The notes under the pieces: generated by a model
The model's input: the letters and a program-made list of their open reading frames with translations, nothing else
Told to the model about the DNA's origin: nothing
Databases searched by the model: none
Program-made: the position numbers and the translations under genes
Shown: in pieces, positions 1-64,000 of the stretch
Layout: each line of letters starts with the position of its first letter
Position numbering within the stretch: position 1 is the first letter of the stretch
DNA from: Candidatus Campbellbacteria bacterium GW2011_OD1_34_28
Lineage (GTDB): Bacteria; Patescibacteriota; Minisyncoccia; Phycocordibacterales; UBA12079
Length of the DNA: 64,000 nt
Reading direction: 5' to 3'
Assembly (NCBI GenBank): GCA_001029775.1
Contig: CP011215.1
Location: 274,685 to 338,684, forward strand

Positions 1-1
1 C

Positions 2-568
2 TTGCTTGCTGTAAATATCGCCGGTATTTTGCTTTTTACCTATTTATTTCTAGCGAGAGAAAATTATGAATTTATTATTTATATCGCTGTTATTGTTTTC
101 TTTCTGTTACTGATTTTGTTTTCTCACGAAAGGGTCAATTATCCAGAAGGAATCCTGTGGGGTCTCACAGCTTGGTCTTTTTTGCATATGGCAGGTGGGG
201 GATTGTATTGGCAAGGTACAAAATTTTACGAATTGATGCTGTTTCCAATAGTGGGCGAGCCATACAATATTTTTAAATATGATCAGTTTGTTCACATCGT
301 TGGTTTCTGGGTGGCGACATTGCTTGCGTATTATTTGATCAAACCATTAATGAGAGACGACTCTGTTAAAAAGTTTTCTTTTGGCCTTATCATAGTGATG
401 GCAGGATTGGGATTTGGTGCTTTGAACGAGATTGTAGAATTTGGAGCAACAGTAGTTATTCCCGAAACAGGTGTCGGGGGATACACAAACACTGCTCTTG
501 ATTTGGTTTCTGATTTGGTGGGGGCTATAGGGGCGATGGTGTATTTGAGAGTGCGAAGTATTAAGTAG
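2..568 (+). CDS. Integral membrane protein, 5'-truncated at window edge (hypothetical)
   Basis: Open frame from the window start; several hydrophobic helices; no recognised motif. Confidence 0.45.
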   Translation: MLAVNIAGILLFTYLFLARENYEFIIYIAVIVFFLLLILFSHERVNYPEGILWGLTAWSFLHMAGGGLYWQGTKFYELMLFPIVGEPYNIFKYDQFVHIVGFWVATLLAYYLIKPLMRDDSVKKFSFGLIIVMAGLGFGALNEIVEFGATVVIPETGVGGYTNTALDLVSDLVGAIGAMVYLRVRSIK

Positions 569-640
569 TAAGTAGTAAGTGACGAATTTCTGAAAGAAAT
601 TCGTCTTTGCGAACGAAGTGAAGCAATCCATAATATAATT

Positions 641-672
641 TAAAAAACTATCCCGAACGGGATAGTTTTTTA
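641..672. terminator. Bidirectional intrinsic terminator hairpin (ctatcccg-aac-gggatag flanked by A/T runs)
   Basis: Perfect 8-bp stem with A-run upstream and T-run downstream. Confidence 0.55.
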
Positions 673-758
673 AATTTGAATAAATACCATTGCGGAGAGG
701 GAGGGATTTTAATCCAGAACTAAAATTTTAAAGAGTTACAACTGATGATGAATTACAT

Positions 759-849
759 TGCGGAGAGGGAGGGATTCGAACCCTCGGCACGGTTTCCCGC
801 GCTCCGGTTTTCAAGACCGGTGCATTCGACCTCTCTGCCACCTCTCCGC
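759..849 (-). tRNA. tRNA-Ser (anticodon TGA)
   Basis: Reverse complement folds as GCGGAGA acceptor, D arm, anticodon loop CTTGAAA, long variable arm, T arm GGTTCGAATCC and 3' TCTCCGC-A. Overlapping + strand ORF 745..1077 is spurious. Confidence 0.8.
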
Positions 850-1162
850 AATAAAATCCATCACGAAATCAATATTAATTTAAAATTTAATTTTACTGTT
901 GTGCAAGACCAGTGCAATCGCCCACCTATCACCTGTCTCACTTCGTTCGACTTGGTGATTTCTTCGCTTCGCTCAGAACCGGATAAAAAGCTCAAACGCT
1001 TTTCATCCTCTCTGCCACCTCTCCGCAATAATATCTATATAAATTTACTACAACAAAATAACATATTTTTGATATAAAATCTACATTTCAAAATTTTATA
1101 ACAAAAACAACCCCTCTATGCCGAAGCAAGGGGGCTGTTGTTTTTGAGACGAGGCGAGACAA

Positions 1163-1585
1163 TTATTTTTTGATGCCCAAAATATGTTGTTCCTCGGGAG
1201 AAAGTTTTGAAAGGATCTTTTCCCGAATTTTCACCATCTCTTCTTCATCATCAAAGAGTTTTATTGGCTCTACGGAATTATTTATGACATAGCCGACAAG
1301 CCCGTTGGTCAAAACAAAAGCAGGACTTGTCTGGTGATAATTTGCATTAATCTGCACTTTGGAAAATGCTTTTGCTATATCTTCGTCTTTAAAAAATCCC
1401 AAGGAAGTGACCTTTCTCCCGTCTTCATTTGTTTGATAAACTTCTGTCATTTGGAGAACTTTAAAGTTAGAAAGCTCGGCCCCAACCAAATCTGCTAATT
1501 CCACATAGAAACTCTTGTCTGCCACATTGCCTCCATTAGTTAAATGTTTATTTATCTTGCGATATCTTACTTCAGGTACTCTCAA
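1163..1585 (-). CDS. Hypothetical protein (140 aa)
   Basis: Intact ORF followed by a terminator hairpin at 1108-1148; no motif recognised. Confidence 0.45.
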   Translation of the reverse strand: MRVPEVRYRKINKHLTNGGNVADKSFYVELADLVGAELSNFKVLQMTEVYQTNEDGRKVTSLGFFKDEDIAKAFSKVQINANYHQTSPAFVLTNGLVGYVINNSVEPIKLFDDEEEMVKIREKILSKLSPEEQHILGIKK

Positions 1586-1603
1586 AAGTCCAGAATGTAT
1601 ATA

Positions 1604-1690
1604 AAGCCTGCCTGCCGATAGGCAAGTTCATAAAGTTTTTAAAGCCTGCCTGTCGGCAGGCAGGCTCTCCGCAGTGGGACTTATTTATCG
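1604..1690 (+). repeat. Repeat family C (gcctgcctg.cggcaggcaggctctccgca.tg..acttatttat), followed by a terminator at 1725-1758
   Basis: Second copy at 14188-14230, also followed by its own terminator hairpin (14239-14262). Confidence 0.6.
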
Positions 1691-1834
1691 AAAGACCTGA
1701 TTGCCTTCTGAAATAAGCACAAACAAAAAACACTCATTTTGAGTGTTTTTGTTTTAATTGATGACTCGTATGTTAGAATTTAATTAATAGAATTATCGGT
1801 ATGTCATACAATAATATCGTGTTAGTACAAACTT

Positions 1835-2236
1835 ATGAAAAAAATTAATGGTCAAATTGGTTCCGATCTTGGGTTGTTACTCCTGTCATTACTGGGGTGG
1901 GTTAATGTTTTTCATTTTCTTACAGAGTATGATCCTCCGACTCCTGAATTATCAACATTTTACTGGTCATTTTTTTCTATTCTATTAATTGATAGAATAA
2001 TTTCTAAAAAGATTAATAATATACTTTTTTGGAAAGGAGTTTTTGTTTCAGGATTAATTATTTTTATAATAGATAATATAAGATTATTTCCACAACTACT
2101 CGCTTTAAAGCAGATAGCGTATAGTGATAACATCTTTTTATACTTTGCTTTCTCAATAACAGGATTCTTAATCTTTGAAGCTATTATGCTTATGTTTATA
2201 TACAGAAGTTATAAATTTATATCAAAAGGTATTTAA
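1835..2236 (+). CDS. Small multi-pass membrane protein (hypothetical)
   Basis: Four hydrophobic segments; ATG start. Confidence 0.45.
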   Translation: MKKINGQIGSDLGLLLLSLLGWVNVFHFLTEYDPPTPELSTFYWSFFSILLIDRIISKKINNILFWKGVFVSGLIIFIIDNIRLFPQLLALKQIAYSDNIFLYFAFSITGFLIFEAIMLMFIYRSYKFISKGI

Positions 2237-2242
2237 AATAAA

Positions 2243-4165
2243 ATGACTATATTTAATAAAACTTCAATTTTCGTAGTTCCAATAATTATTTTAATAATTG
2301 CTGGATTTTTTGTATTTAGCGGTGAGCAAAAACAAGAAAAAGAAAATAGTGAGGTGCCCGTAGAGAAGGTTACGAATGAAATCAGATTTATTAAAATAAG
2401 AGGGTGCCCCGACGATGCATACAAAGATATTGGCGTGGAGATTGTTAATCCTAAATATTTTATATGTAGAAGCTATCTCACAGACGGCACAAATGTGTAT
2501 TATCATGGCATACGGGCAGTAGCAATCCCTACTCAACCGCTTGCGCCAAGCTTTATTGCTACGTCTTCCCCAGACACAAGCGACAAAGCCCTTATGGAGT
2601 CAACAATAATCAAAGGAGCCGACCCAGAGACTTTTGAAATTATGTATTTCGATGAAAACCTACCTGTGGAGCAGCAAAACCACATGAATACATTCGCGAG
2701 AGATAAAGATTATTTGTATTGGGAAGGAAAGAGATTTGAGGGGCTTGATCCAAACACATTAGTTATATTGGGTAGAGGGTTTGTAAAAGACAAAGACGCA
2801 GTATATTTTTACTGGCGGAAACTTGAAGGATCGGATGCCACAACTTTTGAATTTTTGTGGGATGGGTTTGCGCGGGATAAAAATTTTGTGTACCGCAACA
2901 ATCCTCAACCTGAAATATTTAAAGGGGTTGACCCAGCTACATTTGAGAAAATTGACGATAATTATTTAAAAGACAAAAACGTCGTCTATTACCGACAGGA
3001 GAAAATTGGAGGATCCGACCCTGCAACTTTTGAGATTCTTTTAGGTTCCTATGCAAAAGATAAAAATAATGTGTATATGGATGGAAAGATAATCAATAAT
3101 GCTGACCCAGAGACCTTCTCTTTTTTGACGCACCCGTACCAGAGAGATGGTTATAATTATTTTTCGAAAGATAAAAACAATGTGTATTTTTCTGGAAATA
3201 TAATTTATGGAGCTGATTCAAACACATTCGAATTTATAGATTATCAATATATGAAAGATAAAAATGCTGTTTATTATAATAACGGCAGTAAAAAAATTGA
3301 TGGAGCCGACCCTAAAACATTTGAAGTGTTAGGAGGCGGGTATCTAAAAGACGGGAATTCTGTATGGATTTCTTACGGAGGCGAAGGAGGAGGTGTATCA
3401 TCTCATCGCAAATTAGAAAATGTAGATGCTCTAACTTTTGAGTTTATTGATCGTCAGTATGCACGCGATGTGACAGCAGTATATTGCTCTGGAGATGCTA
3501 TGGAGGGATTTGACTGGGGAAGCGTGGTAATACTTCAGGATAATTATATACGAGATAGCGAGCAAGTTTTCTTTAGATGTAAAAAAGTTGAAGGGGCGGA
3601 TGCAAAATCTTTTGAGGTGTTGGGCTATCAATATTCAAAGGATAAAATAGCAGTTTATTATATAGGCAAAAGAATTGATGGTGTGGATGCAGAGAGTTTT
3701 GAAAATCTGGCATGCAATTATTCAAAAGATAAAAATTCTGTATACAAGACTTCAGGGCAGACGATTTCCAAACTTGATAATTTTGATGCCTCCACATTTC
3801 GTATCATAGGCAATTGTAATCCGTCCGATAAAAATGGTGTGTATACAAACTCGGGAGAAAAAATAGCAGGTGCGGATCCTGGCACTTTCCAATTTTTAGG
3901 AGGAAGCTACAGTAAAGACAAGTATCGTGCCTATTGGAAGGCGATGCCTATTGCTAGCTCGGATACTGCAACATTCAAGTTTCTCAGTGGAGAATTTGCA
4001 AAAGATAACAATACCACATATTACAAAGGAGAAGTGTATGGTGATGAACTAAAGGCAATCTTGAGAGACACAGAAGAAGGGGGTGAACTTATGATCAACC
4101 CGACCCTTCCTCCATATGGACTTATTTACGAACTTAATAATATTGTGCCGACACCCGTTTATTAG
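2243..4165 (+). CDS. DKNYY-repeat protein, N-terminal membrane anchor
   Basis: More than 12 tandem ~35-aa repeats of the form KDKNxVYY...GADPxTFE, characteristic of the DKNYY family; N-terminal TM helix. Confidence 0.65.
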   Translation: MTIFNKTSIFVVPIIILIIAGFFVFSGEQKQEKENSEVPVEKVTNEIRFIKIRGCPDDAYKDIGVEIVNPKYFICRSYLTDGTNVYYHGIRAVAIPTQPLAPSFIATSSPDTSDKALMESTIIKGADPETFEIMYFDENLPVEQQNHMNTFARDKDYLYWEGKRFEGLDPNTLVILGRGFVKDKDAVYFYWRKLEGSDATTFEFLWDGFARDKNFVYRNNPQPEIFKGVDPATFEKIDDNYLKDKNVVYYRQEKIGGSDPATFEILLGSYAKDKNNVYMDGKIINNADPETFSFLTHPYQRDGYNYFSKDKNNVYFSGNIIYGADSNTFEFIDYQYMKDKNAVYYNNGSKKIDGADPKTFEVLGGGYLKDGNSVWISYGGEGGGVSSHRKLENVDALTFEFIDRQYARDVTAVYCSGDAMEGFDWGSVVILQDNYIRDSEQVFFRCKKVEGADAKSFEVLGYQYSKDKIAVYYIGKRIDGVDAESFENLACNYSKDKNSVYKTSGQTISKLDNFDASTFRIIGNCNPSDKNGVYTNSGEKIAGADPGTFQFLGGSYSKDKYRAYWKAMPIASSDTATFKFLSGEFAKDNNTTYYKGEVYGDELKAILRDTEEGGELMINPTLPPYGLIYELNNIVPTPVY

Positions 4166-4271
4166 ACATGGGTTTTAAACAAAGTGAGTAAAAACAATAA
4201 AAATTAAATACTATAGTGTCGTAATTTTTTATTATGATGCTTATCCAGAAATTGGAACGAGAGAATATGAT

Positions 4272-4646
4272 TTGGTAGGAAAACATAAATTTTATACTTA
4301 CCTTAAAAAAGGACTTGGTTTTATCGTCAGAAAAAAGCCCCTTAAAAGAATTAGTATACTTACGGATGATTTGGGAGAGAGTATAAAAGAGAAAGGCGAT
4401 ATGGATGTTGAGATTACCATTGATGCTGTTCATAATTTAAATAAATATGATGAAGCCGTGTTTTTTACAGGAGACTGTGATTTTTTACCACTTGTAACGT
4501 ATATAAAAAATAAAAACAAAAAAGTTTATATATATTCAACAAAAGATAATGTTTCGCATGAACTGAAAACAGGAGGGGATGGATATACTGATATTAAAGA
4601 TATAAAAGAAATTTGGGGAAAAGAATTAAAACATCGTAAAAAATAA
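4272..4646 (+). CDS. Hypothetical protein, possible NYN/LabA-like C-terminal fragment (TTG start)
   Basis: D-rich acidic segments (DMDVEITIDAV...FFTGDCDFLPLV) resemble the second half of NYN domains. The N-terminal half appears absent and the start codon is uncertain. Confidence 0.3.
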   Translation: MVGKHKFYTYLKKGLGFIVRKKPLKRISILTDDLGESIKEKGDMDVEITIDAVHNLNKYDEAVFFTGDCDFLPLVTYIKNKNKKVYIYSTKDNVSHELKTGGDGYTDIKDIKEIWGKELKHRKK

Positions 4647-4909
4647 AAGCAACCCTCAGTTAAGAGGGTTGCCCTTGGATGTATGACCCTTACAGTTTTA
4701 TGACAAAACCATAAGATAATATTATATTAACAAAAAGGAGAAGAAAGGCAAGTGTTTGAGAGTTTTGTCTAAACTTAAATAAAAAAGGCTTTGTTTATTA
4801 TCATAAACAAAGCCTTTTTTCGTCTTATTACTCACTACTCACTACTCATTACTTACCCCTTACACCTCTCTCCTTACCCCTTACACCTTACCCCTTTCTC
4901 CTTATCCAA

Positions 4910-4918
4910 ATTTGATAT
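4910..4918 (+). promoter_or_regulatory. Extended -10 (TGaTATAAT) 9 bp upstream of the rarA ATG, suggesting a near-leaderless transcript
   Basis: Sequence ttgatataatggctacATGG. Confidence 0.35.
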
Positions 4919-4927
4919 AATGGCTAC

Positions 4928-6169
4928 ATGGTAGAAAAGAAGACAAATAAAATAAACAAAACAACAGATTGGGACGAAGTTACACCTTTGGCGGATCGGA
5001 TGCGTCCTGAAAAATTGGACGACTTTCTCGGACAAGAAGAAATCGTCGGAAAAGGAAAACTGCTTCGCCAAGCGATTGAATCGGACAACCTTCCCTCAAT
5101 AATTTTTTGGGGCCCTCCGGGAAGCGGAAAAACAACACTGGCTTTTGTGATTGCAAAAATTACTAAATCAGAATTTATAAAAATATCCGCCGTTTCCAGT
5201 GGGCTAGAAGACTTGCGAAGAAATATTGAAATTGCCGAGATGAACCGCCGACTAGGAAAGAGAACAATTCTTTTTATAGACGAGATTCATCGTTGGAACA
5301 AAACTCAACAAGACGCTCTTTTGCCCCAAATTGAAAACGGAACAATTATTTTAATCGGTGCGACGACAGAAAATCCCAGTTTTGAAATCCGCGGAGCTTT
5401 GCTTTCTCGTTGTCGTGTTTTTGTTTTGTCTCGGTTGGACAAAGAGCATTTAACACAGATTGTTAAAAAGGCACTCAAAGACAAAGAAAAAGGATTGGGC
5501 AAACTTAAAATCAAAGCAACAAACAAAGTGATTCAAAGTTTATCCCAGATGAGCAACGGCGATGCTCGTGTGGCTTTGAATGTTTTGGAATACGCCAGTG
5601 TGATGAGTGATGAAATAACTTTGGAAATTATCAAACAGGCTTTTCAAAAACCGCATCTCTTTTACGACAAAGAAGGAGAAGAACATCACAATATAATTTC
5701 GGCTTTGCACAAATCAATGCGAGGGTCGGACCCAGACGCTTCTTTGTATTGGTTGGTGAGAATGTTGGAAGGGGGAGAGAACCCTTTGTATGTTGCTCGT
5801 CGCTTGATCCGTTTTGCTTCGGAAGATATTGGGCTCGCAAATTCACGCGCTTTGGAACAAGCCGTCTCGGCTTATCAAGCTTGTCATTTTATTGGGATGC
5901 CAGAATGCGGTGTAAATCTGGCTCAGGCTGTTGTCTATATGGCAAAGTGTAAAAAATCTAACGAGCTGTACACGGCTTATGGTGAAGCAGTGGAAGATGT
6001 AAAAAAGTTTGGAAATCTGAAAGTTCCTTTGCATATTAGAAATGCCCCTACAAAATTGATGAAAAATTTGGGATATGGAAAAGGATACAAATATTCACCC
6101 GATTTTGACTACAAAGAAGATCAAGAATATTTCCCAAAAGAACTGAAAGGAAAAAAATATTTGAAGTAA
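4928..6169 (+). CDS. rarA: Replication-associated recombination protein A (AAA+ ATPase RarA/MgsA)
   Basis: Walker [12 protein letters not shown], Walker [13 protein letters not shown], sensor and C-terminal MgsA helical domain ([11 protein letters not shown]). Confidence 0.85.
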
Positions 6170-6180
6170 CTCACAAAACC

Positions 6181-6234
6181 CGTCTTTGCGAACGAAGTGA
6201 AGCAATCCACGTCGTCTCGTCCGTCTTTGCGAGT
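6181..6234. repeat. Repeat family A (cgtctttgcgaacgaagtgaagcaatcca)
   Basis: Copies at 602-635, 6181-6209 (+ partial 6222-6234, 6355-6390) and inverted or partial copies at 17207-17290. Confidence 0.65.
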
Positions 6235-6478
6235 GTAACGAAGCCCTGCCTCTTTTCTGAAAGAAAAGCAACGACACGGCAGGCAGGAATCCAGAAAAAT
6301 AACGAAGCCAAAAACACAAACAAAGACGGATTTTGCTTCGCAAAATCCGCCCACTTTCGTCTTTGCATCTACCGTCGTCTTTGCGCCACCCCACCCATCT
6401 TTAAAACGGCTACGCTCCCCAAAAAGGACCGTAGCCGTTTGGTTTTTGCACCGATAAGGGTTAAAATAAAAGGTAATT

Positions 6479-7930
6479 ATGTTTGAACAACAATTTAAAA
6501 ATATTGATAATATTCTTCACACCGATTCTGGGTGCGGAACAGAACTTGACTATGTTGAGCAGACATCGTGGATTCTTTTTCTTAAATATTTAGACGATTT
6601 AGAGGAGACCAAAAAAACCGAAGCGGAATTGGCGGGACAGAAATATACATATATTTTGTCTTCAGAATATTGTTGGGATAATTGGGCTTGCCCAAAGGAT
6701 AACAAGGGAAAAATAGACCACAACAAAGCTCTAGATGGAGATGATTTAAAAGATTTTGTTGATCATCAATTATTTCCTTACCTTAAAAAATTTAAAGCGG
6801 AAGATTCTAATACTATTGAATATAAAATAGGGGAAATTTTTTCTGAATTAAAAAATAAAATTTCTAGTGGTTATAAGCTTAGACAGATTTTAAATGCTGT
6901 GGATGATATGCATTTTCGTCTATATGAAGAAAAACACGAACTCTCTCATCTTTATGAATCTAAAATTAAAAATATGGGAAATGCGGGGAGAAATGGTGGA
7001 GAATATTACACTCCGCGACCATTGATAAAAACTATTGTAAAAGTAATTGATCCTAAAATTGGGGATACTATTTATGACGGAGCCTGTGGTTCTGCCGGCT
7101 TTCTTGTGGAGGCTTATAATTATCTAACAGAAAATAAATCCAAACTTTCTTCTAAAGAAATGGATACCTTACAAAACAAAACTTTTTTTGGGAAAGAAAT
7201 AAAATCTTTGGCATATATTATTGGGATAATGAATATGATTTTGCATGGAGTGGAAGCTCCTAATATAAAACATGTAAATACTCTGGCGGAAAATATCAAT
7301 GATATTCAAGAGAAAGACAGATATAAAATAATTTTAGCCAATCCTCCTTTTGGAGCTGGAATTGGAAGAGAAATTCAACAAAATTTTCCTATTAAGACAG
7401 GCGAAACAGCTTTCTTGTTTTTACAACATTTTATAAAAATTTTGAAAGCAGGAGGGCGGGCTGGAATTGTTATCAAAAATACTTTTCTCTCTAATACAGA
7501 CAATGCGAGTGTATCACTTCGTAAACTTTTACTGGAAAATTGCAACTTGCACACTGTCTTAGATCTTCCTGGAGGTGCTTTTCAAGGGGCGGGAGTAAAA
7601 ACTGTTGTTTTGTTTTTTGAAAAGGGGACACCAACAAAGAAAATATGGTTTTATCAACTAAATCTCGCTCGCAATCTTGGTAAGGGTAATCCTTTGAGTG
7701 AAAATGACTTGGTGGAATTTGTAAAATTACAGAAAACTAAAGCAGATAGTGAAAATTCTTGGAGTATAGATATAAAAGATGTTGATCAAAAAACTTTTGA
7801 TTTATCTGTAAAAAATCCGAATAAAAATGAGGAAGTTTCTTTGCGTGAGCCGAAAGAGATTTTGGAGGAGATCTCAGCGCTTGATAGAGAAAGTGAAAAA
7901 ATTTTGAAAAATATTAAAATTTTAATATAA
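6479..7930 (+). CDS. hsdM: Type I restriction-modification N6-adenine DNA methyltransferase subunit
   Basis: HsdM N-domain plus motif I DGACGSAGFL plus motif IV NPPFG. Confidence 0.9.
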   Translation: MFEQQFKNIDNILHTDSGCGTELDYVEQTSWILFLKYLDDLEETKKTEAELAGQKYTYILSSEYCWDNWACPKDNKGKIDHNKALDGDDLKDFVDHQLFPYLKKFKAEDSNTIEYKIGEIFSELKNKISSGYKLRQILNAVDDMHFRLYEEKHELSHLYESKIKNMGNAGRNGGEYYTPRPLIKTIVKVIDPKIGDTIYDGACGSAGFLVEAYNYLTENKSKLSSKEMDTLQNKTFFGKEIKSLAYIIGIMNMILHGVEAPNIKHVNTLAENINDIQEKDRYKIILANPPFGAGIGREIQQNFPIKTGETAFLFLQHFIKILKAGGRAGIVIKNTFLSNTDNASVSLRKLLLENCNLHTVLDLPGGAFQGAGVKTVVLFFEKGTPTKKIWFYQLNLARNLGKGNPLSENDLVEFVKLQKTKADSENSWSIDIKDVDQKTFDLSVKNPNKNEEVSLREPKEILEEISALDRESEKILKNIKILI

Positions 7931-7936
7931 AAAATT

Positions 7937-8560
7937 ATGGAATATAAAATAATGAATATTACGCATTACAATGATCCTTCACAATATAACGGGCGCAATA
8001 TGATTTCCGGAATTTGCCCATTTTGTAATCAGTCTAGCGGGTTTAAAATTAATGGACAAAAGACTGGGCATACAGTTCCATTGAAATGTGATAATTGCGA
8101 AAAAAATGTCATTTGGGATTTTGATGAAAGAATTGTCTTGCCTGTTGCAAAACCAAATTCACTGATTGGATTGCCAGAAAATGTGGACCATTATTATCAA
8201 GAGGCATTGAATTGCATTGCGGCACTTGCGCCAAATGGTGCGGCAACTTTGTTTAGAAAATTGATCCATCAAGTCGGAATACATTACAATGTTGCAAAAA
8301 TCAATGACAGTATGTCCCTAATGGGCATCGTTGAAAAACTTGAAAGCGAAGGTCATATAAATAAAAAACTTGTAGAGGCATTAAGGCGAGTCAAGGATCT
8401 TGGAAATGACGGAGCGCATATAAATGAAAATGAGCCAGATATGGAACAAATTTATGTGGTAAAAAACTTGATTGATAGTTTTTTGCAGGCAACAGTTTTG
8501 CAGGATGCGAATATAGAAAAATATGATCAATCTAAAGAAGAAAATAAAAGTAAAAAATGA
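7937..8560 (+). CDS. DUF4145-like protein with N-terminal Zn-ribbon, embedded in the R-M operon
   Basis: CPFC...CDNC zinc ribbon; C-terminal ALRRVKDLGNDGAHINE...VKNLIDSFL resembles DUF4145; 7-bp gap to hsdM and 4-bp overlap with the next ORF. Confidence 0.6.
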   Translation: MEYKIMNITHYNDPSQYNGRNMISGICPFCNQSSGFKINGQKTGHTVPLKCDNCEKNVIWDFDERIVLPVAKPNSLIGLPENVDHYYQEALNCIAALAPNGAATLFRKLIHQVGIHYNVAKINDSMSLMGIVEKLESEGHINKKLVEALRRVKDLGNDGAHINENEPDMEQIYVVKNLIDSFLQATVLQDANIEKYDQSKEENKSKK

Positions 8561-9339
8561 AACTTGTTTTTATAGATGAATTCAAACCAAATAGTGATAA
8601 ATTAAATTCAGATAGACTGTATGGCATTTCGGTTGTTGTTTTAGATTCTGCGTACTATACGAATTACAAAAATGGTTTTGAAAAAGCATTTACTAAATTA
8701 GGATGGTCTAGAGAAAAAGAATTAAAAGGGCGCTATGTATATTCAAGTAAAATTTTTGAAGATATTACAATAGATCAAAGGCTCGGTTTTGCAGAAGAGC
8801 TTTTCAAATTATCTCTTTCGGAAAGCGGGAAGAAAAAACGCATTTCTGTTTTCATTGGTATAGATTCGTTTGATAAAAAAACTGGAGAATCAGAGGTATA
8901 TGTCAATCTATTATGCAAAGTGTTAAATAAAATTGGTAGGCCGTCTAATAAAAAACAAGACAAGAATTTGATTGCCTTCTTTCTGGATAATAATGACGAA
9001 GTGACACGTAAAATAAAAGAATCGGATTTTTATAGTGTATTATCGGAAAAGTTGCATAAAAATTGGATTATTTTAGAAAAACCATTTTTTGTTTCTTCAT
9101 CTAATTTATTGCCAGGTATAATCTTCGCAGATTTTATATCCTATTTTCATCAGAATTTTATAGATTCAAATAATTTTCATGCAAAAATTAAAGAACGATT
9201 TCTAAATCTTTTAGATAAAAGCGAAAAATATATTGATGATAAAGAAAAGGAAGAATTAAAAAAATATATAACAAATAGTAGAAAAAAAGAACAAGCTGCA
9301 AGAATTTTAGAAGTTTTAAGAGACATTGTATATGTATAA
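8557..9339 (+). CDS. Hypothetical protein, weakly DUF3800-like, embedded in the R-M operon
   Basis: N-terminal MKLVFIDE and C-terminal IIFADFISYF motifs reminiscent of DUF3800; overlaps both neighbours, consistent with translational coupling. Confidence 0.35.
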   Translation: MKLVFIDEFKPNSDKLNSDRLYGISVVVLDSAYYTNYKNGFEKAFTKLGWSREKELKGRYVYSSKIFEDITIDQRLGFAEELFKLSLSESGKKKRISVFIGIDSFDKKTGESEVYVNLLCKVLNKIGRPSNKKQDKNLIAFFLDNNDEVTRKIKESDFYSVLSEKLHKNWIILEKPFFVSSSNLLPGIIFADFISYFHQNFIDSNNFHAKIKERFLNLLDKSEKYIDDKEKEELKKYITNSRKKEQAARILEVLRDIVYV

Positions 9340-10444
9340 TTGGCAAACAAAAAAACTTGGCGAGGTTTGTGAAATCAAGACTGGCAAGAAAGACGTTAAT
9401 CAGGGAAATCCTAATGGAAAGTATCCTTTTTTTACTTGTGCAAAAGAGCATACTTACAGTGATGTATATTCTTTTGATACAGAAGCTATATTAATCGCTG
9501 GTAATGGGGATGTTGGATCACTTAATTATTGCAATGGGAAATTTGAAGCATATCAGCGAACCTACGTTCTTTCTGAATTCAAAGAAATTGATGCCAAGTA
9601 TTTATTATATGTTTTAGATGGATCACTAAAGGATGTTGTTTCAAAACAAAAATTAGGAAACACAATGCCCTATATAAAACTTGGAATGTTAGCTGAATTT
9701 TTAATCCCCATTCCACCTCTTTCTGAACAAAAACGCATTGTAAAAGTTTTGGATGAGATTTTTGAGAATATTGAAAAGGCAAAGAGAAATGCGGAAAAGA
9801 ATTTGAAAAATTCCAAAGAGATTTTTGAATCGTATTTGCAGAGTGTTTTTGAAAATCCGGAGAAGGATTGGGAAGAAAAAACGTTGGATGAAGTTTGTGA
9901 AATAAGTTCTAAATTAGTTGATCCACGAAAGCCAGAGTTTCTTGATTTGATCCATGTTGGAGCTGGAAATATGGAAACTAAATCTGAAAAATTAATTGAT
10001 TTGAAAACTGCGAGAGAAGAAAAACTCATATCGGGAAAATTTCTTTTTGATGAATCAATGGTTCTTTATAGCAAAATTCGTCCATATCTAATGAAAGTAG
10101 CAAGGCCGAATTTTTCAGGTTTGTGCAGCGCCGACATATATCCACTTGTACCTCGAAAAAATTTGAACAGAGATTATTTATTCCATCTATTATTAACATC
10201 AATGTTTACAGAGTTTGCGATAAAGGGATCAGCGAGAGCGGGTATGCCAAAAGTAAATCGGGAGCATCTTTTTTCATTCAATTTTTTCTTGCCACCAATT
10301 ACTAAACAAAAAGCCATCGTTAAAAAGCTGGATGTGCTGGCAGGGGAGACCAAGAAGCTAGAGGCGATTTATAAACAAAAACTGGCTGATCTGGATGAGC
10401 TCAAAAAATCAGTGTTAAAAAAAGCTTTTAGTGGGGAGTTGTAG
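9326..10444 (+). CDS. hsdS: Type I R-M specificity subunit
   Basis: Two target-recognition domains separated and followed by conserved LPPLSEQKRIV / LPPITKQKAIV coiled-coil repeats. Confidence 0.85.
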   Translation: MYMYNWQTKKLGEVCEIKTGKKDVNQGNPNGKYPFFTCAKEHTYSDVYSFDTEAILIAGNGDVGSLNYCNGKFEAYQRTYVLSEFKEIDAKYLLYVLDGSLKDVVSKQKLGNTMPYIKLGMLAEFLIPIPPLSEQKRIVKVLDEIFENIEKAKRNAEKNLKNSKEIFESYLQSVFENPEKDWEEKTLDEVCEISSKLVDPRKPEFLDLIHVGAGNMETKSEKLIDLKTAREEKLISGKFLFDESMVLYSKIRPYLMKVARPNFSGLCSADIYPLVPRKNLNRDYLFHLLLTSMFTEFAIKGSARAGMPKVNREHLFSFNFFLPPITKQKAIVKKLDVLAGETKKLEAIYKQKLADLDELKKSVLKKAFSGEL

Positions 10445-10576
10445 TGTTGTTTTTATCAACATTTTTCCTATATTTTTTAATAGAAAACTTGTATAATTTA
10501 AGTAGCTACTCGAAACTTTTTATGGATTATGTATTTACAAATTATAAATAATGTATTATTATAACCATAACAAACA

Positions 10577-11068
10577 ATGACTAATACTACAAAATTAAAT
10601 GAGAAAAAATACAAAAATGCAATTTTGTATTTTATAAAATATTGCAACAACAATTATCTTGGTGATACTAAGTTAAATAAATTGCTTTACTATTTGGACT
10701 TTATAAATTACAGGGACCGAAAAGAATCTGTAACAGGTGATTTTTATATACATAACCATTTTGGACCAACTCCAAGCGAGGCGACTGTCTTTTTGTCTGA
10801 TTTGGTTGAAAATCACGATATAGAAGTAAAGAAGAAAGATTTTAAGGATTCCCACACTACTTCTTTTGTTTTAAAAACAGAACCCGATGAAAGCGTGTTT
10901 TTAGAAGAAGAAAAAATATTGTTGAAAAATATTTGTAAAGAATTTTTAGACTGGTCAACGCCTAAAATAGTTGAACAAACTCACCTAGAAGCTCCTTGGT
11001 TTTATTCTAAACCATTTCAAAAAGTTGATTACAATTACTCGCGTGATATAGAATTTTTTGCTGAATAG
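10577..11068 (+). CDS. Panacea/DUF4065-domain protein (putative PanA-type antitoxin)
   Basis: KLNKLLYYLDF...FGPTPSEA pattern typical of DUF4065 (GepA/SocA-like). Confidence 0.6.
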   Translation: MTNTTKLNEKKYKNAILYFIKYCNNNYLGDTKLNKLLYYLDFINYRDRKESVTGDFYIHNHFGPTPSEATVFLSDLVENHDIEVKKKDFKDSHTTSFVLKTEPDESVFLEEEKILLKNICKEFLDWSTPKIVEQTHLEAPWFYSKPFQKVDYNYSRDIEFFAE

Positions 11069-11077
11069 TTTTTGCTT

Positions 11078-11470
11078 ATGACTGAATGGAATTATATTGA
11101 GACAGAATATTTTGTGAGATCTTGTGAGGAATATGGTATTTCTCAAGACATTAAGGATTTTATAGAAGAGTGGGCAAAATCTGTCAGAAGACAAATAACT
11201 CCATCAAACAAAAGACCTTTTATATCACCCAATAATATATTTGAAATTTGGGATGCTAGAATTCCTAATCCTGATGCTAACAAAGGAAAGAGTGGGGGTT
11301 ATCGCCTTGTGTATTATATTCATTTATCTGAAAGAAATTTATTTGTTGATTTAATGGTAGATAGAAAAGATTTAGATTATAAAGGTTCTAACGGAAAAAA
11401 ACAAAAGAAATGGGATGGGCATCTTGCTGATTTGAAGAAAGAATTATTGCAAAAATATGATAATTGTTGA
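11078..11470 (+). CDS. RelE/ParE-superfamily toxin-like protein
   Basis: KGKSGGYRLVYYIH...DLMVDRKD matches the RelE/ParE core (GGYRviYy...K); 10 bp downstream of the Panacea gene. Confidence 0.5.
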   Translation: MTEWNYIETEYFVRSCEEYGISQDIKDFIEEWAKSVRRQITPSNKRPFISPNNIFEIWDARIPNPDANKGKSGGYRLVYYIHLSERNLFVDLMVDRKDLDYKGSNGKKQKKWDGHLADLKKELLQKYDNC

Positions 11471-11551
11471 GTTTATAAATACCGTCTAATAAGGACGGTA
11501 TTTTTAATTTTAGTCTTTATTATATTGACCATAAGTGATATATTTAATTTT

Positions 11552-13924
11552 ATGAACGAATCAGAAACACGAGCAGAATATATAGATCCAAAGCTTAAAG
11601 AGGCTGGTTGGGGTGAGATGGAAGACTCTAAAATTTTGAGAGAGTTTGTTTTTACTGATGGAAAAATTCAAGCTGGTGGAATTCGTGGGAAACAAGAAAT
11701 CGCTGATTATATTTTGGTTTATAAAAATGTAAAATTGGCTGTAATTGAGGCAAAAAAAGAGGGTCTATATGCGACTGAGGGAGTAGCCCAAGCCAAAACT
11801 TATGCTCAAAAATTGAATATTAAATATACTTATTCAACCAATGGTAAGGAAATTTATGAAATTTCAATGGGTGGTGGTTGTGAAGATTATGTTGATAAAT
11901 TTCCGACTCCTGAAGAATTATGGAACAAAACTTTTTCAGACCAGAACGAATGGAAAGACAAATTTAATCAAATTTTGTTTGAAGACGGAGGTGGTAAAAG
12001 ACCAAGATATTATCAAGAAAACGCTATCAATAAAACTCTTGATGCCATTGCAGAAGAGAAAAACAGAATCCTTCTAACTCTTGCAACAGGAACAGGAAAA
12101 ACATTTATTGCTTTTCAAATTGTTTGGAAACTTTTTCAATCACGATGGAATTTAAACAGGGATGGGGCTAGGCGACCGAGAATCTTATTTTTGGCGGACA
12201 GAAATATTTTGGCCGACCAAGCTTTTAATGCTTTTTCCTCTTTTCCTGATGATGTTAAAGTTCGCATCAATCCATTGGATATTCGGAGACATGGTGGAGT
12301 ACCGATGAGTGGAAGTGTTTTCTTTACTATTTTTCAAACTTTTATGAGCGGGTCAAATAATACTCCTTATTTCGGAGAATATCCGAAAGATTTTTTTGAT
12401 TTAATCATTATCGATGAGTGTCATAGGGGCGGGGCTAATGATGAAAGTAATTGGCGAGGAATTTTGGAATATTTTTCACCTGCTGTGCAAATTGGTTTGA
12501 CTGCTACCCCTAAAAGAAAAGATAATATTGATACTTATAAATATTTTGGTGAACCGATTTATACTTATTCTCTCAAAGAGGGTGTGAGCGACGGTTTTTT
12601 GACACCATTTAAAGTAAAAAGAATTCAAACTACTTTAGATGATTATGTTTATACATCTGACGATGAAATTATTGAGGGCGAAGTGGAAGAGGGAAAAGTT
12701 TATGAAGAGCCGGATTTTAATAAAATTATTGTTATCAAAGAGCGCGAAGCTAAAAGAGTGCGAGTTGTTTTGGATGAAATAGATCAAAATGAAAAAACTA
12801 TTATTTTTTGTGCTACTCAGGATCATGCTGCAGCGGTGCGAGATTTAATAAATCAAATGAAAGAAAGTACTGACCCGAGTTATTGTGTTCGTGTGACGGC
12901 AAACGATGGAGCTAGGGGAGAACAAGCTTTGCGAGAATTCCAAGATAATGAAAAAACTATTCCTACTATTTTGACGACCTCACAAAAACTTTCTACTGGC
13001 GTTGATGCTAGAAATGTCAGAAATATTGTGTTGATGCGACCAGTAAATTCTATGGTGGAATTTAAACAAATTGTAGGTCGTGGAACAAGACTTTTTGACG
13101 GTAAAGAGTTTTTTACAATTTATGATTTCGTAGATGCGTATAAGCATTTTTCAGATCCTGAATGGGATGGCGAGCCGATTGAGGAGGTTTGTTCAAAATG
13201 CGAGCAAAATCCTTGTGTCTGTGAAGTAAAACCACCCAAAGAATGTTCTGTTTGTGGACAACGTCCTTGCGTATGTGAAAAACCATCTAAAATATGTTCT
13301 GTGTGTGGAAAAGATCCTTGCGAGTGTGAAAATCCGCCAAAAAGAAAATTGAAAATAAAATTAAGAGACGGAAAGGAAAGAGAAATTCAACATATGATCT
13401 CAACTTCTTTTTGGGGAGCTAATGGAAGACCTCTTTCGTCAGAAGAATTTATAACTAAAATATTTGGTGTGTTACCAGATTTATTTAAGAATGAGGAAGA
13501 ATTAAGGAAAATATGGTCAAATCCAGTAACAAGAAAAGAGTTTCTTGAAAGGTTGTTTGATTTAGGGATTGATTTAGAGCAATTAGATAATATTAAAAAA
13601 GTAGTTAATGCAGAAAATTGTGATTTATTTGATGTGCTTTCTTACCTTGCGTATAGTAAGCCATTGATTACTAGAGAGGAAAGAATTGATAAAACTAAAG
13701 AAAATATTTTTGAAGGAGTTGATGAAAAAAATAGAGAATTCTTAGATTTTGTTATTTCAAAATATAAAGAAAAAGGAGTTGAAGAGTTGGGTGAGGAAAA
13801 ATTACCAATTTTATTAAACTTAAAATATAACTCTCCTGCTGACGCTATAAGTATTCTTGGTGATGTTAATTTAATCCGTTCTACATTTTTTGATTTTCAA
13901 AAAAGACTATACACAAAAATATAA
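11552..13924 (+). CDS. hsdR: Type I restriction enzyme R subunit (EcoEI-like, short form)
   Basis: HSDR_N nuclease (EYIDPKL...), SF2 helicase motifs (LATGTGKT, DECHRG), EcoEI_R_C-like C-terminus. Contains a 3x tandem Cys-rich repeat at 13190-13345. Confidence 0.85.
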   Translation: MNESETRAEYIDPKLKEAGWGEMEDSKILREFVFTDGKIQAGGIRGKQEIADYILVYKNVKLAVIEAKKEGLYATEGVAQAKTYAQKLNIKYTYSTNGKEIYEISMGGGCEDYVDKFPTPEELWNKTFSDQNEWKDKFNQILFEDGGGKRPRYYQENAINKTLDAIAEEKNRILLTLATGTGKTFIAFQIVWKLFQSRWNLNRDGARRPRILFLADRNILADQAFNAFSSFPDDVKVRINPLDIRRHGGVPMSGSVFFTIFQTFMSGSNNTPYFGEYPKDFFDLIIIDECHRGGANDESNWRGILEYFSPAVQIGLTATPKRKDNIDTYKYFGEPIYTYSLKEGVSDGFLTPFKVKRIQTTLDDYVYTSDDEIIEGEVEEGKVYEEPDFNKIIVIKEREAKRVRVVLDEIDQNEKTIIFCATQDHAAAVRDLINQMKESTDPSYCVRVTANDGARGEQALREFQDNEKTIPTILTTSQKLSTGVDARNVRNIVLMRPVNSMVEFKQIVGRGTRLFDGKEFFTIYDFVDAYKHFSDPEWDGEPIEEVCSKCEQNPCVCEVKPPKECSVCGQRPCVCEKPSKICSVCGKDPCECENPPKRKLKIKLRDGKEREIQHMISTSFWGANGRPLSSEEFITKIFGVLPDLFKNEEELRKIWSNPVTRKEFLERLFDLGIDLEQLDNIKKVVNAENCDLFDVLSYLAYSKPLITREERIDKTKENIFEGVDEKNREFLDFVISKYKEKGVEELGEEKLPILLNLKYNSPADAISILGDVNLIRSTFFDFQKRLYTKI

Positions 13925-14081
13925 TTCTTAATTTAATAAATATTTTATCTTCCAAACCCATCACAAAAAATAGTGGAAAAACAGTGAAGGGTAGGAGAGA
14001 CTTTTCAATACCCAAAAACAAAACCATGATACAATTATGTTGATAAAGTGTTTTATTTTTCTTTGAATTACCGGCGTGGAT

Positions 14082-14128
14082 TCCTGCCTGCCGTGTCGTT
14101 GCTTTTCTTTCAGAAAAGAGGCAGGGCT
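14082..14128. repeat. Dispersed hairpin repeat family B (cctgcctgccgtgtcgttgcttttctttcagaaaagaggcagg)
   Basis: Near-identical copies at 6244-6288 (inverted), 14082-14128, 30610-30662 and 58765-58807. Confidence 0.7.
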
Positions 14129-14315
14129 TCGTTATTCCGCTCCACTCCATTCCTCGCAAAGACGACGAGGGCGGGAAATTTGCGAACCTGGCTGCCGGCA
14201 GGCAGGCTCTCCGCAATGTTACTTATTTATTTAAAAAGCTACTTTTCAGTAGCCTTTTAAATTTCAGTATTGCCAGAGGGTGGGATTCGAACGGAACTTT
14301 TTAAAACAAAGCAGT

Positions 14316-14753
14316 TTATTTTCTATAAACTAAAAAATGAGGTAATTTGTCCATATCTTTATATACAAACATTTCATAATTTGCTCGCCTAGCAGTTTTT
14401 GAAAGTTTGTAATTTGAAAGGTTCTTTTTTGGAACAAAAGGATAAAATTTTATTTCTTGTTTTTCTTCTCCCTTCTCAGACCATTTAAAATTTAAAAACA
14501 AAGACGGTGTCATGTACCCTGATTTTAAAACTTTGTTCATAATTTGCCATCCAGCACCAAAAACAACAGATTTTGGTTTACTTTGGTTTGTTTTAACTTG
14601 AGCACGAAAAGAACATCCTGTGCACTGAACATCATAAAGAGGATAGTTTGGAGGAAGTTTCATTAACATCTTCCCACAATTTGGACATGGAACAATATTG
14701 ACGATTTCTTGTTCGCCAGAATTACCAGATTCTTTTTTACTTTTTTTTAGCAT
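14316..14753 (-). CDS. Hypothetical Zn-ribbon protein
   Basis: CPNC...CTGC; no further motif recognised. Confidence 0.4.
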   Translation of the reverse strand: MLKKSKKESGNSGEQEIVNIVPCPNCGKMLMKLPPNYPLYDVQCTGCSFRAQVKTNQSKPKSVVFGAGWQIMNKVLKSGYMTPSLFLNFKWSEKGEEKQEIKFYPFVPKKNLSNYKLSKTARRANYEMFVYKDMDKLPHFLVYRK

Positions 14754-14788
14754 TTTTTAATTTTTATAGATAAATAATAATTTTTTGG

Positions 14789-15196
14789 TTATTCAAATTT
14801 AATTTGAAAACTGTACATCCCCATAGAACAAAGACCTTGGATTTCTTCACCTGCTTTTTGTGGCGGAACTTCTATCTCTGTTACAGCAGTAGGGGGGAGA
14901 TTTTTTTGATAATTTAAATCTGGAATAACAAGAGCCGAAGAACAATCAAAAGTACTCTTTGTCTCTACTTTTATTATCGTTGGCATATCTGCTTTTGCGA
15001 TTGTCATTTGGGGAAAATATCCGCCTCTTGCATCAATGGTGATTATTTGTTTTCCGTCTACAACACTGACATTACTTTTTACTTCTTTTATTTCTTCTTT
15101 TTTTGTGTCGTCTGAAACATCTTTATTTCTAGAGTACACAAAAGACGCTCCGATCAAGACGACTATTATTAAGATTGCGATTGTTGTTGGTTTCAT
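14789..15196 (-). CDS. Membrane-anchored cupredoxin-like protein (putative)
   Basis: N-terminal TM helix, beta-rich C-terminal domain ending with Cys/Met (GLCSMGMY); adjacent to a heavy-metal-associated domain transporter. Confidence 0.4.
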   Translation of the reverse strand: MKPTTIAILIIVVLIGASFVYSRNKDVSDDTKKEEIKEVKSNVSVVDGKQIITIDARGGYFPQMTIAKADMPTIIKVETKSTFDCSSALVIPDLNYQKNLPPTAVTEIEVPPQKAGEEIQGLCSMGMYSFQIKFE

Positions 15197-15250
15197 GAAA
15201 TTAAGTATTAAGTAGTAAGTAGTAAGTAGTGAGTAGTGAGTAGTGAGTGG
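15197..15250. repeat. AGTAAGT/AGTGAGT heptamer microsatellite-like intergenic repeat
   Basis: Similar tracts at 566-585, 4820-4900 (reverse complement), 30555-30590, 41150-41180, 41800-41830 and 60755-60780, always at gene boundaries. Confidence 0.6.
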
Positions 15251-15330
15251 GTGGAAAATTTGCGAAGCAAATTTTCCACCAAGTCGTTGTAGCTATCAGC
15301 TATTAGCTATAGGCTATCAGCTTGTAATTA

Positions 15331-16353
15331 TTAAATATTAAATACCGGCGGGATTATTCCAATTGCTGTAAATGCTCCTAATAAACTGAGTATTCCAAAG
15401 AAAATCACTACCAATCCCGCTGTCTTAAAGAATACACCAGATTGAGCTTTTTTGTGAATACCGAGAGAACTGAAACTGAGCAATGCCAAGACAGGAAGAG
15501 TACCAAGGGCAAAAGAAAACATTATCAATGCTCCTGTTAGAAAACTGCCTGTGGTCAAAGTATAAATTTGCATTGATTGAGTAAATCCGCAAGGCAAAAA
15601 GAAAGTCGCTATTCCTACCAAAAACGGAGTAAGGGTGTGATTGATGTCTTTTAAACCGTGAACTCTTTTACCGATAAATTTTGGAATAGTTGGTTGTAGT
15701 TTTTTTATCGCAGGAAAGACATCCAACAGATTGATACCCAAAATCAAAAGTACCAAAGCAACAAAAACATTGAGAGCAAATGTTCCCATCAATCCCAATT
15801 GGAAAACAGATCCAAGAGCGCCAATCACGCCACCCAAGATAAAGAAAGAAATCAAGCGACCAAGATGAAAATATATTTGAGGTTTTGTTTTGTCACCTTC
15901 TTTGGCAAAGTTTGCCGAGATAGAAAGTGTCAGTCCTCCAACTACCGCCATACAAGTAGAAACAGAAGCGACTAGCCCAATGACAAAAGCAGTGCCATAA
16001 CCGACCTCGTCGGCGGTTATCAGATTTACTATTCCCATTTTTTGAAGAAGGAGAAAGAAAGCGATAAATCCAACAGACAAAGGCAGGGCGATTTTGAAAT
16101 CGGACCATTTTGGTTTGTAAAAATTTTGTTTTTCTACAGAAATAGAATAGCCGTCGGATGTGAGTAACTCGTTTAGACTTTTGGCGATTTCTTCCGAACT
16201 TTTATTCTCAAAGTCTCCGGTAATTTCGACGCTGTGTTTTGAAAGGGAGGCATGCGCCGATTTTACGCCAACAGCATGATCAAGTTTTGATTCTACGAGA
16301 ACTGTACACGAATTACAGCTCATTCCTTCTATATGAAATTTGTATGTTTTCAT
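15331..16353 (-). CDS. HMA-domain fused to CcdA/DsbD-like membrane domain (heavy-metal-associated membrane protein)
   Basis: N-terminal GMSCNSC metal-binding motif, then 6-8 TM helices with conserved Cys in TM segments (VSTCMAV, LPCGFTQS). Confidence 0.55.
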   Translation of the reverse strand: MKTYKFHIEGMSCNSCTVLVESKLDHAVGVKSAHASLSKHSVEITGDFENKSSEEIAKSLNELLTSDGYSISVEKQNFYKPKWSDFKIALPLSVGFIAFFLLLQKMGIVNLITADEVGYGTAFVIGLVASVSTCMAVVGGLTLSISANFAKEGDKTKPQIYFHLGRLISFFILGGVIGALGSVFQLGLMGTFALNVFVALVLLILGINLLDVFPAIKKLQPTIPKFIGKRVHGLKDINHTLTPFLVGIATFFLPCGFTQSMQIYTLTTGSFLTGALIMFSFALGTLPVLALLSFSSLGIHKKAQSGVFFKTAGLVVIFFGILSLLGAFTAIGIIPPVFNI

Positions 16354-16673
16354 AGAGACATCATTTTAACATTTTGGGAGTTTGCAGTCGACAACCTACC
16401 TAACATCTTTTATCTTGCAGACAAAAAGTGTTGGGGTTTATAGGTTTATTTTGCTGAAAATCATTGTTTATGATAAGTTTAATTTAGATATGTCGATTTT
16501 CAATTTTTGAGATGGAGGATTCAGGTGAATAAAGCAGACTTTTTTAAAAGCGTGCGGGTGGATTTGATCCCCGAGACGAGACTTGAAAAATTTTGTGATT
16601 CTTTCTTGTATTTTTTAACAGGACTTTCTATTTTTATAACAAAAAAGAGACAACAGTTTTTAAGGAGAGTTTT

Positions 16674-16937
16674 GTGGTAAAACAAAAAAGCACAAGTCAA
16701 AAATTGTTGGACAAGCCAATATATATAACTTTGAGTGCAAAGACGATAACAGGCGAATTGGCCGAGGTAGAGTTTGTTAGAAAGGATTGTCCTTGTTGTG
16801 GAAAATGTGGATCGCTTCCAGAAGATCATGAAATTATAAATTACGAACGTATTTGTCACGGGTGGAACAAGGGAGATGTTCGGTGTAAAAAATGTGGATC
16901 TTTTGTCAGGAATAATGTTGAATTTATTGAATATTAA
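16674..16937 (+). CDS. Small Zn-ribbon protein (hypothetical)
   Basis: CPCCGKCG...CKKCG. Confidence 0.35.
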   Translation: MVKQKSTSQKLLDKPIYITLSAKTITGELAEVEFVRKDCPCCGKCGSLPEDHEIINYERICHGWNKGDVRCKKCGSFVRNNVEFIEY

Positions 16938-16961
16938 TTTATTTTTTCAAAAGGGAAAACA

Positions 16962-17150
16962 ATGACACAAAAAAGTGCCGGTCAAAAATTGTTTGATGCG
17001 TTGCGTGATGCGAGTTTTCCGTGTGACGAGGTGATTGTCGTAAAACCGACAGAAGAAGACCTTCGTCGAATGAGGGAAACAATTGCTTTTGTCCGCAGAG
17101 TGGATGAAGCTCACGAAGTGGCAAAAAATTCTACCCTTCATTTGGGGTGA
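16962..17150 (+). CDS. Small hypothetical protein
   Basis: N-terminus KSAGQKLFD is paralogous to the preceding ORF's KSTSQKLLD. Confidence 0.3.
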   Translation: MTQKSAGQKLFDALRDASFPCDEVIVVKPTEEDLRRMRETIAFVRRVDEAHEVAKNSTLHLG

Positions 17151-17359
17151 CGGCGTGGGCCGGACTGATTGCGATCAGTCCGGTCCTTTAAAATTGTGGG
17201 TCGGTCAAAGATTCGCAAAGACGACGTGGATTGCTTCGCTTAAGCTCGCAAAGACGGGTGGGGGCCGTCTTCGCGAACGCAGTGACGCGATCCATAATCA
17301 TTGTTTAAATTTTAAAATTTGGAGTCACGTCTTTTTATATGTTATTCTTATAAGCATAT

Positions 17360-18613
17360 ATGACGATAAAACTTTTTAATTTTTTTACAATTTTAACAAT
17401 TTTCGTTGGTGTTTTTTCTTTTGCTTCCCTGCCTGCCGTAGCTTTGGCGGAGGAGGGTGTCGAAGAAAAAGTAAATGTTTATGTTTTTGAAAGAGAAAAC
17501 TGCAATTTTTGCCAACTGGAGAAAACTTTTCTAAATAAACAACTTTCCGAAAGGGGAGACTTTAACATCGTTTCACTGGATGTCACAAACGAAAATGTTA
17601 AAAATCAATTTGACGATATCACTGCAAAATACAATCTGGTAAAAGCCACTCCTGTAACTTTGGTAGGCAATTCTATTATCCAAGGTTTTAATTCTGATGA
17701 AACGACGGGCAAAGATATCCTGTTTGCAATTGATAGTCATAAAGGAAAACCAAATCTAACTATTGAAGAATATTTGGAAGAAGGAAAGAATCTCTCTACA
17801 TCCAGCGCTATTTGTGATGATGAAGGGGAGGCTGTTACTTGTTCTGTGGATGTAAAAGAAAATACGGAAATAAAAGTTCCTTTTTTTGGGGTGATAGATT
17901 TTAAAGAATTTTCTCTCTTTTCAATGGCGGTGATTTTGGGATTTGTCGATGGGTTCAATCCTTGCGCGATGTGGGTACTGCTGACTTTCTTGTTGATTTT
18001 GTGGCAGGTGGGTAACAGAAAAAAGATGTTGCAAGTGGCGGGTTTGTTTATTCTTGCTGAAGGAATTATGTATTGGGCGATTTTGAATTTTTGGTTTAGC
18101 GCTTGGGACTTTGTTGGTTTGGACAAATTTGTTACCCCAGCCGTTGGATTGTTGGCAGTTGGTGGGGGAATATATTTCTTGAGAAGATATTTCAAAAACA
18201 AAGATCAATTGATTTGTGATGTGACTGATTATGAAAGCAAATCAAAAACGGAAATGAAAATAAAAAATCTGATCAGTTCTCCAATGACGATTTTGACCGC
18301 TTTGGGAATTATGGGCGTGGCATTTTCTGTAAATATAATAGAGTTTGCTTGCTCTGTTGGTATTCCACAAACATTTACAAAAGTTTTGGAAATGAATAAT
18401 CTAAATTTGTTGCAAGATCAATTTTATATCCTTGTTTATACTTTGTTCTATATGGTGGACGATTTTGTTGTGTTTGGATTGGCCCTATATGGTTTTGACA
18501 AGTTTTACACTGTGGGAACAAAATATTCAAACCTATCGTCACTAATCGGGGGAGTGCTGATGCTGATTTTGGGAGGTATGCTTTTGTTTGCTCCAAATTT
18601 GCTGGTGTTTTAA
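17360..18613 (+). CDS. Thioredoxin/glutaredoxin-like domain fused to CcdA/DsbD-like transmembrane domain
   Basis: Signal/TM helix, CNFC redox motif, then TM domain with FNPCAMW and EFACSVG cysteines. Confidence 0.5.
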   Translation: MTIKLFNFFTILTIFVGVFSFASLPAVALAEEGVEEKVNVYVFERENCNFCQLEKTFLNKQLSERGDFNIVSLDVTNENVKNQFDDITAKYNLVKATPVTLVGNSIIQGFNSDETTGKDILFAIDSHKGKPNLTIEEYLEEGKNLSTSSAICDDEGEAVTCSVDVKENTEIKVPFFGVIDFKEFSLFSMAVILGFVDGFNPCAMWVLLTFLLILWQVGNRKKMLQVAGLFILAEGIMYWAILNFWFSAWDFVGLDKFVTPAVGLLAVGGGIYFLRRYFKNKDQLICDVTDYESKSKTEMKIKNLISSPMTILTALGIMGVAFSVNIIEFACSVGIPQTFTKVLEMNNLNLLQDQFYILVYTLFYMVDDFVVFGLALYGFDKFYTVGTKYSNLSSLIGGVLMLILGGMLLFAPNLLVF

Positions 18614-18619
18614 TTTGAT

Positions 18620-19063
18620 ATGAAACTTATTATTTTAAAAGGTTTACCAGGGACAGGAAAGACTGCAGTTGCCCATGGGCTAGAAAATAGATTATCTAAT
18701 TCGGAGGTTATTCATCTAGATGACTTTGGCATAAAGACTGGCAAAAATATAGAAGAAAATTTTAAAAAAATTTTAAAAAAATTGTCAAAATTAATTGAGC
18801 AAGACACGGAGGTTGCAATTGTCGAGGGTTTAACAAAAGATGTCGATTTCTGGGGCAGGCTTGAAACTTTTGCTGAAGAAAATAAATTGACCCTAATTTC
18901 TTTTATGTTAGAACAGCCGTTAGATAGATTATTAGAAAGAAAGCCAAAAAATTCTGTAGAAGATTTTAAAAAATTACAGAAATATTTAGAAGTTAGTGAC
19001 GAAATTATTATCCGTGATAATGATATAGACGGAAGTGTTAATTTTATTTTAAATAAAATATGA
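18620..19063 (+). CDS. P-loop NTPase / kinase-like protein
   Basis: Walker A GLPGTGKT at the N-terminus; small size. Confidence 0.45.
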   Translation: MKLIILKGLPGTGKTAVAHGLENRLSNSEVIHLDDFGIKTGKNIEENFKKILKKLSKLIEQDTEVAIVEGLTKDVDFWGRLETFAEENKLTLISFMLEQPLDRLLERKPKNSVEDFKKLQKYLEVSDEIIIRDNDIDGSVNFILNKI

Positions 19064-19491
19064 AATATTTAGGAATAGACTATGGTTCAAAAAATGTTGG
19101 AATTGCTGTCTCTGATGTAGACGGTATTTTGGCTTTTCCTAAAACTGTTTTAGACAATGACAGAAACCTGTTAAAGAATATAAAAAAAATTATTAAAGAT
19201 GATAATGTCGGGGCTATTGTAATAGGAGAATCGTTAAATTTTTCAGGTGAGCCAAATGTTATAATGAAAAAGATAACACCCTTTAAAGCAGTTTTAGAAA
19301 ATGAAACTGGCTTGTCGGTGTATTTCCAAACAGAATTTTTCACCAGTAAAGAGGCGGATAGGGTGCAGGGAGAAAATTTGAAAGGTGTTCGTAAACAGGA
19401 TAGGCAAAAAGCAAAAGTAAGATTGGAAAAAAACGATGCCTCTGCCGCAGCGTTGATTTTAAGAAGTTATTTAGAAAAAAATAAAAAATAA
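19060..19491 (+). CDS. ruvX: Putative pre-16S rRNA nuclease / Holliday junction resolvase-like YqgF
   Basis: LGIDYGSKNVGIAVSD RNase H-like N-terminus. Confidence 0.8.
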   Translation: MKYLGIDYGSKNVGIAVSDVDGILAFPKTVLDNDRNLLKNIKKIIKDDNVGAIVIGESLNFSGEPNVIMKKITPFKAVLENETGLSVYFQTEFFTSKEADRVQGENLKGVRKQDRQKAKVRLEKNDASAAALILRSYLEKNKK

Positions 19492-19495
19492 AAAC

Positions 19496-19822
19496 ATGAT
19501 AAATATAGATGATTTTGCAAAATTGGAAATAAGGATTGGCGAGATTAAATCTGCCGAAAAAGTAGAGGGGTCTGACAGACTTTTGGTTTTTAAAGTAGAT
19601 TTGGGAGAAGAACAGACAAGACAAATTGTTTCTGGGGTAGCGGGATATTTTTCTGACCCTCAAGAATTGGTAGGCAGACAAGTGCCTGTTGTGGCAAATT
19701 TGGAACCGAGAACTATAAGAGGAGTTGAAAGCCAAGGAATGATTTTGTATGTGTCTGATGACGAGATTTTTACAACACTTAATCCAGGTCAAAAGATTAA
19801 AAATGGATCATTGGTTAAATAG
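19496..19822 (+). CDS. tRNA-binding domain protein (CsaA/Trbp111-like)
   Basis: EIRIGEI...DRLLVFKVDLGEE...IVSGVA...VANLEPRTIRGVESQGMIL. Confidence 0.75.
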   Translation: MINIDDFAKLEIRIGEIKSAEKVEGSDRLLVFKVDLGEEQTRQIVSGVAGYFSDPQELVGRQVPVVANLEPRTIRGVESQGMILYVSDDEIFTTLNPGQKIKNGSLVK

Positions 19823-19828
19823 TATTTA

Positions 19829-20419
19829 ATGAAAAACTATTTTAAAAATCTAAAAGAAAAAATGTCTCGTTGGGCGGTGTCTCATGTGGAGAGCGGAAAG
19901 GCAGATTTTTGGTTGGGTGCAGTTTCTTTTTCCGAAGCATCTTTTTTTCTTGTTCCGCCAGATTTGTTGTTAATCGCTATTTTGTCTACTAGTACTCAGA
20001 GGTGGTTTTATTATGCTTCTTTTACGACAATTTTTTCTGTTCTCGGCGGTTTCTTGGGTTATCTCATCGGAGCGGTATTTTTTGATGTTGTAGGAAAGAC
20101 AATAATTGATTTTTATGATCTTCAATCACAAGTAGATTTTATCGGGCAAAAATTTTCTGAAAACGCCTTTTTAGCAATATTTGTTTCTGCTTTTACACCT
20201 ATCCCTTATAAACTGTTTACTATCTCGGCTGGATTTTTCAAAATAAATTTTATTATCTTTGGTCTGGCATCTTTGTTTGGTAGGGGAATGAGATTTTTCC
20301 TCGTCGCTTTTTTTATGCACAAATTTGGAAAAAAGATGACAGACTTTTTCTTTAAATATTTTGATATTCTCTCTGTTGTCCTGGTTCTTGTCATCATTGC
20401 GATTTTTTACCTATTTTAA
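19829..20419 (+). CDS. YqaA/DedA-family membrane protein
   Basis: Four TM helices, FLVPPDLLLIA motif. Confidence 0.5.
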   Translation: MKNYFKNLKEKMSRWAVSHVESGKADFWLGAVSFSEASFFLVPPDLLLIAILSTSTQRWFYYASFTTIFSVLGGFLGYLIGAVFFDVVGKTIIDFYDLQSQVDFIGQKFSENAFLAIFVSAFTPIPYKLFTISAGFFKINFIIFGLASLFGRGMRFFLVAFFMHKFGKKMTDFFFKYFDILSVVLVLVIIAIFYLF

Positions 20420-20533
20420 AATAGAGGACGTTCGACGTCCTCCATTTTTCTAAAATTTTAATTTTTTTTGTCCCCTTAAATTGTGGATTTTTCGTTTAAC
20501 CTACGGTTTAATACCTGTTATAATTATCAACAA

Positions 20534-21676
20534 ATGAACAAAGACTTTTTTTTAAATCATTTCCCTGTGCCAAATTTTCTGAAGATGCCAGCTATTGGTT
20601 TTGATATTTCCGATGGATCGGTTCGTTATGTTGAATTGGTTGAAAAAAATGGCAAAAAAGTGCTGGGAAGATACGGAAGAATAAAGATGCCAAAAGGAAC
20701 AGTAGTCGACGGCGATATAAAAGACAAAATTAAGCTGGTAAACATCTTGAAAGAAATTAAAAAGAAAAATGATTTTAATTTTGTAAGAATTTCTGTTATT
20801 GAAAAAAATTCTTATATTTTCAAAACGGTTGTGCCTTACAAAAAGGGAGCGAGCCGAGACGAAATATTAGGAGCACTAAGTTTCAAACTAGAAGAAAATG
20901 TTCCTCTTTCATCAGAAGACGCCTTTTTTGATTTTGATGTCTTAACTGAAAAAGATGGGCAGATAGAAGTGGTTGTCTCTGCTTTGCCTAAAAAGATAGT
21001 AGAGCAGTTTCTAGAAGTTTTTGAAGCATCTGGTATGACTCCGATTTCTTTCGAGGTAGAGGCACAAGCCGTCGCAAGATCTTCTATCGCAAGAGGGGAT
21101 ATGGGAACAAATATGATCGTCGATTTTAGAAGCACCCGTGCCAGTATTTCTGTTGTTAGCGAGGGACTTGTACAGATGACTTCTACAATTGATGTTGGAG
21201 GAGACGATCTGATTGCTGCAATACAAAAATCTGAAAATGTAACAGAGGTAGAAGCTGAAAAAATAAAAAAAGAAAAAGGATTTAAGAGGGTTGGATATGA
21301 AGATGCCTTGTTTTATGCGATGATGAATACAATAACAGTTCTAAAGGATGAAATAAGCAAATATGTAATGTATTGGGCGACACATCACAGGAACGAATTG
21401 ATAGATAAAGACGCAAGGGGCAAAGTCTCTAAAATTATTTTGTGTGGAGAAAATGGTTCTTTGAGAAGTTTGGATGATTATCTTTCTCTAAGTTTGGGTT
21501 TGAATATAGAAAAGGCACTGGTTTGGAGAAATCTTTTTTCTTTGGACGAAGTTGTTCCAAATATGGATTTTTTTACATCGCTTGAATATGCGGCTGCGAT
21601 TGGTCTTGCAATGCGACACGATAACGATGTTTTTAGTTTTAATACTGTTAGTTTAGATAATTTAGAAAATGCCTAA
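20534..21676 (+). CDS. pilM: Type IV pilus assembly ATPase-like protein PilM
   Basis: Actin-like fold pattern; operon with pilN/pilO-like genes. Confidence 0.7.
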   Translation: MNKDFFLNHFPVPNFLKMPAIGFDISDGSVRYVELVEKNGKKVLGRYGRIKMPKGTVVDGDIKDKIKLVNILKEIKKKNDFNFVRISVIEKNSYIFKTVVPYKKGASRDEILGALSFKLEENVPLSSEDAFFDFDVLTEKDGQIEVVVSALPKKIVEQFLEVFEASGMTPISFEVEAQAVARSSIARGDMGTNMIVDFRSTRASISVVSEGLVQMTSTIDVGGDDLIAAIQKSENVTEVEAEKIKKEKGFKRVGYEDALFYAMMNTITVLKDEISKYVMYWATHHRNELIDKDARGKVSKIILCGENGSLRSLDDYLSLSLGLNIEKALVWRNLFSLDEVVPNMDFFTSLEYAAAIGLAMRHDNDVFSFNTVSLDNLENA

Positions 21677-22202
21677 TTTATTACCAGAAAAAAATAAAAA
21701 AGAGATAAGAAACGAATTTATTTTACGACTTTTGGTTGTATTTTTTGTTTTTGTTTTTTTTGCAATAACGATTTTTATTATTTCCCTCGTTCCTTCTTAT
21801 AACTTATCTGTTGTGAAGAAGACGATTACTCTTGAACAGGTAAATAGTTTAAAAGAGAGTGCTGGTATAGAGGAAGATATATTGTCGGCTAGTATTTTAA
21901 AAAATGAAAATGCAAAAGTTGCTGTTCTAAGTGCGGTAGACCAAAATAGTGCTAGCAAAATTATTGAAAAAATATTGGAAAAGAGACCGCAGGGAGTAAA
22001 AATTACCGATATTTTTTATGAAAAAAACGATGCAGGAGGAATAGATATTGTTGTTAAGGGTAATTCGTCGAGTAGAAATATTTTAATTGGTTTTGTTGAA
22101 AAACTTGAATTAGAAGAAGATTTCGAAAAAATAGATTTTCCTGTTTCCAATTTGGTAAAAGACGAATCAATGGATTTTTCGATAAATATTTATATTAAAT
22201 GA
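21669..22202 (+). CDS. pilN: PilN-like bitopic membrane protein
   Basis: Short cytoplasmic N-terminus, one TM helix, periplasmic domain; overlaps pilM. Confidence 0.55.
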   Translation: MPNLLPEKNKKEIRNEFILRLLVVFFVFVFFAITIFIISLVPSYNLSVVKKTITLEQVNSLKESAGIEEDILSASILKNENAKVAVLSAVDQNSASKIIEKILEKRPQGVKITDIFYEKNDAGGIDIVVKGNSSSRNILIGFVEKLELEEDFEKIDFPVSNLVKDESMDFSINIYIK

Positions 22203-22759
22203 AAAAGAGAAAAGAATTTTTAATCAAAATGTTGCTTGTTGTGATCATTGCCAATGTGATTGTTTTGGCGAGCATGATATTTTTCTACTCTATGATTAAG
22301 AAAACAAATCAGGATATTTTTGATTTGGAAACAGAATTGCTTGATTGGAGAAAAAAACAAACAGAATCAAGTTTGATAAACGACAATTTAGACGATACGG
22401 CACGAGAAAGATACAAAATAAATGCTTATTTTGTTAAGGGAGACAAGGTCGGAGTGGCAAATTTTATTGAAAATTTGGAAAATATTGGAAAAGTTTCTGA
22501 GGTGACTGTTGATGTGAGTGGCTTGTTCTTGAAAGATTCTGATAAGACAAATACAGAAGAGATAGTCGAGGTGGGTAGTATGGGGTTAAATTTGAAAATA
22601 ATGGGAAAATGGGAAAATGTAATTCATTTTTTGAAATTACTCGAGGTAGCGCCATATAGAATTACTTTTGAAAAAGTTTATCTTGAAAAAAATTCCGCCG
22701 AGAATTCTGTGGATTGGAATGGAGCATTTAATATAAATGTTATGAAGTTGTCTGAATAA
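22199..22759 (+). CDS. pilO: PilO-like bitopic membrane protein
   Basis: Single TM helix plus coiled-coil; operon position. Confidence 0.5.
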   Translation: MKKRKEFLIKMLLVVIIANVIVLASMIFFYSMIKKTNQDIFDLETELLDWRKKQTESSLINDNLDDTARERYKINAYFVKGDKVGVANFIENLENIGKVSEVTVDVSGLFLKDSDKTNTEEIVEVGSMGLNLKIMGKWENVIHFLKLLEVAPYRITFEKVYLEKNSAENSVDWNGAFNINVMKLSE

Positions 22760-22760
22760 T

Positions 22761-23087
22761 ATGAAAATAGATTTAAAAAACATTAATATACCAGATTTTC
22801 TAAGACTGAAGAATTTTAGCTTTAATAGTTTTTATGGTTGGTTTATTTTGACTATTATTTTTTCTTTTTCTGTTTTGGTAATTTTAGGATATTCTTTATT
22901 TTTCTTTTTAAAAATAGATGAGGGAAAAGCTTTTAGTTTTAGAACGGAAGAAACTTTGAAAGATAATTTTGAAAAAATAAACAAAAGTGAATTAATGAAA
23001 ATTATTTCTTCTTTTGATGCTAAAGAAATTGAATTTAATCTTCTACTTGAAGAATGTCCGTCAGAGATTATTGACCCTTCAATATAA
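22761..23087 (+). CDS. Small membrane protein (hypothetical, pilus operon tail)
   Basis: One TM helix; operon context. Confidence 0.3.
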   Translation: MKIDLKNINIPDFLRLKNFSFNSFYGWFILTIIFSFSVLVILGYSLFFFLKIDEGKAFSFRTEETLKDNFEKINKSELMKIISSFDAKEIEFNLLLEECPSEIIDPSI

Positions 23088-23163
23088 TATTGCTATATTA
23101 TGGCAGTCTATAGTTTTTAGAAGAAGTTTTTTGAACATAATAGTTTTTAAGGTTAGAATTGTA

Positions 23164-23172
23164 TGGTATAAT
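23164..23172 (+). promoter_or_regulatory. Extended -10 promoter (TGgTATAAT) upstream of the HNH gene
   Basis: ttgtatggtataat, 7 bp before the ATG. Confidence 0.35.
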
Positions 23173-23178
23173 CCTTGT

Positions 23179-23484
23179 ATGCCATATAAAAATAAAGAAG
23201 ACTTGTATAAGGCTCAAAAAAGACATCGTCTAAAAGTAAGAAAGATGTTGTTGGAATTTTTATCTACAAAAGAATGTGTTGATTGTGGAGAAAAAGATCC
23301 GATTGTCTTAGACTTTGATCATATAAATCAAAAAAATAAATTTAAGACCGTTGCTCAGATGCTGTCAGGGCATTATTCCTGGGAGTCTGTTAGTAAGGAG
23401 ATAAATAAGTGTGAAATAAGATGTGCCAATTGTCATAGGAGAAAAACTTATGTTCAATTGAATTATTTTGGAAAAACTAAATAA
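23179..23484 (+). CDS. Small HNH endonuclease
   Basis: CVDCGEK...LDFDHINQKNK...CANCHRRK (CxxC...DH...N...CxxCH). Confidence 0.65.
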   Translation: MPYKNKEDLYKAQKRHRLKVRKMLLEFLSTKECVDCGEKDPIVLDFDHINQKNKFKTVAQMLSGHYSWESVSKEINKCEIRCANCHRRKTYVQLNYFGKTK

Positions 23485-23489
23485 TAAAT

Positions 23490-23561
23490 GCTCCCATAGT
23501 TTAATGGATAAAACAAGAGACTTCTAATCTCTAGATTTAGGTTCGATTCCTAGTGGGAGCA
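23490..23561 (+). tRNA. tRNA-Arg (anticodon TCT)
   Basis: GCTCCCA acceptor, anticodon loop CTTCTAA, T arm GGTTCGATTCC, 3' TGGGAGC-A. Confidence 0.8.
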
Positions 23562-23632
23562 CAAAACGCCAAGACCAAAGCATCGCTTTGGTCTTGTTGC
23601 GTTTTGTAGCTCCCACTAGGAATCGAAACGAG
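23541..23632. repeat. ~90-bp palindrome formed by the tRNA-Arg 3' end and an inverted copy of it (23606-23630)
   Basis: ttcgattcctagtgggagc...gctcccactaggaatcgaa with an internal hairpin. Confidence 0.6.
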
Positions 23633-23803
23633 CGAAGTATATTTTTTCGTAGCGAAGCGGAGAAAAAATACGAGCGAGCGGGGCAGCGAGTTCTTAATAT
23701 TTTGAAGTCACGAGCTTGTCGAGTGACGAACAAAATATTTAAAACGGGCGTATCTTGACGAGAGTGTGGAGAGCACAATTTAAAAAAGCCCGACAAGCGG
23801 GCT

Positions 23804-24013
23804 TTATGCAAATTTTTTCTTATAGCAGTCATGGCATATGCCGTGACTGATTTCATCAAATTGAGAAGGGCAGTTGCCTTCTCTGTGGCAACGACACATA
23901 CATAGACTTGTGATATGAGCCGTTTTCCCATCACCGTTCTTTACCTCCTCTTTACAGCCGTATTGTTCCTTGCAGTACGAACAAACAGAGGAGAATACTC
24001 TCAGCTTTTTCAT
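23804..24013 (-). CDS. Small Cys-rich (Zn-binding?) protein, 69 aa
   Basis: Nine Cys/His in CxxC/CxC spacing; AAGGGG RBS; terminator at 23770-23800; lies inside the IR-bounded element. Confidence 0.4.
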   Translation of the reverse strand: MKKLRVFSSVCSYCKEQYGCKEEVKNGDGKTAHITSLCMCRCHREGNCPSQFDEISHGICHDCYKKKFA

Positions 24014-24334
24014 AATCGCGCCCCTTCATATTCATAGTAGTTTTTAAAGGTTTTTTATCTTTATATATTATATAATAGATTTATTAAATTGTAAAGGGTT
24101 GGTGTAAAAAACAAAAATTTCAACATTTTCGCGTTGGTTTGCGATGAGGGACTCGGTCGCCAGTTCTAAATAAAATTTTCGTTCTGCGAACTCAATTTTA
24201 TTAAGAACTCGCGACCCCGCTCGCTCGTGTTCGTCGGGCAAAGCCCTCCTCCATACTTCGCTCGGTTCGAGTCCCTCATCTTGCCTCAAAAACAAAAAAA
24301 CGACAATGTATGCACATTGTCGTTTTTTGTTTTG

Positions 24335-24407
24335 TGGGCGATGAGGGACTCGAACCCCCGACCTTCCCGGTGTAAACGGGTTGCTCTACCAACTGAGCTA
24401 ATCGCCC
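24335..24407 (-). tRNA. tRNA-Val (anticodon TAC)
   Basis: Reverse complement GGGCGAT...anticodon loop TTTACAC...GGTTCGAGTCCCTCATCGCCC-A. Confidence 0.8.
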
Positions 24408-24575
24408 AAATAAAACTATATTGGGTATTTATATCTTGATTTTCAAATTTAGTGGCAACCCACTTTCTTCAGCCATCCAAGTTAATCGCTCCTTAATAAC
24501 TTGTATATTATATTATTTATTTATTGTTGTAAATATAAAATAAGAGACCGATCGCACAGATGCGACCGGTCTTGT

Positions 24576-24926
24576 TTATTTGGAAAGGAGTTCGCGAATT
24601 TTACCGACAACCTCTTGCTTGATAACCGAGTGTTCACAACCTGCTTTTATCAGGATTTTGTTGTTGTCCGGATCTCCTGATATTGCAAGTATTTTAGAAG
24701 AAGGAAATTCACCAACAATTTTTTTGACTAGAACCACTGTGTTGTTTACAGAACCGTGTACTTCGCCATCAACGGCTACGAGGTCCAACCCTTCTTTGTG
24801 TTTGTTAAAAAGTTCTTGGCCTTGTTGCAGAGTTTCTGCGGTTAAAACAAAAGCAACATCGGAAAGAAGTTTTCTCCACATTTTGCTTAACACAACATAG
24901 TCCTCAATCACAAGAATCATTTTCAT
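24576..24926 (-). CDS. Stand-alone receiver (REC)-like domain protein
   Basis: ILVIEDYVV...DLVAVDGEV...ILAISGD pattern; AAGGAG RBS. Confidence 0.5.
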   Translation of the reverse strand: MKMILVIEDYVVLSKMWRKLLSDVAFVLTAETLQQGQELFNKHKEGLDLVAVDGEVHGSVNNTVVLVKKIVGEFPSSKILAISGDPDNNKILIKAGCEHSVIKQEVVGKIRELLSK

Positions 24927-25051
24927 AAAATCTCCTTTTATGTATGAAAAATTAATCAAATTTCTTATTTGAAAATAGTATAATAAAACAATTTTGTCAA
25001 ACAAAATAAAAACGGCGAAGCAGAGCCTCGCCGTTTTGTGTGCGATGTTTT

Positions 25052-25492
25052 TTATATTGTCGCACTTTCTTCTTTATTGGGAATGTCGATGACATCGTGA
25101 TTTCTCAGAGCCTCGACGATCTCTTCCACCATGTAGCCTTTGTGAGAAAATATACGAGTGCACCCCGCATTGTACATTTGAGCACCGAAATCTGGGTTTC
25201 CGGAAAAACCGACTAAGGGTTTTTCCCAACCGGATTCGCGTATTTCACGGATGAATCCAAGGGTCGCGGGCTCTCGGGCGTCTTCAATCGTGAAACTGGC
25301 AATACCAGATCCGACGAAAACCGCTTTGAGGGATTCGTGACACGAATCAAAGATATATCTCGCGTTTTCCACATCGGTTTCGCCGATGATTTTGATATCG
25401 TCGGAAAACATTTTAATCTTTGCTTTTGCCAGTTTGAGGATCTCCTCGTTGGCATCAACAACCAGCACGAAATTTTTTTCTTTTTCTTTCAT
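25052..25492 (-). CDS. Stand-alone REC-like (pseudo-receiver) domain protein
   Basis: FVLVVDANEE... fold pattern, but the conserved phospho-acceptor Asp is not evident. Confidence 0.45.
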   Translation of the reverse strand: MKEKEKNFVLVVDANEEILKLAKAKIKMFSDDIKIIGETDVENARYIFDSCHESLKAVFVGSGIASFTIEDAREPATLGFIREIRESGWEKPLVGFSGNPDFGAQMYNAGCTRIFSHKGYMVEEIVEALRNHDVIDIPNKEESATI

Positions 25493-25676
25493 CGTTTTTC
25501 TCCATAAAAAAGATTAGTATGAACAAAGATTTCTGACCGTAGAATACATATTTAAAACAAATTAGTCAAGGTTTGAAAAAATAGCCAAATCAAAAAGATG
25601 CAACACTTTGATTTAGAGATATAATAGAGTTATATTATTCAATTTTTTAAAATTTTTATAAAAAGAAAGAAGTTAA

Positions 25677-26396
25677 ATGAATAAGGATAAGATAGAAATA
25701 ATTTACGAAGATGAAAACATTTTGGCTATAAACAAGCCGTCTGGTTTGGTTGTGCATCCAGATGGAAAAACGACCGAGACGACTTTGGTGGATTGGATTT
25801 TAAAAAATTATCCCGAGATAGAAGATGTGGGAGAGCCTCTTATTTTGAGTACTGGGGAAATAATAAAAAGACCAGGGATTGTTCATCGATTGGATAGAGA
25901 GACATCGGGGATTTTGTTGATAGCAAAAAATCAAAAAACTTTTTTGTTTTTGAAAGAGCAATTTAAAGAAAGGGCTATCAAAAAAAGTTATCGTGCTTTT
26001 GTATATGGTGAGATGAAAATGGAAGAGGGAATAGTAGATAGACCAATAGGGAGAAGTAATAAAGACTTTAGAATGTGGAGCGCACAAAGAGGGGCGCGTG
26101 GACAAATGAGAACGGCGGTAACAGAATATAATGTCTTGGAAAGGGGAAATGGTTTTAGTTTTGTAGAGGCCAACCCAAAAACGGGACGCACTCATCAGAT
26201 TCGTGTTCATTTTAAAGCAATCAATCACCCGATTGTTTCCGATTCTCTTTATGCACCCAAAAAAGAAAAAGGGCTTGGTTTTGAGAGATTGGCTCTGCAT
26301 TCGTATTCTATAGAATTTTCTTTGCCTGAGGGTAAAAAAATAAAATTGGAGGCGGAATTGCCGCCAGACTTTAAAAAAGCGTTGAAACTTATATAA
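25677..26396 (+). CDS. RluA-family 23S rRNA pseudouridine synthase
   Basis: [12 protein letters not shown] catalytic motif. Confidence 0.8.
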
Positions 26397-26439
26397 TTTA
26401 TTGCCAAATTTAGTGGCTTGTGATAAAGTATTGGACATT

Positions 26440-26994
26440 ATGAAGACAGATACTATAAATGTTTCACCGGTAAATATGGCAGACAGAAAAGCTTTGGGAA
26501 TCAAGGCGGGAGATACTGTTCGTGTTTGGGTGAAAATTCAGGAAAAAGGAAAAACTCGTTTACAGGCTTTTGAAGGTCTTGTTTTGGCGACAAAGCACGG
26601 AGCAGAAGCAGGAGCAACTTTTACAGTAAGAAAGGTTTCTTTGGGAGTTGGTGTGGAAAGAATTTTCCCTCTATATTCACCAAGTATTGATAAGATTGAA
26701 ATCGTTAAGAGAGCAAACGTTAGAAGAGCAAAACTTTATCACATTAGAGACAAAGTGGCTCGTGAGATCAAGAGACAAATGAGAAAAATGAGTTTGGTAA
26801 AAATTTCTTCATTGAGCGACGGGGAAGAAACAGATAGAATCGCAAAGGAAGAAGCCGAAGTTGAAGCCAAAGCTATGGCAGACAAGGAGGCAGAAGCAAA
26901 GGCAGAAGCTGAAGCAAAAGTATCAGAAGAAGCTAACACAGCTGACAACAACGAAACTGTTGCTGAAACTCCAGCAGAAGAAGTTAAAGAATAA
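26440..26994 (+). CDS. rplS: 50S ribosomal protein L19 with Ala/Glu/Lys-rich C-terminal extension
   Basis: [23 protein letters not shown]...[21 protein letters not shown]. Confidence 0.8.
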
Positions 26995-27147
26995 TAAAAA
27001 TAAAAAACGTCGCGACCTGAAAGGTCGCGATTTTTTTCTTGTAACTTATTACTTGCTACTTTATAATTGCGAGTGAGGATGTGTGAAAATTTATTTTCAC
27101 GACATCCGAGCGAAGCAATTATATGCTTTGCATATATTGTTTTCTAT

Positions 27148-27231
27148 GCTCAGGTGCGGAAATTGGTAGACCGGTACGCTTGAGGGGCGTATGTCTTTAC
27201 AGACGTGAGGGTTCGAGTCCCTCTCTGGGCA
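27148..27231 (+). tRNA. tRNA-Leu (anticodon GAG), type II
   Basis: Acceptor with two G-U pairs, anticodon loop TTGAGGG, long variable arm, T arm GGTTCGAGTCC. Confidence 0.7.
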
Positions 27232-27310
27232 CAAAGTCGTTGATATATTTTTTGTTTTAATATAGTATTCGTTTTAGGTTTGTATTATTAATTTTTTTAG
27301 GGAGAAAAAT

Positions 27311-27961
27311 ATGACAAAACCAAAGCTGTTAATTTTTGCCGCTGGTTCAAAAGACGGAGGGGGATCGGGTTTTAAAGAATTGGTTGAAAATTCCAAGTCT
27401 GGTATTTTGGACGCGGAGATTGTTGCCGTTGTCTCTAACCACGAGAATGGGGGTGTTCGAAAAATTGCTGACGAGTATGGTATAAAATTTATTTTGTTTA
27501 AAGGACCTTACACGGCCGAAGAATACCAAAAAATCGTACGAGAAACTGGTGCGGAATGGGTCTCTTTGTCTGGTTGGTTGAAACTTGTTTTGGGACTTGA
27601 TCCGAAAAGGACAATCAATATTCACCCAGGTAGAATTCCTCAATTTGGTGGAAGCGGAATGTATGGACATTTTGTTCACGAAGCTACCATTGAAGCCTTT
27701 AAGAGAGGCGAGGTAAAAACTTCTGCTGTGACGATGCATTTTGCAACAGAGATTTATGATGACGGTCCTGTATTTTTTGTTTACCCTGTTTGGATCATAG
27801 AAGGGGATACTGCCGAGATATTGGCACAAAGAGTAAACAAAATAGAACACGGCTGGCAATCCTATGTTACCAATTTGGTGGTTCACGAAAGAATTAGTTG
27901 GGACGGAAAAAATAGAAACTCTTTGAAGGTTCCCGACGGATATATTTTTCATCGTTTTTAA
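27311..27961 (+). CDS. purN: Phosphoribosylglycinamide formyltransferase-like protein
   Basis: NIHPGRIPQFGG (PurN HPSLLP-like) and VTMHFATEIYDDGPV... motifs; ~215 aa. Confidence 0.6.
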   Translation: MTKPKLLIFAAGSKDGGGSGFKELVENSKSGILDAEIVAVVSNHENGGVRKIADEYGIKFILFKGPYTAEEYQKIVRETGAEWVSLSGWLKLVLGLDPKRTINIHPGRIPQFGGSGMYGHFVHEATIEAFKRGEVKTSAVTMHFATEIYDDGPVFFVYPVWIIEGDTAEILAQRVNKIEHGWQSYVTNLVVHERISWDGKNRNSLKVPDGYIFHRF

Positions 27962-28116
27962 AATTTGAAGAGCGGGTCGCGAAGCGACCCGCTCTTTTGC
28001 TGTCTAAAAAACTAGACTATGTTAAAATAAATTGGTATAAATGAGTTCGCGGTTAATAATTTGAGGTTATTGGTTTTCTAAAAACTAATGACTAAAAGCT
28101 ATCAACTAATTAAACA

Positions 28117-28189
28117 TGGCGGTCATGGTGTAATGGTAACACTAGGGTTTGTGGATCCCTCAATCCGAGTTCAATTCTCGGTGACCGCC
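28117..28189 (+). tRNA. tRNA-His (anticodon GTG) with encoded G-1
   Basis: G-GCGGTCA acceptor, anticodon loop TTGTGGA, discriminator C, then a strong terminator hairpin at 28196-28246. Confidence 0.75.
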
Positions 28190-28293
28190 CACGAAAAAAC
28201 AAACAGCGACGAAAGGCAAAGCCTTTCGTCGCTGTTTGTTTTTTGTGTGAATTTTGGCTTCGCCAAAATTCACACCCTAATACTAATACTTTT

Positions 28294-29001
28294 TTAATAT
28301 TTCCTTTGTAAATACACGGTCACAGTTCTTCTCTTAAATGCTTTGCCATGTAACATATGTAGATGAGATTTTTCTATTTTACGAATTTCAAAAAAAGGGG
28401 AGAAAAACTTTTTTATCTCATCGGTCGTCCATGTGTGTTCTTGCACACCAATTCTTGGGTGAATATAAGATCCTTTTTCTTGAGAGGGATTTTTTTCTAG
28501 TAATCTTTTTGCATGCAGGTCTCCTTCGCGAAGAAAAGATTTAAAAAATAACCAACCATTTGGTTTTATTATTCTGTTTAATTCTTCAAGTAAAAACTCT
28601 CTTTCGCTTTCGTTTAGAAAATGTGAAGACATCATATCCAGCACTATGTCTGTGGACTCGTTTGGTAAATCAATTTCTCCTGCGATAGAGCGGACTTTCC
28701 ATTCTATGGAAGGGTTTGTTTTTTTTGCTTGGTTTATAGCTTCTTCTGAAATGTCGTATCCAACACCTTTTATATTAAATTGGTTTGTCATATAAACAAG
28801 ATTGCGACCATTACCACATCCCAGATCAAGAACAAGAGAATTTTTATCAAGAGTTGTTTCGGGTTCGTTTCTGTTTAACCACCTAAAGAATTTTAAAAGA
28901 TCCTCGGATGGTTTTACCGAGAGATTTAGATGTTCTCCTTTTTGATATTCTTTATTCCAGAATGTTTTAGAGCTTTTTCCTTTTTTATTATTTTTCTTCA
29001 T
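28294..29001 (-). CDS. Class I SAM-dependent methyltransferase
   Basis: Motif I LDLGCGNGRN. Confidence 0.7.
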   Translation of the reverse strand: MKKNNKKGKSSKTFWNKEYQKGEHLNLSVKPSEDLLKFFRWLNRNEPETTLDKNSLVLDLGCGNGRNLVYMTNQFNIKGVGYDISEEAINQAKKTNPSIEWKVRSIAGEIDLPNESTDIVLDMMSSHFLNESEREFLLEELNRIIKPNGWLFFKSFLREGDLHAKRLLEKNPSQEKGSYIHPRIGVQEHTWTTDEIKKFFSPFFEIRKIEKSHLHMLHGKAFKRRTVTVYLQRKY

Positions 29002-29200
29002 CGTCTTAAGTATAAACTAGAAGGGTTTTGGTGGAAAGTTTAGGTGTTACTTTTGTTTTTGTGAGCGTGTTTGACTTATTATCAGATAAGGGGTAGTATA
29101 TTGACATAGGCCCGAAAGGGCTTTTAAAAATGCTTTTAATTCCAATTTTTAATAATTGGGCTTCTGGTTAAAAGTTTAAAAATTTAAATTTTAGTATATT

Positions 29201-29380
29201 ATGAAATTAATAGATTATCTTAAAGATACAAGAGGAGAGATGAAGCATGTAAGCTGGCCTACAAAGAGTCAGGCTGTTTGGTACACAATTATTGTTATTG
29301 TTATTTCTTTGTTCGTAGCTTTTTTCCTTGGTTTCTTTGATTACATTTTTTCATTACTAATTGAAAAATTTATCATTTAG
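29201..29380 (+). CDS. secE: Preprotein translocase subunit SecE (59 aa, absent from the ORF track)
   Basis: Single C-terminal TM helix, WPTKSQ motif, directly upstream of nusG. Confidence 0.6.
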   Translation: MKLIDYLKDTRGEMKHVSWPTKSQAVWYTIIVIVISLFVAFFLGFFDYIFSLLIEKFII

Positions 29381-29401
29381 TCTTTTCTAAAAATTAAAAT
29401 T

Positions 29402-29980
29402 ATGGAAACACAAGAAAACGAACAAGAAAATAAGATAACAAAGCAAGACGCCAGCGCCGGAAGAAATTGGTATGCAATTCACACATATGCTGGTTATGAA
29501 AATGCTGTTGTAAGAAATCTTAAACAAAGAGTAGAGTCTTTGGGTATGCAAGATCTTATTTTTGATGTTGTTGTTCCGACAGAAAAGAAAATAAAGATAA
29601 AAGGAGGAAAGAGAGTGGAAGAAATGGAAAAAGTTTATCCAGGATATGTTTTGGTAGATATGATCGTAACAGATGAATCATGGTATGTTGTGAGAAATAC
29701 TCCAAGAGTTACTGGTTTCGTTGGGGCGGGAGTAAACCCAGTTCCTGTCAGTCAAACAGAGATGGTAGATTTGATGGCAAGAATGAACACAGATATTACC
29801 AAACACTCTATTGATCTTCAGGCAGACGATGCAGTTATCATTGTCGACGGTCCTTTCAAGGATACAGAAGGAAAGGTAATTGAGTCAGACGAAAAGAGCG
29901 GTAAAGTAAAAGTGCTCGTTTCAATGTTCGGAAGAGAAACCCCTGTAGAGTTGGACTTTTTACAAGTAAAGAGAATATAA
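29402..29980 (+). CDS. nusG: Transcription antiterminator NusG
   Basis: NGN (WYAIHTYAGYE) and KOW (GKVKVLVSMFGRETPVEL) domains. Confidence 0.9.
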   Translation: METQENEQENKITKQDASAGRNWYAIHTYAGYENAVVRNLKQRVESLGMQDLIFDVVVPTEKKIKIKGGKRVEEMEKVYPGYVLVDMIVTDESWYVVRNTPRVTGFVGAGVNPVPVSQTEMVDLMARMNTDITKHSIDLQADDAVIIVDGPFKDTEGKVIESDEKSGKVKVLVSMFGRETPVELDFLQVKRI

Positions 29981-30072
29981 AGTTTAATTAAAAATTAAAT
30001 TAAGCCAACAGCCGATAGCCGATAGCCAGGTTTTAAAAAATCTTGCTATAAGCTATAAGCTATAAGCTTTTG
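29981..30072. repeat. Leader module E, copy 1 (…gccgatagccgatagcc…gctataagctataagctataagc…), immediately 5' of rplK
   Basis: ~90% identical inverted copy at 60618-60724 upstream of recA; identity continues through ATGAAAAATATGGCAAA. Confidence 0.75.
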
Positions 30073-30078
30073 AAAAAT

Positions 30079-30501
30079 ATGGCAAAAGAAGTAATAAAAA
30101 AATTAAAGTTGCAAATTCCTGCGGGAAAAGCAACACCAGCACCTCCTACAGGACCAGCTCTTGGTCAAGCAGGAGTTAACATCAGTGAATTCGTAAATCA
30201 ATTTAACGAAGCAACAAGAGAAAAAGCAGGAAATATTATTCCTGTTGAAATCTCGGTTTATGAAGACAGAACATTTAGCTTTGTTTTGAAGACACCTCCA
30301 GCATCAAGACTTATTTTAAAAGCTCTTGGAGTTGAAAAAGGTTCAGGAAAAAATGTTTCAAAAAAAGTTGGTACAATAACAAAAGACCAAGTTAGACAAA
30401 TTGCAGAAGAGAAAATGCCTGACTTGAGTGCAAACGATGTTGAATCAGCTATGAAAATTATAGAGGGAACAGCTAGATCAATGGGTGTTGAAGTTAAATA
30501 A
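30079..30501 (+). CDS. rplK: 50S ribosomal protein L11
   Basis: [17 protein letters not shown]... Confidence 0.9.
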
Positions 30502-30510
30502 ATAAAATAA

Positions 30511-30545
30511 AAATGACAGAAGCCTTGCTTCTGTCATTTTTATTT
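30511..30545 (+). terminator. Intrinsic terminator after rplK
   Basis: aaatgacagaagc-ct-tgcttctgtcattttt. Confidence 0.6.
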
Positions 30546-30775
30546 TATTTATTTAACTTCAAGTAGTAAGGTGTAAGTAATAAGCAGAGAAAAGAATTTA
30601 GAAAATAGACCTGCCTGCCGTGTCGCTGCTTTTCTTTCAGAAAAGAGGCAGGATTTAGAATTTACCCCGTTTTTCTATAAGCTATCAGTTTTTCTGTTGA
30701 CTTCTTTTGTCTAAAAAACTATACTCGCTTTAGGAATTTTGAAATTCAAATCTCTAATCAAAAAGAGGTGCTTGT

Positions 30776-31423
30776 ATGTTCATAACATTGGAAGGTGGAG
30801 AAGGGGCCGGCAAAACGACCCAGATAGAAAGAATTTTTCAATATTTATCTCAAAAAGGTCATTCGTGTGTAAAGACGAGAGAACCTGGACACGGTTTTAT
30901 TGGGAGACAGATTCGTGCTTTGTTGATGCTTCCTGAAAATGAAACACTTGTTCCAACAGCAGAACTGCTTTTGTTTATGGCAGATCGGGCACAGCACATT
31001 GAATCATTTATTTTGCCCGAAATGCAAAAAGGCAACGTGGTTTTGTGTGATCGCTTTTTTGATTCAACAATTGTCTACCAAGGTTTTGCGGGAAGGATTG
31101 GTGTTGAGAGAGTGATTGCATTTCACGATGTTGTCTTTAGCCATTTTCGTCCCGATCTTACGATTTTGTTTGATTTGTCTCCCGAGGTTGGTCTTGCTCG
31201 GACGATGTGCCAGCTTGATCAAGGAGAGCGATGCGAGAGTGAATCTCGTTTTGAAAAAAAGATGTTGGATTTTCATGAAAGGATTCGTGAAGGATTTTTA
31301 GGTCTTTCAAAATTGGAGTCAAAAAGAATAAAAGTAGTTAATGCAGAATTTTCTCAAGAAGAAGTTTGGTCTCAGATCAAAAAAATTCTTGATGAATTTC
31401 TTGCGAACAACCCCGTCCAGTAG
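30776..31423 (+). CDS. tmk: Thymidylate kinase
   Basis: FITLEGGEGAGKTT P-loop, DRF motif. Confidence 0.85.
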   Translation: MFITLEGGEGAGKTTQIERIFQYLSQKGHSCVKTREPGHGFIGRQIRALLMLPENETLVPTAELLLFMADRAQHIESFILPEMQKGNVVLCDRFFDSTIVYQGFAGRIGVERVIAFHDVVFSHFRPDLTILFDLSPEVGLARTMCQLDQGERCESESRFEKKMLDFHERIREGFLGLSKLESKRIKVVNAEFSQEEVWSQIKKILDEFLANNPVQ

Positions 31424-31616
31424 ACGGGGTTTTAAATTTGAATATATGTAGGATTATTTAAAAATATCTTTTACCACTATCCCAAAATTTTAACGACCGT
31501 TAAAATTTTGGGATAAGGTTGTTTTTGTTGACTTCACCCGCTCAAATAACTATACTTCTTTTCAGGTTTGTTGTTCGTCATTAAAAGCCCATAAGGGCAA
31601 AACAAAGGAGAGGTCT

Positions 31617-32621
31617 ATGAGAAATCTGTTGGTTGTTCCGCCGTCGTCTGAGATTTTGCCGGACGATCTTGGTCTGGCACAGAGGATTGAATACACCGGT
31701 CGGATATGTTACAAAAGCGAAGATAAAATCACGCCTGATTCATCAGCCGGTTTTTGTCGGGACATGACAGGCCACAAACACAATTCTGTTCTTGAAATGG
31801 CCGTTCGGAGCTACTGGTTTAACATCAATTCTTACCCGTATATGAACGAGATTCTTAAATCAATCCCGAAATACCTCATCATTGATGAGGTTGGCATCGG
31901 AGAATGGTTTATAACAGGAAGTGTGCGGGCATTTCGTGAGATGTTTATGTGGTTTCCGGATAACGCGATTTTTCAGGCGATTGCATTTGATATCAACAAA
32001 TCGCACCCGTATTTTTTTGAAGACCTCAAGAAGATTCTCCCTGAATCAGCCCCAGCGAATGTTTCTTATCGTCAGATTCCCCTTGAGGAAATTGATCAAA
32101 TGTCCACAACAATTCAGGCGCGGCATCGTCATGTCGCGGTAAAGTTTATCGTTAATCGTGCCGTGACACACGAGATCGTTCGCCACCGTCCCTGCGCTTT
32201 TCTTCAGGAGAGCCAGCGTTACTGTCGTTACGGTAGTGGCAAATTCGGCGACAGGGTTACCTTTATCAAGCCGATGTTTTTCAAAGAGGACAGCGAAGGT
32301 TATCGTCTGTGGGAGCAGGCGATGCTGGAGACCGAGAGGATTTATCTTGACCTCGTTAACATGAAGGACGAGAACGGAAAAAATCTTTATACGGCTCAGG
32401 CCGCTCGTACGGTTCTTCCAAACTCGTGTAAGACCGAACTTTTTTTGTATGCCCCTCTGACAGAGTGGCATCACATTTTGCACATGCGTACCAGCAAAGC
32501 GGCAGAACCCTCTATGAGAGAAGTGATGGTTCCGCTTCAGCAAGAGTTCATCACACGCTGGCCCAACCAGAATTTCGGCGAACCTCTTCGGATGCCGGAA
32601 GGCCATGTGGTTCAAAGGTAA
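31617..32621 (+). CDS. thyX: FAD-dependent thymidylate synthase ThyX-like (long form, visibly higher GC than its neighbours)
   Basis: ThyX signature RHRPCAFLQESQRY (RHR-x7-S-x-RY), HNSVLEMA; AAAGGAGAGG RBS. Confidence 0.65.
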   Translation: MRNLLVVPPSSEILPDDLGLAQRIEYTGRICYKSEDKITPDSSAGFCRDMTGHKHNSVLEMAVRSYWFNINSYPYMNEILKSIPKYLIIDEVGIGEWFITGSVRAFREMFMWFPDNAIFQAIAFDINKSHPYFFEDLKKILPESAPANVSYRQIPLEEIDQMSTTIQARHRHVAVKFIVNRAVTHEIVRHRPCAFLQESQRYCRYGSGKFGDRVTFIKPMFFKEDSEGYRLWEQAMLETERIYLDLVNMKDENGKNLYTAQAARTVLPNSCKTELFLYAPLTEWHHILHMRTSKAAEPSMREVMVPLQQEFITRWPNQNFGEPLRMPEGHVVQR

Positions 32622-32661
32622 TAATTGAAATATTTACCAAAAAGAAAGGTCTAACTTTTCA

Positions 32662-32695
32662 CAAAGCCCCGACTTCGGTTCGGGGCTTTTTTTTA
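32662..32695 (+). terminator. Intrinsic terminator after thyX
   Basis: aaagccccgacttcggttcggggcttttttttat. Confidence 0.6.
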
Positions 32696-32723
32696 TCCTT
32701 TATTTAGGCTACTATATTGATTA

Positions 32724-34424
32724 ATGATTAAGAATGAGTTGGAAAAAGTAATAAAGTCCGCTGTGTCCGAGTTGGGTATAGAAGCAGGGAAGGTTCATCT
32801 GGAACACCCTGTTGATTTAAAAATGGGTGATTATTCTACTAATGTGGCGATGGTTTATGCAAAACAGATAGGACAGAATCCTCGCGAACTTGCTGAAAAA
32901 ATTGTCGAAAGAATTAAGGCAATTCCAACAGCAACCGGGTTGCTGTTAGGCGTGGAGGTGGCGGGTGCTGGGTTTATAAATTTTTATTTAAAGTCAGAGT
33001 TTTTTGCTGACTCTGTAAAAGATGTTTTAGAAAAAAAAGATGATTACGGAAAAAATGAAAAGTTGAAAGGTAAAAAAATGATGGTGGAATACACCGACCC
33101 AAATCCTTTCAAAGAAATTCATATCGGACATCTAATGACCAATGCTATTGGAGAATCTATTGCAAGAATTATTTCTGCTCAGGGAGCGCAGGTTATTCGT
33201 GCAAACTACCAAGGTGATGTAGGAATGCATGTTGCCAAAGCGGTTTATGGACTTTTGAAATTGGGATACGACGGTTCAAAGATAGGCGAGCTGGCGAGTG
33301 CTTATGCATATGGTGCAAAAGATTTTGATGAAAATAGAAAAGAAATAACCGAAATAAATAAAAAAATTTATGAAAGAAGTGATGAAAAAATAAATGCTCT
33401 TTATGATATTGGTAGAGAAGCAAGTTTGCGTTATTTTGAAGTAATTTATAAAAAATTGGGAATGTTTCCTACAAAACAAGGTAAACATTTTGATGAATAT
33501 TTTTTTGAGAGTGAAACAGCACCGATTGGAAAAGAATTTGTTAAAGGAAATATAGGAAAAGTTTTTAACGAGAGCGAAGGCGCTGTAATCTTTGAGGGAG
33601 AAAAATATGGATTGCATACCCGTGTCTTTTTGAATTCCGAAGGTATTCCTACTTATGAAGCAAAGGATTTGGGACTTATAAAAACAAAGTTTGAAAAGTA
33701 TCCCGACTTGGATTTGTCTATTTCAATAACAGGAAATGAAGTAAACGAATATTTTAAGGTGATGTTAAAATCTGCTGAATTGATAGAACCACAATTGGCA
33801 GAAAAAACAAAACACATTTCACATGGAATGTTGCGATTGCCAGAAGGAAAAATGTCGTCACGAACAGGAGATGTAATAAGTGCCGTTGGATTGATGGCGG
33901 AAATAGAAAAAGAAGTCCAAAAGAGAATGGAAAAGAAAGAAAGTCTTGATTATGATAAGACTGTCGAACAAGTAACATTGTCTGCGATCAAATATTCTAT
34001 TTTGAAATCTGCCAACGGAAAAGATGTTGTCTTTGATATGAATAAATCCGTATCTATTGAAGGAAACTCTGGACCTTATTTGCAATACACAAATGCGAGA
34101 ATAAATTCTATTTTGGAAAAAGCAAAACAAGAAAATATAAAAAGTTGGGAGCAAGGCACCCAAATAGAAATATCCGATGTGGAGAAAATTCTTTATCGTT
34201 TTCCAGAGGTGGTTGAGAGAGTGGGTGAAGAATACGAACCTCATTATATTGCGGTATATTTGTCAGAATTAGCGCAAGCATTTAACTCTTATTATTCCGC
34301 AAACAAAATTGTAGATAGCGGAGATATTAATTCTCCTTATCGTACAGCTCTTGCTCAAGCAGTAGGGCAGGTGATTAAAAATGGGCTGTATCTTTTGGGA
34401 ATTGAGTCTCCTGAGAAGATGTAA
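32724..34424 (+). CDS. argS: Arginine--tRNA ligase
   Basis: HIGH (HIGHLMT), C-terminal anticodon-binding DALA-like domain. Confidence 0.9.
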   Translation: MIKNELEKVIKSAVSELGIEAGKVHLEHPVDLKMGDYSTNVAMVYAKQIGQNPRELAEKIVERIKAIPTATGLLLGVEVAGAGFINFYLKSEFFADSVKDVLEKKDDYGKNEKLKGKKMMVEYTDPNPFKEIHIGHLMTNAIGESIARIISAQGAQVIRANYQGDVGMHVAKAVYGLLKLGYDGSKIGELASAYAYGAKDFDENRKEITEINKKIYERSDEKINALYDIGREASLRYFEVIYKKLGMFPTKQGKHFDEYFFESETAPIGKEFVKGNIGKVFNESEGAVIFEGEKYGLHTRVFLNSEGIPTYEAKDLGLIKTKFEKYPDLDLSISITGNEVNEYFKVMLKSAELIEPQLAEKTKHISHGMLRLPEGKMSSRTGDVISAVGLMAEIEKEVQKRMEKKESLDYDKTVEQVTLSAIKYSILKSANGKDVVFDMNKSVSIEGNSGPYLQYTNARINSILEKAKQENIKSWEQGTQIEISDVEKILYRFPEVVERVGEEYEPHYIAVYLSELAQAFNSYYSANKIVDSGDINSPYRTALAQAVGQVIKNGLYLLGIESPEKM

Positions 34425-34463
34425 TATAGTATGATTAATTATTAATTTAAATTATTTTTTAAA

Positions 34464-34925
34464 ATGGAAAACAAAAATTATTATTGGATTATTTTAGTTT
34501 TATTAGTGTTAGTGGTTGGAGGTTTTTGGTATTATCAAACATACCAAGTCAATCCAAAATCAGAAGATGAATCTTCTGAAGTAAAGATAATCGATTCTTC
34601 TGACACCATTTCTAATAATGTAAGCACTTCTACCGTTCAGATTTATGGTGAGGAATATGAAAAATTTTTAATTGGTACATGGCAGAATTCTGCGAATATT
34701 TTGGATATGACAGTAATAAAACAAGACGGAACAATTGAAAATATTTATGATGGTGATTTGGTTAGTTCTGGAACTTGGAAGACAGAAGGATATCATTTAA
34801 AAATTACCACAAACGGACAAGATAAAACCTACACAGTTTTATTTGCGGGTAATGAGAGGTTGCAACTGGCTCCTTCTCCAGCAGGAACAGGGAATAATTT
34901 GAATTTTACAAGAGTTATTAAATAA
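34464..34925 (+). CDS. Membrane-anchored hypothetical protein
   Basis: N-terminal TM helix, beta-rich remainder. Confidence 0.4.
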   Translation: MENKNYYWIILVLLVLVVGGFWYYQTYQVNPKSEDESSEVKIIDSSDTISNNVSTSTVQIYGEEYEKFLIGTWQNSANILDMTVIKQDGTIENIYDGDLVSSGTWKTEGYHLKITTNGQDKTYTVLFAGNERLQLAPSPAGTGNNLNFTRVIK

Positions 34926-35185
34926 ACTTAAAAGATAAAAGATGACCACAGCAAGACCGTGGTCATTTTTTGTTTGACTTTATGTTGTGTTTGAGTATTA
35001 TGTACACATAAATGTTCTTGATTAAATCTTGAAAAGAGATGCATTTGTAAGTATTTTCCGGCGTGGAAGACATTGGTTTTCCGGAAAACCAGAGTCAAAA
35101 CTTTCAGATGTTTAGCGAACGAACCGGTGTGAGGACACTGTCGCTGGTCTTTTCTCTCCTCATCTCTTTTCATCCTTGTTGTGTT

Positions 35186-35264
35186 GGGGCGTAGCTCAAT
35201 CTCTCTCTTGGCAGAGCGCCTGTTTGAGAACAGGAAGATGGTCGGTTCGAATCCGTCCGCTCCA
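35186..35264 (+). tRNA. tRNA-like element / probable degenerate tRNA (Ala-type GGGGC acceptor with G3:U70)
   Basis: GGGGCGTAGCTCAA[tctctctctt]GGCAGAGCGCCTGTTTGAGAACAGG...GGTTCGAATCC...CGCTCCA. The D-loop is ~16 nt, the T-stem has a mismatch and the anticodon loop reads GAG. Followed by a terminator at 35275-35300. Confidence 0.3.
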
Positions 35265-35299
35265 ATCAAAAATAAAAGTCCGCCTGTGGCGGACTTTTT

Positions 35300-36022
35300 C
35301 TATTGGTGGAGATTTTCTCTCCGCTCAGAAATATAGGCTCTCTTGATAGCGGTGTATTGGTCCACCGATCCATCCATAATACCTTTGTATGTTGGAGAAA
35401 AATCATGCCATAGATCGATAGAATCGGCTGATTGTAAAGAAAATCTTTCTACACTGCCGGTGTATTTTACTGGTGAAATAAAATATTCACCAAAATTACC
35501 AAAAGAACTGCGGAAAGTTCGGGGTCCAAATAATGGCCAGATGATGTAAACACCTTCGCCGACGCCCCAATAGGCAAGGCCTTGGTCGATGTCTTCTTCA
35601 TCTGGCGGGTTAAATTTTACTGGTCGAAAAATTCCGCCGATTCCAAAAAAAGAATTGTTAATTGTTTCATTCATTGTGAGACCGACAATTTCTCCTTTTC
35701 CTTGCATTGCTGCTCCAAAAAGACGAGTTGGAAATGAAAGGTTGTAAAAGAAATTTCCGATACAGTCTCGGACAGGCTCCGGAATTTTTTCGTAAAGATT
35801 TTTGTTGATTGGTTCCAGTACCCACATATAGAATTTGTCGTTGACGTAAAATGTGATTCTGTTCAGTGGTTCAAAAGGGTCCCATACTTCACACACTGTT
35901 TGCTCTTCGTCTGAAAGAGGGTCTTCATAAAAAACGCACCCTTCCGGTTTTTGAGCACAACCGATTTGAGTTGTAACCAATAATAAAAAAATTGACGAAA
36001 GAACCCATTCTTTTTTCTGCAT
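35300..36022 (-). CDS. MlaA/VacJ-family lipoprotein
   Basis: Signal peptide plus lipobox (QIGC), then DPFEPLNR...NFFYNLSFP...MQGKG...TMNETINNSFFGIGG, a close match to the MlaA domain; GC higher than the genome background. Confidence 0.65.
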   Translation of the reverse strand: MQKKEWVLSSIFLLLVTTQIGCAQKPEGCVFYEDPLSDEEQTVCEVWDPFEPLNRITFYVNDKFYMWVLEPINKNLYEKIPEPVRDCIGNFFYNLSFPTRLFGAAMQGKGEIVGLTMNETINNSFFGIGGIFRPVKFNPPDEEDIDQGLAYWGVGEGVYIIWPLFGPRTFRSSFGNFGEYFISPVKYTGSVERFSLQSADSIDLWHDFSPTYKGIMDGSVDQYTAIKRAYISERRENLHQ

Positions 36023-36125
36023 TTGCCCCTCCTTTTTTGTCGATGATAGACGGTTCTAGTATTTAGCGTATAGTAGTTTTGAATAATCTCAAAGGGGATA
36101 AATTTTGTTTAGATATTAAAAACAT

Positions 36126-36154
36126 TTGACATTTTTCTGTTTAGAATCTATCCT
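36126..36154 (+). promoter_or_regulatory. Sigma70-like promoter (TTGACA, 17 nt spacer, TATCCT) driving the small-ORF/rSAM operon
   Basis: ttgacatttttctgtttagaatctatcct about 55 bp upstream of the AGGAGG RBS. Confidence 0.45.
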
Positions 36155-36208
36155 TTTAAAAGGACTAGGTACTATTACGAAAATCTTTTAACCAGAGGAG
36201 GCGGTATC

Positions 36209-36310
36209 ATGAAGAGAAATGTGGCAAAAAAGAGCGGGAAGAAAATACCCCGTTCGAAAAAAAAGATTCGTGTGCGTATCGGCAAGGGTAGTTGCAGTAT
36301 TTGCGACTGA
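36209..36310 (+). CDS. 33-aa basic Cys-containing peptide (candidate rSAM substrate/precursor): MKRNVAKKSGKKIPRSKKKIRVRIGKGSCSICD
   Basis: Perfect AGGAGG RBS 7 nt upstream of the ATG; not in the ORF track (<60 aa); followed by a hairpin/terminator and the rSAM-SPASM gene. Confidence 0.4.
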   Translation: MKRNVAKKSGKKIPRSKKKIRVRIGKGSCSICD

Positions 36311-36320
36311 TCTCGGCAAA

Positions 36321-36347
36321 CAAGGAGGGCTCGCCCTCCTTGTTTTC
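36321..36347 (+). terminator. Inter-cistronic hairpin/attenuator (caaggaggg-ctcg-ccctccttg + TTTTC)
   Basis: 9-bp perfect stem then a T-run, between the small ORF and the rSAM gene. Confidence 0.5.
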
Positions 36348-36369
36348 AAATCAAGACAAGGGAGAAAAA

Positions 36370-37455
36370 ATGGATTGCAATACTGAAACACCAACATTAG
36401 ATGTTGAAATAGGTGATACTGTTTACGCAATTGAATTTGGACAGATTCAGATTGAAATTACCGGACTTTGTAATATGCATTGTCAGCATTGCAGGGCGTC
36501 GAATCAGCCTGTCGAGGAAATGAGTATTGATAATATCGTAAAAATTATCAAATTTGCTCGGCAGTTCAGCCCCAATTACAAAGAAATTGTCGTTTCAGGC
36601 GGTGAGCCAACATTGCATAGAGATTTTTCTGGCGTGTTGAAAGCTGTGAGAAAAAATGGCGGTGATTTTGTCACCCTTACTACAAACGGTTCCATTTTTA
36701 ATAAAACACATCTCGACTTGATCGAAAGCCTGGATTTTAAGCGCTTTGTTTTATCGGTCAGTATCGACAGTCTTGACGCCAAAGAGCACGACACTTTTCG
36801 TGGGTATCAGGGAGCGTTTGATAAAGCCGTTCGATCTTTGTCGTTAATTGCAGAAAGTAAACTTCCCAACATCGTTGCCTCGATGCGTTCTACCATCAAG
36901 GCTACACAAATCGACGATATGGAAGCTATGGCAGAATATGCTCAAAAAATAGGTTGTCAAAGAGTTAGTTTCTCTGCTATTCATCCGGCTGGTCGTGCCA
37001 TCTTGCGTCCTGATTTGTGGATGACCTCTGAGCAGAAACTCGCTTTTCTCAAAAACATCTACGCATTGAAGGAAAAATTTCCCGAGATGAACATCACGAC
37101 CAACGACCCTCTTAAATGTTTGTTGCGTGGCAAGAGTGATGTCGGAGGAGAAGACGAACTAGTCTTTGATGGTTGCGGAGCTGCGGCGATTACTTTCAAT
37201 GTAAATGCTGACGGGGTAATGACCCCTTGTGCGCTTCTGGATGTTCCGATGATGAACACGAAAAATCTTTCCATTGAGGAAATCACCGAACAGTATCGAA
37301 AAAACTGGATTGTGAGGAATATGCTCACTATGAATTTCGACGGTAAGTGTGGAACTTGCCCGACGAAATATCAGTGCGGTGGTTGTCGTGCCAGAGCATT
37401 GATTCAAAACGGCGACATGTTTGGCGAAGATCCTCATTGTTGGATTACACCGTAA
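36370..37455 (+). CDS. Radical SAM enzyme with C-terminal SPASM domain (peptide-modifying maturase-like)
   Basis: CNMHCQHC rSAM cluster, GGEPTL, C-terminal CGAAA...C...CGTCPTKYQCGGCRARA SPASM cysteines. Confidence 0.75.
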   Translation: MDCNTETPTLDVEIGDTVYAIEFGQIQIEITGLCNMHCQHCRASNQPVEEMSIDNIVKIIKFARQFSPNYKEIVVSGGEPTLHRDFSGVLKAVRKNGGDFVTLTTNGSIFNKTHLDLIESLDFKRFVLSVSIDSLDAKEHDTFRGYQGAFDKAVRSLSLIAESKLPNIVASMRSTIKATQIDDMEAMAEYAQKIGCQRVSFSAIHPAGRAILRPDLWMTSEQKLAFLKNIYALKEKFPEMNITTNDPLKCLLRGKSDVGGEDELVFDGCGAAAITFNVNADGVMTPCALLDVPMMNTKNLSIEEITEQYRKNWIVRNMLTMNFDGKCGTCPTKYQCGGCRARALIQNGDMFGEDPHCWITP

Positions 37456-37460
37456 TTTTT

Positions 37461-37496
37461 GCAAGCCACCCTTTGGATAAGGGGTGGCTTTTTTGT
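37461..37496 (+). terminator. Intrinsic terminator after the rSAM gene
   Basis: gcaagccaccc-tttggataa-ggggtggcttttttg. Confidence 0.6.
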
Positions 37497-37524
37497 TTGC
37501 CCGTTTTAGTGTATTATTTTTTCT

Positions 37525-40500
37525 ATGACTAACGAAAATAATATTAATAATAAATCTGAGACAGCCAAGAATGAAGAAAACATTATAAAGTTTTGGCAGG
37601 AGAACAAAATTTTTGAAAAATCCGTAGAGAAAGAAGCTCCGAACGGCGAGTTTACTTTTTATGACGGACCTCCTTTTGCTACCGGTCTTCCGCACTATGG
37701 GCATCTTTTGCCTGGGACGATGAAAGATATTATTCCTCGTTATCAAACAATGAAAGGCAAAAGAGTTAATCGTCGTTGGGGTTGGGATTGTCACGGTCTA
37801 CCGATTGAGAATTTGATTGAAGATGAATTGGGACTTAAAACAAAAAAAGATATTTTTGAACATGGAGTAGAAAAATTTAATCAGTCTGCAAAAGACAGCG
37901 TTCTTCGTTATGATGCTGATTGGAAAAAGATTATTCCAAGAACGGGAAGGTGGGTGGATATGTCGCACAGTTACAAGACTATGGACACGACCTATTCAGA
38001 AACTATTTGGTGGATTTTTAAAACTGTCTACGAAAAGAAATTAATTTATGAAGGACATAAAGCAATGCATTTGTGCCCTCGATGTGAAACAACACTTTCT
38101 AATTTTGAGGTTAATCAAGGGTACAAAGATATAAAAGATATTTCGGTTACTGCAAAATTTGAAGTTGAACATACCAATAGTACGAATGATACTAATGATA
38201 CGAATAATACAAATACTAAGACTTATATTTTAGCTTGGACTACTACACCATGGACTTTGCCTGGTAATGTTGCTTTGGCTGTCGGAAAAGATATCGATTA
38301 TGTAGAAGTAGAAGTTTTGCCAGAATCAGATATTAGAGAAGTTGGAAACACGGATTATAAAGTCCTTCCAATAGAATATTATATTTTAGCTAAAGAAAAA
38401 TTAGAAAGTGTTTTTGGGGGTCGTCGTTATAGCGTTAAGGAAGAATTTAAAGGATCAGAGCTTGTTGGAAAATCTTATAAACCGGTTTTTGATTATTATC
38501 AAAACGAAGATTTAGAAAATAAAGAAAACGGTTGGAAAATTTACGGGGCGGATTTTGTGACGACCGAGGACGGAACGGGAATTGTTCACATCGCTCCGGC
38601 TTTTGGATCGGACGATATGGAATTGGGAAAGAAAGAAAATTTGCCGTTTATTCAGCATGTCACAGTGGACGGAAAATTTAAACCTGAAGTAAAAGACTTT
38701 GTCGGTTTGACAGTAAAGCCAAAAGACACAAAAGAAGATGCCAGTGCGCACCTGAGAACAGATATTGAGATTGTCAGATGGCTACAAGAACACGACAAGT
38801 TTTTCTCGAAGGAAAATTTGGTCCACTCCTATCCTCATTGTTGGAGATGCAATACACCGCTTTTGAATTATGCGACATCATCGTGGTTTTTGAAGGTGAC
38901 CGATTTGAAGGATAAATTGTTGGAGGTAAATAGCAAAATTCACTGGGTGCCGGAACACATCAGAGACGGAAGATTTGGAAAATGGTTGGAAGGGGCGAGA
39001 GATTGGGCGATTTCCAGAACGCGTTTTTGGGGTGCACCTTTACCAGTTTGGAAATGTAAAGAATGTGACAATGTTCATGTACTTGGTTCTATTGAAGACC
39101 TTAAACAAAAAACAAGAGGCACTAACAAATATTTTGTAATGCGACACGGCGAAGCGGAAAACAATACTTTGAATGTTTCCAGCACGAAAGCAGAAAATCC
39201 CCATCACTTAACTGACAAAGGAAAAGAACAGGTATTGGGTGCGATTGCAAAATTGAAAGAAAAGAAAATTGATTTTATTATCTCGTCTCCTTTTGTTAGG
39301 ACAAAAGAGACGACTGAAATGATTGCGAAAGAAATCGGTATCAACGAAATAATTTTTGATGACAGATTGATAGAGGCACAGGTAGGTGATTTTGAAGGAA
39401 AAGATATTTCCGAATACAGAAATTATACGAAATCTTTGGAAGAAAAATTTTTGCAAACTCCGCCTAACGGAGAAAGTTTGACCGAGTTAAAAAACAGAGT
39501 AGGGGATTTTATTTACGAGATTGATAAAAAATATTCCGACAAAAATATTTTGATTGTTACTCATGAATATCCAGCTTGGTTGTTGATTGCCGTGACAAAA
39601 GGACTAAATGGCACAGAGGCGGTTGAATTGAAACACAAAGAAAATCTTTTTGAAAATGCCGACATAAAAGAATTGGATTTTGCACCAATTTCTCATAACA
39701 AAAATTATGAGTCTGATTTGCATATGCCATATATAGACGAGATAAAATTTGCTTGTGAATGTGGAGGAGAGATGGAAAGAATCAAAGAAGTTTTTGATTG
39801 TTGGTTTGAATCTGGCGCGATGCCTTATGCTTCGAATCATTATCCTTTTGAAAATCTGGACAAATTTAATCCTGAAAAAGGTATTGGTTTTCCGGCTGAT
39901 TTTATTGCTGAAGGAACCGATCAGACCAGAGGGTGGTTTTATACATCATTGGTTTTGTCGACCGCATTGTTTGAAAAAGCGTCTTTCCAAAATGTAATTG
40001 TAAACGGAATGATAATGGCAGAGGACGGCAAAAAAATGTCAAAGAGTCTCAGAAATTATCCCGATATTTCGTATATGTTGGATAAATACGGAGCGGATGC
40101 TCTAAGATACTATATTATTTCTTCTCCAGCTGTTCGTGCCGAGGATTTAAATTTTTCTGAAAAGGGAGTAGATGAGATTTTGAAAAAAATTATTTTGAAA
40201 ACAAAAAATGTTTTGTCTTTTTATGAATTGTATAAAGACGAAATCTCTGCAGAGGTTAAACCTCTGCAAAGCGACAATGTTCTTGATAGATGGATTATTG
40301 CTCGTTTGAATCAATTAATTGTAGAAGTTACGACAGGATTGGACAATTACGAATTAGATAGAGCATCCAGACCGATTGTTGATTTTGTCGAAGATCTTTC
40401 TACTTGGTATATTCGTCGTTCAAGAGATAGGTTTAAGGGGGAAGACGAAAAAGACAAGAATTTTGCAATAGAAACGACAGGTTTTGTTTTGAAAGAATTA

Positions 40501-41115
40501 ACAAAAGTAATGGCTCCGTTTATGCCGTTTGTCGCCGAAGAGGTTTATCAAAGAGTAAAAGGTAATGAAGGAAAAGAAAGTGTCCATTTAGAAAACTGGT
40601 CAGAAGTTGAAAAAGTGGACGAAAAGATTTTGGAAGAAATGAAAAGGGTGAGAGATATTGTGTCGCTGGCTTTGGAGGCGAGAGCAAAGACGGGGATAAA
40701 GGTGAGACAACCGCTTCAAAAGCTGACAGCTTACAGCCAACAGCCTACAGCAATGGACGAAGAATTGGTTGGTGTCATTAAAGATGAGGTGAATGTGAAG
40801 GATGTGGTATTTGAAAAAGGAGATGAAGAGAAGGTTGAATTAGATATAGAAATCACCCCGGAACTAAAAGCCGAAGGGCAATATAGAGAACTGCTTCGAA
40901 ATATTCAGAGGATGAGAAAAGATGCAAACCTTGTGCCGAACGATTTGGTAGAGTTGGAAGTAGAAACAGATGAAGTAGGAAAAGAATTGATAGAAAAATT
41001 TGCCGAAGATTTGAAACGTACGGCTGGATTAGAAAAAATAGAATTTGAGGGTGTCGATGACGGAGAAAATATAAAAATCGACAATCTAACTTTTAAAATA
41101 AAATTAGAAAAATAA
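37525..41115 (+). CDS. ileS: Isoleucine--tRNA ligase (type 2) carrying an inserted histidine-phosphatase (PGAM-like) domain
   Basis: HYGHLLP (HIGH), KMSKSLRN, WxCxxC zinc region, editing domain. Residues encoded ~39100-39700 read VMRHGEAENN...LTDKGKEQ...FIISSPFVRTKET...NGESLTEL...ILIVTHEYPAW, a PGAM branch-1 signature. Confidence 0.85.
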   Translation: MTNENNINNKSETAKNEENIIKFWQENKIFEKSVEKEAPNGEFTFYDGPPFATGLPHYGHLLPGTMKDIIPRYQTMKGKRVNRRWGWDCHGLPIENLIEDELGLKTKKDIFEHGVEKFNQSAKDSVLRYDADWKKIIPRTGRWVDMSHSYKTMDTTYSETIWWIFKTVYEKKLIYEGHKAMHLCPRCETTLSNFEVNQGYKDIKDISVTAKFEVEHTNSTNDTNDTNNTNTKTYILAWTTTPWTLPGNVALAVGKDIDYVEVEVLPESDIREVGNTDYKVLPIEYYILAKEKLESVFGGRRYSVKEEFKGSELVGKSYKPVFDYYQNEDLENKENGWKIYGADFVTTEDGTGIVHIAPAFGSDDMELGKKENLPFIQHVTVDGKFKPEVKDFVGLTVKPKDTKEDASAHLRTDIEIVRWLQEHDKFFSKENLVHSYPHCWRCNTPLLNYATSSWFLKVTDLKDKLLEVNSKIHWVPEHIRDGRFGKWLEGARDWAISRTRFWGAPLPVWKCKECDNVHVLGSIEDLKQKTRGTNKYFVMRHGEAENNTLNVSSTKAENPHHLTDKGKEQVLGAIAKLKEKKIDFIISSPFVRTKETTEMIAKEIGINEIIFDDRLIEAQVGDFEGKDISEYRNYTKSLEEKFLQTPPNGESLTELKNRVGDFIYEIDKKYSDKNILIVTHEYPAWLLIAVTKGLNGTEAVELKHKENLFENADIKELDFAPISHNKNYESDLHMPYIDEIKFACECGGEMERIKEVFDCWFESGAMPYASNHYPFENLDKFNPEKGIGFPADFIAEGTDQTRGWFYTSLVLSTALFEKASFQNVIVNGMIMAEDGKKMSKSLRNYPDISYMLDKYGADALRYYIISSPAVRAEDLNFSEKGVDEILKKIILKTKNVLSFYELYKDEISAEVKPLQSDNVLDRWIIARLNQLIVEVTTGLDNYELDRASRPIVDFVEDLSTWYIRRSRDRFKGEDEKDKNFAIETTGFVLKELTKVMAPFMPFVAEEVYQRVKGNEGKESVHLENWSEVEKVDEKILEEMKRVRDIVSLALEARAKTGIKVRQPLQKLTAYSQQPTAMDEELVGVIKDEVNVKDVVFEKGDEEKVELDIEITPELKAEGQYRELLRNIQRMRKDANLVPNDLVELEVETDEVGKELIEKFAEDLKRTAGLEKIEFEGVDDGENIKIDNLTFKIKLEK

Positions 41116-41191
41116 AGTTAAGCAAAAAGTGCAGTTAACTGCACTTTTTGCTTAACTTACACCTTGCACCTTACTCCTGTATACTGTCCCT

Positions 41192-41791
41192 ATGAGCCAT
41201 AACATCTACAACACAGAGGGGATTGTTTTAGGAAGTTTTGCTATTGGTGAGGCGGACAAATTTTTTCGGATTTTCACGAGAGAATTGGGATTGATAGAAG
41301 CGACAGCACAGGGCATTAGAAAAACAGAATCAAAAAATCGTTACGGTTTGCAAGATTTTTCTCTTCTTCACATTTCTTTGGTACGGGGGAGAGAAGTATG
41401 GAGAATTACAAGTGTCTCTACAATAAAAAATCTATTTTTTGATTTGGAAGAAAAAAAAGATGCCCGAGAATCTTTGATAAAAATAATTTTATTTATACAG
41501 AAATTGGTTCACGGAGAAGAAAAGAATGAAAAATTATTTGACCTTGTTTTGAATGCTTTTGAATTTTTGAAACGAAAAGAAATTAGCTCAACCTCTTTGA
41601 AAAGTTTTGAGACTATTTATTTTTTAAAAATATTGGATAACTTGGGATATTTTGATAAAAATATTCAGGAGGAAAAATTTAAAGATTTTTTGAGTTGCGA
41701 TGTAACTGATGATTTAATCAATAAGATGTCTTTTGTTGAAAAAGATGCACAAAGAGAAATAGACGAGGCTTTGAGAGAAACACATTTGTAA
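41192..41791 (+). CDS. recO: DNA repair protein RecO-like
   Basis: N-terminal OB fold (TEGIVLGSFAIGEADKFFRIFTRELGLIEATAQGIRK). Confidence 0.65.
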   Translation: MSHNIYNTEGIVLGSFAIGEADKFFRIFTRELGLIEATAQGIRKTESKNRYGLQDFSLLHISLVRGREVWRITSVSTIKNLFFDLEEKKDARESLIKIILFIQKLVHGEEKNEKLFDLVLNAFEFLKRKEISSTSLKSFETIYFLKILDNLGYFDKNIQEEKFKDFLSCDVTDDLINKMSFVEKDAQREIDEALRETHL

Positions 41792-42058
41792 ACGAGAAAA
41801 TAAGGGTTAAGGGGTAAGATATAAGGAGTGAGTAGAAAAAATAAGAAATAAAAAAAGCGGTACATGGTACCGCTGAAAGAACGAGGCGTTCGCTTCCTGT
41901 TCCTGGTATGGATATACTGCTTGAACGGTAGGGTGAAGTTGATCGGAAGCGAACGCTAATTTAATAATATATGAAAGTAGATTCTTGTCAATAAAAATTA
42001 GTTTCACTTGTATTACTAGCTAATTTTAAATTATTTCAAATTTGGTATAATTATCTTT

Positions 42059-43984
42059 ATGTTTGAAGATAAAAATTATAGTAAGTTGGAGGGGTTAAAA
42101 AAAGGACTCTATTCTGCAAAAAATGTCTTTGTGAAAAAAGATGTTTCAGGACTGCACTCAAAAAATTATGATGTAAAAACCGATTGGGAAAAGGAAGCTC
42201 CTGTCATCGATGATAATTTCAACAACAATCAAATGCCAATAAAAAATAAATCAAAAAAAGAAAAAAACTTTGTTGAAAAGTTTTTGATATTTTCCTCTGT
42301 TCTGTTTTTTGTTGCGGCAATTCTTGTTTTGTTTACAATTTTTGGAGGAATAAATAATATATCAACATCCAATGTAGATATCTCTGTTATCGGACCTGCC
42401 ACTATAGAAAGTGGTGGAGAATTATCTTTGCAAATTAGTATAGAAAATAAAAACTCTACTGATCTAGAATTGGTGGATTTGGTTGTTAAATATCCGAAAG
42501 GGACTCGCTCTGTTTCTGGAGAAAGTATGGAAAAATTCACTGAACCACTGGGTACGATTCGTTCGGGAAAAGAAGTAAAAAAAGAAGTAAAAGCAGTTTT
42601 GTATGGTGAAGAAAATAGTGAACAACAAATTGTGGTGAGTCTAGAATACAGAATTGCAGACTCAAATGCCATTTTTTTTAAAGAAAGAAGTTTTGATTTA
42701 AAAATTAGCTCTTCACCTGTTAATTTGGTGATCAGTCCGATAGAAGAATCTATCTCAGGACAAGAGGTAAACTTTTCCGTAAGCGTGATTTCAAACACGA
42801 AGGGAGATGTAAATGATCTATTACTGACAGCCGAGTATCCTTTTGGGTTTGAGTTTATTAGTTCCGATCCAAAACCAGATTTTAGTGATAATGCTTGGAA
42901 AATAGATGGTGAAAAACAGGTTATAAATATCAAGGGTATTATAACAGGACAAGAAGGTGACGAGAGAGTATTTAAATTTACTTGTGGAACTCCCGATGAT
43001 AACAATGAGAAAAAAATCAGTGCAATTTTTGCTATTGCTGAAAAATCTTTGGAAGTGAAAAGACCATTCTTGGGTATTGATTTGGCAATAAATGGGGATA
43101 GCCGTGCTGAATATATTTTGGCTCCGAACAAACCTATCAGAGTGGATGTTACTTGGAAAAATAATTCTCCTGAAAAAATTCTCGATGCCGAAATCTCTGT
43201 TAAATTGAAAGGAACAATCATAAACAAAACTAGTATCAATGTTGAAAAAGGATTTTATCGTTCAACCGACAATACTATTGTTTGGGATAAAAGAACAAAT
43301 GCTGATTTAGCAGAAGTAGTTTTGGGTGACAGTGGAAGATTTAGTTTCTATTTTGAGCCAGTAGGAATTAGCACGAGAGGGTCTTTTGTTAATCCAGAAA
43401 TTTCAATGGAGGTAAGTGCAAAAGGAAACAGAGTTTTTGAGAATGCTACTCCCGAAGAAGTGATATCTACAATGACTAGAACAATAAAAATATCTTCTGA
43501 CCTAGCAGTTACTCCTAGGGCAACATATTATTCAGGTCCTTTTACCAATTCGGGTTCATTGCCTCCTCAGGTAGAAAAAGAAACGAGCTATACAATCACA
43601 TGGACAGTCACAAACACAATGAATGATATTTCGGGAGTGAGGGTGATATCATCTTTGCCTCCGTATGTGAGATGGTTAGGAGTTGTTTCTCCATCATCAG
43701 AAAAAATTTCTTACAATCCTGTTGGTGGAGAAATATCTTGGAATGTTGGTGATGTTGATTCTGGGACAGGAATAAATATTCCTTCAAAAGAAATTTCTTT
43801 TCAAGTAATGTTACTTCCGAGTGTTAGTCAAATAGGACAAACTCCAGATTTAACTACCGAAGTTGTTGTAACCGGAAAGGATATGTTTACAAACGCTTCT
43901 TTGAGAGAAGTGTTTAGAAGTGTAAACACAAGACTGAGCACAGATCCAGGTTTTAACGCATCAAAGGCCAATGTGGTAGAATAG
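42059..43984 (+). CDS. Membrane-anchored large extracellular protein (hypothetical, beta-rich)
   Basis: N-terminal TM helix after a ~80-aa cytoplasmic region, Ig-like beta-rich repeats. Confidence 0.45.
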   Translation: MFEDKNYSKLEGLKKGLYSAKNVFVKKDVSGLHSKNYDVKTDWEKEAPVIDDNFNNNQMPIKNKSKKEKNFVEKFLIFSSVLFFVAAILVLFTIFGGINNISTSNVDISVIGPATIESGGELSLQISIENKNSTDLELVDLVVKYPKGTRSVSGESMEKFTEPLGTIRSGKEVKKEVKAVLYGEENSEQQIVVSLEYRIADSNAIFFKERSFDLKISSSPVNLVISPIEESISGQEVNFSVSVISNTKGDVNDLLLTAEYPFGFEFISSDPKPDFSDNAWKIDGEKQVINIKGIITGQEGDERVFKFTCGTPDDNNEKKISAIFAIAEKSLEVKRPFLGIDLAINGDSRAEYILAPNKPIRVDVTWKNNSPEKILDAEISVKLKGTIINKTSINVEKGFYRSTDNTIVWDKRTNADLAEVVLGDSGRFSFYFEPVGISTRGSFVNPEISMEVSAKGNRVFENATPEEVISTMTRTIKISSDLAVTPRATYYSGPFTNSGSLPPQVEKETSYTITWTVTNTMNDISGVRVISSLPPYVRWLGVVSPSSEKISYNPVGGEISWNVGDVDSGTGINIPSKEISFQVMLLPSVSQIGQTPDLTTEVVVTGKDMFTNASLREVFRSVNTRLSTDPGFNASKANVVE

Positions 43985-44032
43985 ATTGATTTTTCAAAAA
44001 GTTTAGTAAAATGATCGCTATAAAATAAAAAA

Positions 44033-45409
44033 ATGGAAAAAGAAACAGAGCAAAATAAAATGGATAAAATAATTTCTCTCGCAAAGAGAAGAGGGTTTGT
44101 GTATCAAGGATCAGAGATTTACGGCGGTTTGGGAGGAACTTATTCATACGGCCCATTAGGTGTTGAATTGAAAAACAATATTAAACAACTTTGGTGGAAA
44201 AAATTTGTTCAAGATCGAACCGATGTCGTTGGAATTGATGGCCCTATTTTGCTTCACCCAAAATTGTGGGAAGCCTCAGGACACAAAGCTGGATTTGGAG
44301 ACGCAATGGTTGATTGTAAAGAATGTAAAAAAAGATTTAGAGCAGATCACTTGGTGGAAGAAGCTATTGGTATTGATATGGAAGGGGAGAACGAAAAGAT
44401 GAACCAAGCTATTCAAGAAAATAAAATAAAATGTCCCGCTTGCGGAAAATTTAACTGGACCGATGTTCGCGATTTCAATATGATGTTCAAGACAGAAATG
44501 AATGGAGTAGAAGAATCTGTTTTTTTGAGACCAGAAACTGCGGGAGCAATTTTTATTGAATTTAAAAATATTATTGATTCAACAAGAAAGAAAATTCCTT
44601 TTGGTATTGCCCAAATCGGAAAGGCTTTTAGAAATGAAATAGTAGCAGGCAATTTTATTTTCAGACTTCGTGAATTTGAACAAATGGAAATAGAATATTT
44701 GATTCACCCAAATATGGATTGGGAGCCTTTGTTTGAAGAATGGATAAAATTGCAAGAAGATTTTGCTTTGGAATTGGGTGCTAAACGAGAAGACTTGAGA
44801 AGAAGAGAACACTCGAAAGAAAAGCTTTCTCATTATTCAAAAAAGACAGTGGATATAGAATACAATTTTCCGTTTGGAGGTTTTAAAGAGCTTTTTGGAT
44901 TGGCACACAGAGGTGATTTTGATTTAACTCAACACAGCAAATATTCAAACGAAAAGTTGGAATATTTTGATCAAGATAGCGGAGAGAGATTCACTCCTCA
45001 TATTATAGAGCCAACATTTGGTGTTGAGAGAAGTTTACTAATGACACTTATTTCTGCGTACAACGAAGAAGAAGTAGAGGGGGAAATGCGAGTAGTTTTG
45101 AAATTACCTAAAAAAATCGCTCCTGTTAAAGTAGCTATTTTGCCTCTTTCTAAAAAAGAAGAACTGACAAAACCAACAATGGAATTGTTTAATAGTTTGA
45201 AAAATTCTTTTGTTTGTCAGTATGACGAAACGCAATCAATTGGAAAGAGATACAGAAGACAAGACGAGATTGGTACACCATTTTGCATTACATTTGATTT
45301 TGATTCTTTGAATGATTTGTCAGTGACTGTTCGTGATAGAGATACGATGAAACAAGACAGAGTAAAGATTGAAGAAGTTGAAAGTTATCTAAAAGAAAAA
45401 TTGAAGTAA
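44033..45409 (+). CDS. glyQS: Glycine--tRNA ligase (dimeric class II)
   Basis: YGGLGGTYSYGPLGVELK..., class II motifs, C-terminal anticodon-binding domain. Confidence 0.85.
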   Translation: MEKETEQNKMDKIISLAKRRGFVYQGSEIYGGLGGTYSYGPLGVELKNNIKQLWWKKFVQDRTDVVGIDGPILLHPKLWEASGHKAGFGDAMVDCKECKKRFRADHLVEEAIGIDMEGENEKMNQAIQENKIKCPACGKFNWTDVRDFNMMFKTEMNGVEESVFLRPETAGAIFIEFKNIIDSTRKKIPFGIAQIGKAFRNEIVAGNFIFRLREFEQMEIEYLIHPNMDWEPLFEEWIKLQEDFALELGAKREDLRRREHSKEKLSHYSKKTVDIEYNFPFGGFKELFGLAHRGDFDLTQHSKYSNEKLEYFDQDSGERFTPHIIEPTFGVERSLLMTLISAYNEEEVEGEMRVVLKLPKKIAPVKVAILPLSKKEELTKPTMELFNSLKNSFVCQYDETQSIGKRYRRQDEIGTPFCITFDFDSLNDLSVTVRDRDTMKQDRVKIEEVESYLKEKLK

Positions 45410-45410
45410 A

Positions 45411-45450
45411 AATAAAAAAATCTGTTGCCGTCCGGCAACAGATTTTTGTT
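45411..45450. terminator. Bidirectional terminator between glyQS and the convergent gene
   Basis: aaaaaaatctgttgccg-tcc-ggcaacagatttttgttttt. Confidence 0.6.
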
Positions 45451-45451
45451 T

Positions 45452-45871
45452 TTAAGATAATTTTTTCATAATCTCGCGGAATTTTTTCAGATTGCTCTGA
45501 AGACGAGAAATTTTAAAATGTTTTCCATCGGTATTTACCAAGAAGGTTGTGATAAAATGCCCACCCCTTGTTGGTTCGGGAGGATCGTTGGAAGAAAAAA
45601 TTTCTGGGATTTCATCACGAATTCTTTTTAAGCACTCGTTACAGACACAAATTAATCCTTCTTTTGCATAGAAAGCAATTTCTTCATGAATTCCGTGGAT
45701 GAAGCGAATATGATCTTTTGAAACGCCAAAAATGAAACTGTTTTTTTCGCCGTTCGGTAGTCTTCCTCCAACAATCGTTTTGCAAAATTTGCATTGCAAT
45801 TGTTCTGGTCCTACGCCGATACTTTTTGCCATGTCCGTTAAAACATTGGCTTTTACATCTAGAAATTTCAT
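45452..45871 (-). CDS. Hypothetical Cys-rich protein
   Basis: CKFC...CVCNEC; AGGTGAG RBS. Confidence 0.4.
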   Translation of the reverse strand: MKFLDVKANVLTDMAKSIGVGPEQLQCKFCKTIVGGRLPNGEKNSFIFGVSKDHIRFIHGIHEEIAFYAKEGLICVCNECLKRIRDEIPEIFSSNDPPEPTRGGHFITTFLVNTDGKHFKISRLQSNLKKFREIMKKLS

Positions 45872-45961
45872 TTTTCTCACCTTTAACAGAAGATTATTTA
45901 TCAAATTTCTTCAATTTCTGGATTTACTATATAATATGTTGATATAAAAAACAATCAAAAC

Positions 45962-46092
45962 ACTTGTCCCGTTAGAGATGGCGGACGCGGGGCAATATAT
46001 TTAACAAAAAAATTATAAAATATTTAAATTATAGTAACGATTACTTTTTAGGGACTTGTCCCGTTAGAAGTAGTCTCGCTACTTCTAACGGG
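45962..46092 (+). promoter_or_regulatory. Direct repeats (acttgtcccgttaga x2) plus 14-bp perfect hairpin abutting the start codon of the M16 peptidase gene
   Basis: cccgttagaagtag-tctcgc-tacttctaacggg ends 1 nt before the ATG at 46093. Confidence 0.4.
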
Positions 46093-47367
46093 ATGAAATA
46101 TAAAAAAAAGATTTTAAAAAACGGATTAAGGATAATCACTGTCCCTATGAAAGATAATAATACTGTCACGGCTTTGGTGTTGGTAGAAGCAGGTTCTAAA
46201 TATGAGGAAAAAAATAATAACGGTATTTCACATTTTTTAGAACATGTTTGTTTTAAGGGAACAAAAAACCGTCCCAATCCAGGAGATATTTCCAGAGAAC
46301 TTGATGGTTTGGGAGCAGAAACAAACGCTTTCACATCGCACGAATTTACAGGTTATTATGCAAAGGCTCATTCAAAACATACTCATAAATTGATTGAAAT
46401 AATTTCTGATTTGTATTTAAACCCTGTTTTCAATGAAAATGAAATAAACAAAGAAAAAGGTGTGATTATTGAAGAGATGAATATGTATGAAGATTTGCCG
46501 ATGAGAAAAGTGCATGATGTTTTGATGAATTTGTTGTACGGAGATCAACCTGCTGGGATGACCATTGGAGGCGATCCAAATTTTGTCAAAATAGCTCTTC
46601 CTAAAGATTTTATTGAATATAGGCATAAACATTATGTTGCCTCTGCGACAACAGTTGTTGTGGCGGGGAATATAAACGAAAGTGCTGTTATAAAAGATAT
46701 TGAAAAAAGATTTGAGAATATTTCGGAGTCTAAAAAATATAAAAAATTAAAGGTAAAAGAATCTCAAAAAGATTCACAAATTGCTATCAAACATAAAAAA
46801 CTTGATCAAACTCACTTGGTTTTGGCAGTGAGAGCTTTTGATACATTCAAAAAAGAGAGTGCTGTCGTTTCTGTTATCGCTGGTTTGTTGGGTAGTGGCA
46901 TGAGTTCGCGTCTTTTTACAAAATTACGAGAAGAAATGGGTGTTTGTTATTATGTTCGCTCAGGTAACAACACTTTTACCGATCACGGTTATTTGGACGT
47001 ATCTGTGGGATCGGATAATAAAAGAGCAAAAGAAGTAATAACCGCTATTTTGGAAGAATTTAAAAAATTGAAGACAGAAATAGTTTCTGAAAAAGAATTG
47101 AAAAAAACAAAAGAATATCTTATTGGAGGGATGACGCTATCTTTGGAATCGTCTGATTCATTCGCAGAGTTTTATGGAATTCAGGATATTTTAAAAGAGA
47201 CCATTGAAAGTCCAAAAGAGAAAGCGGACAGAATTAAAAAAGTGACAGCAGGAGATATAAAGAAAACTGCAAACAAAATTTTTACCAATGCCAATTTAAA
47301 TCTTGCCATCGTTGGTGGAGTGGATGAAAAACAAAAACAAGAATTATTAAAACTATTAAAGCTGTAA
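46093..47367 (+). CDS. M16-family zinc peptidase (insulinase-like)
   Basis: HFLEHVCFKGT (HxxEH) and downstream E. Confidence 0.8.
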   Translation: MKYKKKILKNGLRIITVPMKDNNTVTALVLVEAGSKYEEKNNNGISHFLEHVCFKGTKNRPNPGDISRELDGLGAETNAFTSHEFTGYYAKAHSKHTHKLIEIISDLYLNPVFNENEINKEKGVIIEEMNMYEDLPMRKVHDVLMNLLYGDQPAGMTIGGDPNFVKIALPKDFIEYRHKHYVASATTVVVAGNINESAVIKDIEKRFENISESKKYKKLKVKESQKDSQIAIKHKKLDQTHLVLAVRAFDTFKKESAVVSVIAGLLGSGMSSRLFTKLREEMGVCYYVRSGNNTFTDHGYLDVSVGSDNKRAKEVITAILEEFKKLKTEIVSEKELKKTKEYLIGGMTLSLESSDSFAEFYGIQDILKETIESPKEKADRIKKVTAGDIKKTANKIFTNANLNLAIVGGVDEKQKQELLKLLKL

Positions 47368-47389
47368 CTTTTTGTGAGCTATTGACTTA

Positions 47390-47599
47390 TTGTGCTTGCA
47401 CACTGTACCATTAATTACAGGATTTTTGACAAAAACTTTTTCGCGGGAGGTTCTTATGGAACAGGAGAGCTTGCGTAAGTTTTTTTGCGGGTTTATTGCG
47501 TTTTTTTTCATCTGTGCGATGATTTTTGGGCAAATTTGGAAGAAGAATTATGATGAAAGATATAATAATCAAGTAAGCAAGATTGAAAAAAATATGTAA
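47390..47599 (+). CDS. Small membrane protein (hypothetical)
   Basis: One TM helix (FFCGFIAFFFICAMIFG). Confidence 0.3.
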   Translation: MCLHTVPLITGFLTKTFSREVLMEQESLRKFFCGFIAFFFICAMIFGQIWKKNYDERYNNQVSKIEKNM

Positions 47600-47642
47600 T
47601 TAAAAAGCCGAGGGTTACCCCTCGGCTTTTTAAATAAAATAG

Positions 47643-47852
47643 TTAAGCTTTTTTACAACCAAAAATCATATAAATAGCGGAAATACCCACTACTAGATAT
47701 ACGATCGCTTCAACCGTTGGCCATGATCCAAATAGCATGTATACAAGATTTAGGTTTGTATCCATAAGCATTCCTAGACCAACCAAACCCCAATTTAGAC
47801 CACCGACAATTGTTAACCAAAAAGCTATTTTACCCCATATTGTTGAGCACAT
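47643..47852 (-). CDS. DUF378-family small membrane protein
   Basis: GGLNWGLVGLG motif, two TM helices. Confidence 0.7.
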   Translation of the reverse strand: MCSTIWGKIAFWLTIVGGLNWGLVGLGMLMDTNLNLVYMLFGSWPTVEAIVYLVVGISAIYMIFGCKKA

Positions 47853-47973
47853 AGTTTTTATTTAAATTATTTTTAACAGTTTTTAACAGATCGACCTTTT
47901 ACTTAATTTTATCATTGTCATATTTTTTTAATAGGAGAGTGTTGATAAGTTTTACGAGTATTTTTAATTTTTT

Positions 47974-49080
47974 ATGACGATACCTTGGGTGAAGGGGCTT
48001 GCCCCAGCTTGTTTAGGCTTATATACTAATGGTATGGATTCAAATTCAAATATCAATATAACAATTACTTCGGGAACAATCATCAGGTCTATTTTGTTCG
48101 TTTTGCTTGTTTGGTTATTATGGTTTTTGCAAGGCATCGTTTTGGTGATTTTGACAGCAGTTGTAATTGCATCTTCAATTGAACCTCTGGCAAGATGGCT
48201 CGTTAAATACAAGATTCCGAGAGTTTTGGCGGTTATTCTAATTTATGTTTCTTTTGCAGGAATTGTTGTTGGAACATTTTTTGCTTTTGTTCCTCTTTTG
48301 TTAGATGATGCAGCAGGGCTCATTTCTTCATTGCCAGCATATTTTGACTCGATAACTCTTTGGGGCCCTGTGGCCGATTTTAGTGCCGATTTTTCTTTGA
48401 AAAGTTTATTAACAGAATTTAGATCCAGTATTACTGGCGCAACAGGAAGTTTGTTTCAAACATTGAGCGTTATTTTCGGAGGTGCTTTAAACTTTGTCTT
48501 GATTATTGTGCTGTCTTTTTATTTGTCTGTTCAAGAGACTGGAATTCGAGATTTTCTAAAAGTAGTCACTCCTTTAAAACAAGAAAAATATGTTATTGAT
48601 CTTTGGAGACGAACACAGGAAAAAATAGGTCTCTGGATGCAGGGACAATTGTTGTTAGGGATAATTATTGGTATTTTAGTTTATTTGGGATTGACGATTC
48701 TTGGTGTTAAATATGCTTTCTTTTTAGCAATACTGGCTGCTGTCGCAGAATTGATTCCTTTGTTCGGTCCTGTGGTTGCTTCTTTGCCTGCTATTGTGAT
48801 TGGTTTTGCGGATGGTGGAGCTACTATGGGGTTATTTGTTATAGGTCTTTATATAATTATTCAACAATTTGAGAATCATTTAATTTATCCTTTAGTTGTT
48901 AAAAAGGTTGTCGGGGTGCCTCCGCTTTTGGTTATTTTGGCTTTGATTATTGGTGCAAAACTAGCTGGATTTTTGGGACTAATTTTATCAGTTCCGATTG
49001 CGGCCGCTCTTATGGAGTTTGTTCACGATATTGAAAATGATAGAAGAAGTCAGTTAAAAAATCCCCATCAAAATGATTAA
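47974..49080 (+). CDS. AI-2E family transporter (PerM/UPF0118)
   Basis: 8 TM helices, LIPLFGPVVASLPAI motif. Confidence 0.75.
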   Translation: MTIPWVKGLAPACLGLYTNGMDSNSNINITITSGTIIRSILFVLLVWLLWFLQGIVLVILTAVVIASSIEPLARWLVKYKIPRVLAVILIYVSFAGIVVGTFFAFVPLLLDDAAGLISSLPAYFDSITLWGPVADFSADFSLKSLLTEFRSSITGATGSLFQTLSVIFGGALNFVLIIVLSFYLSVQETGIRDFLKVVTPLKQEKYVIDLWRRTQEKIGLWMQGQLLLGIIIGILVYLGLTILGVKYAFFLAILAAVAELIPLFGPVVASLPAIVIGFADGGATMGLFVIGLYIIIQQFENHLIYPLVVKKVVGVPPLLVILALIIGAKLAGFLGLILSVPIAAALMEFVHDIENDRRSQLKNPHQND

Positions 49081-49144
49081 GAATTGACTTGTCGTTCAAA
49101 AATCTCAATTCGGTATAATTTTTTAATTGGTTTTCAAAAATAAA

Positions 49145-50575
49145 ATGTTTAATAAAAAAATAGAAAAATTTTATGTGACAACAGCGATTGATTACGCTAA
49201 TGCGGGTCCTCATTTAGGACACGCCTTAGAAAAAATCCAAGCTGATGTTGTCGCTCGCTATCAAAGACTCTTGGATAAAGATGTTTATTTTTTAACGGGA
49301 ACCGATGAACATGGAATAAAGATTTTGCGAACAGCTGAAAGAGAACATAAAAATGTAACTGATTTCGTTAATGAAAACTCTGATAAGTTTAGAAAATTGC
49401 TAACATCCTTAAACATTTCCAATGATTATTTTGTTAGAACATCAGACAAAAAGGTGCACTGGCCAGGGGCACAATTTTTGTGGAAAAAAATTTTTGAAGC
49501 AGGTGATCTATACAAAGCAAATTATAAGGGCTTTTATTGTGTTGGTTGTGAAGCTTTCCTTACAGAAAAAGATTTGGTTGATAGGAAATGTCCGTACCAC
49601 GACAAAGAACCTGAATTGATTATGGAAGAAAATTATTTTTTTAAAATTTCAAAATATATAGATGAGATTAGAAAAAAAATAAAATCAGACGAATTAGAAA
49701 TTTATCCTAGATCAAGAAAAAATGAAATTTTGGCAATGATTGATAGGGGGGTAGAAGATATTAGTTTTTCTCGCCCAAAAGACAAACTGAGTTGGGGAAT
49801 AGATATACCGAACGATGATACTCAGGTGATGTATGTTTGGTGTGATGCGCTTTCAAATTATATTTCAGCACTTGGTTTTGGAACAGATGAGGATGAAGAT
49901 TATAAAAAGTTTTGGCCGGCAGATTTACATATTGTTGGGAAAGACATCTTGAGATTTCATGCAATTATTTGGCCTGCGATGCTTTTGTCTGCGGGACTGT
50001 CACTGCCTAAGAAGATTTTTGTTCACGGGTTTTTAAATTCTGGTGGAAAGAAGATGTCAAAATCTTTGGGTAATGTCATTACTCCAGAAGAAATAATAGA
50101 AGAATACGGGGCAGAAGCTCTTCGTTATTATTTGCTTCGCGAAGTAACTTCTTATGAAGACGGGGATATTACAAAAGAAAAATTTAAAACTGCTTATAAT
50201 GCAAATCTTGCGAACGGTTTAGGTAATCTCACAAGTAGGATAATGAAAATGGCGGAAAACAATTTGGATAAACCTGTAGATATAGAAAGGGAAGTCTCAC
50301 CTTCTGATTTTTTGGATAATTTAGAGTTCCATAAATTTATGGATTATGTTTGGGAACAAATATCTGAAACAGACCTTTACATTCAAGAGACAGAGCCGTT
50401 TAAACTTATAAAAATTAACCCCGCTCAGGCAAAAGATGTTATTCGTGATCTAGTTCAAAAATTAAATTCTATCGCTGTGTTGTTGGAACCTGTAATGCCG
50501 GAAAGTGCTCAAAAAATTCAAAACGCTATAAAAGAAAACAGGATGCCGTCCGAACCTTTATTTTTGAGAAAATAA
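49145..50575 (+). CDS. metG: Methionine--tRNA ligase (short form without C-terminal tRNA-binding domain)
   Basis: YVTTAIDYANAGPHLGHA (HIGH-like), KMSKSLGN. Confidence 0.85.
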   Translation: MFNKKIEKFYVTTAIDYANAGPHLGHALEKIQADVVARYQRLLDKDVYFLTGTDEHGIKILRTAEREHKNVTDFVNENSDKFRKLLTSLNISNDYFVRTSDKKVHWPGAQFLWKKIFEAGDLYKANYKGFYCVGCEAFLTEKDLVDRKCPYHDKEPELIMEENYFFKISKYIDEIRKKIKSDELEIYPRSRKNEILAMIDRGVEDISFSRPKDKLSWGIDIPNDDTQVMYVWCDALSNYISALGFGTDEDEDYKKFWPADLHIVGKDILRFHAIIWPAMLLSAGLSLPKKIFVHGFLNSGGKKMSKSLGNVITPEEIIEEYGAEALRYYLLREVTSYEDGDITKEKFKTAYNANLANGLGNLTSRIMKMAENNLDKPVDIEREVSPSDFLDNLEFHKFMDYVWEQISETDLYIQETEPFKLIKINPAQAKDVIRDLVQKLNSIAVLLEPVMPESAQKIQNAIKENRMPSEPLFLRK

Positions 50576-50666
50576 AGGTGTTAATAACCTGTTTATTCAT
50601 TTTTGAATAAGTGCTATTCTAAATATTAGGACACTCTTTATTAAGAAATCTACTTTTTATAAAAAA

Positions 50667-53600
50667 ATGAATAAAATTAATTACGGAATGATCCTTGTGA
50701 TTATTGTTGCTTTTCTCTTTGTAGTCACATCTGATTTTTCAAATAAAACAAATAAAAACGAACAACTTGCTCTCGCTGCACCCGTTTCTGGTGGAGAAAC
50801 TGTCTCTGTTATACGACCAAGTTGTAGTGGTTATGAGCCTGGCACTTGTTTTACATCTCTTGCTAGTTGGGAAAGTAACTTTGGAGGAATAGATTTTGGT
50901 ACTTGTACTAGTGGTGATTTGGTGTGTGCTAATACAAGCGCCGTAGCAAAGATAGAAGGAAGCTGGACCACTGCTGACAATGCCATAATAATTAGTGGCT
51001 GGACAACATCTTCCTCAAATTATATCAAGATCTATACAGCATCAGATGCAAGGCATAGCGGAGTTTGGAGCAATAGTAAATATAGGATTTCTTCTACTGC
51101 CTCATCTATTGATGTGAGAGAGAAGAATGTGATTATTGATGGTTTGCAGTTGGTTTTGACAGGTTCTAATGGTTGGAAAAATGGCGTACGCTATGAGCCT
51201 GAAGAGAGCCTTATTTCTGGAGGAACACACATTGTTTCAAATTGTATTATAAAATCTACAAACACATCTACTTCGGGAATTAGTGGTATTAATGCAAGCA
51301 ATTGGGATTCAGAAAGTTCGGTGAGTTTTTATAACAATATTGTTTATGGGTTTTCTAATTATGGTATTTATTTAAAATTGCTTAATTCTTCTAATGCTTT
51401 TATTTATAACAATACTGTTTATGGAATAAACGGCAACGGAATAGAGGTGGGTAATAATTTTGCTTTGTTAAAAAATAATATTGTTCAAAATTCTTTGAAA
51501 AGTTATGTGGGCACAGCAAAAACAGGCTCTTCAAACAATATTTCTTCCGACGCTACAGCTCCTGGTTCTAATTCAAAAATAAATCAGACAGTGTCTTTTG
51601 TTTCGACAAGTGCGGGAAGTGAAGACTTCCACCTTTCTTCTTCTGACACCTCAGCAAGAGACGCTGGCATAAGTTTGAGCGGAGATAGCGGACTGTCTTT
51701 TTCAACGGATATAGATGGATCAGCAAGAAGTGGTGCTTGGGATATTGGAGCCGATGAACAAAGCGGTTCTGCTCTTCCTCCAGAACCTCCAACTTCCGAC
51801 ACAACCCCTCCAACAGTCACCAGTCCATCACCAAGTGGAACATTATCATCTGGGACAACATCGGTGACACTTTCGGTAACAACAAACGAAACATCTGTTT
51901 GTAAATATTCCACAATCGCCAACACTGCATATACATCAATGACAAACACAATGTCAACGAGCGGAAATACACACACAAAAATAATAAGTAGCTTAACAAA
52001 TGGAACAACTTACAATTATTACGTAAAGTGTAGAGACACAGCAGGGAACACGACAGCTTCTGATACTACAATTAGTTTTGGTGTGGCGAGTGTTGTTACA
52101 CCACCCTCAAGCTCATCTTTTAAACCAGTGGCAAGATTTGATGTCGTTCCATATCAAAGAATCGAATATGGCAATTCATTTAAAATAGGAGTAGTGGCTT
52201 TTTCCAAGCCGGGAATTCAAAGAGTTGAATTTAGTGCCACCGGTCAGGGCTATTCCGGTGGAACAAAAACTGTCACTTCAATGTCTCTCAATAGTACTAG
52301 CGGAGTATGGGAATATTGGACGACATTTTCTGCCAGTGAATTTACAGGCAATGGGGCTATCACTATTACCGCCTTGGTTAGAGATAATCAAGGGAATACT
52401 CGAAATCTTACCCTTCCGATGTTTGCATATGGTGCAAGTGCTTTTACGCCTGTTAAGATTTGGATAGACAACACTGTGGGAAATGATAGCACTTGTGCAA
52501 TTAATAAAGAGACGACTCCATGTAAAACTCTTTCTTCGGCAGTAACAAAAGTTAAGACCGCAAACGGCGGAGTGTGTGATGGAGCTGTTTTCTATTATCA
52601 AGAAGGAACTTATTCCAACTCAGCTTCTGTCACCGTCACAACTTCAGCTCAGTGGGCGACTATAACAAAAGATCCAGATGCCGATAAAAACAAAGTGATC
52701 CTTAACGGAGCTCCAAGTAGCGGAAGAATTTATGGTGGTTATGTTAAGTTCGATTCTGTTACGATGAAAAGTTTAGGAGCTTCTTCATATGTAGCTGATC
52801 CGGATCGTATTTGGACTAACAATTCTAGAAAGATTGGATCTGGTCGTTGGAATTCCAATTCAAATCCTATACAAATCAGTGATCCAGATAACCATTGGAG
52901 CACAAATGATTATACCTATGATGTAGATTTCGCTTATCAACGTGCCGCACTCGTAAGGGGGGCAACCATTGAAAAAGTGGGAAATGATACTTTTCAGAAT
53001 ACTCGAATGGTAGTTAACAGCACTATGAATGATTCTGATCACGGTACTAACTATGCTACACACAATGATGGTTATCAGGTATTTAATACAAATGAAGCGT
53101 CACCACCAGCAGACAATAGAATCATCTATAATTACAAAGCAACCAATATGCATTATCAGGGTATTTTCATGCGGTCCGATTTGGGGACTGCTACCAATAA
53201 TGCTTTTGTTAATGTTGTAATGGAAATGCGTGATCCAGCAAATCTAAATGAAGCTAACAACTATCCTCACTCTGCATTCGCGGCATATCATAATTGGGAC
53301 CACCTGATAATTTGGAACAGCTCATTCTTGTGGGGAAATTCTAGCATTTATACTTCTGGGCTTACAAATTCGTCTATTGTTGGAAATGTTTTCTTTTCTC
53401 TTGAAAATACAGAAACATCAGCTGGAAATCCAGTTGTTCCATCGATGGCACCTGGAAACGCTGGCAACAATGAAGTAATTCACAATCACTTTGAGTGGGT
53501 GTACGGAGTATCTCCATCTTGTTCTTATCTTGGAAGGTCTTCCGACACTCTTTATAATCCTGATAAAATTTGCCCAAGGTATTATGCAAAACGTCCTGAT

Positions 53601-54932
53601 TCTGATGCGGGGGTATCTTCTACCGTAGGCGGAGGCACAATTAACCTAGACAATCAATCCGCGTCCTTTCTTCGTCCGGTCGGCAGTATTTTGATTGGCA
53701 GATTCACATCTCGCGTTCCAGTCGATGTTAATAATGTAATCAGAGGTGCCTTGTCTGATGTGGGGGCTGTTGAACAAAGCGGTTCTTCTCTTCCTCCAGA
53801 GCCTCCAGCTTCCGACACAATCCCTCCAACAGTCACCAGTCCATCACCAAGTGGAACATTATCATCTGGAACAACATCGGTAACACTTTCAGTAACAACA
53901 AACGAAACATCTGTTTGTAAATATTCCACAACCGCCAACACTGCATATACATCAATGACAAACACAATGTCAGCGAGCGGAAATACACACACAAAAACAA
54001 TAAGTAGCTTAACAAACGGGACAACTTACAATTATTACGTAAAGTGTAGAGACACAGCAGGGAACACGACAGCTTCTGATACTACAATTAATTTCAATGT
54101 AGGAACTTCGAGCTCGCTTCCTGATACACAAGCTCCGACTGGTGGAACTATTTTAATTAACAATGGTTCTGACACAACCAATTCAGTAGATGTTATTTTG
54201 ACACTAAGTGCGAATGACAATGTTGGAGTAACTCAGATGAGATTTTCAAATAACAATTTGATATATTCAGAATGGGAGAATTACAGCACAACTAAAAATT
54301 GGATTTTGCCTTCTGGAGACGGAACAAAAACTATTTATGTTAAATACAGAGATTCCGCAGGAAACACTTCCTCTTCTGCGAGCGATTCAATTACTTACAC
54401 AACTTCTACTACACCACCTGTTAGTGGAGGAGGAGGTGGAAGCGGCGGAGGTGGAGGTAGTACCGGTGGAAGTAGCGGCGGAGGTGGAAGTATCAGTTAT
54501 CCCGGTCAAACAAATCCTACAAATGTTCCTGCTCCTACAAATATAATTACAGTTTTCACTCAAAATCTTTCTTTTGGATCAGAGAATGATATGGTAAGAA
54601 AATTGCAAGAATTTTTGGCAAGAGACAGAACAATCTATCCTGAAGGAATTATCAGTGGTTTTTATGGAAACATGACGCTTAAAGCGATACAAAGATTCCA
54701 ATCAAAATACAATATCGTTACTTCGGGAACTCCAGAAACTACTGGTTATGGAAGTGTTGGACCAAAGACAAGAATAAAATTGAATGAAATATATGGTGGT
54801 TCTCCAATAACAGCCGCATCAAATATTGCCAGATTAACCTTTGAACAAATTAATGCCATTGTTAACTTGCTAATTTCTTTCGGAGCAGACAATGCTGTTG
54901 TGGAAAATGTAAGAAACATTTTGAATCGGTGA
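50667..54932 (+). CDS. Large surface protein: signal/TM anchor, parallel beta-helix, two near-identical Fn3/Ig-like modules, Gly-rich linker, C-terminal peptidoglycan-binding domain
   Basis: PbH1-like NNxVYG repeats; two ~108-aa modules (VTSPSPSGTLSSGTTSVTLSVTTNETSVCKYS...YYVKCRDTAGNTT) ~97% identical at DNA level (51755-52077 vs 53773-54100); GGGGGSGGGGGS linker; PG_binding_1-like LQEFL...FQSKYNI...GPKT. Confidence 0.7.
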   Translation: MNKINYGMILVIIVAFLFVVTSDFSNKTNKNEQLALAAPVSGGETVSVIRPSCSGYEPGTCFTSLASWESNFGGIDFGTCTSGDLVCANTSAVAKIEGSWTTADNAIIISGWTTSSSNYIKIYTASDARHSGVWSNSKYRISSTASSIDVREKNVIIDGLQLVLTGSNGWKNGVRYEPEESLISGGTHIVSNCIIKSTNTSTSGISGINASNWDSESSVSFYNNIVYGFSNYGIYLKLLNSSNAFIYNNTVYGINGNGIEVGNNFALLKNNIVQNSLKSYVGTAKTGSSNNISSDATAPGSNSKINQTVSFVSTSAGSEDFHLSSSDTSARDAGISLSGDSGLSFSTDIDGSARSGAWDIGADEQSGSALPPEPPTSDTTPPTVTSPSPSGTLSSGTTSVTLSVTTNETSVCKYSTIANTAYTSMTNTMSTSGNTHTKIISSLTNGTTYNYYVKCRDTAGNTTASDTTISFGVASVVTPPSSSSFKPVARFDVVPYQRIEYGNSFKIGVVAFSKPGIQRVEFSATGQGYSGGTKTVTSMSLNSTSGVWEYWTTFSASEFTGNGAITITALVRDNQGNTRNLTLPMFAYGASAFTPVKIWIDNTVGNDSTCAINKETTPCKTLSSAVTKVKTANGGVCDGAVFYYQEGTYSNSASVTVTTSAQWATITKDPDADKNKVILNGAPSSGRIYGGYVKFDSVTMKSLGASSYVADPDRIWTNNSRKIGSGRWNSNSNPIQISDPDNHWSTNDYTYDVDFAYQRAALVRGATIEKVGNDTFQNTRMVVNSTMNDSDHGTNYATHNDGYQVFNTNEASPPADNRIIYNYKATNMHYQGIFMRSDLGTATNNAFVNVVMEMRDPANLNEANNYPHSAFAAYHNWDHLIIWNSSFLWGNSSIYTSGLTNSSIVGNVFFSLENTETSAGNPVVPSMAPGNAGNNEVIHNHFEWVYGVSPSCSYLGRSSDTLYNPDKICPRYYAKRPDSDAGVSSTVGGGTINLDNQSASFLRPVGSILIGRFTSRVPVDVNNVIRGALSDVGAVEQSGSSLPPEPPASDTIPPTVTSPSPSGTLSSGTTSVTLSVTTNETSVCKYSTTANTAYTSMTNTMSASGNTHTKTISSLTNGTTYNYYVKCRDTAGNTTASDTTINFNVGTSSSLPDTQAPTGGTILINNGSDTTNSVDVILTLSANDNVGVTQMRFSNNNLIYSEWENYSTTKNWILPSGDGTKTIYVKYRDSAGNTSSSASDSITYTTSTTPPVSGGGGGSGGGGGSTGGSSGGGGSISYPGQTNPTNVPAPTNIITVFTQNLSFGSENDMVRKLQEFLARDRTIYPEGIISGFYGNMTLKAIQRFQSKYNIVTSGTPETTGYGSVGPKTRIKLNEIYGGSPITAASNIARLTFEQINAIVNLLISFGADNAVVENVRNILNR

Positions 54933-54955
54933 TAGGGGGTGCTATTATTGTTTTT

Positions 54956-55747
54956 ATGTATCCAAAATATTTTGATATTCATTCACATTTAGATTTTCCA
55001 AAGTTTGATGATGATAGAGAAGAAGTAATTTCTCGTATGCGAGAGAATGAAGTTTTTACTATTTCTGTTGGAACCGATTTAGAAAATTCTAAAAAAGTGG
55101 TTGAGATTGCTGAAAAAAATGAAAATGTTTTTGCTATTATTGGTTTACACCCAAACGATAATCATTTGGAAGGTTTTGAAGAAGAAGATTACACCGAATT
55201 GGCAAAGAGCAAAAAAGTGGTCGGAGTAGGAGAATGTGGTTTGGATTTTTTTCGTTTAAATAATGAAAACAGAGATGTGGAAAAGATAAGACAAATAAGT
55301 ATTTTTAATAAACAAATTGATTTTGCCGTTAAGCATGATTTGCCGTTGATGATACATATAAGAGAAGCGCACGAAGAAACGCTAAAAATTTTGCAAGAAA
55401 AAAAGAAACATTATGGAGATAGATTGAGAGGGAATATTCATTTTTTTTCGGGCGGTGTTGATTTGGCAAAAAAATATATTGATCTGGGGTTTACAATCTC
55501 TTTTACGGGAGTAGTCACTTTTACTAGTGATTATGACGAGGTGATTAGACAAATGCCTTTGGATAAAATCATGTCCGAGACAGACGCTCCTTTTGTTGCG
55601 CCAGTACCATTTAGGGGGCAGAGATGCGAACCTGCTTATGTAAAAGAGGTGGTAAAGCGGATCGCCGAGATAAAAAATCTCGATTTTGAGGAGGTAAGAA
55701 CAAAAATGGTTGAAAATGCCCTGAGAGAGTTTAAAATAACCCTTTAA
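54956..55747 (+). CDS. tatD: TatD-family metal-dependent DNase
   Basis: YFDIHSHLDF, GECGLD, HxR motifs. Confidence 0.8.
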   Translation: MYPKYFDIHSHLDFPKFDDDREEVISRMRENEVFTISVGTDLENSKKVVEIAEKNENVFAIIGLHPNDNHLEGFEEEDYTELAKSKKVVGVGECGLDFFRLNNENRDVEKIRQISIFNKQIDFAVKHDLPLMIHIREAHEETLKILQEKKKHYGDRLRGNIHFFSGGVDLAKKYIDLGFTISFTGVVTFTSDYDEVIRQMPLDKIMSETDAPFVAPVPFRGQRCEPAYVKEVVKRIAEIKNLDFEEVRTKMVENALREFKITL

Positions 55748-55785
55748 TATTGCATTAGAGTGAGACATGTGTTAATCTAGTAGCC

Positions 55786-56271
55786 ATGACAAACGCAGAT
55801 AAACTATCAAAAAATGAAGGAAACAAGGTCTACGAGATAGGCTTTCTTTTGTTGCCTAACATAGAAGAGACAAAAGTTTCTGGAGAAGTTGTAAAAATTA
55901 AAGACATTATTGAGAAAAAAGGTGGATCTTTTATTTCAGAAGGAACAACCGAAATGAGAAATTTGGCTTATCAAATGTCAAAATCATTGAATGGAAAGAA
56001 ACAAAAGTTTAACAATGCTTATTCTGGTTGGGTAAAGTTTGAAGCAAACGCCAGCGTGATAAACGATGTAAAGAAAGAAATTGACGGATTGGAAAAAGTT
56101 TTGAGATATTTGATCATTATTACAACAAGAGAAAATGTTGCAATCCCTCCTATAAAAACAGGAAAATTCTCTTTTAACGAAGAAGAAAAGACAGTTGTTG
56201 AGCCTGTAGTAGAAGAAAAACCGGTTTCTGAGGAACTTGATGAAACAATTGACGAATTGGTAATAGAATAG
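55786..56271 (+). CDS. rpsF: 30S ribosomal protein S6 with acidic C-terminal extension
   Basis: YEIGFLL...NLAYQ...GWVKFEA pattern; rpsF-ssb-rpsR operon. Confidence 0.7.
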   Translation: MTNADKLSKNEGNKVYEIGFLLLPNIEETKVSGEVVKIKDIIEKKGGSFISEGTTEMRNLAYQMSKSLNGKKQKFNNAYSGWVKFEANASVINDVKKEIDGLEKVLRYLIIITTRENVAIPPIKTGKFSFNEEEKTVVEPVVEEKPVSEELDETIDELVIE

Positions 56272-56332
56272 AATTTACAAAATAAGTTTTTTACTATAGA
56301 CTAAAAACTATAAACTAAAAACTATAAAAATT

Positions 56333-56779
56333 ATGTATTTAAACAAAGTCATCATAATTGGAAATTTAACAAGAGACCCTGAATTGAAGTCTCTTCCATC
56401 TGGAATACAGGTAGCCAATATTGGAGTTGCTACAAACAGAGTTTGGAAAGACAAAGATGGAAACAAGCAAGAAAATACAGAATTTCACAATGTGGTGATC
56501 TTTGGAAGACAGGCAGAAACAACATCGCAATATTTGAAAAAAGGAAGCAGTGTCTTGATTGAAGGAAGATTGCAGACGAGAAGTTGGGAAGATAAAGAGA
56601 CAGGAAAAAAATTGTATAGAACCGAGGTAATCGCCGAAGCCGTACAATTTGGACCAAGAAAAGATGGATCAGTAGGGGGAGGAAATACACAACAAACCCA
56701 ACAACAAGCACCAGCTAAAGAGATAGAAACGATTGAATATCCAGAGGAAGAAATTAACCCCGAAGATATTCCATTCTAA
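56333..56779 (+). CDS. ssb: Single-stranded DNA-binding protein
   Basis: OB fold NKVIIIGNLTRDPEL..., C-terminal acidic tail ending DIPF. Confidence 0.85.
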   Translation: MYLNKVIIIGNLTRDPELKSLPSGIQVANIGVATNRVWKDKDGNKQENTEFHNVVIFGRQAETTSQYLKKGSSVLIEGRLQTRSWEDKETGKKLYRTEVIAEAVQFGPRKDGSVGGGNTQQTQQQAPAKEIETIEYPEEEINPEDIPF

Positions 56780-56912
56780 TTTTCTTTAGAAAATTAGAAC
56801 AAGTAGAAAGTTCGTAAAGTTCATAAAGTTACAAGTATTGAATTTTATGATTTATCAGTTATGATGAAACTTTATAAACTTTTAACTTTATAAACTTTTA
56901 AACTTAATTTTT

Positions 56913-57113
56913 ATGAAACAATGTCATTTTTCAAAAAATAATATAAATTATATAGACTACAAAGAAGTAGATTCTTTGAGAAAGTTTATTAACCCTCACG
57001 GAAGAATGGTTGCAAGAAAGAGATCAGGTCTTTGTGCAAAACATCAAAAGCAACTAACAGAGGCAATCAAGAGAGCAAGATTTATGGGGTTTTTGCCTTT
57101 CGTAATAAGATAA
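56913..57113 (+). CDS. rpsR: 30S ribosomal protein S18
   Basis: IDYKEVDSLRKFI...RKRSGLCAKHQKQLTEAIKRARFMG. Confidence 0.85.
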   Translation: MKQCHFSKNNINYIDYKEVDSLRKFINPHGRMVARKRSGLCAKHQKQLTEAIKRARFMGFLPFVIR

Positions 57114-57116
57114 TTT

Positions 57117-57150
57117 AATTTAAAAAACCGAGCACTTGCTCGGTTTTTTA
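57117..57150 (+). terminator. Intrinsic terminator after rpsR
   Basis: aaaaaaccgagcacttgctcggttttttaaa. Confidence 0.6.
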
Positions 57151-57232
57151 AATTTGCTTAATCATACCAGTTTTGATATAACTAATTCAGAAAATTGAAC
57201 TTGAAAAAGCCAAATAAATAAAGAGGTATTCA

Positions 57233-57526
57233 ATGACAAATGAGAACAAAAGCCTTTGCTGGGTTGATGGGGATGCTTGTCCTTATCATAGTGGCTTGTC
57301 TTGTTTAAAAAATTCTCCGATAAATTCTTGTTCGCACTGTGTCAGATACGAACAAAATAAGGAACTAATTATTGACCTAATAGGAGATAGCATTGATTCC
57401 GTATTTGTAAGCGATGAGGACATTGGTGTAATATGCTCTCTTCTTAGGATTTTGAGAAAGCACGAGGAATATTTGTCACAAGACAGCGCTGAATCTCTTA
57501 AAAGAATCTTAAAACATTACGAATGA
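57233..57526 (+). CDS. Small Cys-rich protein (CWVDx3C...CxxC), hypothetical
   Basis: AAAGAGG RBS; N-terminus paralogous to the next ORF. Confidence 0.4.
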   Translation: MTNENKSLCWVDGDACPYHSGLSCLKNSPINSCSHCVRYEQNKELIIDLIGDSIDSVFVSDEDIGVICSLLRILRKHEEYLSQDSAESLKRILKHYE

Positions 57527-57533
57527 GGTGTAT

Positions 57534-58115
57534 ATGAATAATACTTGCTGGGTTGATAATAAGGTTTGTCACGAGTCGGACAGAATGATCCTTGGGGTTT
57601 TGAACTCTGGGGTCTGTAAAGATTGCTCAAGGATTATCGGACGAAAAGGCGAGATAGAAGATTTCTTTTTTGAGGTTATTGGCGAGAAAAAAGACGATTG
57701 GGTGGACGAGGAAAGTATTTTGAGTAGTTTGGCACAGGCTAATGTTTTAGAAAATGCTTGTTTCATTTATAATTTACTGGAAGACCTTCAGAAACTTCTT
57801 AAAAAACATTTGGAGAATTTTGTCGAGAAAGTTAAGTCGTCTAACAATCTTCTTGAAATCAGAACCGTTGTTGAAGTAAATAGGGAACTGATTTTGGTTT
57901 CCAGTAGTCAGGACACATGGGAGGAGATTCTTCAGATACTGGATTCAGAAGATAGTGACCTAAAAATCTACAAGGATTTATTGGTAAGGTTGGATGAACT
58001 ATTCTATAGCAATCATTTTGAAAATTCATCGACTTTCGCAGAATTAATATCCCTTTTCCGAGAAATTGACCAGTCACAACTGATACGTAAAACAAAGACC
58101 CGTGTCTTTTTTTAA
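57534..58115 (+). CDS. Hypothetical protein with paralogous CWVDx3C...CxxC N-terminal module
   Basis: GAGGTG RBS; start 8 nt after the previous stop; terminator at 58116-58150. Confidence 0.4.
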   Translation: MNNTCWVDNKVCHESDRMILGVLNSGVCKDCSRIIGRKGEIEDFFFEVIGEKKDDWVDEESILSSLAQANVLENACFIYNLLEDLQKLLKKHLENFVEKVKSSNNLLEIRTVVEVNRELILVSSSQDTWEEILQILDSEDSDLKIYKDLLVRLDELFYSNHFENSSTFAELISLFREIDQSQLIRKTKTRVFF

Positions 58116-58290
58116 CATCAAAAACCCGAGCACTCGCTCGGGTTTTTATAATTCAAAAATAACCAAACTATACTAAAACACTGACGGCCGTCAGAATTTT
58201 AGTATAGTTTATTTGCTTTTATTTTTGATATATTGTAACTTTATAGGTAGATATTTTTTCTTAATCATCTTTAGAATAGGAGAACCTGAA

Positions 58291-58686
58291 ATGTCAGAAT
58301 CGAAATATTCGGCGGAATGGCCGGAGAGATGGCGTCAATCAAAAGAGAAGTGGGAAGGGGTTGTTAGACGAGTTAAAAATAAGCAACGTTTTGATGTTGA
58401 TTCCATTGGATGGTATGATCTTCTTGTTGTTGCAGAATGTGGTTATTGTGAGGAATTTGTTGATAATCCCGAATCCCATGTTTCTCCTTGCCGACATTGC
58501 TCTCTTTTTAATGATAATTATTGTTCTTGCTATCAATATTCTAATGTTTTCTGGGATTTTGTCGGAAAAATGCGAAGAAAAGATTTTTGTGATGCGCAGG
58601 AGCTCGCCCAAAAAATGCTTGATCGGATTATGCAGGATGATCCGGAGAAAGCGATTGCTGATGTGGGCAAGAAAATCGAGGCGTGA
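58291..58686 (+). CDS. Cys-rich hypothetical protein (CGYCEEF...CRHC...CSCYQY)
   Basis: ATAGGAGAA RBS; terminator at 58693-58735. Confidence 0.4.
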   Translation: MSESKYSAEWPERWRQSKEKWEGVVRRVKNKQRFDVDSIGWYDLLVVAECGYCEEFVDNPESHVSPCRHCSLFNDNYCSCYQYSNVFWDFVGKMRRKDFCDAQELAQKMLDRIMQDDPEKAIADVGKKIEA

Positions 58687-58764
58687 ATATACAGGACGGA
58701 ATTTGCCGTAAGGCAAATTCCGTCCTTTTGTTTTTTAAATTTTATAATTTATTTACAAATTAGA

Positions 58765-58807
58765 CCTGCCTGCCGTGTCGTTGCTCTTCTTTCAGAAAAG
58801 AGGCAGG
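58765..58807. repeat. Repeat family B copy
   Basis: cctgcctgccgtgtcgttgctcttctttcagaaaagaggcagg. Confidence 0.7.
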
Positions 58808-58832
58808 AATTAGGATTTAGAAATTGGAGTGT

Positions 58833-58874
58833 CTAAGACAAAAAACATCGAGCAGTTGCTCGATGTTTTTTTGT
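58833..58874 (-). terminator. Intrinsic terminator of efp
   Basis: aaaacatcgagca-gt-tgctcgatgttttttgtttt. Confidence 0.55.
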
Positions 58875-58875
58875 T

Positions 58876-59433
58876 TTAGACACGACCGGTGTATTCGCCC
58901 TTTTCTGTATTTATTTCTATAATATCTCCTTCTTTTACGAAAATAGGAACTCCGATTGTTGCCCCTGTTTCTAACACAACAATTTTGTTTGCTCCTGTGG
59001 CTGTGTTTCCTTTAACTGCAGGAGGAGCTTCTTTTACTAAAAGTTGCACCTTGATAGGCAATGTTATTCCAATGGTTTTGTCTCCAAAAAGTTGAGCTTC
59101 AACAAGAGAGTTTTGCTTCATAAACTGTGATCCTGTTATTATTTCTTCTGGCAGACTAAATCGTTTACTTGGATCTTTTTCTTCACAAAACCAAAATTCT
59201 CCACGATTAGTAAAGAGATATTTTATCTTTTTTCTTTCGATGTTAGCTTCGTCAGCTTTTTCTGATTGGTGAAAAGATTTTTCTGTAACTTTTCCAGTAA
59301 TCAAATTCTTTAATTTTGTCTGGTTAACAGGTTTTCTTTGTTGCTTTCTAAATACATGAGAAGAAAGCACCTCATAAGGCTCTCCGTCTACTACAATGTA
59401 TTTTCTTTCTTTAATTTCGTTGTAATCTAACAT
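58876..59433 (-). CDS. efp: Elongation factor P
   Basis: KGNTATGANKIVVLETGATIGVPIFVKEGDIIEINTEKGEY; three-domain length. Confidence 0.8.
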   Translation of the reverse strand: MLDYNEIKERKYIVVDGEPYEVLSSHVFRKQQRKPVNQTKLKNLITGKVTEKSFHQSEKADEANIERKKIKYLFTNRGEFWFCEEKDPSKRFSLPEEIITGSQFMKQNSLVEAQLFGDKTIGITLPIKVQLLVKEAPPAVKGNTATGANKIVVLETGATIGVPIFVKEGDIIEINTEKGEYTGRV

Positions 59434-59606
59434 AAATTTAAATTCTAATCCTTTAATAGGGGATAGCTTACATATTTTCTGTGAATAATTCAAGTGTTAG
59501 GGCTACGAGCTATTATTTATAAGCTCATCGTTTCGTTTATTTTCGTTTTGTTTTTCTCTAGTTTTTTATTAAATCTTTAAATTTTTAAATCTTTAAATAT
59601 AAAAAT

Positions 59607-60611
59607 CTACGATTTTTTCAATTCCTCCTTAATTTTTTTGAATATTTCCGCAGAAACCTTTTTGTTTTCCTTCAAAAATGTTCTTGTGTTGTCATATCCA
59701 ACCGCGAGCTTTTCTTCTTCATAGCTATAAGTAGCTCCTTTTTTTACAATGATTCCAAATTTTTCTCCAAGAGCAATCATTTCTCCTTCTTTTGAAATAC
59801 CTTCGTCATACATCAAATCAAATTCGGCAACTCTGAATGGGGGAGCGACTTTGTTTTTTACTACCTTTACTCTCACTCTTCCGCCAATTACATCTTCACC
59901 TTTTTTAATTTGAGCGATTCTTCTCACATCCAATCTAACAGAAGTATAAAATTTTAATGCCTTTCCTCCGGGTGTTGTCTCTGGATTTCCAAACATAACC
60001 CCAATCTGCATTCTTATTTGGTTGATGAAGATAACCGTTGTTTTGCTTTTTGCAACAATCGCGGTAAGTTTTCGAAGTGCCTGAGACATCAGTCGGGCTT
60101 GTTTTCCCACATGGTGAGCCCCCATATCGCCCTCAATTTCGTCCTTTGGAGTAAGAGCAGCTACCGAGTCCACAACAACTATATCCACCTTTCCAGATCT
60201 AACCAAACTTTCTGTGATTTCAAGAGCCTGTTCACCATTGTCGGGCTGAGATACCAATAATTCTTTTATGTTTACACCGATTTTTTTTGCATATTCTGGG
60301 TCTAGAGCGTGTTCGGCATCAACAAAGGCACAGATACCTCCTTCTTTTTGAGCTTGGGCTACCGAATGAAGGGCAAGGGTGGTTTTCCCAGATGATTCTG
60401 GACCAAATATTTCAATTATTCTTCCTCGGGGGATTCCTCCAACACCTAGGGCGTGGTCAAGACTGATTGAGCCAGTAGAAATAGCACCTACATCTACTCT
60501 CGGTGCATCACCCAATTTTATTATAGCCCCCTCTCCAAATTTTGTTTGAATTTGAGCAATTGTATCTTCAATTCCCAAATTATCTTCTTTTTTTGTTGTT
60601 TTCTTTGCCAT
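59607..60611 (-). CDS. recA: Recombinase RecA
   Basis: [20 protein letters not shown]1/L2 loops. Confidence 0.9.
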
Positions 60612-60617
60612 GTTTTT

Positions 60618-60724
60618 CAAAAGCTTATAGCTATATAGCTTATAGTTTATAGCAAGATTTTTTAAAACCTGGCTATCGGCTATTGGCTATCGGCTGTTGG
60701 CTTAATTTAATTTTTAATTAAACT
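60618..60724. repeat. Leader module E, copy 2 (inverted relative to copy 1), immediately 5' of recA
   Basis: Reverse complement matches 29981-30072 including ...agcttttgaaaaa(t/c)ATGGCAAA. Confidence 0.75.
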
Positions 60725-60771
60725 TTATATTCTCTTTACTTGTAAAAAGTCCAATACTTTTACCTTACACC

Positions 60772-61122
60772 TTACTCCTTGTAAACCACTTCAATCTCTT
60801 TTTTTTCTATTCTTCCAAATTTGTCTTTTAATTCAAATTCAAAAACATTATATCCAAGAGATAAAATTATTTTTTCGTTGAACAAATTATTTTCATCAAT
60901 AAAAATCTGTCGTCCGTTCAGTGTGATGTATGATGCATTTTTAATCGAACCTTTTATGTTTAAAGAGGGGATATTGAGAGTTCCTCCATCTGCAGGATAT
61001 TCTATTTTCACCACAGGTCCTTTTATGATGGCTCTGGTTTGATAAAAACTGTAAAAAGCGATGCTGATGAAAACAACAAATACAATTATGTTTCTTGCTA
61101 CTTTTGAACCAATTTTATTCAT
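60772..61122 (-). CDS. Small membrane-anchored protein (hypothetical)
   Basis: N-terminal TM helix. Confidence 0.35.
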   Translation of the reverse strand: MNKIGSKVARNIIVFVVFISIAFYSFYQTRAIIKGPVVKIEYPADGGTLNIPSLNIKGSIKNASYITLNGRQIFIDENNLFNEKIILSLGYNVFEFELKDKFGRIEKKEIEVVYKE

Positions 61123-61171
61123 CTCATTTTTTACTTGGAAACCCGGTTTCCAAGTGATTTATTTGTTATCT

Positions 61172-63433
61172 CTATAATTCTCTGGAACCTTCTTCGGCGT
61201 CTTCTTCATTTAAATATCCGTTTGTTTGAGTATTTGTTGTGACAGAATTTTCTTCTTTGCCAATCAGTACTTCTCTTGGTTTTGATCCATCTGCAGGACC
61301 GATGACACCTCTTTCCTCCAACATGTCCATCAATCTCGCTGCTCGGGCATAACCAACACGCAATTTTCTTTGAATATAAGAAGTAGAAGCTTTTCCAATC
61401 TTGATTACTTCTTCTCGTGCGGATTCATACAGATCATCACTGTCGTCGCTGTTCAAATCTCCGTCCAAGATTCCCTCGAACAAAACATTTTTGTCAGTCC
61501 CTGCCACGCTGATATCGATTTCGTCAGGAATTTCGTCTTCATAGGCTCTTTTGAGGAATTTAACAACATCTTTTACCTCCGTTTCAGATATAAATGCTGC
61601 TTGAATACGACGAGGTTTTGACATATCGCCAGATAAATAAAGCATATCTCCGGCTCCTAACAATTTTTCTGCACCACTTTGGTCAAGAATTGTTCGTGAA
61701 TCTACTTGTGAAGCTACTTGCAAGGCTACTCTGGTAGGGACATTGGCTTTGATCAAACCTGTAATAACATTTACCGACGGTCTTTGAGTAGAGAGAATAA
61801 GGTGGATACCCACGGCACGACTCATTTGTGCCAATCTAACAATTGCCGACTCTAATTCTCTTGGGTATGTCTGCATTATATCTGCCAATTCGTCTATGAT
61901 GACTACTATATAAGGCATTGTTTCTGGCATTTCTGACTCATCAATCTCTTTTTTACTTTCCAATTTCTTTTTTGCGGGTTCTAAAATATTTTTGTGATAT
62001 GACTGGATATCTCTTACTGACAATCCTTCCAATATTTCATAGCGTCTTTCCATTTCTTTGATTGCCCATTTTAAAGAAAGGATCGCTTTTTTGGGATCGG
62101 TAATAACTGGTGTTAATAGGTGAGGAATGTTTTTGTACAAAGTCAGCTCTACTCTTTTTGGGTCAATCATCAACAATCTCAAATCTTCTGGATTGTTTCT
62201 ATATAATAGAGAAGTTATCAAGGTATGGATTGTTACAGACTTTCCAGAACCTGTTGATCCCGCAATTAGCATATGCGGAGCTTTTGCCAAGTTTGTAAAA
62301 TGTGAATTCCCAGAAATGTCTTTTCCGAGGGCAATCGTTAGAGGATGTTCTGCATCTTGAAATTTTGGAGATTCAAACAATGTCGCAAGACCTACGGTTG
62401 TCTTTGTACTGTTTGGAATTTCAATTCCAACTAGTGCCTTTCCAGGGATAGGAGCTTCTATTCGGAGAGGGTGTGCAGCAAGAGCCAATGATAGATCATT
62501 TTGTAATGCGACAATTCTGGAAAGTTTTACTCCTTCGGCAGGTTTCAATGCATATCGTGTAACTGACGGCCCGATAGAAATCTCATCCATCTCAACGATG
62601 ATTCCAAAATTTTGTAGGGCTCTTTTTATAATGTTTGCGTTTGCTTTGATATCTCCAACTCCGGGCTTGCCTTTGTCTTTTGACAAGATGCTCAAGGGTA
62701 GGGTAATTTGTTTTTTACTAAAGAATTTTTTCTTCTTTGTTTCTTCTATTTTTTCATCAAAATTTTCTTCTTCGCTTTTCTTTCCAAAACCGAGCATTCC
62801 TTTGAGAGATTTTTCAGCTGTATTTTTTGCGAGAGCTGGTTCCTCGGCCTCATCTTCTTCCTCCAAAATTTCTTCTACGGTTTCGTCCTCTTCGTCTTCT
62901 ATATTTTCTTTTTTCTCTTTTTTCCAAAACATCAGAGATTTGAAATCGGGAGTAGTATCAAAAATTATTACGATAGAAACAACCAATAGGGTAGAGAGAA
63001 TCAAGAGGCCTGCAAGGACGTCAAAAAGTTTTATCACAGGAGACGAAATTAAATTTCCGATCAAGCCCCCTTCGTTTTGTATCGCGATATCAATTATTCC
63101 GAGACCTGAGAGAATAAAAATTATAGAACCCAAAATTCTGACTGTCGTAAAATCTGTTTTAACTTCTTTTGCATAAGAAACACCCAAAATAAAAAATAAG
63201 GCAGGAAGAAGAAAATATCCGATACCTAACATGTATGTCATCCAATCAAACAAGGTGCTTCCCACCATTCCTCCTTTTTGGAAAGATGCTAATACAAAAA
63301 ACAGAGCAAGAACAAAGAATGCTATTGATACCAGCCAGTGAATTGTTTCTGTTTTTAAGTTCAAGTTAATCTTTTTTTCTTCAAATATTTTTGAGTCTTT
63401 TTTTGAATTCTTCTGTGTTTTTTTCTTGGCCAT
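61172..63433 (-). CDS. ftsK: DNA translocase FtsK
   Basis: N-terminal 4-5 TM helices, acidic linker, motor domain GSTGSGKS, C-terminal gamma (winged-helix) domain. Confidence 0.85.
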   Translation of the reverse strand: MAKKKTQKNSKKDSKIFEEKKINLNLKTETIHWLVSIAFFVLALFFVLASFQKGGMVGSTLFDWMTYMLGIGYFLLPALFFILGVSYAKEVKTDFTTVRILGSIIFILSGLGIIDIAIQNEGGLIGNLISSPVIKLFDVLAGLLILSTLLVVSIVIIFDTTPDFKSLMFWKKEKKENIEDEEDETVEEILEEEDEAEEPALAKNTAEKSLKGMLGFGKKSEEENFDEKIEETKKKKFFSKKQITLPLSILSKDKGKPGVGDIKANANIIKRALQNFGIIVEMDEISIGPSVTRYALKPAEGVKLSRIVALQNDLSLALAAHPLRIEAPIPGKALVGIEIPNSTKTTVGLATLFESPKFQDAEHPLTIALGKDISGNSHFTNLAKAPHMLIAGSTGSGKSVTIHTLITSLLYRNNPEDLRLLMIDPKRVELTLYKNIPHLLTPVITDPKKAILSLKWAIKEMERRYEILEGLSVRDIQSYHKNILEPAKKKLESKKEIDESEMPETMPYIVVIIDELADIMQTYPRELESAIVRLAQMSRAVGIHLILSTQRPSVNVITGLIKANVPTRVALQVASQVDSRTILDQSGAEKLLGAGDMLYLSGDMSKPRRIQAAFISETEVKDVVKFLKRAYEDEIPDEIDISVAGTDKNVLFEGILDGDLNSDDSDDLYESAREEVIKIGKASTSYIQRKLRVGYARAARLMDMLEERGVIGPADGSKPREVLIGKEENSVTTNTQTNGYLNEEDAEEGSREL

Positions 63434-63676
63434 ATTTTAGTGTATAGAATTTAGGGTTTAGTATTTTTTATAGGTATATAAGGGTAAATTTTTGCTTCAT
63501 AAAAATTTACCCTTATACAGCTGATTATATCATACAGAGCCTTTTATTTTCTCATTGAAACTGTTTATTATTTGGATTAAATAAAATTAGAAGAGTTGTT
63601 TGCTAAATCCTTATTTAAAGCCATAAAATATTCTTGTCTTTTATGTCTTTTACGCTATAATGGACAGTATAGAGAA

Positions 63677-64000
63677 ATGTCTTTTACATCAAAAAGACAT
63701 TTTAAAAAACTTATAAAAGACATTATGAATATCATAAAAGACATAGTTAAAAAGGACACTCAAAATCTTTCGGAAGAACAAGCTTTTTTGATACAAGGAA
63801 AGTTGGAGAAAATAATTATGGCTATCTATATGGTGACAGAATTCTTCCCAAAACAAGAACCTCTAAAATATAGTTTGAGAGAAAAGAGTGTGAGTTTTTT
63901 GTCCTTTATAATGTCCTTGAAAAACGACTCTTCGGAACACAAAAACGAAATACTCTCTCTTTCGTCCGAGATCAATTCTTTATTAAAATTATCTGCCTCT
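63677..64000 (+). CDS. Hypothetical protein, 3'-truncated at window edge
   Basis: ATG at 63677, open to the end of the window (108 codons, no stop); absent from the ORF track. Confidence 0.3.
   Translation, partial: MSFTSKRHFKKLIKDIMNIIKDIVKKDTQNLSEEQAFLIQGKLEKIIMAIYMVTEFFPKQEPLKYSLREKSVSFLSFIMSLKNDSSEHKNEILSLSSEINSLLKLSAS

Follow-up and report, generated by a model that had tools for sequence, protein, structure and literature searches.

A type I restriction-modification operon of Candidatus Campbellbacteria with two insertion slots, probably both filled by second-line defense modules

Seven co-oriented genes lie at positions 6479-13924 of the stretch of Candidatus Campbellbacteria DNA analyzed here (64,000 nucleotides, called the window below), in the order hsdM / ORF2 / ORF3 / hsdS / ORF5 / ORF6 / hsdR (Table 1). 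We consider it probable (about three chances in four) that this operon is a restriction-modification (R-M) scaffold with two insertion slots, both filled by independently acquired second-line defense modules, three in all. The first slot, between hsdM and hsdS, would hold a RAZR-like protein (ORF2) and a divergent DUF3800 protein (ORF3). The second, between hsdS and hsdR, would hold an autonomous cassette of PanA and a toxin of the RelE/HigB fold, with its own promoter and terminator. The reading is built on the gene content, on homologies and folds, on the variable occupancy of the slots in relatives and on the independence of the modules, from which we infer the activities, the triggers and a layered defense rather than one machine. 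A previous description of the locus from the nucleotide sequence (the sequence-only reading) had the order hsdM-hsdS-hsdR broken at two points, and the gene layout agrees with it. Its guesses at the domains of all four accessory genes hold as well, those of DUF3800 and RelE only by way of fold and transitive evidence.

Table 1. Positions of genes and other features in and around the operon, counted from the first nucleotide of the window
Feature	Position	Strand	Basis
Left copy of dispersed intergenic repeat, 58 nt	6236..6293	+	perfect inverted match to right copy
hsdM, type I (family IB) N6-adenine methyltransferase subunit, 483 aa	6479..7930	+	Pfam, PADLOC
ORF2, Cys4 Zn-ribbon and DUF4145/HEPN, RAZR (PD-T7-4) homologue	7937..8560	+	Pfam, PADLOC, PDB 9y9c
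ORF3, divergent DUF3800, RNase H2-like putative nuclease, 260 aa	8557..9339	+	
hsdS, specificity subunit, two target-recognition domains, 372 aa	9326..10444	+	Pfam, PADLOC
Promoter-like element of the PanA-toxin module, TTTACA-N17-TATTAT, TG upstream	10534..10562	+	sequence
ORF5, PanA, stand-alone Panacea-domain antitoxin, 163 aa	10577..11068	+	Pfam
ORF6, RelE/HigB-fold toxin (PanT), 130 aa; alternative TTG start 11072	11078..11470	+	
Intrinsic-terminator-like hairpin and U-tract, toxin gene to hsdR	11477..11514	+	RNA fold
hsdR, EcoAI-family restriction/translocase subunit	11525..13924	+	NCBIfam, Pfam
Right copy of the same dispersed repeat, 58 nt	14077..14134	-	

The host genes are readily recognized. 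HsdM matches the Pfam families N6_Mtase (212 bits) and HsdM_N and, over its full length, the PADLOC model MTase_I (530 bits), while HsdS matches Methylase_S in two stretches (Pfam, 140 bits) and PADLOC Specificity_I (317 bits). HsdR carries the domains ResIII, Helicase_C and EcoEI_R_C and scores 851 bits, against a cut-off of 550, with the NCBIfam model restrict_EcoAI (the EcoAI/FtnUII equivalog), covering positions 1-767 of 768. A full-length HsdR equivalog is thus encoded together with HsdM and an HsdS of two target-recognition domains, as befits family IB (EcoAI), and the host operon is complete, of the EcoAI family (type IB), and, judging by its genes, probably functional. Since the alignment to the NCBIfam model starts at residue 10, the true start of hsdR is probably the ATG at 11552. 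There is also an alternative start for hsdS, an ATG at 9332, with which its overlap with ORF3 would be 8 nt instead of 14 nt.

Between hsdM and hsdS the genes are tightly joined: hsdM is followed by ORF2 after 6 nt, and the overlaps of ORF2 with ORF3 (4 nt) and of ORF3 with hsdS (14 nt) exist as first described, so that ORF2 and ORF3 would be translationally coupled into the hsdM-hsdS message. By sequence, ORF2 is homologous to RAZR, an abortive-infection RNase that has been characterized and was earlier named PD-T7-4. It matches DUF4145 in Pfam (35.4 bits; cut-off 23.1) and PD-T7-4 in PADLOC (E = 2.9e-10, spanning residues 41-196), and more weakly a solved RAZR chain (PDB 9y9c, E = 4e-4). Like RAZR, it has an N-terminal Cys4 zinc ribbon, a linker and a C-terminal DUF4145 HEPN domain, it is of similar length (207 vs. 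219 amino acids), and it keeps the catalytic histidine. The cysteines of the zinc ribbon (C27, C30, C51, C54) are invariant in 18 relatives. The motif GNDGAH is invariant too, as is H161, which corresponds to the catalytic H154 of E. coli RAZR. Unlike RAZR, ORF2 has a lysine in place of the catalytic Arg146, a position occupied by K or R throughout the family, and because of this replacement its competence as an RNase is not certain. RAZR is a ring-activated zinc-finger RNase: it is activated by ring-forming phage proteins, forms higher-order oligomers and cleaves single-stranded RNA (PMC13017515). By homology, ORF2 would be expected to stay latent until it binds a ring-forming phage protein, whereupon it would cleave RNA and abort the infection. 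In contrast to stand-alone RAZR, ORF2 is embedded in an hsd operon and translationally coupled. DUF4145 has been described 'in operon with R-M' (PMC3710099). The start of ORF2 may be the ATG at 7952; the exact-match database entry has 202 amino acids.

The relatives of ORF2 keep varied company. In one sister operon (L013) the order is hsdM-DUF4145-hsdS-Fic-hsdR. In another (L016) it is hsdM-DUF4145-CD-NTase-155 aa-hsdS-93 aa-hsdR, the one ORF2-relative locus with a CBASS pair. Other relatives lie outside type I operons, one beside a different R-M-like pair (L014) and one in a housekeeping context (L015).

ORF3 itself has no direct match to Pfam PF12686 at an E-value of 0.1 or better. Among 63 relatives detected by profile, 26 match that family (best E = 7e-8), and no other family recurs. 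The predicted fold is like that of RNase HII/H2, the best templates being those published (3puf), and it agrees with the published link between DUF3800 and RNase H2 (PMC7736814, PMC10910872). The N-terminal DE and the C-terminal Asp are present and the Q of QxxD is missing, as it is from the DUF3800 of type VII retrons (PMC7736814). Through these intermediates, and given its RNase H2-like fold and an acidic set of the DEDD type, ORF3 may be taken as a divergent DUF3800 and a putative nuclease. It differs from the DUF3800 proteins of type VII retrons and from the TPR-DUF3800 proteins of Cas12a2/a3 loci in being too divergent for a direct Pfam match, and a search for an RT, TPR or ncRNA partner of ORF3 found none. 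Also unlike those proteins, ORF3 is tied to N6-adenine R-M methyltransferases. In a sample of 9 loci, drawn from a family with 111 representatives, a PF02384-type methyltransferase directly adjoins the ORF3 relative (34-72% identity) in all seven informative unique loci. The R-M types (X standing for the ORF3 relative) are diverse: IB M-X-S, R-M-X-S, IC M-S-X-R, M/S fusions and a type IIG-like enzyme of 888 amino acids. Comparison with related genomes thus singles out ORF3 as the only inserted gene that travels with R-M genes. The linkage is asymmetric: none of 80 close HsdM relatives carries ORF3, so the host R-M does not need it.

ORF3 would probably act either as a nuclease effector or as a guard dependent on R-M. 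In the latter case it would be a retaliation nuclease analogous to PrrC, kept latent by the methyltransferase/specificity complex or monitoring it, and would fire once a phage anti-restriction protein disables R-M. The constancy of the methyltransferase neighbor across differing R-M types favors such a guard, as does the coupling of ORF3 to hsdS, and the asymmetry equals that reported for PrrC in its R-M hosts (bioRxiv 10.1101/2024.01.29.577857). We nonetheless hold it only as a tentative possibility: the sample is small, ORF3 resembles PrrC in neither sequence nor domains, and canonical DUF3800 is known from many further settings, retrons and Cas12a2/a3 loci among them. Domain searches of all four accessory ORFs found neither the ABC-ATPase-like N-domain nor the anticodon-nuclease C-domain of PrrC, and the analogy is therefore confined to genomic behavior. 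Within that limit, the R-M-methyltransferase linkage of the divergent DUF3800 subfamily possibly reflects a PrrC-like dependence, which would be a new point. The same linkage suggests that ORF3, at least, depends in some measure on the host system, and the way in which ORF2 and ORF3 are coupled with hsdS could point to a tie of stoichiometry or function and not to hitch-hiking alone.

In the second slot, a gap of 132 nt separates hsdS from ORF5. ORF5 matches SocA_Panacea at 58.4 bits (Pfam cut-off 25.7), and ORF6 follows it by 9 nt. ORF6 has a RelE/ParE (RelE/HigB) fold and lies below the threshold of the Pfam RelE/ParE clan (PF06296, 16.6 bits vs. 27). The arrangement is like that of PanAT (PMC8832971, PMC10440598): a stand-alone Panacea antitoxin, a toxin within 10 nt, and a pair kept across species in varied contexts. 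ParE, whose fold ORF6 shares, is listed among the toxin partners of PanA (PMC8832971). In each of four ORF6 relatives panA lies directly upstream of the toxin gene (gap 4-17 nt), in neighborhoods unrelated to one another, and in none of the four is the pair within an hsdMSR operon. What is distinct here is the putative toxin family: the protein is of 130 amino acids, sub-threshold for Pfam RelE, extended by helix at its N-terminus and marked by the motif GKSGGYR, and in the search made the family was confined to Patescibacteria. The pair is autonomous and putatively a type II toxin-antitoxin cassette, whose toxin would probably act as a ribosome-dependent mRNase.

The promoter-like element upstream of panA recurs upstream of panA relatives in two other loci (L005 and L008). 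The hairpin between the toxin gene and hsdR has a folding energy of -16.3 kcal/mol (z = -5.2), and none of 200 shuffled sequences was equally stable. Because the PanA-toxin pair has its own promoter-like element and this strong terminator before hsdR, the seven genes are not one transcription unit, contrary to the single 7.4-kb unit that had been proposed.

Variable cargo is found in both slots of close relatives. Eighty loci with HsdM 70-88% identical were surveyed by means of our own ORF calls and sequence searches, with a threshold for hsdM/hsdS cargo of >500 nt. Such cargo is present in 22 of 56 loci (39%), cargo between hsdS and hsdR in 19 of 44 (43%), and 25 of 44 loci have at least one slot filled. 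In its compact form the operon has 4-nt overlaps at both junctions. The cargo includes RhuM, Fic, an IS200 transposase, toxSAS, PIN, RES, Shedu, Schlafen, PD-(D/E)XK and canonical DUF3800, many of the genes matching PADLOC candidate defense families (PDC-S05, S23, S33). The inserted genes are, then, exchangeable, as the sequence-only reading had suggested.

It had further suggested that the flanks bracket a mobile cassette, and one might suppose the whole 7.8-kb block to be a discrete mobile element, with the 58-nt inverted repeats and an att remnant derived from a tRNA as its limits. The repeats do bracket the block as a perfect inverted pair, a 21-nt fragment resembling the 3' end of a tRNA-Ser is present at 14272-14292, the G+C content is 0.28-0.36 inside the block vs. 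0.41-0.42 immediately upstream, and related operons occupy differing neighborhoods. However, a 43-nt core of the repeat recurs at 30610-30652 and 58765-58807 and is a dispersed intergenic hairpin element. The fragment matches the T-arm of the window's tRNA-Ser at 17 of 18 nt but departs from its acceptor stem; it is no copy of that tRNA, and it lies on the wrong side to form a classical attL/attR pair with it. No recombinase, transposase or integrase gene lies within or adjoining the block, and an empty site was not found. The flanking repeats do not mark a cassette, and a mobile element of this extent is unlikely.

Quite unlikely, too, is a dedicated two-gene module of HEPN and RNase H-like proteins, ORF2 with ORF3, lodged by chance between hsdM and hsdS. 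The two genes do overlap (by a 4-nt ATGA), and two Saccharibacteria loci have, after the ORF3 relative, a conserved gene that contains the motif RNxxLGH (HEPN-like Rx5H). Against this, an ORF3-type neighbor is absent from all four ORF2 relatives and a DUF4145 gene from all 7 other ORF3 loci; moreover, the Saccharibacteria gene has no Pfam or PADLOC match, and hhalign gives it a probability of 0.2% against the ORF2 family. Least probable, and largely refuted already by the comparative data, is the integrated system implied by the sequence-only reading, seven genes on one transcript whose accessory proteins would serve the restriction enzyme as subunits or regulators. The genes do share one orientation and are closely packed from hsdM to hsdS, but the internal promoter-like element and terminator, the varying cargo, and the presence of ORF2 relatives outside type I operons, or in hsd operons with other partners, and of PanA-ORF6 relatives only outside hsdMSR all oppose it, and such independent genes elsewhere were what that reading had itself named as counting against it.

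Nor does the suggestion of a new system, none like it having been named, find support, since ORF2 is a homologue of the named RAZR and since type I R-M operons with defense genes lodged in them have been described already (bioRxiv 10.1101/2024.01.29.577857; PMC11411939). The precedents include PrrC in EcoprrI, rlo genes in Campylobacter hsd loci, TgvAB in Vibrio VPI-2 and the 'guilt-by-embedding' survey of Payne et al. 2024. The locus is a new example of this layout, not a new kind of system: like the precedents, it has co-oriented accessory defense or abortive-infection genes between hsdM, hsdS and hsdR, with variable cargo matching PADLOC PDC families. It differs from them in its host, a CPR bacterium, from a group thinly covered by RefSeq-based surveys, and in its contents, RAZR-like, divergent DUF3800 and PanAT genes filling both slots, an exact set found once and absent from all 80 of the closest HsdM relatives.

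The seven co-oriented genes at 6479-13924 are best read as a layered defence arrangement. EcoAI-type restriction would be the first line. The hsdM-hsdS junction (slot 1) would hold an abortive-infection RNase akin to RAZR together with a DUF3800 nuclease resembling RNase H, both translated off the same message as hsdM and hsdS, and the hsdS-hsdR junction (slot 2) would hold an independent PanA/RelE-like toxin-antitoxin cassette. We give this reading, all parts together, a probability of about three in four; its homologies, folds, and modularity are demonstrated, and the activities and triggers assigned to the parts are inferred. The gene coordinates of the sequence-only reading agree nearly base for base with the ORF map (see table), its observation of the locus was accurate, and its domain calls were good.

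The R-M core of the block is complete. HsdM has N6_Mtase and HsdM_N domains and matches the PADLOC type I methyltransferase model (530 bits), Methylase_S is matched in two stretches of HsdS, and HsdR scores 851 bits against the NCBIfam EcoAI/FtnUII equivalog (cut-off 550). Since the alignment to the NCBIfam model begins at residue 10, the true start of hsdR is probably the ATG at 11552. Between its helicase and EcoEI_R_C domains, a Cys-rich unit (CxxCxxxPCxCE) occurs three times in tandem, and two of the units form a 51-nt direct repeat of 80% identity; the units may be a zinc-binding insertion.

Features of the window and gene order in related loci (X, the ORF3-type gene)
Feature	Coordinates	Strand	Spacing or arrangement
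hsdM	6479-7930		first gene of block
ORF2 (Zn-ribbon/DUF4145)	7937-8560		6-nt gap after hsdM
ORF3 (divergent DUF3800)	8557-9339		4-nt overlap with ORF2
hsdS	9326-10444		14-nt overlap with ORF3
ORF5 (PanA)	10577-11068		132-nt gap after hsdS
ORF6 (RelE/HigB-fold toxin)	11078-11470		9-nt gap after ORF5
hsdR	11525-13924		54-nt gap after ORF6
Cys-rich units of hsdR	13180-13329		direct repeat at 13228-13278, 13279-13329
58-nt inverted repeat	6236-6293, 14077-14134		perfect
43-nt core CCTGCCTGCCGTGTCGYTGCTYTTCTTTCAGAAAAGAGGCAGG	6245-6287, 14083-14125, 30610-30652, 58765-58807		copies 98-100% identical
G+C-rich motif CGTCTTTGCGA	~600, 6181-6386, 14154, 17213-17276		intergenic clusters
21-nt tRNA-like fragment	14272-14292
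DpnI-like gene	14316-14753	-	just right of block
tRNA (ARAGORN)	35176-35267	+	Rfam tRNA at 35185-35265
640-aa protein	2243-4165	+
L001/L002 (ORF3 relative)			hsdM-X-hsdS
L004 (ORF3 relative)			hsdR fragment-hsdM-X-hsdS
L010 (ORF3 relative)			hsdM-hsdS-X-hsdR, EcoR124-type HsdR
L009, L011 (ORF3 relative)			Saccharibacteria; X after M/S-fusion genes
L097/L098 (ORF3 relative)			X directly after 888-aa Eco57I/MmeI_Mtase/TaqI_C enzyme
L013 (ORF2 relative)			hsdM-DUF4145-hsdS-Fic-hsdR
L016 (ORF2 relative)			hsdM-DUF4145-CD-NTase-155 aa-hsdS-93 aa-hsdR
L014 (ORF2 relative)			adjoins R-M-like pair N6_N4_Mtase + SF2 helicase; island with integrase
L015 (ORF2 relative)			solitary, after housekeeping gene

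The occupancy of the two slots was surveyed in 80 loci from metagenomes, each with an HsdM sharing 70-88% identity with that of the window, by locating hsdS and hsdR in them. More than 500 nt separate hsdM from hsdS in 22 of 56 loci (39%) and hsdS from hsdR in 19 of 44 (43%), and at least one slot is filled in 25 of 44; the compact form of the operon has a 4-nt overlap at each of the two junctions. The cargo (67 ORFs), nearly all in operon orientation, includes RhuM (7), Fic (4), IS200 transposase (3), and canonical DUF3800 (2), as well as YhcG/DUF1016 nucleases, ORF6N/Bro-N/AntA, 23S_rRNA_IVP, Schlafen AlbA_2, DUF2130, PDDEXK_3, subtilase plus AAA, UvrD, RelA_SpoT toxSAS, PIN, Shedu SduA_C, AbiEii-like AAA_21, and RES. 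Many of these ORFs match the PADLOC candidate families PDC-S05, S23, and S33. The set of four accessory genes present in the window is carried by none of the 80 loci. The pattern is the one that Payne et al. (bioRxiv 10.1101/2024.01.29.577857) call 'guilt-by-embedding', with 17,432 embedded genes of 3,231 families reported from type I R-M, BREX, and DISARM systems, and it likewise agrees with TgvAB in Vibrio (PMC11411939). The census carries that published idea over to genomes of the little-studied Candidate Phyla Radiation (CPR), where the present locus clearly illustrates how a type I R-M operon acts as a landing pad with two slots for second-line defences, and the cargo can be taken up directly as a set of candidate defence genes. 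Apart from the R-M-linked DUF3800 lead, all components come from known families, and their arrangement is likewise of a kind already known; the novelty is modest, consisting of that DUF3800 subfamily and the slot census for CPR genomes.

DUF3800 is a widespread defence-linked domain for which, to our knowledge, no biochemistry has been described. ORF3 has no direct match in Pfam, PADLOC, or NCBIfam, and its family could be assigned only by a deep profile search together with a family-wide scan and fold comparison. A word-indexed search gave only 16 clusters, and a related-locus search of genomes with the ORF3 alignment A1 only 4 loci; a profile search over 1.84 billion representatives gave 111 family members. 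In a 63-member alignment of the family, no variation is seen at D7, E55, D144, or D192 and hardly any at E8, and Pfam DUF3800 is matched by 26 of the 63 (best E 7e-8), with no other family recurring. For the DUF3800 of type VII retrons, RNase H2 templates and a DEED/DEDD site have been reported (PMC7736814), and the TPR-DUF3800 proteins adjoining Cas12a2/a3 have an RNase H fold (PMC10910872, PMC13594972). Given the family-wide matches and the published fold, the original description of ORF3 as DUF3800-like was right, and ORF3 falls in a divergent subfamily. Neither a DUF3800-associated RNA motif nor any other Rfam match at E <=1 was found in 6000-14800.

ORF3 does travel with R-M genes, over a range wider than hsdMSR. 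With L003 and L012 uninformative, a PF02384-type methyltransferase adjoins the subfamily in all seven informative unique loci, the window counted. The main rival for this one component of the layered reading, which we regard as somewhat unlikely, would make ORF3 a PrrC-like guard dependent on R-M. PrrC itself was found by Payne et al. (bioRxiv 10.1101/2024.01.29.577857) almost only in type I R-M. The ORF3 subfamily occurs in CPR bacteria beside type I systems of families IB and IC, M/S fusions, and type IIG-like enzymes. It may, though this too is rather unlikely, be specifically dedicated to partnering N6-adenine R-M methyltransferases, perhaps as an RNase H-like nuclease that either protects the R-M complex from phage anti-restriction as PrrC does or lends it a second nucleolytic activity. 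If true, the partnership would provide the first defined functional context for DUF3800, and if the dependence on methyltransferases is real, the R-M-linked subfamily, already a practical lead, would offer a tractable route to DUF3800 function. A role for ORF3 as substitute nuclease in M-X-S loci without hsdR was ruled out by the hsdR fragment upstream in L004 and by hsdR in L009 and L010.

Two observations concern the surroundings of ORF3 relatives. The 888-aa enzyme (L097:3106-5772) has no more than a faint 30-residue HSDR_N match, at its N-terminus. In the two Saccharibacteria, a conserved gene overlaps the end of the ORF3 relative (L009:8749-9462 and L011:2795-3577; 32% identity, E 6e-31). 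It carries IVD[YF]RN[EQ]xLGHA, a HEPN-like Rx5H motif, and has no match in PDB, Pfam, or PADLOC; hhalign against the ORF2 (DUF4145) family gave a probability of 0.2%, and the motif was discounted as evidence for a HEPN protein.

In the layered arrangement, the other occupant of slot 1 is ORF2, which passes the Pfam DUF4145 threshold (35.4 vs 23.1 bits) and matches the PADLOC PD-T7-4 model (E 2.9e-10). PD-T7-4 has been renamed RAZR, a protein with a zinc-finger domain joined to a DUF4145/HEPN RNase domain. It assembles round phage proteins that form rings (portal, Gp77), cuts ssRNA, and makes the infection abortive (PMC13017515). The only solved relative of ORF2 is PDB 9y9c (alignment E 4e-4), whose 24 identical chains are the mark of the RAZR 24-mer assembly. 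Among 18 ORF2 relatives, the four ribbon cysteines and the histidine of GNDGAH are invariant; where RAZR has its catalytic R146, ORF2 has Lys and the family as a whole K or R. As early as 2013, DUF4145 was catalogued as a HEPN domain with zinc-ribbon fusions, 'in operon with R-M' (PMC3710099). Linkage of ORF2 to hsdMSR holds in L013 and L016 but not in L014 or L015. The L016 operon, 86% identical to the window's at the level of ORF2, includes a cyclase that matches the PADLOC oligonucleotide-cyclase (CBASS-type CD-NTase) model at 300 bits. Together with the adjacent 155-aa gene, which has a weak Hydrolase-TM match, it makes up a minimal CBASS-like pair (L016:6712-8065) embedded between the DUF4145 gene and hsdS. 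A module consisting of the HEPN and DUF3800 genes is poorly supported; the two overlap in the window, and no DUF4145 gene occurs in the other ORF3-relative loci (L001/L002, L004, L009-L011, L097/L098).

Slot 2 would, by the layered reading, be occupied by a cassette of its own. The Panacea domain of ORF5 (58.4 bits) stands alone, and ParE, one of the toxin partners of PanA listed in the Panacea paper (PMC8832971), has the same RelE/ParE fold as ORF6. All four relatives of ORF6 have a Panacea gene immediately before the toxin gene, and in none of the four does the pair lie inside an hsdMSR operon; the neighbours are unrelated (a LexA-methylase, a PD-(D/E)XK gene, a Schlafen-type helicase, and a type ISP enzyme). 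The pair therefore does not travel with hsdMSR. Just before panA, the window, L005, and L008 (two loci of relatives) have a promoter-like TT(T/C)ACA-N17-TATTAT with an upstream TG, and 3' of the window's toxin gene is a hairpin with a U-tract (-16.3 kcal/mol, z -5.2). The independent neighbourhoods, promoter-like element, and hairpin make the pair an autonomous cassette and leave the proposed single 7.4-kb transcription unit unsupported. An integrated system of all seven genes, co-oriented as they are, is likewise poorly supported.

That the operon family itself moves is shown by related operons, whose neighbourhoods differ. The flanking repeats, from which a mobile cassette had been suspected, do include a perfect inverted repeat, but its core is dispersed through the window, the tRNA-like fragment has a T-arm in common with the window's tRNA-Ser and a different acceptor stem, and no recombinase lies inside or adjoining the block; the repeats therefore lend little support to a discrete cassette. 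A transposon is poorly supported, and the 58-nt repeats were rejected as its terminal inverted repeats on account of the dispersed core, which is intergenic and hairpin-like and resembles a REP or terminator element. The motif CGTCTTTGCGA occurs in 8 copies (0.8 expected), all confined to the window's first 17 kb and absent from the other 47 kb. Viral-contig scans found no relatives of ORF2, ORF3, or ORF6, and plasmid tblastn gave one weak DUF4145 match with ORF2 and no match with ORF3.

The DpnI-like gene encodes 145 aa comprising the catalytic part only (Pfam DpnI 39 bits, profile 30-151 of 183; PADLOC mREase_II), with an N-terminal CxxC...CxxC and without the C-terminal winged-helix domain. 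A DpnI-like methyl-directed nuclease beside an m6A-writing type I system would stretch the defence cluster to ~14.8 kb. Elsewhere in the window, ARAGORN predicts a 92-nt tRNA with a four-base anticodon (cttg), overlapped by an Rfam tRNA match of 40 bits; the tRNA may contain an intron or be otherwise unusual. The 640-aa protein has an N-terminal membrane anchor and many degenerate repeats with motifs of the 'DKN.VYY' type.

What the first reader, a model, noticed from the sequence alone, without database searches (positions are those of the whole stretch)
23100..24410. Nested palindromic element between convergent tRNA-Arg and tRNA-Val, with tRNA 3'-end copies, an HNH nuclease and a Cys-rich mini-ORF
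tRNA-Arg is immediately followed by an inverted copy of its own last ~22 nt, forming a ~90-bp palindrome. tRNA-Val (opposite strand) is likewise preceded by two copies of its 3' end in opposite orientations (24141-24156 and 24265-24280). Between them a ~560-bp segment is bounded by ~30-bp inverted repeats (23670-23700 and 24198-24228). It carries only a 69-aa Cys/His-rich ORF with its own RBS and terminator. A stand-alone HNH endonuclease with an extended -10 promoter sits just upstream of tRNA-Arg. The architecture looks like a small non-autonomous element (MITE-like or integration-module remnant) that used tRNA 3' ends as targets, or a structured regulatory region for tRNA processing.
Basis: seen in the sequence. 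Interest (0 to 1): 0.55.

Follow-up and report, generated by a model that had tools for sequence, protein, structure and literature searches.

The report
Repeat modules that copy tRNA ends
The "nested palindrome" is really two copies of a ~170-base folded repeat that sits just behind tRNA genes in these tiny (Patescibacteria) bacteria and always carries a backward and a forward copy of its own tRNA's tail - the same design as the poorly understood RtT repeat behind E. coli's tyrosine tRNA genes - while the nuclease gene and the cysteine-rich gene next to it are bystanders.

Summary
The 560-bp "IR-bounded element" is not one element, though. It is two homologous ~170-nt modules, one behind tRNA-Arg(TCT) and one behind tRNA-Val(TAC), which face each other only because the two tRNA genes converge.

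Read in tRNA sense, each module is: bidirectional terminator hairpin; a' (reverse complement of tRNA positions 54-73); a two-hairpin core with conserved GAGCGA-rich junctions; a (copy of tRNA positions 56-73).

The same modules lie behind eight tRNA species in seven other Patescibacteria genomes, always downstream, co-oriented and matched to the local tRNA. They vary in copy number (a sister species has three behind tRNA-Val). They are absent from orthologous tRNA-Arg sites in four relatives. They are mosaic, and their hairpins keep pairing through compensatory changes.

E. coli's RtT repeats (Rfam RF00391) have the same architecture and share a 16-nt motif. No profile-level homology was detected.

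The HNH gene is a conserved, syntenic core gene. The Cys-rich ORF is a real but unrelated small gene.

Verdict: a new, multi-tRNA variant of the RtT kind. Function and spreading mechanism remain inferred.

The parts
23181..23484 (+). HNH-like 101-aa gene. It is a bystander: a conserved core gene 5 nt upstream of tRNA-Arg.
   Evidence: Weak Pfam HNH match. 1145 homologs, the 120 listed at 70-93% identity. Conserved pilMNO-108aa-HNH-tRNA-Arg synteny in relatives.
23490..23562 (+). tRNA-Arg(TCT). Its last 18-20 nt (23542-23561) are the template sequence 'a'.
   Evidence: ARAGORN and Rfam, 71.9 bits.
23563..23608 (.). Bidirectional terminator-like hairpin T(Arg). The stem is 23570-23581 / 23585-23596.
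   Evidence: Paired substitutions in both arms keep the stem in the sister species (read from the two sequences); identity there is 85%.
23609..23627 (+). a'(Arg): exact reverse complement of tRNA-Arg positions 54-72.
   Evidence: Inverted repeat I7, 19 nt at 100%.
23628..23745 (+). Arg module core. J1 ACGAGCGAAGTAT (23628-23640); hairpin P3' (23641-23669, loop GTAGCGAAGCG); J2 ACGAGCGAGCGGGG (23670-23683); hairpin P2' (23684-23745).
   Evidence: Alignment with the other modules. 99.3% identical over 137 nt (23609-23745) to the sister species, whose flanking genes are 62-85% identical.
23757..23778 (+). Decayed direct copy 'a'(Arg), GACGAGAGTGTGGAGAGCACAA. It is intact in the sister species as CGATTCCTAGTGGGAGCACAA.
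   Evidence: Sequence comparison with L066/L072. Only 54% identity over 23746-23785.
23785..23805 (-). Terminator-like hairpin of the Cys-rich ORF.
23804..24013 (-). 69-aa Cys/His-rich ORF. It is a real small gene, not part of the repeat.
   Evidence: Homolog P0121 is 67% identical and sits at the same locus in L071-L073. No Pfam match.
24067..24095 (-). Promoter-like site of the Cys-rich ORF: TTTACA-17-TATAAT, 11 of 12 positions.
24136..24155 (-). a(Val): direct copy of the tRNA-Val 3' end, read on the - strand as CGAGTCCCTCATCGCAAACC. 15 nt are exact.
   Evidence: Direct repeat D2 and inverted repeat I14.
24155..24264 (-). Val module core. Hairpin P2' (24155-24216); J2 (24217-24229; - strand CACGAGCGAGCGG); hairpin P3' (24230-24252); J1 (24253-24264; - strand CGAGCGAAGTAT).
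   Evidence: Inverted repeat I3, 23 nt at 91%. Fold of 24130-24290 gives -62.6 kcal/mol, z = -7.0. Covariation.
24265..24285 (-). a'(Val): on the - strand GGCAAGATGAGGGACTCGAAC, the reverse complement of the tRNA-Val 3' end.
   Evidence: Inverted repeats I2 and I14.
24286..24333 (.). Bidirectional terminator-like hairpin T(Val). The stem is 24295-24328.
   Evidence: Inverted repeat I6.
24334..24407 (-). tRNA-Val(TAC).
   Evidence: 68.9 bits.

Best explanation
The region holds two members of a family of tRNA-trailer modules built like the E. coli RtT repeat.

Each module lies directly behind a tRNA gene on the tRNA's strand. It consists of a terminator hairpin; a' (the reverse complement of the tRNA's last ~20 nt, T loop to discriminator); a core of two hairpins joined by conserved purine-rich junctions (CGAGCGAAG..., ACGAGCGAGCGG); and a (a copy of tRNA positions 56-73). 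The segments a' and a pair into a 13-20-bp helix. Its outer part has the sequence of the tRNA's own acceptor stem stacked on its T stem, so it mimics the tRNA 'top half'.

Shown:
- The architecture.
- Strict linkage to tRNA 3' flanks.
- Matching of a' and a to eight different tRNAs.
- Presence/absence and copy-number polymorphism.
- Mosaic exchange of the hairpins.
- Compensatory evolution of the hairpins.

Inferred:
- Arrays grow and shrink by recombination between the direct a (+terminator) repeats.
- Hairpin cassettes are exchanged between loci at the conserved junctions.
- Read-through transcripts fold into the acceptor-like helix and are trimmed by the tRNA end-maturation enzymes into a stable small RNA, as annotated for E. 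coli rtT RNA. The repeated GAGCGAAGCG loops and junctions of that RNA would bind some factor.

The window looks like a 'nested palindrome' only because tRNA-Arg and tRNA-Val converge. The HNH gene and the Cys-rich gene are unrelated neighbours.
For: Module homology:
- The two window units align at 75% identity with an almost identical 28-nt core.
- The same core lies next to tRNA-Gly and tRNA-Pro (L046), tRNA-Ile and tRNA-Gln (L015), tRNA-Val x3 and tRNA-Arg (L072), tRNA-Val (L067), tRNA-Arg, -Val and -His (L074), and tRNA-Val and -Ser (L076). In each case a' and a match that tRNA.

Specificity:
- An 18-module HMM gave 21 hits with E < 1e-5 in 192 kb. All are co-oriented with a tRNA. The first module starts 35-67 nt from the tRNA's 3' end. 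There are no hits elsewhere.
- No copies of tRNA ends occur upstream.

Structure:
- In P2', 90.5% of cells are paired against 66% in shuffles (0 of 500 shuffles reach the observed value). Ten of 15 pairs change on both sides.
- RNAalifold finds 20 of 34 pairs compensatory.
- The junctions are conserved while the helices vary.
- B-type modules carry a conserved, covarying hairpin (AGAAA-N5-CTGC-N5-TTTCGT). It splits a' at, or within 2 nt of, the acceptor/T-stem boundary, where the body of a tRNA branches off.

Dynamics:
- The sister species has three Val modules where the window has one.
- Empty tRNA-Arg sites exist.
- L076 has a perfect 60-nt a-terminator repeat flanking its module.
- The Arg module is 99.3% identical between species, whereas the Val module is 64% identical and mosaic.

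RtT parallel:
- The E. coli units end in tRNA-Tyr positions 58-76 and contain the inverted copy GGGGAAGGAT.
- Rfam's RtT consensus structure closes with exactly that a'/a stem.
- The annotated rttR RNA ends at the CCA of the first a copy.
- RtT copy number is 1-10 per E. coli genome.
- The 16-mer TCGAGCGAAGCGAGAA is shared with two modules; the longest match in 200 shuffles was 12 nt.
- GCGAAGC loops lie on the tRNA-sense strand, as they do in ordinary terminators of this genome.
Against: - Each module is preceded by a strong intrinsic-terminator-like hairpin with a U tract, and no convincing promoter precedes any module. Transcription would therefore depend on read-through and is not shown.
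- The structured strand cannot be settled. There are 3 G-U against 4 A-C cells in P2', and G-U counts in whole-module folds are similar on both strands.
- P1 is decayed in the window's Arg module, so it is not strictly maintained.
- No profile-level homology to RtT was found: Rfam gives no hit at E <= 10 and nhmmer finds nothing in either direction.
- How a' comes to match a new tRNA is unexplained.
- Near-identical cores in otherwise unrelated contigs would equally fit a selfish DNA element.
Confidence: 0.5

Rival explanations
1. A selfish palindromic DNA repeat (REPIN-like or MITE-like in behaviour) that lives in tRNA 3' flanks. It would spread as folded single-stranded DNA or by replication template switching at two palindromic centres: the terminator and the TCGA of the T loop. 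That process would generate a-T-a'-core-a arrays with no RNA function.
For: - Presence/absence and copy-number variation.
- Decayed and truncated copies distal to intact ones.
- Cores 96% and 87% identical between contigs that share nothing else.
- The Arg module is 99.3% identical between species whose genes are 62-85% identical.
- No promoter, and a terminator upstream of each module.
- Almost only Watson-Crick pairs in the stems.
- The loops carry GCGAAGC, recalled from memory as a very stable DNA mini-hairpin.
Against: - No dispersed copies in 192 kb.
- No associated transposase or RAYT-type gene within +/-10 kb of the window locus, and none seen near the modules in L046 or L015.
- Conserved single-stranded junctions with variable, covarying helices are the usual signature of a functional RNA.
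- The conserved hairpin placed at the tRNA branch point in B-type modules is hard to obtain by template switching alone.
- The E. coli counterpart yields an annotated RNA.
Confidence: 0.25
2. Scars of integrative elements (phage, plasmid or island) that integrate by a tyrosine integrase crossing over in the T loop. The direct repeats would be attL/attR identity blocks and the core would be what is left of the attP arms.
For: - The direct copies start in the T loop (C56) and run to the discriminator. From memory, this is the classical identity block of T-loop-targeting integrases.
- The oldest-looking copies lie farthest from the tRNA.
- Sites can be empty.
Against: - No integrase or other element gene lies next to any of the 18 modules.
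- Three scans of IMG/VR with module patterns found nothing.
- An att scar does not explain the inverted copy a' ~110 nt away from a.
- It also does not explain the compensatory hairpins or the same design in E. coli RtT.
- A single element family cannot carry the 3' ends of eight different tRNAs.
Confidence: 0.1
3. One reading: one ~560-bp non-autonomous element bounded by the 33-nt inverted repeats, carrying the Cys-rich ORF and mobilised with the help of the HNH nuclease.
For: The 33-nt inverted repeats are real, and the ORF has its own promoter-like and terminator-like signals.
Against: - The inverted repeats are internal to two independent modules.
- Modules occur without the ORF and without a partner.
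- The ORF's ortholog is separated from the Arg module by another gene in the sister species.
- The HNH gene is a conserved syntenic gene.
- The pattern has only these two matches in the window, and no other genome carries the composite.
Confidence: 0.03

Closest known systems
RtT RNA / tyrT-operon 178-bp repeats of E. coli (Rfam RF00391; gene rttR)
   Same: - Lies directly downstream of a tRNA gene on the same strand, in tandem arrays with a ~178-190-nt period.
- Every unit ends with a copy of the tRNA's 3' end that starts in the T loop.
- An inverted copy pairs with it as the closing stem of the consensus structure.
- GAGCGAAGCG-type motif: the 16-mer TCGAGCGAAGCGAGAA is identical in the RtT consensus and two modules.
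- Copy number varies between genomes.
- RtT has covariation support and a tandem G-A motif (bioRxiv 10.1101/2020.02.04.933952).
- RtT RNA comes from one repeat unit of the tyrT operon (PMC3318445). Its mode of action is unknown (bioRxiv 10.1101/2024.07.17.603846).
   Different: - No hit to the RF00391 model at E <= 10, and no nhmmer similarity.
- The modules serve at least eight tRNA species rather than tRNA-Tyr alone.
- Each module is preceded by an intrinsic-terminator-like hairpin that the E. coli units lack.
- The closing helix is longer (13-20 bp against ~9 bp).
- The copies carry no CCA, except a possible relic in the Val M3 lineage.
- The core has two long AT-rich hairpins.
- The phylum is different (Patescibacteria).
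REPINs / BIMEs and other palindromic intergenic repeats (from memory)
   Same: Short, non-coding, hairpin-forming and intergenic. They often sit at gene 3' ends near terminators and show variable presence.
   Different: REP-type repeats have constant sequences, are dispersed in tens to hundreds of copies and depend on a RAYT transposase. Here the ends are rewritten for each tRNA, copies are found only behind tRNAs, and no RAYT gene was seen.
tRNA-targeted integrative elements with T-loop crossover (from memory: Williams 2002 classification)
   Same: A direct repeat of the tRNA segment from the T loop to the 3' end flanks the inserted DNA, and arrays build up at the same tRNA.
   Different: The 'insert' is 110-190 nt of structured non-coding DNA with an additional inverted copy. 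There is no integrase and no viral counterpart.
tRNA-like ends of other RNAs (tmRNA tRNA-like domain, mascRNA/MALAT1, plant-virus tRNA-like structures; from memory)
   Same: The 5' and 3' segments of a longer RNA pair into an acceptor-like helix that the tRNA maturation enzymes can recognise.
   Different: Those RNAs have a true T arm and a fixed identity. Here the T loop is replaced by the ~110-nt core, and the helix copies whichever tRNA lies upstream. ARAGORN and Rfam call no tmRNA or tRNA in the modules.

Membership tests
RtT RNA (RF00391) | Position: immediately downstream of, and co-oriented with, a tRNA gene, singly or in tandem. | tested here: met
   Window modules start 40-42 nt after tRNA-Arg and tRNA-Val. 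All 21 HMM hits in 192 kb are downstream of and co-oriented with a tRNA. E. coli control.
RtT RNA (RF00391) | The unit ends with a copy of the tRNA's 3' end that begins in the T loop. | tested here: met
   The a copies begin at C56 in every intact module. E. coli units begin at A58. The window's Arg copy is decayed.
RtT RNA (RF00391) | A closing stem formed by an inverted copy of the tRNA 3' end pairing with the direct copy. | tested here: met
   Rfam consensus structure. Window Val module: 13-bp exact stem, fold z = -7.0. Sister-species Arg module: 17-bp stem.
RtT RNA (RF00391) | Score at or above the gathering threshold (45 bits) of the Rfam covariance model. | tested here: not met
   No RtT match at E <= 1 in window 22500-25500 or at E <= 10 in L072, L015, L046 and L067. 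The E. coli units score 133-137 bits in the same run. nhmmer found nothing in either direction.
RtT RNA (RF00391) | A discrete RNA released by processing of the tRNA operon transcript. | not testable with these tools
   No expression data were available. Terminator-like hairpins precede each module.
MITE / non-autonomous transposon | Constant terminal inverted repeats, a short target-site duplication and dispersed copies. | tested here: not met
   The terminal helix differs for every tRNA. The flanking repeat is 18-85 nt of tRNA end, with or without the terminator. There are no copies away from tRNAs.
MITE / non-autonomous transposon | A related autonomous element encoding a transposase. | tested here: inconclusive
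   No transposase family is listed within +/-10 kb of the window locus, and no evident recombinase lies near the modules in L046 or L015 (by inspection). Whole genomes could not be scanned.
Integrase att scar (tRNA T-loop class) | A direct repeat of the T loop-to-3'-end segment flanking the insert. | tested here: met
Integrase att scar (tRNA T-loop class) | An integrase gene or element genes between or beside the repeats, or a matching attP in a phage or plasmid. | tested here: not met
   No integrase lies at any module. Three IMG/VR pattern scans were empty.
Mobile HNH homing endonuclease (for ORF 23181-23484) | Patchy distribution and variable genomic context. | tested here: not met
   1145 homologs, the 120 listed at 70-93% identity. 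In the relatives L067-L070, L071-L073 and L076-L079 it keeps the pilMNO-108aa-HNH-tRNA-Arg context; in L074 and L075 the pil genes are not adjacent, but tRNA-Arg still follows it directly.

The most novel reading that the evidence does not exclude
Patescibacteria may keep a set of small RNAs, one behind each of many tRNA genes, whose closing helix is rewritten to copy the acceptor/T-arm helix of that particular tRNA. These would be tRNA 'top-half' mimics made and trimmed by the tRNA maturation machinery. They could act as isoacceptor-specific decoys or sponges, for example for enzymes, toxins or starvation sensors that read tRNA 3' ends. E. coli RtT would then be the lone, long-unexplained proteobacterial example.

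Alternatively, the rewriting could reflect a new target-templated insertion mechanism that copies the end of whichever tRNA gene the element lands behind.
Probability: 0.25. Interest if true: 0.8.

Novelty: new variant of a known kind. Interest (0 to 1): 0.6.

Why it matters
RtT has been known in E. coli for decades, but as far as I could find only as a curiosity of the tyrosine tRNA operon, with an unknown mode of action.

A family with the same blueprint in a distant, genome-reduced phylum, matched to at least eight different tRNAs, suggests that the blueprint is what matters rather than tRNA-Tyr. That blueprint is an inverted plus a direct copy of the tRNA tail closing a structured core.

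The family offers many natural variants with which to test two questions. First, are such modules processed tRNA-end mimics, or selfish repeats? Second, how does a repeat come to carry the sequence of its neighbour?

Practically, these modules create spurious ORFs, palindromes and apparent 'att sites' behind tRNA genes. Annotators of CPR genomes should recognise them.

Tried and rejected
Searches that gave little:
- A word-based protein search and an exact-sequence look-up of the Cys-rich ORF found nothing. Only the exhaustive HMMER search found a homolog.
- The genome-contig scan with CTCGCNNCCCCGCTCGCTCGT returned 61 loci, of which 59 were chance or GC-rich hits. Only L015 and L046 were relevant.
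- The metagenome scan with a stricter core gave a single locus, the sister species. The exact core is therefore rare, and a profile scan is needed.
- Three viral-contig scans were empty.
- Literature searches for a description in CPR/Patescibacteria found none. Bosl and Kersten 1991 is not held.

Inconclusive attempts:
- Strand assignment. Nine of ten modules fold better on the tRNA strand. However, G-U counts and G-U against A-C counts in P2' do not discriminate.
- My first P2' structure string was mis-registered by two columns. It was corrected.

Ideas considered and set aside:
- tRNA-primed reverse transcription (a primer-binding-site-like copy): most copies lack CCA and continue into gene-flank sequence.
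- a' as a copy of the tRNA 5' strand (a deleted tRNA duplicate): a' is the exact complement of the 3' strand at G-U positions, namely Ile G5-U68 and Arg U49-G65.
- IS110 bridge-RNA-like guides: a' and a cover the same target segment, not adjacent target flanks.
- Resemblances to the parvovirus ITR, ssoA origins and the CTX-phi attP: recalled from memory and untestable here.
- Homology to RtT by profile: not detected.
Full report
OBSERVATION

ARAGORN and Rfam place tRNA-Arg(TCT) at 23490-23562 (+) and tRNA-Val(TAC) at 24334-24407 (-).
- The last 19 nt of tRNA-Arg (23542-23560) recur as a perfect inverted copy at 23609-23627, around the hairpin 23570-23596.
- The tRNA-Val 3' end recurs in the same orientation at 24134-24155.
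- It recurs inverted at 24264-24297.
- A 33-nt, 91% inverted repeat joins 23667-23699 to 24199-24231.
- One repeat was not reported before: 23619-23640 pairs with 24253-24274 (22 nt, 91%).

The 28-nt core pattern has two matches in the window against 0.00 expected from shuffles. The HNH-like ORF (23181-23484) and the 69-aa Cys-rich ORF (23804-24013, -) exist. The Cys-rich ORF has a near-consensus promoter-like site and a terminator-like hairpin.

RE-READING THE ANATOMY

Aligning the left part on the minus strand with the right part on the plus strand shows two homologous ~170-nt units in inverted orientation (75% identity). The "IR-bounded 560-bp segment" is therefore an illusion produced by two convergent tRNA genes, each followed by its own unit.

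Read in the sense of its tRNA, each unit has four parts:
- A bidirectional terminator-like hairpin (23570-23596 and 24295-24328).
- a', the reverse complement of tRNA positions ~54-73.
- A core: J1 (CGAGCGAAGTAT), hairpin P3', J2 (ACGAGCGAGCGG) and hairpin P2', whose base is conserved (GAGTTCTTA...TTAGAACTGG).
- a, a copy of tRNA positions 56-73.

The segments a' and a pair. The Val unit folds to -62.6 kcal/mol, with z = -7.0. The Arg unit's a copy is decayed in the window, and its fold gives only z = -2.5.

THE FAMILY

A scan of one genome per species with the core returned mostly chance hits in GC-rich genomes. Two were Patescibacteria contigs, L046 and L015. In those contigs the same unit sits behind tRNA-Gly(GCC), tRNA-Pro(TGG), tRNA-Ile(GAT) and tRNA-Gln(CTG). 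In every case a' and a match that tRNA rather than Arg or Val.

Loci fetched through the conserved HNH protein and through the Cys-ORF homolog added further modules:
- tRNA-Val x3 and tRNA-Arg in L072, the sister species.
- tRNA-Val in L067.
- tRNA-Arg, -Val and -His in L074.
- tRNA-Val and -Ser in L076.

That makes 18 modules behind eight tRNA species.

An HMM built from the 18 modules found 21 hits with E < 1e-5 in 192 kb of Patescibacteria DNA. All lie downstream of a tRNA and are co-oriented with it. The first module starts 35-67 nt from the tRNA's 3' end, and there are no hits elsewhere. Most of these hits are the training sequences themselves, so the informative result is the absence of any other copy.

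A model-free check gives the same picture. Copies of the last 14 nt of a tRNA (at most 2 mismatches) lie downstream of 14 of 36 tRNAs (direct) and 5 of 36 (inverted). None lies upstream.

a' is the complement of the 3' strand, not a copy of the tRNA's 5' strand. At the Ile G5-U68 pair and the Arg U49-G65 pair it carries the Watson-Crick complement (sequences).

A second subtype, here called B, occurs in L072 M1, L046 Pro and distal Gly, L074 Val, and L076 Val and Ser. It has a conserved, covarying hairpin (AGAAA-N5-CTGC-N5-TTTCGT) that splits a' at, or within 2 nt of, the acceptor/T-stem boundary. That is the place where the body of a real tRNA branches off.

STRUCTURE IS SELECTED

For P2', taking the arms from 14 modules:
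- 90.5% of cells pair, against 66% in shuffles (0 of 500 shuffles reach the observed value).
- Ten of 15 pairs change on both sides.
- All slid registers give 56% or less.
- A T-T mismatch is conserved in 12 of 14 modules.

The arms were located by maximising complementarity, which favours the structure. The double changes do not depend on that choice.

RNAalifold on seven A-type modules finds 20 of 34 pairs with compensatory changes. The junctions J1 and J2 are nearly invariant while the helices vary.

The structured strand cannot be decided. Nine of ten modules fold better on the tRNA strand, but G-U and A-C counts are balanced. The GCGAAGC loop motif lies on the tRNA-sense strand. It occurs 13 times in the window against ~2.3 expected from base composition, and some copies sit in ordinary terminator loops on the sense strand of their gene.

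DYNAMICS

In the sister species, flanking genes are 62-85% identical to the window. Its tRNA-Val is followed by three modules of different subtypes, each with its own terminator. The window keeps only the ortholog of the third module. The window's tRNA-Val 3' flank matches the a-terminator that follows module 2 there, which is what a deletion between a copies would leave.

Other signs of turnover:
- tRNA-Arg has a module in the window, L072 and L074, but none in L067, L070, L075 and L076.
- L076 has a perfect 60-nt a-terminator repeat on both sides of its module.
- L015 has an ~85-nt a'-terminator-a block duplicated.
- Distal units are truncated or decayed.
- Modules are mosaic. The L046 Gly module combines the P2' of the window's Arg unit with the P3' of its Val unit.
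- The Arg module is 99.3% identical over 137 nt between the two species, while the orthologous Val module is 64% identical.
- L046 and L015 share no other nucleotide similarity with the window.

THE BYSTANDERS

The HNH-like protein has 1145 homologs; the 120 listed are 70-93% identical across Patescibacteria. In L067-L070, L071-L073 and L076-L079 it lies in the order pilM-pilN-pilO-(108 aa)-HNH-tRNA-Arg. In L074 and L075 the pil genes are not adjacent, but tRNA-Arg still follows it directly. It is a conserved core gene, not a mobile nuclease.

The Cys-rich ORF was not called as a gene in two assemblies. It nevertheless has a 67%-identical homolog at the same locus in L071-L073. There it is followed by a further 122-aa ORF before the Arg module. 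In L074 the convergent Arg and Val modules abut with no ORF between them. Neither gene belongs to the repeat.

COMPARISON WITH WHAT IS KNOWN

From memory I recalled the 178-bp repeats behind E. coli tyrT/tyrV and tested that lead. In MG1655:
- Each unit ends in AATCCTTCCCCCACCACCA, which is tRNA-Tyr from the T loop to the CCA. Each unit also contains the inverted copy GGGGAAGGAT.
- Rfam RF00391 (RtT) hits four units at 133-137 bits. Its consensus structure closes with exactly this a'/a stem.
- The annotated rttR RNA ends at the CCA of the first a copy.
- E. coli genomes carry 1-10 copies, with a median of 3.

Published statements agree with this picture. RtT RNA derives from one repeat unit of the tyrT operon (PMC3318445). 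Its mode of action is unknown (bioRxiv 10.1101/2024.07.17.603846). It has covariation support, including a tandem G-A motif (bioRxiv 10.1101/2020.02.04.933952).

The Patescibacteria modules share the position, period, a copy, closing stem and copy-number behaviour. They also share an exact 16-mer, TCGAGCGAAGCGAGAA, with the RtT consensus; the longest match in 200 shuffles was 12 nt. They do not match the RF00391 model at E <= 10, and nhmmer finds nothing in either direction. They therefore work like RtT but are not demonstrable members of the family.

MECHANISM

Shown: the architecture, the strict tRNA linkage and matching, the selected hairpins and the polymorphism.

Inferred:
- Arrays expand and contract by recombination between the direct a (+terminator) repeats.
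- Hairpin cassettes are exchanged at the conserved junctions.
- Read-through transcripts fold so that a'/a forms an acceptor/T-stem-like helix. This helix lets tRNA end-maturation enzymes define the ends of a stable small RNA.

Weak points:
- A strong terminator-like hairpin precedes every module, and no promoter was found.
- Transcription is not shown.
- How a' becomes matched at a new tRNA is unexplained. A possible route is template switching at the terminator palindrome and at the palindromic TCGA of the T loop.

A purely selfish DNA repeat is the main rival.

VERDICT

This is a new, multi-tRNA variant of the RtT kind of tRNA-trailer repeat.

Noticed in passing
window 688-712, 940-1027 (around tRNA-Ser 760-847, - strand): tRNA-Ser has a direct copy of its 3' end 48 nt downstream (688-712), followed by a short fragment resembling the P2 arm. 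Upstream lies a decayed tRNA-Ser duplicate whose 5' end (1003-1027) is intact. Its body is interrupted by an insert containing GAGCGAAGCGAAG (965-977).
   Followed up: partly
L015 5808-5830; L046 5608-5705; L067 1610-1700; L072 4790-4910; L070 12380-12410; possibly window 24420-24500: Partial 5'-end copies or pseudo-tRNAs lie just upstream of the functional tRNA gene, in the same orientation, in several genomes. A pseudo-tRNA-Val with an inserted hairpin appears in both L067 and L072. The window case was seen by eye only.
   Followed up: partly
L074 ~10555-10610 and ~14145-14195; L046 ~830-870; L072 ~4800-4845: A GC-rich mini-palindrome (CCTGCCTGCCC...GGGCAGGCAGG) is nested inside P2' loops, inside an a copy, or beside a pseudo-tRNA. 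It looks like a second, smaller repeat family that inserts into hairpin loops.
   Followed up: no
window 35176-35267: ARAGORN reports a 92-nt tRNA-like gene with an unassignable four-base anticodon call (cttg). By eye it has an extra CT-rich stretch in the D-loop region.
   Followed up: no
window 23181-23484: The small HNH-like protein is unusually conserved (1145 homologs, those listed 70-93% identical). It always lies directly upstream of tRNA-Arg(TCT): 5 nt in the window, and overlapping the tRNA in L069, L075, L076 and L077. It is probably co-transcribed with the tRNA. Its role is unknown; some sources name it McrA-like.
   Followed up: partly
window-wide, e.g. 27979, 28257, 23652, 966: The heptamer GCGAAGC occurs 13 times against ~2.3 expected from base composition. 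Several copies lie in hairpin or terminator loops, suggesting a preferred stable loop in this genome.
   Followed up: partly
window 23804-24013; P0121; P0122: The Cys-rich 69-aa protein (CxxC...CxC...HGxCxxC) has only one close homolog cluster (67% identity). It also has a weak match to a 303-aa protein made of six repeats. There is no Pfam family. It is fast-evolving: 70% nucleotide identity to the sister species.
   Followed up: partly
L072 4955-5030 versus window 24334-24407; L067, L075 and L076 versus window: The sister species' tRNA-Val gene encodes CCA while the window's does not. The orientation of tRNA-Val relative to tRNA-Arg also differs among relatives: convergent in the window, L070, L072 and L074, and tandem in L067, L075 and L076. 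This implies inversions at this locus.
   Followed up: partly
L072 5338-5529; L071 5478-5693; window 23524-23934, 24068-24295, 24227-24439: Gene callers and ORF lists produce spurious 60-136-aa ORFs across the modules. These are a likely source of false 'hypothetical proteins' in CPR annotations.
   Followed up: no

Follow-up and report, generated by a model that had tools for sequence, protein, structure and literature searches.

The window, a stretch of 64,000 nucleotides analysed here as a whole, contains the genes secE (29201-29380), nusG (29402-29980, plus strand; Pfam NusG/KOW) and rplK for ribosomal protein L11 (30079-30501, plus strand; Pfam), followed by a perfect palindrome or terminator (30488-30562). 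The gene located 3' of rplK is tmk and not rplA. A sigma-70-like promoter, TTGACT-17-TAGTAT, was recognized from sequence and alignment upstream of secE (29070-29098, plus strand) and is conserved in the congener L094; it is the probable source of a transcript reading through nusG into rplK. The spacer between nusG and rplK is composed of a series of elements, all on the plus strand: an A/T-rich box, AGTTTAATTAAAAATTAAATTA (29981-30002), which is able to form a weak 9-bp A-U mini-hairpin; a left heptad array, AGCCAAC AGCCGAT AGCCGAT AGCC (30003-30027), making the 5' arm of a hairpin; an apical linker, AGGTTTTAAAAAATCTT (30028-30044), with a predicted top 6-bp helix and 4-nt loop; a right heptad array, (GCTATAA) x3.4 (30045-30068), making the 3' arm; and an A/U-rich, mostly unpaired pre-start segment, TTTGAAAAAT, without Shine-Dalgarno motif, followed by ATGGCAAA (30069-30086). 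The left array is one unit shorter than in the recA copy and in the rplK copy of a second strain, and the right array is likewise one unit shorter than in the other copies. A Shine-Dalgarno-like motif was present in only 6 of 60 ORFs, A/U-rich starts without it being the norm here.

The second copy of this leader is located on the minus strand, between a 116-aa Glucodextran_B-like gene and recA (59607-60611, minus strand; Pfam). The stop codon of the 116-aa gene is followed by native heptads, GGTGTAAGGTAAAAGTA (60755-60771), that constitute the left insertion junction, a junction identical in the congener L088, and then by a non-coding fossil of the nusG 3' end (60725-60754), identical at 30/30 positions to 29951-29980. 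The leader copy itself (60612-60724) includes an A/T box (60724-60703), a left array of 3 units (60702-60671), the linker (60670-60654), a right array of 4 units carrying a G>A change and an additional T (60653-60622), and the pre-start segment TTTGAAAAAC (60621-60612), all of these elements, like the junction and the fossil, on the minus strand. The recA start, ATGGCAAAGAAAACAACAAAAAAAGAAGAT, is identical in the congeners L089 and L098, both devoid of the module; because a module-less congener has the same recA start, sequence comparison identifies ATGGCAAA as native to both rplK and recA.

The inverted repeat was confirmed as real, far exceeding chance. Global alignment of 29951-30086 (plus strand) with 60754-60603 (minus strand) gave 135 matches, 1 substitution and 16 gap columns, the gaps consisting of two 7-nt unit indels, one extra base and the end overhang, and the identity was 88.8% over the whole alignment and 99.3% over ungapped columns. 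The near-identical inverted leader copies before rplK and recA reported in the first-pass annotation are thus supported by self-alignment, and even on its own coordinates the identity did not fall below 70% (85.6% over the whole alignment and 97.3% over ungapped columns). A repeat search of the window returned inverted arms at 29951-30027 and 60678-60754 (77 nt, 99% identity) together with two more overlapping arms. The 24-nt linker and the 30-nt A/T box of the module each occur twice in the window, with 0 matches in 100 shuffles, and the A/T-box 30-mer AAGTTTAATTAAAAATTAAATTAAGCCAAC has exactly two occurrences.

The shared leader extends through the first codons as originally described, but its left end was placed 30 nt further out, at 29951/60754, inside nusG, and includes TTGGACTTTTTACAAGTAAAGAGAATATAA, the last nine codons and stop of nusG (LDFLQVKRI*; 29951-29980, plus strand; assigned by Pfam and the start of the repeat arm). 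The nusG product of the window ends with ...TPVELDFLQVKRI, to be compared with ...TPVELDFSQVEKA at the end of E. coli NusG. The right end of identity is ATGGCAAA at the gene start (30086 on the rplK side), and the pre-start sequence in both copies is TTGAAAAA(T/C)ATGGCAAA. A start of MKNMAK or MAK had been read, but ATGAAAAATATG is not present and both genes in fact begin with MAK.... The heptad arrays exist in both copies as annotated, but with differing unit counts: two AGCCGAT units in the left array of the rplK copy versus three AGCC(G/A)AT units in the recA copy, and three GCTATAA units in the right array versus four, one of them with an extra T.

Beyond its two occurrences in the window, the linker was detected only on one JGI contig, at the corresponding two sites, with 0 matches in GTDB species representatives and 0 in viral contigs. 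The module is present in two copies per genome, both of them in each of two strains of one Candidatus Campbellbacteria species, and with only two sites per genome searched a ubiquitous repeat is not supported. The proposed degenerate third member upstream of the HMA gene was also dismissed: the sequence at 15291-15322 shares with the module only an AGCTATN heptad array, neither the A/T box nor the linker was found there, and it is located downstream of the HMA/DsbD_2 gene (15331-16353, minus strand) and upstream of a cupredoxin-like gene (14789-15196, minus strand). Heptad arrays of many different sequences fill the intergenic DNA throughout the genus.

Because the recA copy carries the nusG coding tail (30/30 nt) in a non-coding position, nusG-rplK is, as judged by this tail, the donor and the recA side the recipient. 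In L088 (~90% identity), the same left junction and a decayed nusG fossil are followed by a different, unrelated heptad hairpin leader; the fossil shows 5/30 differences from the nusG tail of the window and 9/30 from its own nusG tail. In L089 and L098, the spacers between the 116-aa gene and recA are 51-65 nt in length and contain no module, representing an empty target site, and in more distant relatives the spacer before recA is 10-30 nt, often with ATGGCAAA at the recA start. Between nusG and rplK, the window, L094 and L097, three congeneric lineages, have mutually unrelated spacers. Perfect paralogue identity in combination with unrelated spacers in three lineages therefore points to recent re-copying, and gene conversion appears to have kept the copies within the genome alike.

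It is very probable that a nusG-rplK block of ~136-151 nt was copied before recA and that this copy was later overwritten by gene conversion. A segment comprising the final 30 nt of nusG and the entire nusG-rplK spacer up to the rplK start would have been inserted between the 116-aa gene and recA in an old event common to a congener at ~90% identity. Later, ectopic gene conversion would have replaced the recA-side copy, with the present-day nusG-rplK spacer of this species as donor, the old nusG fossil as left homology and the native ATGGCAAA of both genes as right homology. Since the module-less L089 is the sister to this species in the phylogeny, it must be assumed either that the module was lost secondarily or that recombination transferred the region. 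The earlier proposal of a recombination substrate is supported with respect to gene conversion between the copies (fossil 30/30 here, decayed in L088), but not with respect to inversion. Ectopic gene conversion and concerted evolution of dispersed repeats are known for the enterobacterial tufA/tufB pair, and during the long-term evolution experiment with E. coli a duplication reportedly led to promoter or leader capture at rnk-citT. As in tufA/tufB, the dispersed copies are more alike within a genome than orthologues between lineages, and as in rnk-citT, an upstream piece of one gene now stands before an unrelated gene. The tract is different from both, however, in being ~140 nt long and non-coding and in linking two unrelated genes by the 8 nt that their starts have in common, ATGGCAAA, and different from rnk-citT in that no evident promoter was captured in the module. 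The duplication is real yet fairly ordinary.

On folding, the two heptad arrays were mutually complementary and formed the arms of one long hairpin, predicted as a periodic series of 5-bp helices with 2x2 internal loops between them. Its core helices stop ~12 nt short of the AUG, and its outermost predicted pair lies 9 nt upstream of that codon. The MFE was -25 to -29 kcal/mol with z of -2.8 to -4.3 in all four copies (2 loci x 2 strains). The window rplK copy has lost one unit per arm, leaving the hairpin shorter but preserved, one A>G change among the copies gives a G.U pair, and two changes in the window recA copy weaken its stem. Compensatory covariation was observed in 0/24 pairs, the four copies being too similar to reveal any. 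Significant structure was absent in the L094 rplK spacer (z 0.0), the L089 recA leader (z -0.3) and the L090 recA leader (z +1.0). The architecture of stop codon, hairpin and/or heptads, and A/U-rich start recurs in many spacers and congeners.

In Haemophilus influenzae, a heptanucleotide SSR in the 5'-UTR of hmw1A/hmw2A forms one arm of a long hairpin, which is cut by RNase III, and expression is thereby tuned (PMC12721329). The module is similar in that a 7-nt SSR of strain-variable unit number, located between the upstream region and the start codon, is predicted to form an arm of a long leader hairpin near the start codon (PMC12721329). Unlike hmw, both arms here are SSR arrays (AGCCGAT, AAGCTAT), with 2-4 units each versus 10 or more, and the genes are housekeeping rplK and recA in a CPR (Candidate Phyla Radiation) bacterium versus a phase-variable adhesin. 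The L11 operon (rplKA) leader of E. coli is the site of translational feedback by L1. The structured RNA predicted directly upstream of rplK is reminiscent of that leader and of the Rfam ribosomal-protein leaders, but no Rfam family matches the module, rplA does not follow rplK, and the structure is not conserved in congeners.

The spacer could instead be a neutral passenger of illegitimate recombination without regulatory role, its similarity reflecting recency or gene conversion and its hairpin being a by-product of the heptad-repeat dynamics of the genus. Complete leader turnover between congeners at 90-92% identity, the intact recA of L089 and L098 with the module missing upstream, the lack of structure in some congener leaders, and the two stem-weakening changes in the window recA copy are in agreement with this possibility, and between-strain divergence of the module (1 substitution plus indels in ~136 nt) is not below the 2.7% background of the region. 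Nevertheless, the two arms of the window rplK hairpin have undergone matching unit losses, hairpin stability is significant in all four copies, and the recurring spacer architecture suggests at least a generic role. Neutrality is regarded as rather unlikely.

A shared promoter/operator, with a DNA-binding factor on the heptads co-regulating the transcription of rplK and recA, is far less plausible. Direct repeats do stand upstream of the two genes, and the right array contains a -35-like TTGCTA and a -10-like TATAAG hexamer, but a sigma-70 scan detected no site in either module copy. The spacing of this best candidate is 12 or 19 nt depending on the unit number, a jump by 7 of which the essential rplK tolerates both states. 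Genuine promoters are kept between congeners, as in TTGACT-17-TAGTAT of secE and TTGACT-17-TATACT of tmk, while the nusG-rplK spacer is wholly different in three lineages. Furthermore, the arrays are not one repeated site but two different sequences that pair with each other as hairpin arms, and unrelated heptads are found everywhere in the intergenic DNA of the genus. Cyanobacterial STRR repeats are heptamers in similar intergenic arrays. TAACTGA heptamer direct repeats occur in intergenic DNA of Beggiatoaceae, cyanobacteria and Bacteroidetes (PMC4679880), and resemble the arrays described here as short 7-nt arrays concentrated in intergenic DNA, often just before starts without ribosome-binding sites, including those of ribosomal-protein genes (PMC4679880). 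In TAACTGA-type systems, however, one dominant heptamer genome-wide suggests a single binding factor, whereas nearly every spacer here has its own heptamer, changing between congeners.

An inversion switch, in which homologous recombination between the copies flips the intervening 30.6 kb so that rplK and recA exchange their upstream contexts, is highly improbable, even though the copies, of 136-151 nt, are almost the same in sequence and inverted in orientation, and RecA, RecO, RuvX and an MgsA-like protein are encoded within the window. The ftsK-116aa-recA-efp neighbourhood was present in 25/25 recA contigs read and the order secE-nusG-rplK-tmk in all rplK contigs shown, a single 57-kb contig of the second strain shows the same orientation, congeners retain both adjacencies, and no invertase or recombinase gene flanks either copy. 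The inversion of the intervening segment raised as a possibility at first was hence not seen in any of ~25 recA-bearing and ~25 rplK-bearing assemblies, the second strain or the congeners. Enterobacterial REP/BIME elements are high-copy intercistronic palindromes with a conserved consensus that can stabilise or attenuate RNA; the module is likewise an imperfect palindrome between putative operon cistrons, but differs in having two copies and a traceable donor locus. Independent insertion of a miniature mobile element (MITE, REP or Correia-like) at both sites is scarcely credible. The module is indeed small, structured, palindrome-rich and intergenic and a true REP-like family, CCTGCCTGCC...GGCAGG, exists in the genome, but there are two copies only, one end is the authentic nusG coding tail, the other is the native start of each gene, and the ends show neither terminal inverted repeats nor a target-site duplication.

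The best explanation is then a dispersed segmental duplication, not a regulator-binding site, that would provide both genes with a leader hairpin, to which as a whole we assign a probability of roughly 0.55. Its functional part, an intercistronic RNA leader, is proposed tentatively. Assuming co-transcription, rplK and recA would be internal cistrons of secE-nusG-rplK and ftsK-116aa-recA transcripts, in which the hairpin would set processing or stability of the flanking cistrons and may also govern how readily ribosomes reach the start codon. The hairpin would become longer or shorter as 7-nt units are gained or lost, and an open A/U-rich segment without Shine-Dalgarno motif would sit between hairpin and start. 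Since the hairpin is not conserved among congeners and recA of L089 and L098 lacks the module, any function should be dispensable or replaceable. If the leader reading is true, recA of this organism would share with rplK the leader and initiation region from which it is translated.

Upon global alignment of the sequence preceding rplK (29951-30086, plus strand) with that preceding recA (60754-60603, minus strand), 135 of the 136 aligned bases were identical, leaving one substitution and 16 gap columns, of which 14 represent two complete 7-nt repeat units and the remainder an extra T in the right array of the recA side and an end overhang. A repeat search of the window identified a 77-nt arm with 99% identity and two further overlapping arms, and a 24-nt linker and a 30-nt A/T-rich box were each detected twice in the window and in none of 100 shuffles. 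The inverted repeat shared by rplK (30079-30501, plus) and recA (59607-60611, minus), both assigned by Pfam, is thus real, but its left edge lies 30 nt further left than in the first-pass annotation, within nusG (29402-29980, plus; Pfam), at TTGGACTTTTTACAAGTAAAGAGAATATAA (LDFLQVKRI and the stop codon). The start MKNMAK was read from a string given as ATGAAAAATATG, which is really TTGAAAAA(T/C)ATG with TTG as the upstream in-frame codon, so that the rplK and recA proteins both begin MAK, in agreement with the N-termini of L11 and RecA in relatives. A degenerate third copy, supposed to lie upstream of the HMA gene, proved to be an AGCTATN heptad array only (15291-15322), with neither A/T box nor linker; it lies between two genes, downstream of HMA/DsbD_2 on the minus strand and upstream of one for a cupredoxin-like protein. 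In scans for exact 24-mers, which diverged copies escape, no additional site was detected among GTDB species representatives or viral contigs, and in JGI metagenomes only a single contig contained the 24-mer, at both of its expected sites; a wider family of this module is therefore unsupported.

The direction of copying is indicated by the nusG tail. On the recA side, past the stop codon of a Glucodextran_B-like 116-aa gene (60772-61122, minus; Pfam) that follows ftsK (61172-63433, minus; Pfam), the module carries the last 30 nt of nusG (60725-60754), which are non-coding there, and the donor was therefore the nusG-rplK region. The tail is authentic coding sequence: NusG ends in ...TPVELDFLQVKRI in the window and in ...TPVELDFSQVEKA in E. 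coli. At the other end, ATGGCAAA is native to rplK and recA alike, and the shared start is a microhomology that predates the copying, judging from congeners in which rplK begins ATGGCAAAAGAA and from module-less congeners in which the start of recA is exactly the ATGGCAAAGAAAACAACAAAAAAAGAAGAT of the window; ATGGCAAA also opens recA in many more distant Patescibacteria. Transfer of recA coding sequence is ruled out, since the recA start and the codons following ATGGCAAAG are identical in module-less congeners. The congener loci L089 and L098 represent an empty target site: their spacers of 51-65 nt lack the module, and their recA start equals that of the window.

The exact RecA, L11 and NusG proteins are present in many public assemblies of Candidatus Campbellbacteria (Patescibacteria/Paceibacterota). 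ENA ERZ27254739 (loci L001 and L002) and GCA_003489565.1 (L003, 99.87% identity) represent the same strain as the window, and a second strain (L004, L005 and JGI contig Ga0155757_102, the latter fetched as L086 and L087) is related to it as a mosaic of 83-99% identity. In this second strain, both module copies are located on a single 57-kb contig, inverted as in the window, so the repeat is not an assembly artefact; their spacing there is 25.3 kb, shorter because a gene for a 1421-aa Ig-like/peptidoglycan-binding surface protein, which carries a 300-nt internal repeat (94% identity), is missing. A segment including MlaA and a radical-SAM protein is likewise missing from the second strain, and 50667-54932 and 35173-37486 are strain-specific indels. 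MlaA and tmk/thyX, unlike most genes of the window, have Shine-Dalgarno-like motifs, which hints at acquisition from elsewhere. The segment most diverged between the two strains (83% identity) is an isoleucyl-tRNA-synthetase-like gene (37525-41115, 1196 aa) with a histidine-phosphatase domain (His_Phos_1) inserted at residues 537-710.

For the history of the module, recA loci were fetched together with the nusG-rplK loci of the same assemblies, and identities to the window were taken over recA, ftsK and efp. The window and the second strain (about 99%) carry the complete 30/30 nusG fossil and the AGCCGAT/GCTATAA hairpin before recA, and the same hairpin between nusG and rplK. In L089 and L097, two loci from one sample (about 92%), recA is preceded by a 51-nt spacer without the module, and the nusG-rplK spacer consists of AGCGTAT units, a central hairpin and ACCCTAT units. 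The recA side of L098 (about 89%, recA) is as in L089, and that of L090 (about 78%) also lacks the module; for these two the comparison covers the recA side. In L088 and L094, from one MAG (about 90%), the recA side shares its left junction with the window (GGTGTAAGGTAAAAGTA joined to TTGG) and carries a decayed fossil, TTGGGTTTTTTATAAGTAAAAAAATATAA, with 5 of 30 differences from the window tail and 9 of 30 from the nusG tail of its own genome; this is followed by an unrelated and very stable CTCTAAA/TTTAGAG heptad hairpin (-38 kcal/mol, z -8.8), while ATTTTAA-type heptads occupy the nusG-rplK spacer. The nusG-rplK spacers of the three lineages are mutually unrelated, and the spacers of the genus turn over fast. 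The recA-proximal end of L088 (...TTAATTGTT ATG, compared with ...TTTTAGTGTT ATG in L089) may retain a remnant of the native leader, the sequence being too A/T-rich for a call.

Based on the shared left junction and the decayed fossil of L088, the insertion before recA is old. In the window, however, the fossil matches the present nusG tail at 30 of 30 positions and the recA-side copy matches the present-day nusG-rplK spacer, so that paralogous sites within one genome are more alike than orthologous sites across lineages, the pattern of concerted evolution. The simplest account of these sequence patterns is ectopic gene conversion from nusG-rplK to the recA leader, which would be later than the split of the L089 lineage and earlier than the split of the two strains. 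Since four-point distances place L089 as sister to the window species with L088 outside, either L089 and L098 lost the insert or the region was moved between lineages by recombination.

The module is composed, in order, of the nusG tail, the A/T box, a left AGCCGAT-type array, a 17-nt linker and a right GCTATAA array, followed by TTTGAAAAAT and then ATG; the period-7 arrays were identified by TRF. In the predicted fold, the two arrays are mutually complementary, forming 5-bp helices (AUAGC/GCUAU) with 2x2 internal loops between them, and the hairpin is capped by a linker helix (AGGUUU/AAUCUU). The predicted folding energy is -25 to -29 kcal/mol (z -2.8 to -4.3) in all four copies. The 3' arm of the core stops about 12 nt before AUG, the outermost predicted pair being 9 nt before it, and the stretch between hairpin and AUG is A/U-rich and largely unpaired. 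The number of units in the rplK copy differs between the window and the second strain (2 vs 3 in the left array, 3 vs 4 in the right), such that the window copy has lost one unit per arm and thereby one helical module, with the hairpin kept. One A>G change in the second strain gives a G.U pair, and two changes in the recA copy of the window weaken the stem. A covariation test found no compensatory pairs among the four near-identical copies, and the structure accordingly rests on thermodynamics only. Shine-Dalgarno-like motifs were detected in only 6 of 60 ORFs, indicating that translation in this genome starts, as a rule, at open A/U-rich regions.

The nearest experimentally characterised analogue is the hmw leader of H. 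influenzae, in which one arm of a long hairpin in the 5'-UTR consists of a heptanucleotide simple sequence repeat (SSR), the hairpin is cleaved by RNase III, and expression depends on the number of units (PMC12721329). As in hmw, the heptanucleotide array of the module is located shortly before the start codon, is predicted to form an arm of a long hairpin and is polymorphic in unit number between strains; unlike hmw, both arms of the module hairpin are complementary SSRs. The window ORFs that were scanned include no rnc gene. The hairpin would most likely affect how the flanking cistrons are processed, how stable they are or how ribosomes reach them, with the number of heptad units as a tunable parameter of the leader. 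A serious alternative is that a leader without function was duplicated neutrally, in favour of which the hairpin is not conserved among congeners, and L089 and L098 do without the module at recA.

A shared promoter or operator, through which one factor would co-regulate both genes, had also been proposed but is not supported: no sigma-70 site is present in either copy, and the spacer is unconserved in congeners, unlike real promoters. Scans of both loci for sigma-70 promoters and terminators gave no match within the module; the sole matches were the palindrome behind rplK and the promoter of tmk. The sole candidate pair, TTGCTA/TATAAG, is spaced by 12 nt in the 3-unit form and by 19 nt in the 4-unit form, against the 16-18 nt of a sigma-70 promoter. 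Sigma-70-type promoters conserved in congeners were found for tmk (TTGACT-17-TATACT) and secE (TTGACT-17-TAGTAT), while the leaders around them change fully; no conserved block was found in the nusG-rplK spacer across congeners. In relatives, recA begins just 10-65 nt past the 116-aa gene. From the lack of a promoter in the module, the unconserved nusG-rplK spacer and these short recA spacers, we infer that transcripts spanning secE-nusG-rplK and ftsK-116aa-recA include rplK and recA as internal cistrons, which would make the module intercistronic RNA. Upstream of secE (29070-29135), the window and L094 share the TTGACT-17-TAGTAT promoter followed by a GNRA-capped hairpin, GGCCCGAAAGGGCTTTT; the remainder of the secE leader differs between them, with GCTGTNA heptads in L094.

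A ribosomal-protein autoregulatory leader is not supported. Rfam searches of the entire window at the gathering threshold and of 29850-30250 at E<=10 gave only tRNAs and sub-threshold noise and no r-leader, the best match being PYLIS_4 (25 bits, with the gathering score at 50); in addition, the L094 spacer shows no structure (z 0.0), and L097 has a hairpin of another kind. Feedback mediated by L1 was rejected, because rplA does not follow rplK; tmk follows rplK in all lineages. An OD1 subgroup without L1 was reportedly described by Brown and colleagues in 2015, and the missing rplA presumably fits this subgroup. A perfect 36-bp palindrome or terminator overlaps the rplK stop and is followed by tmk-thyX (30488-31423), the same order being found in both congeners. 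A MITE- or REP-like element was dismissed, as only two copies exist, bounded by the coding tail of nusG on one side and by each gene's own ATGGCAAA on the other.

The suggestion that the repeat is a recombination substrate is borne out by the 30/30 fossil as gene conversion and not supported as inversion of the 30.6-kb segment, which recombination between the copies could in principle produce, a single orientation being found in all assemblies, the second strain and the congeners, which are consensus assemblies that rare variants could escape. The order ftsK-116aa-recA-efp was read in 25 of 25 recA contigs and secE-nusG-rplK-tmk at every rplK place listed, both adjacencies being kept in the second strain and congeners; no alternative neighbourhood of recA or rplK was found among contigs with the exact proteins, and no recombinase gene lies beside either module copy.

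Heptad arrays belong to the genome at large, and not to rplK and recA alone. TRF detected period-7 arrays of many unlike units in spacers throughout the window. Period 7 covers 265 of 6776 intergenic bases vs 48 of about 57,000 coding bases, and it dominates among the tandem repeats of intergenic DNA. Per 100 kb, near-perfect period-7 arrays cover 203 nt of the window and 370 nt of congener loci, compared with 52 nt for other Patescibacteria and 10 nt for control loci from proteobacteria. In the frequency of period 7, the genus exceeds other Patescibacteria loci 4-7-fold and proteobacterial ones 20-37-fold. Examples in the window are at 556-580, 4829-4904, 15202-15248, 15291-15322, 30561-30585, 41156-41178, 56300-56328 and 60762-60780, and elsewhere in L088 (2777-3000), L094 (3580-3658 and 2560-2600), L097 (817-899) and upstream of recA in the fetched locus L034. 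The units include TAAGTAG, TACTCAC, CTTACCC, AGCTATC, CTTACAC and ACTAAAA, and the arrays are often placed between a stop-proximal hairpin and the following start codon. The cyanobacterial STRR heptamers are a comparable phenomenon. Intergenic TAACTGA repeats are another (PMC4679880). Each of these two has one dominant unit, whereas the window arrays have many.

Other features of the window were also recorded. A TATAAT-like hexamer is located 4-9 nt upstream of many starts (for example, 4905-4927, 42038-42058, 49106-49126, 41173-41191 and, on the minus strand, 28995-29020), which from the sequence suggests leaderless or near-leaderless mRNAs. At 35176-35267, ARAGORN called a tRNA whose type it left undetermined and whose anticodon (cttg) has 4 bases; the Rfam tRNA score there is only 40 bits, and the tRNA might contain an intron or be unusual in some other way. 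A G+C-rich REP-like family (CCTGCCTGCC...GAAAAGAGGCAGG) occurs at 6236-6293, 14077-14134, 30596-30664, 58751-58819, 1586-1661, 14187-14240 and 17413-17446; a type I restriction-modification island (6479-13924) containing hsdM, hsdS and hsdR with DUF4145 and SocA-like genes has a perfect 58-nt copy on either side, the two being inverted, and two direct copies lie just within the rplK/recA module pair.

Dispersed duplication with concerted evolution and SSR-hairpin leaders are both known in kind, and the duplication in itself would not surprise a specialist; the heptad arrays found across the genus offer the more promising lead. The duplication is nevertheless a clean and datable case, in a bacterium of the Candidate Phyla Radiation (CPR) with a tiny genome: a short non-coding leader passed from one essential gene to another, unrelated one, and the copies were then held identical, probably by gene conversion. 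It indicates that RecA-type homogenisation works on tracts of about 140 bp in CPR bacteria such as Campbellbacteria, and it shows that intergenic leaders there turn over extremely rapidly. By analogy with the hmw leader, but with two complementary SSR arms, the heptad-SSR hairpins of Campbellbacteria might even be a genus-wide, copy-number-tunable RNA expression device, and repeated conversion from nusG-rplK to recA might have been selected for coupling recombination and repair capacity to ribosome synthesis, a long shot in our estimation; if true, recA would stay yoked to a ribosomal-protein leader in a reduced-genome symbiont, possibly without classical SOS control. The finding also draws notice to a little-described trait, the strong enrichment of heptanucleotide arrays, often hairpin-forming, in the intergenic DNA of the genus. 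Should such arrays adjust expression in the manner of the hmw leader, they would represent a general regulatory device in organisms with very few transcription factors.
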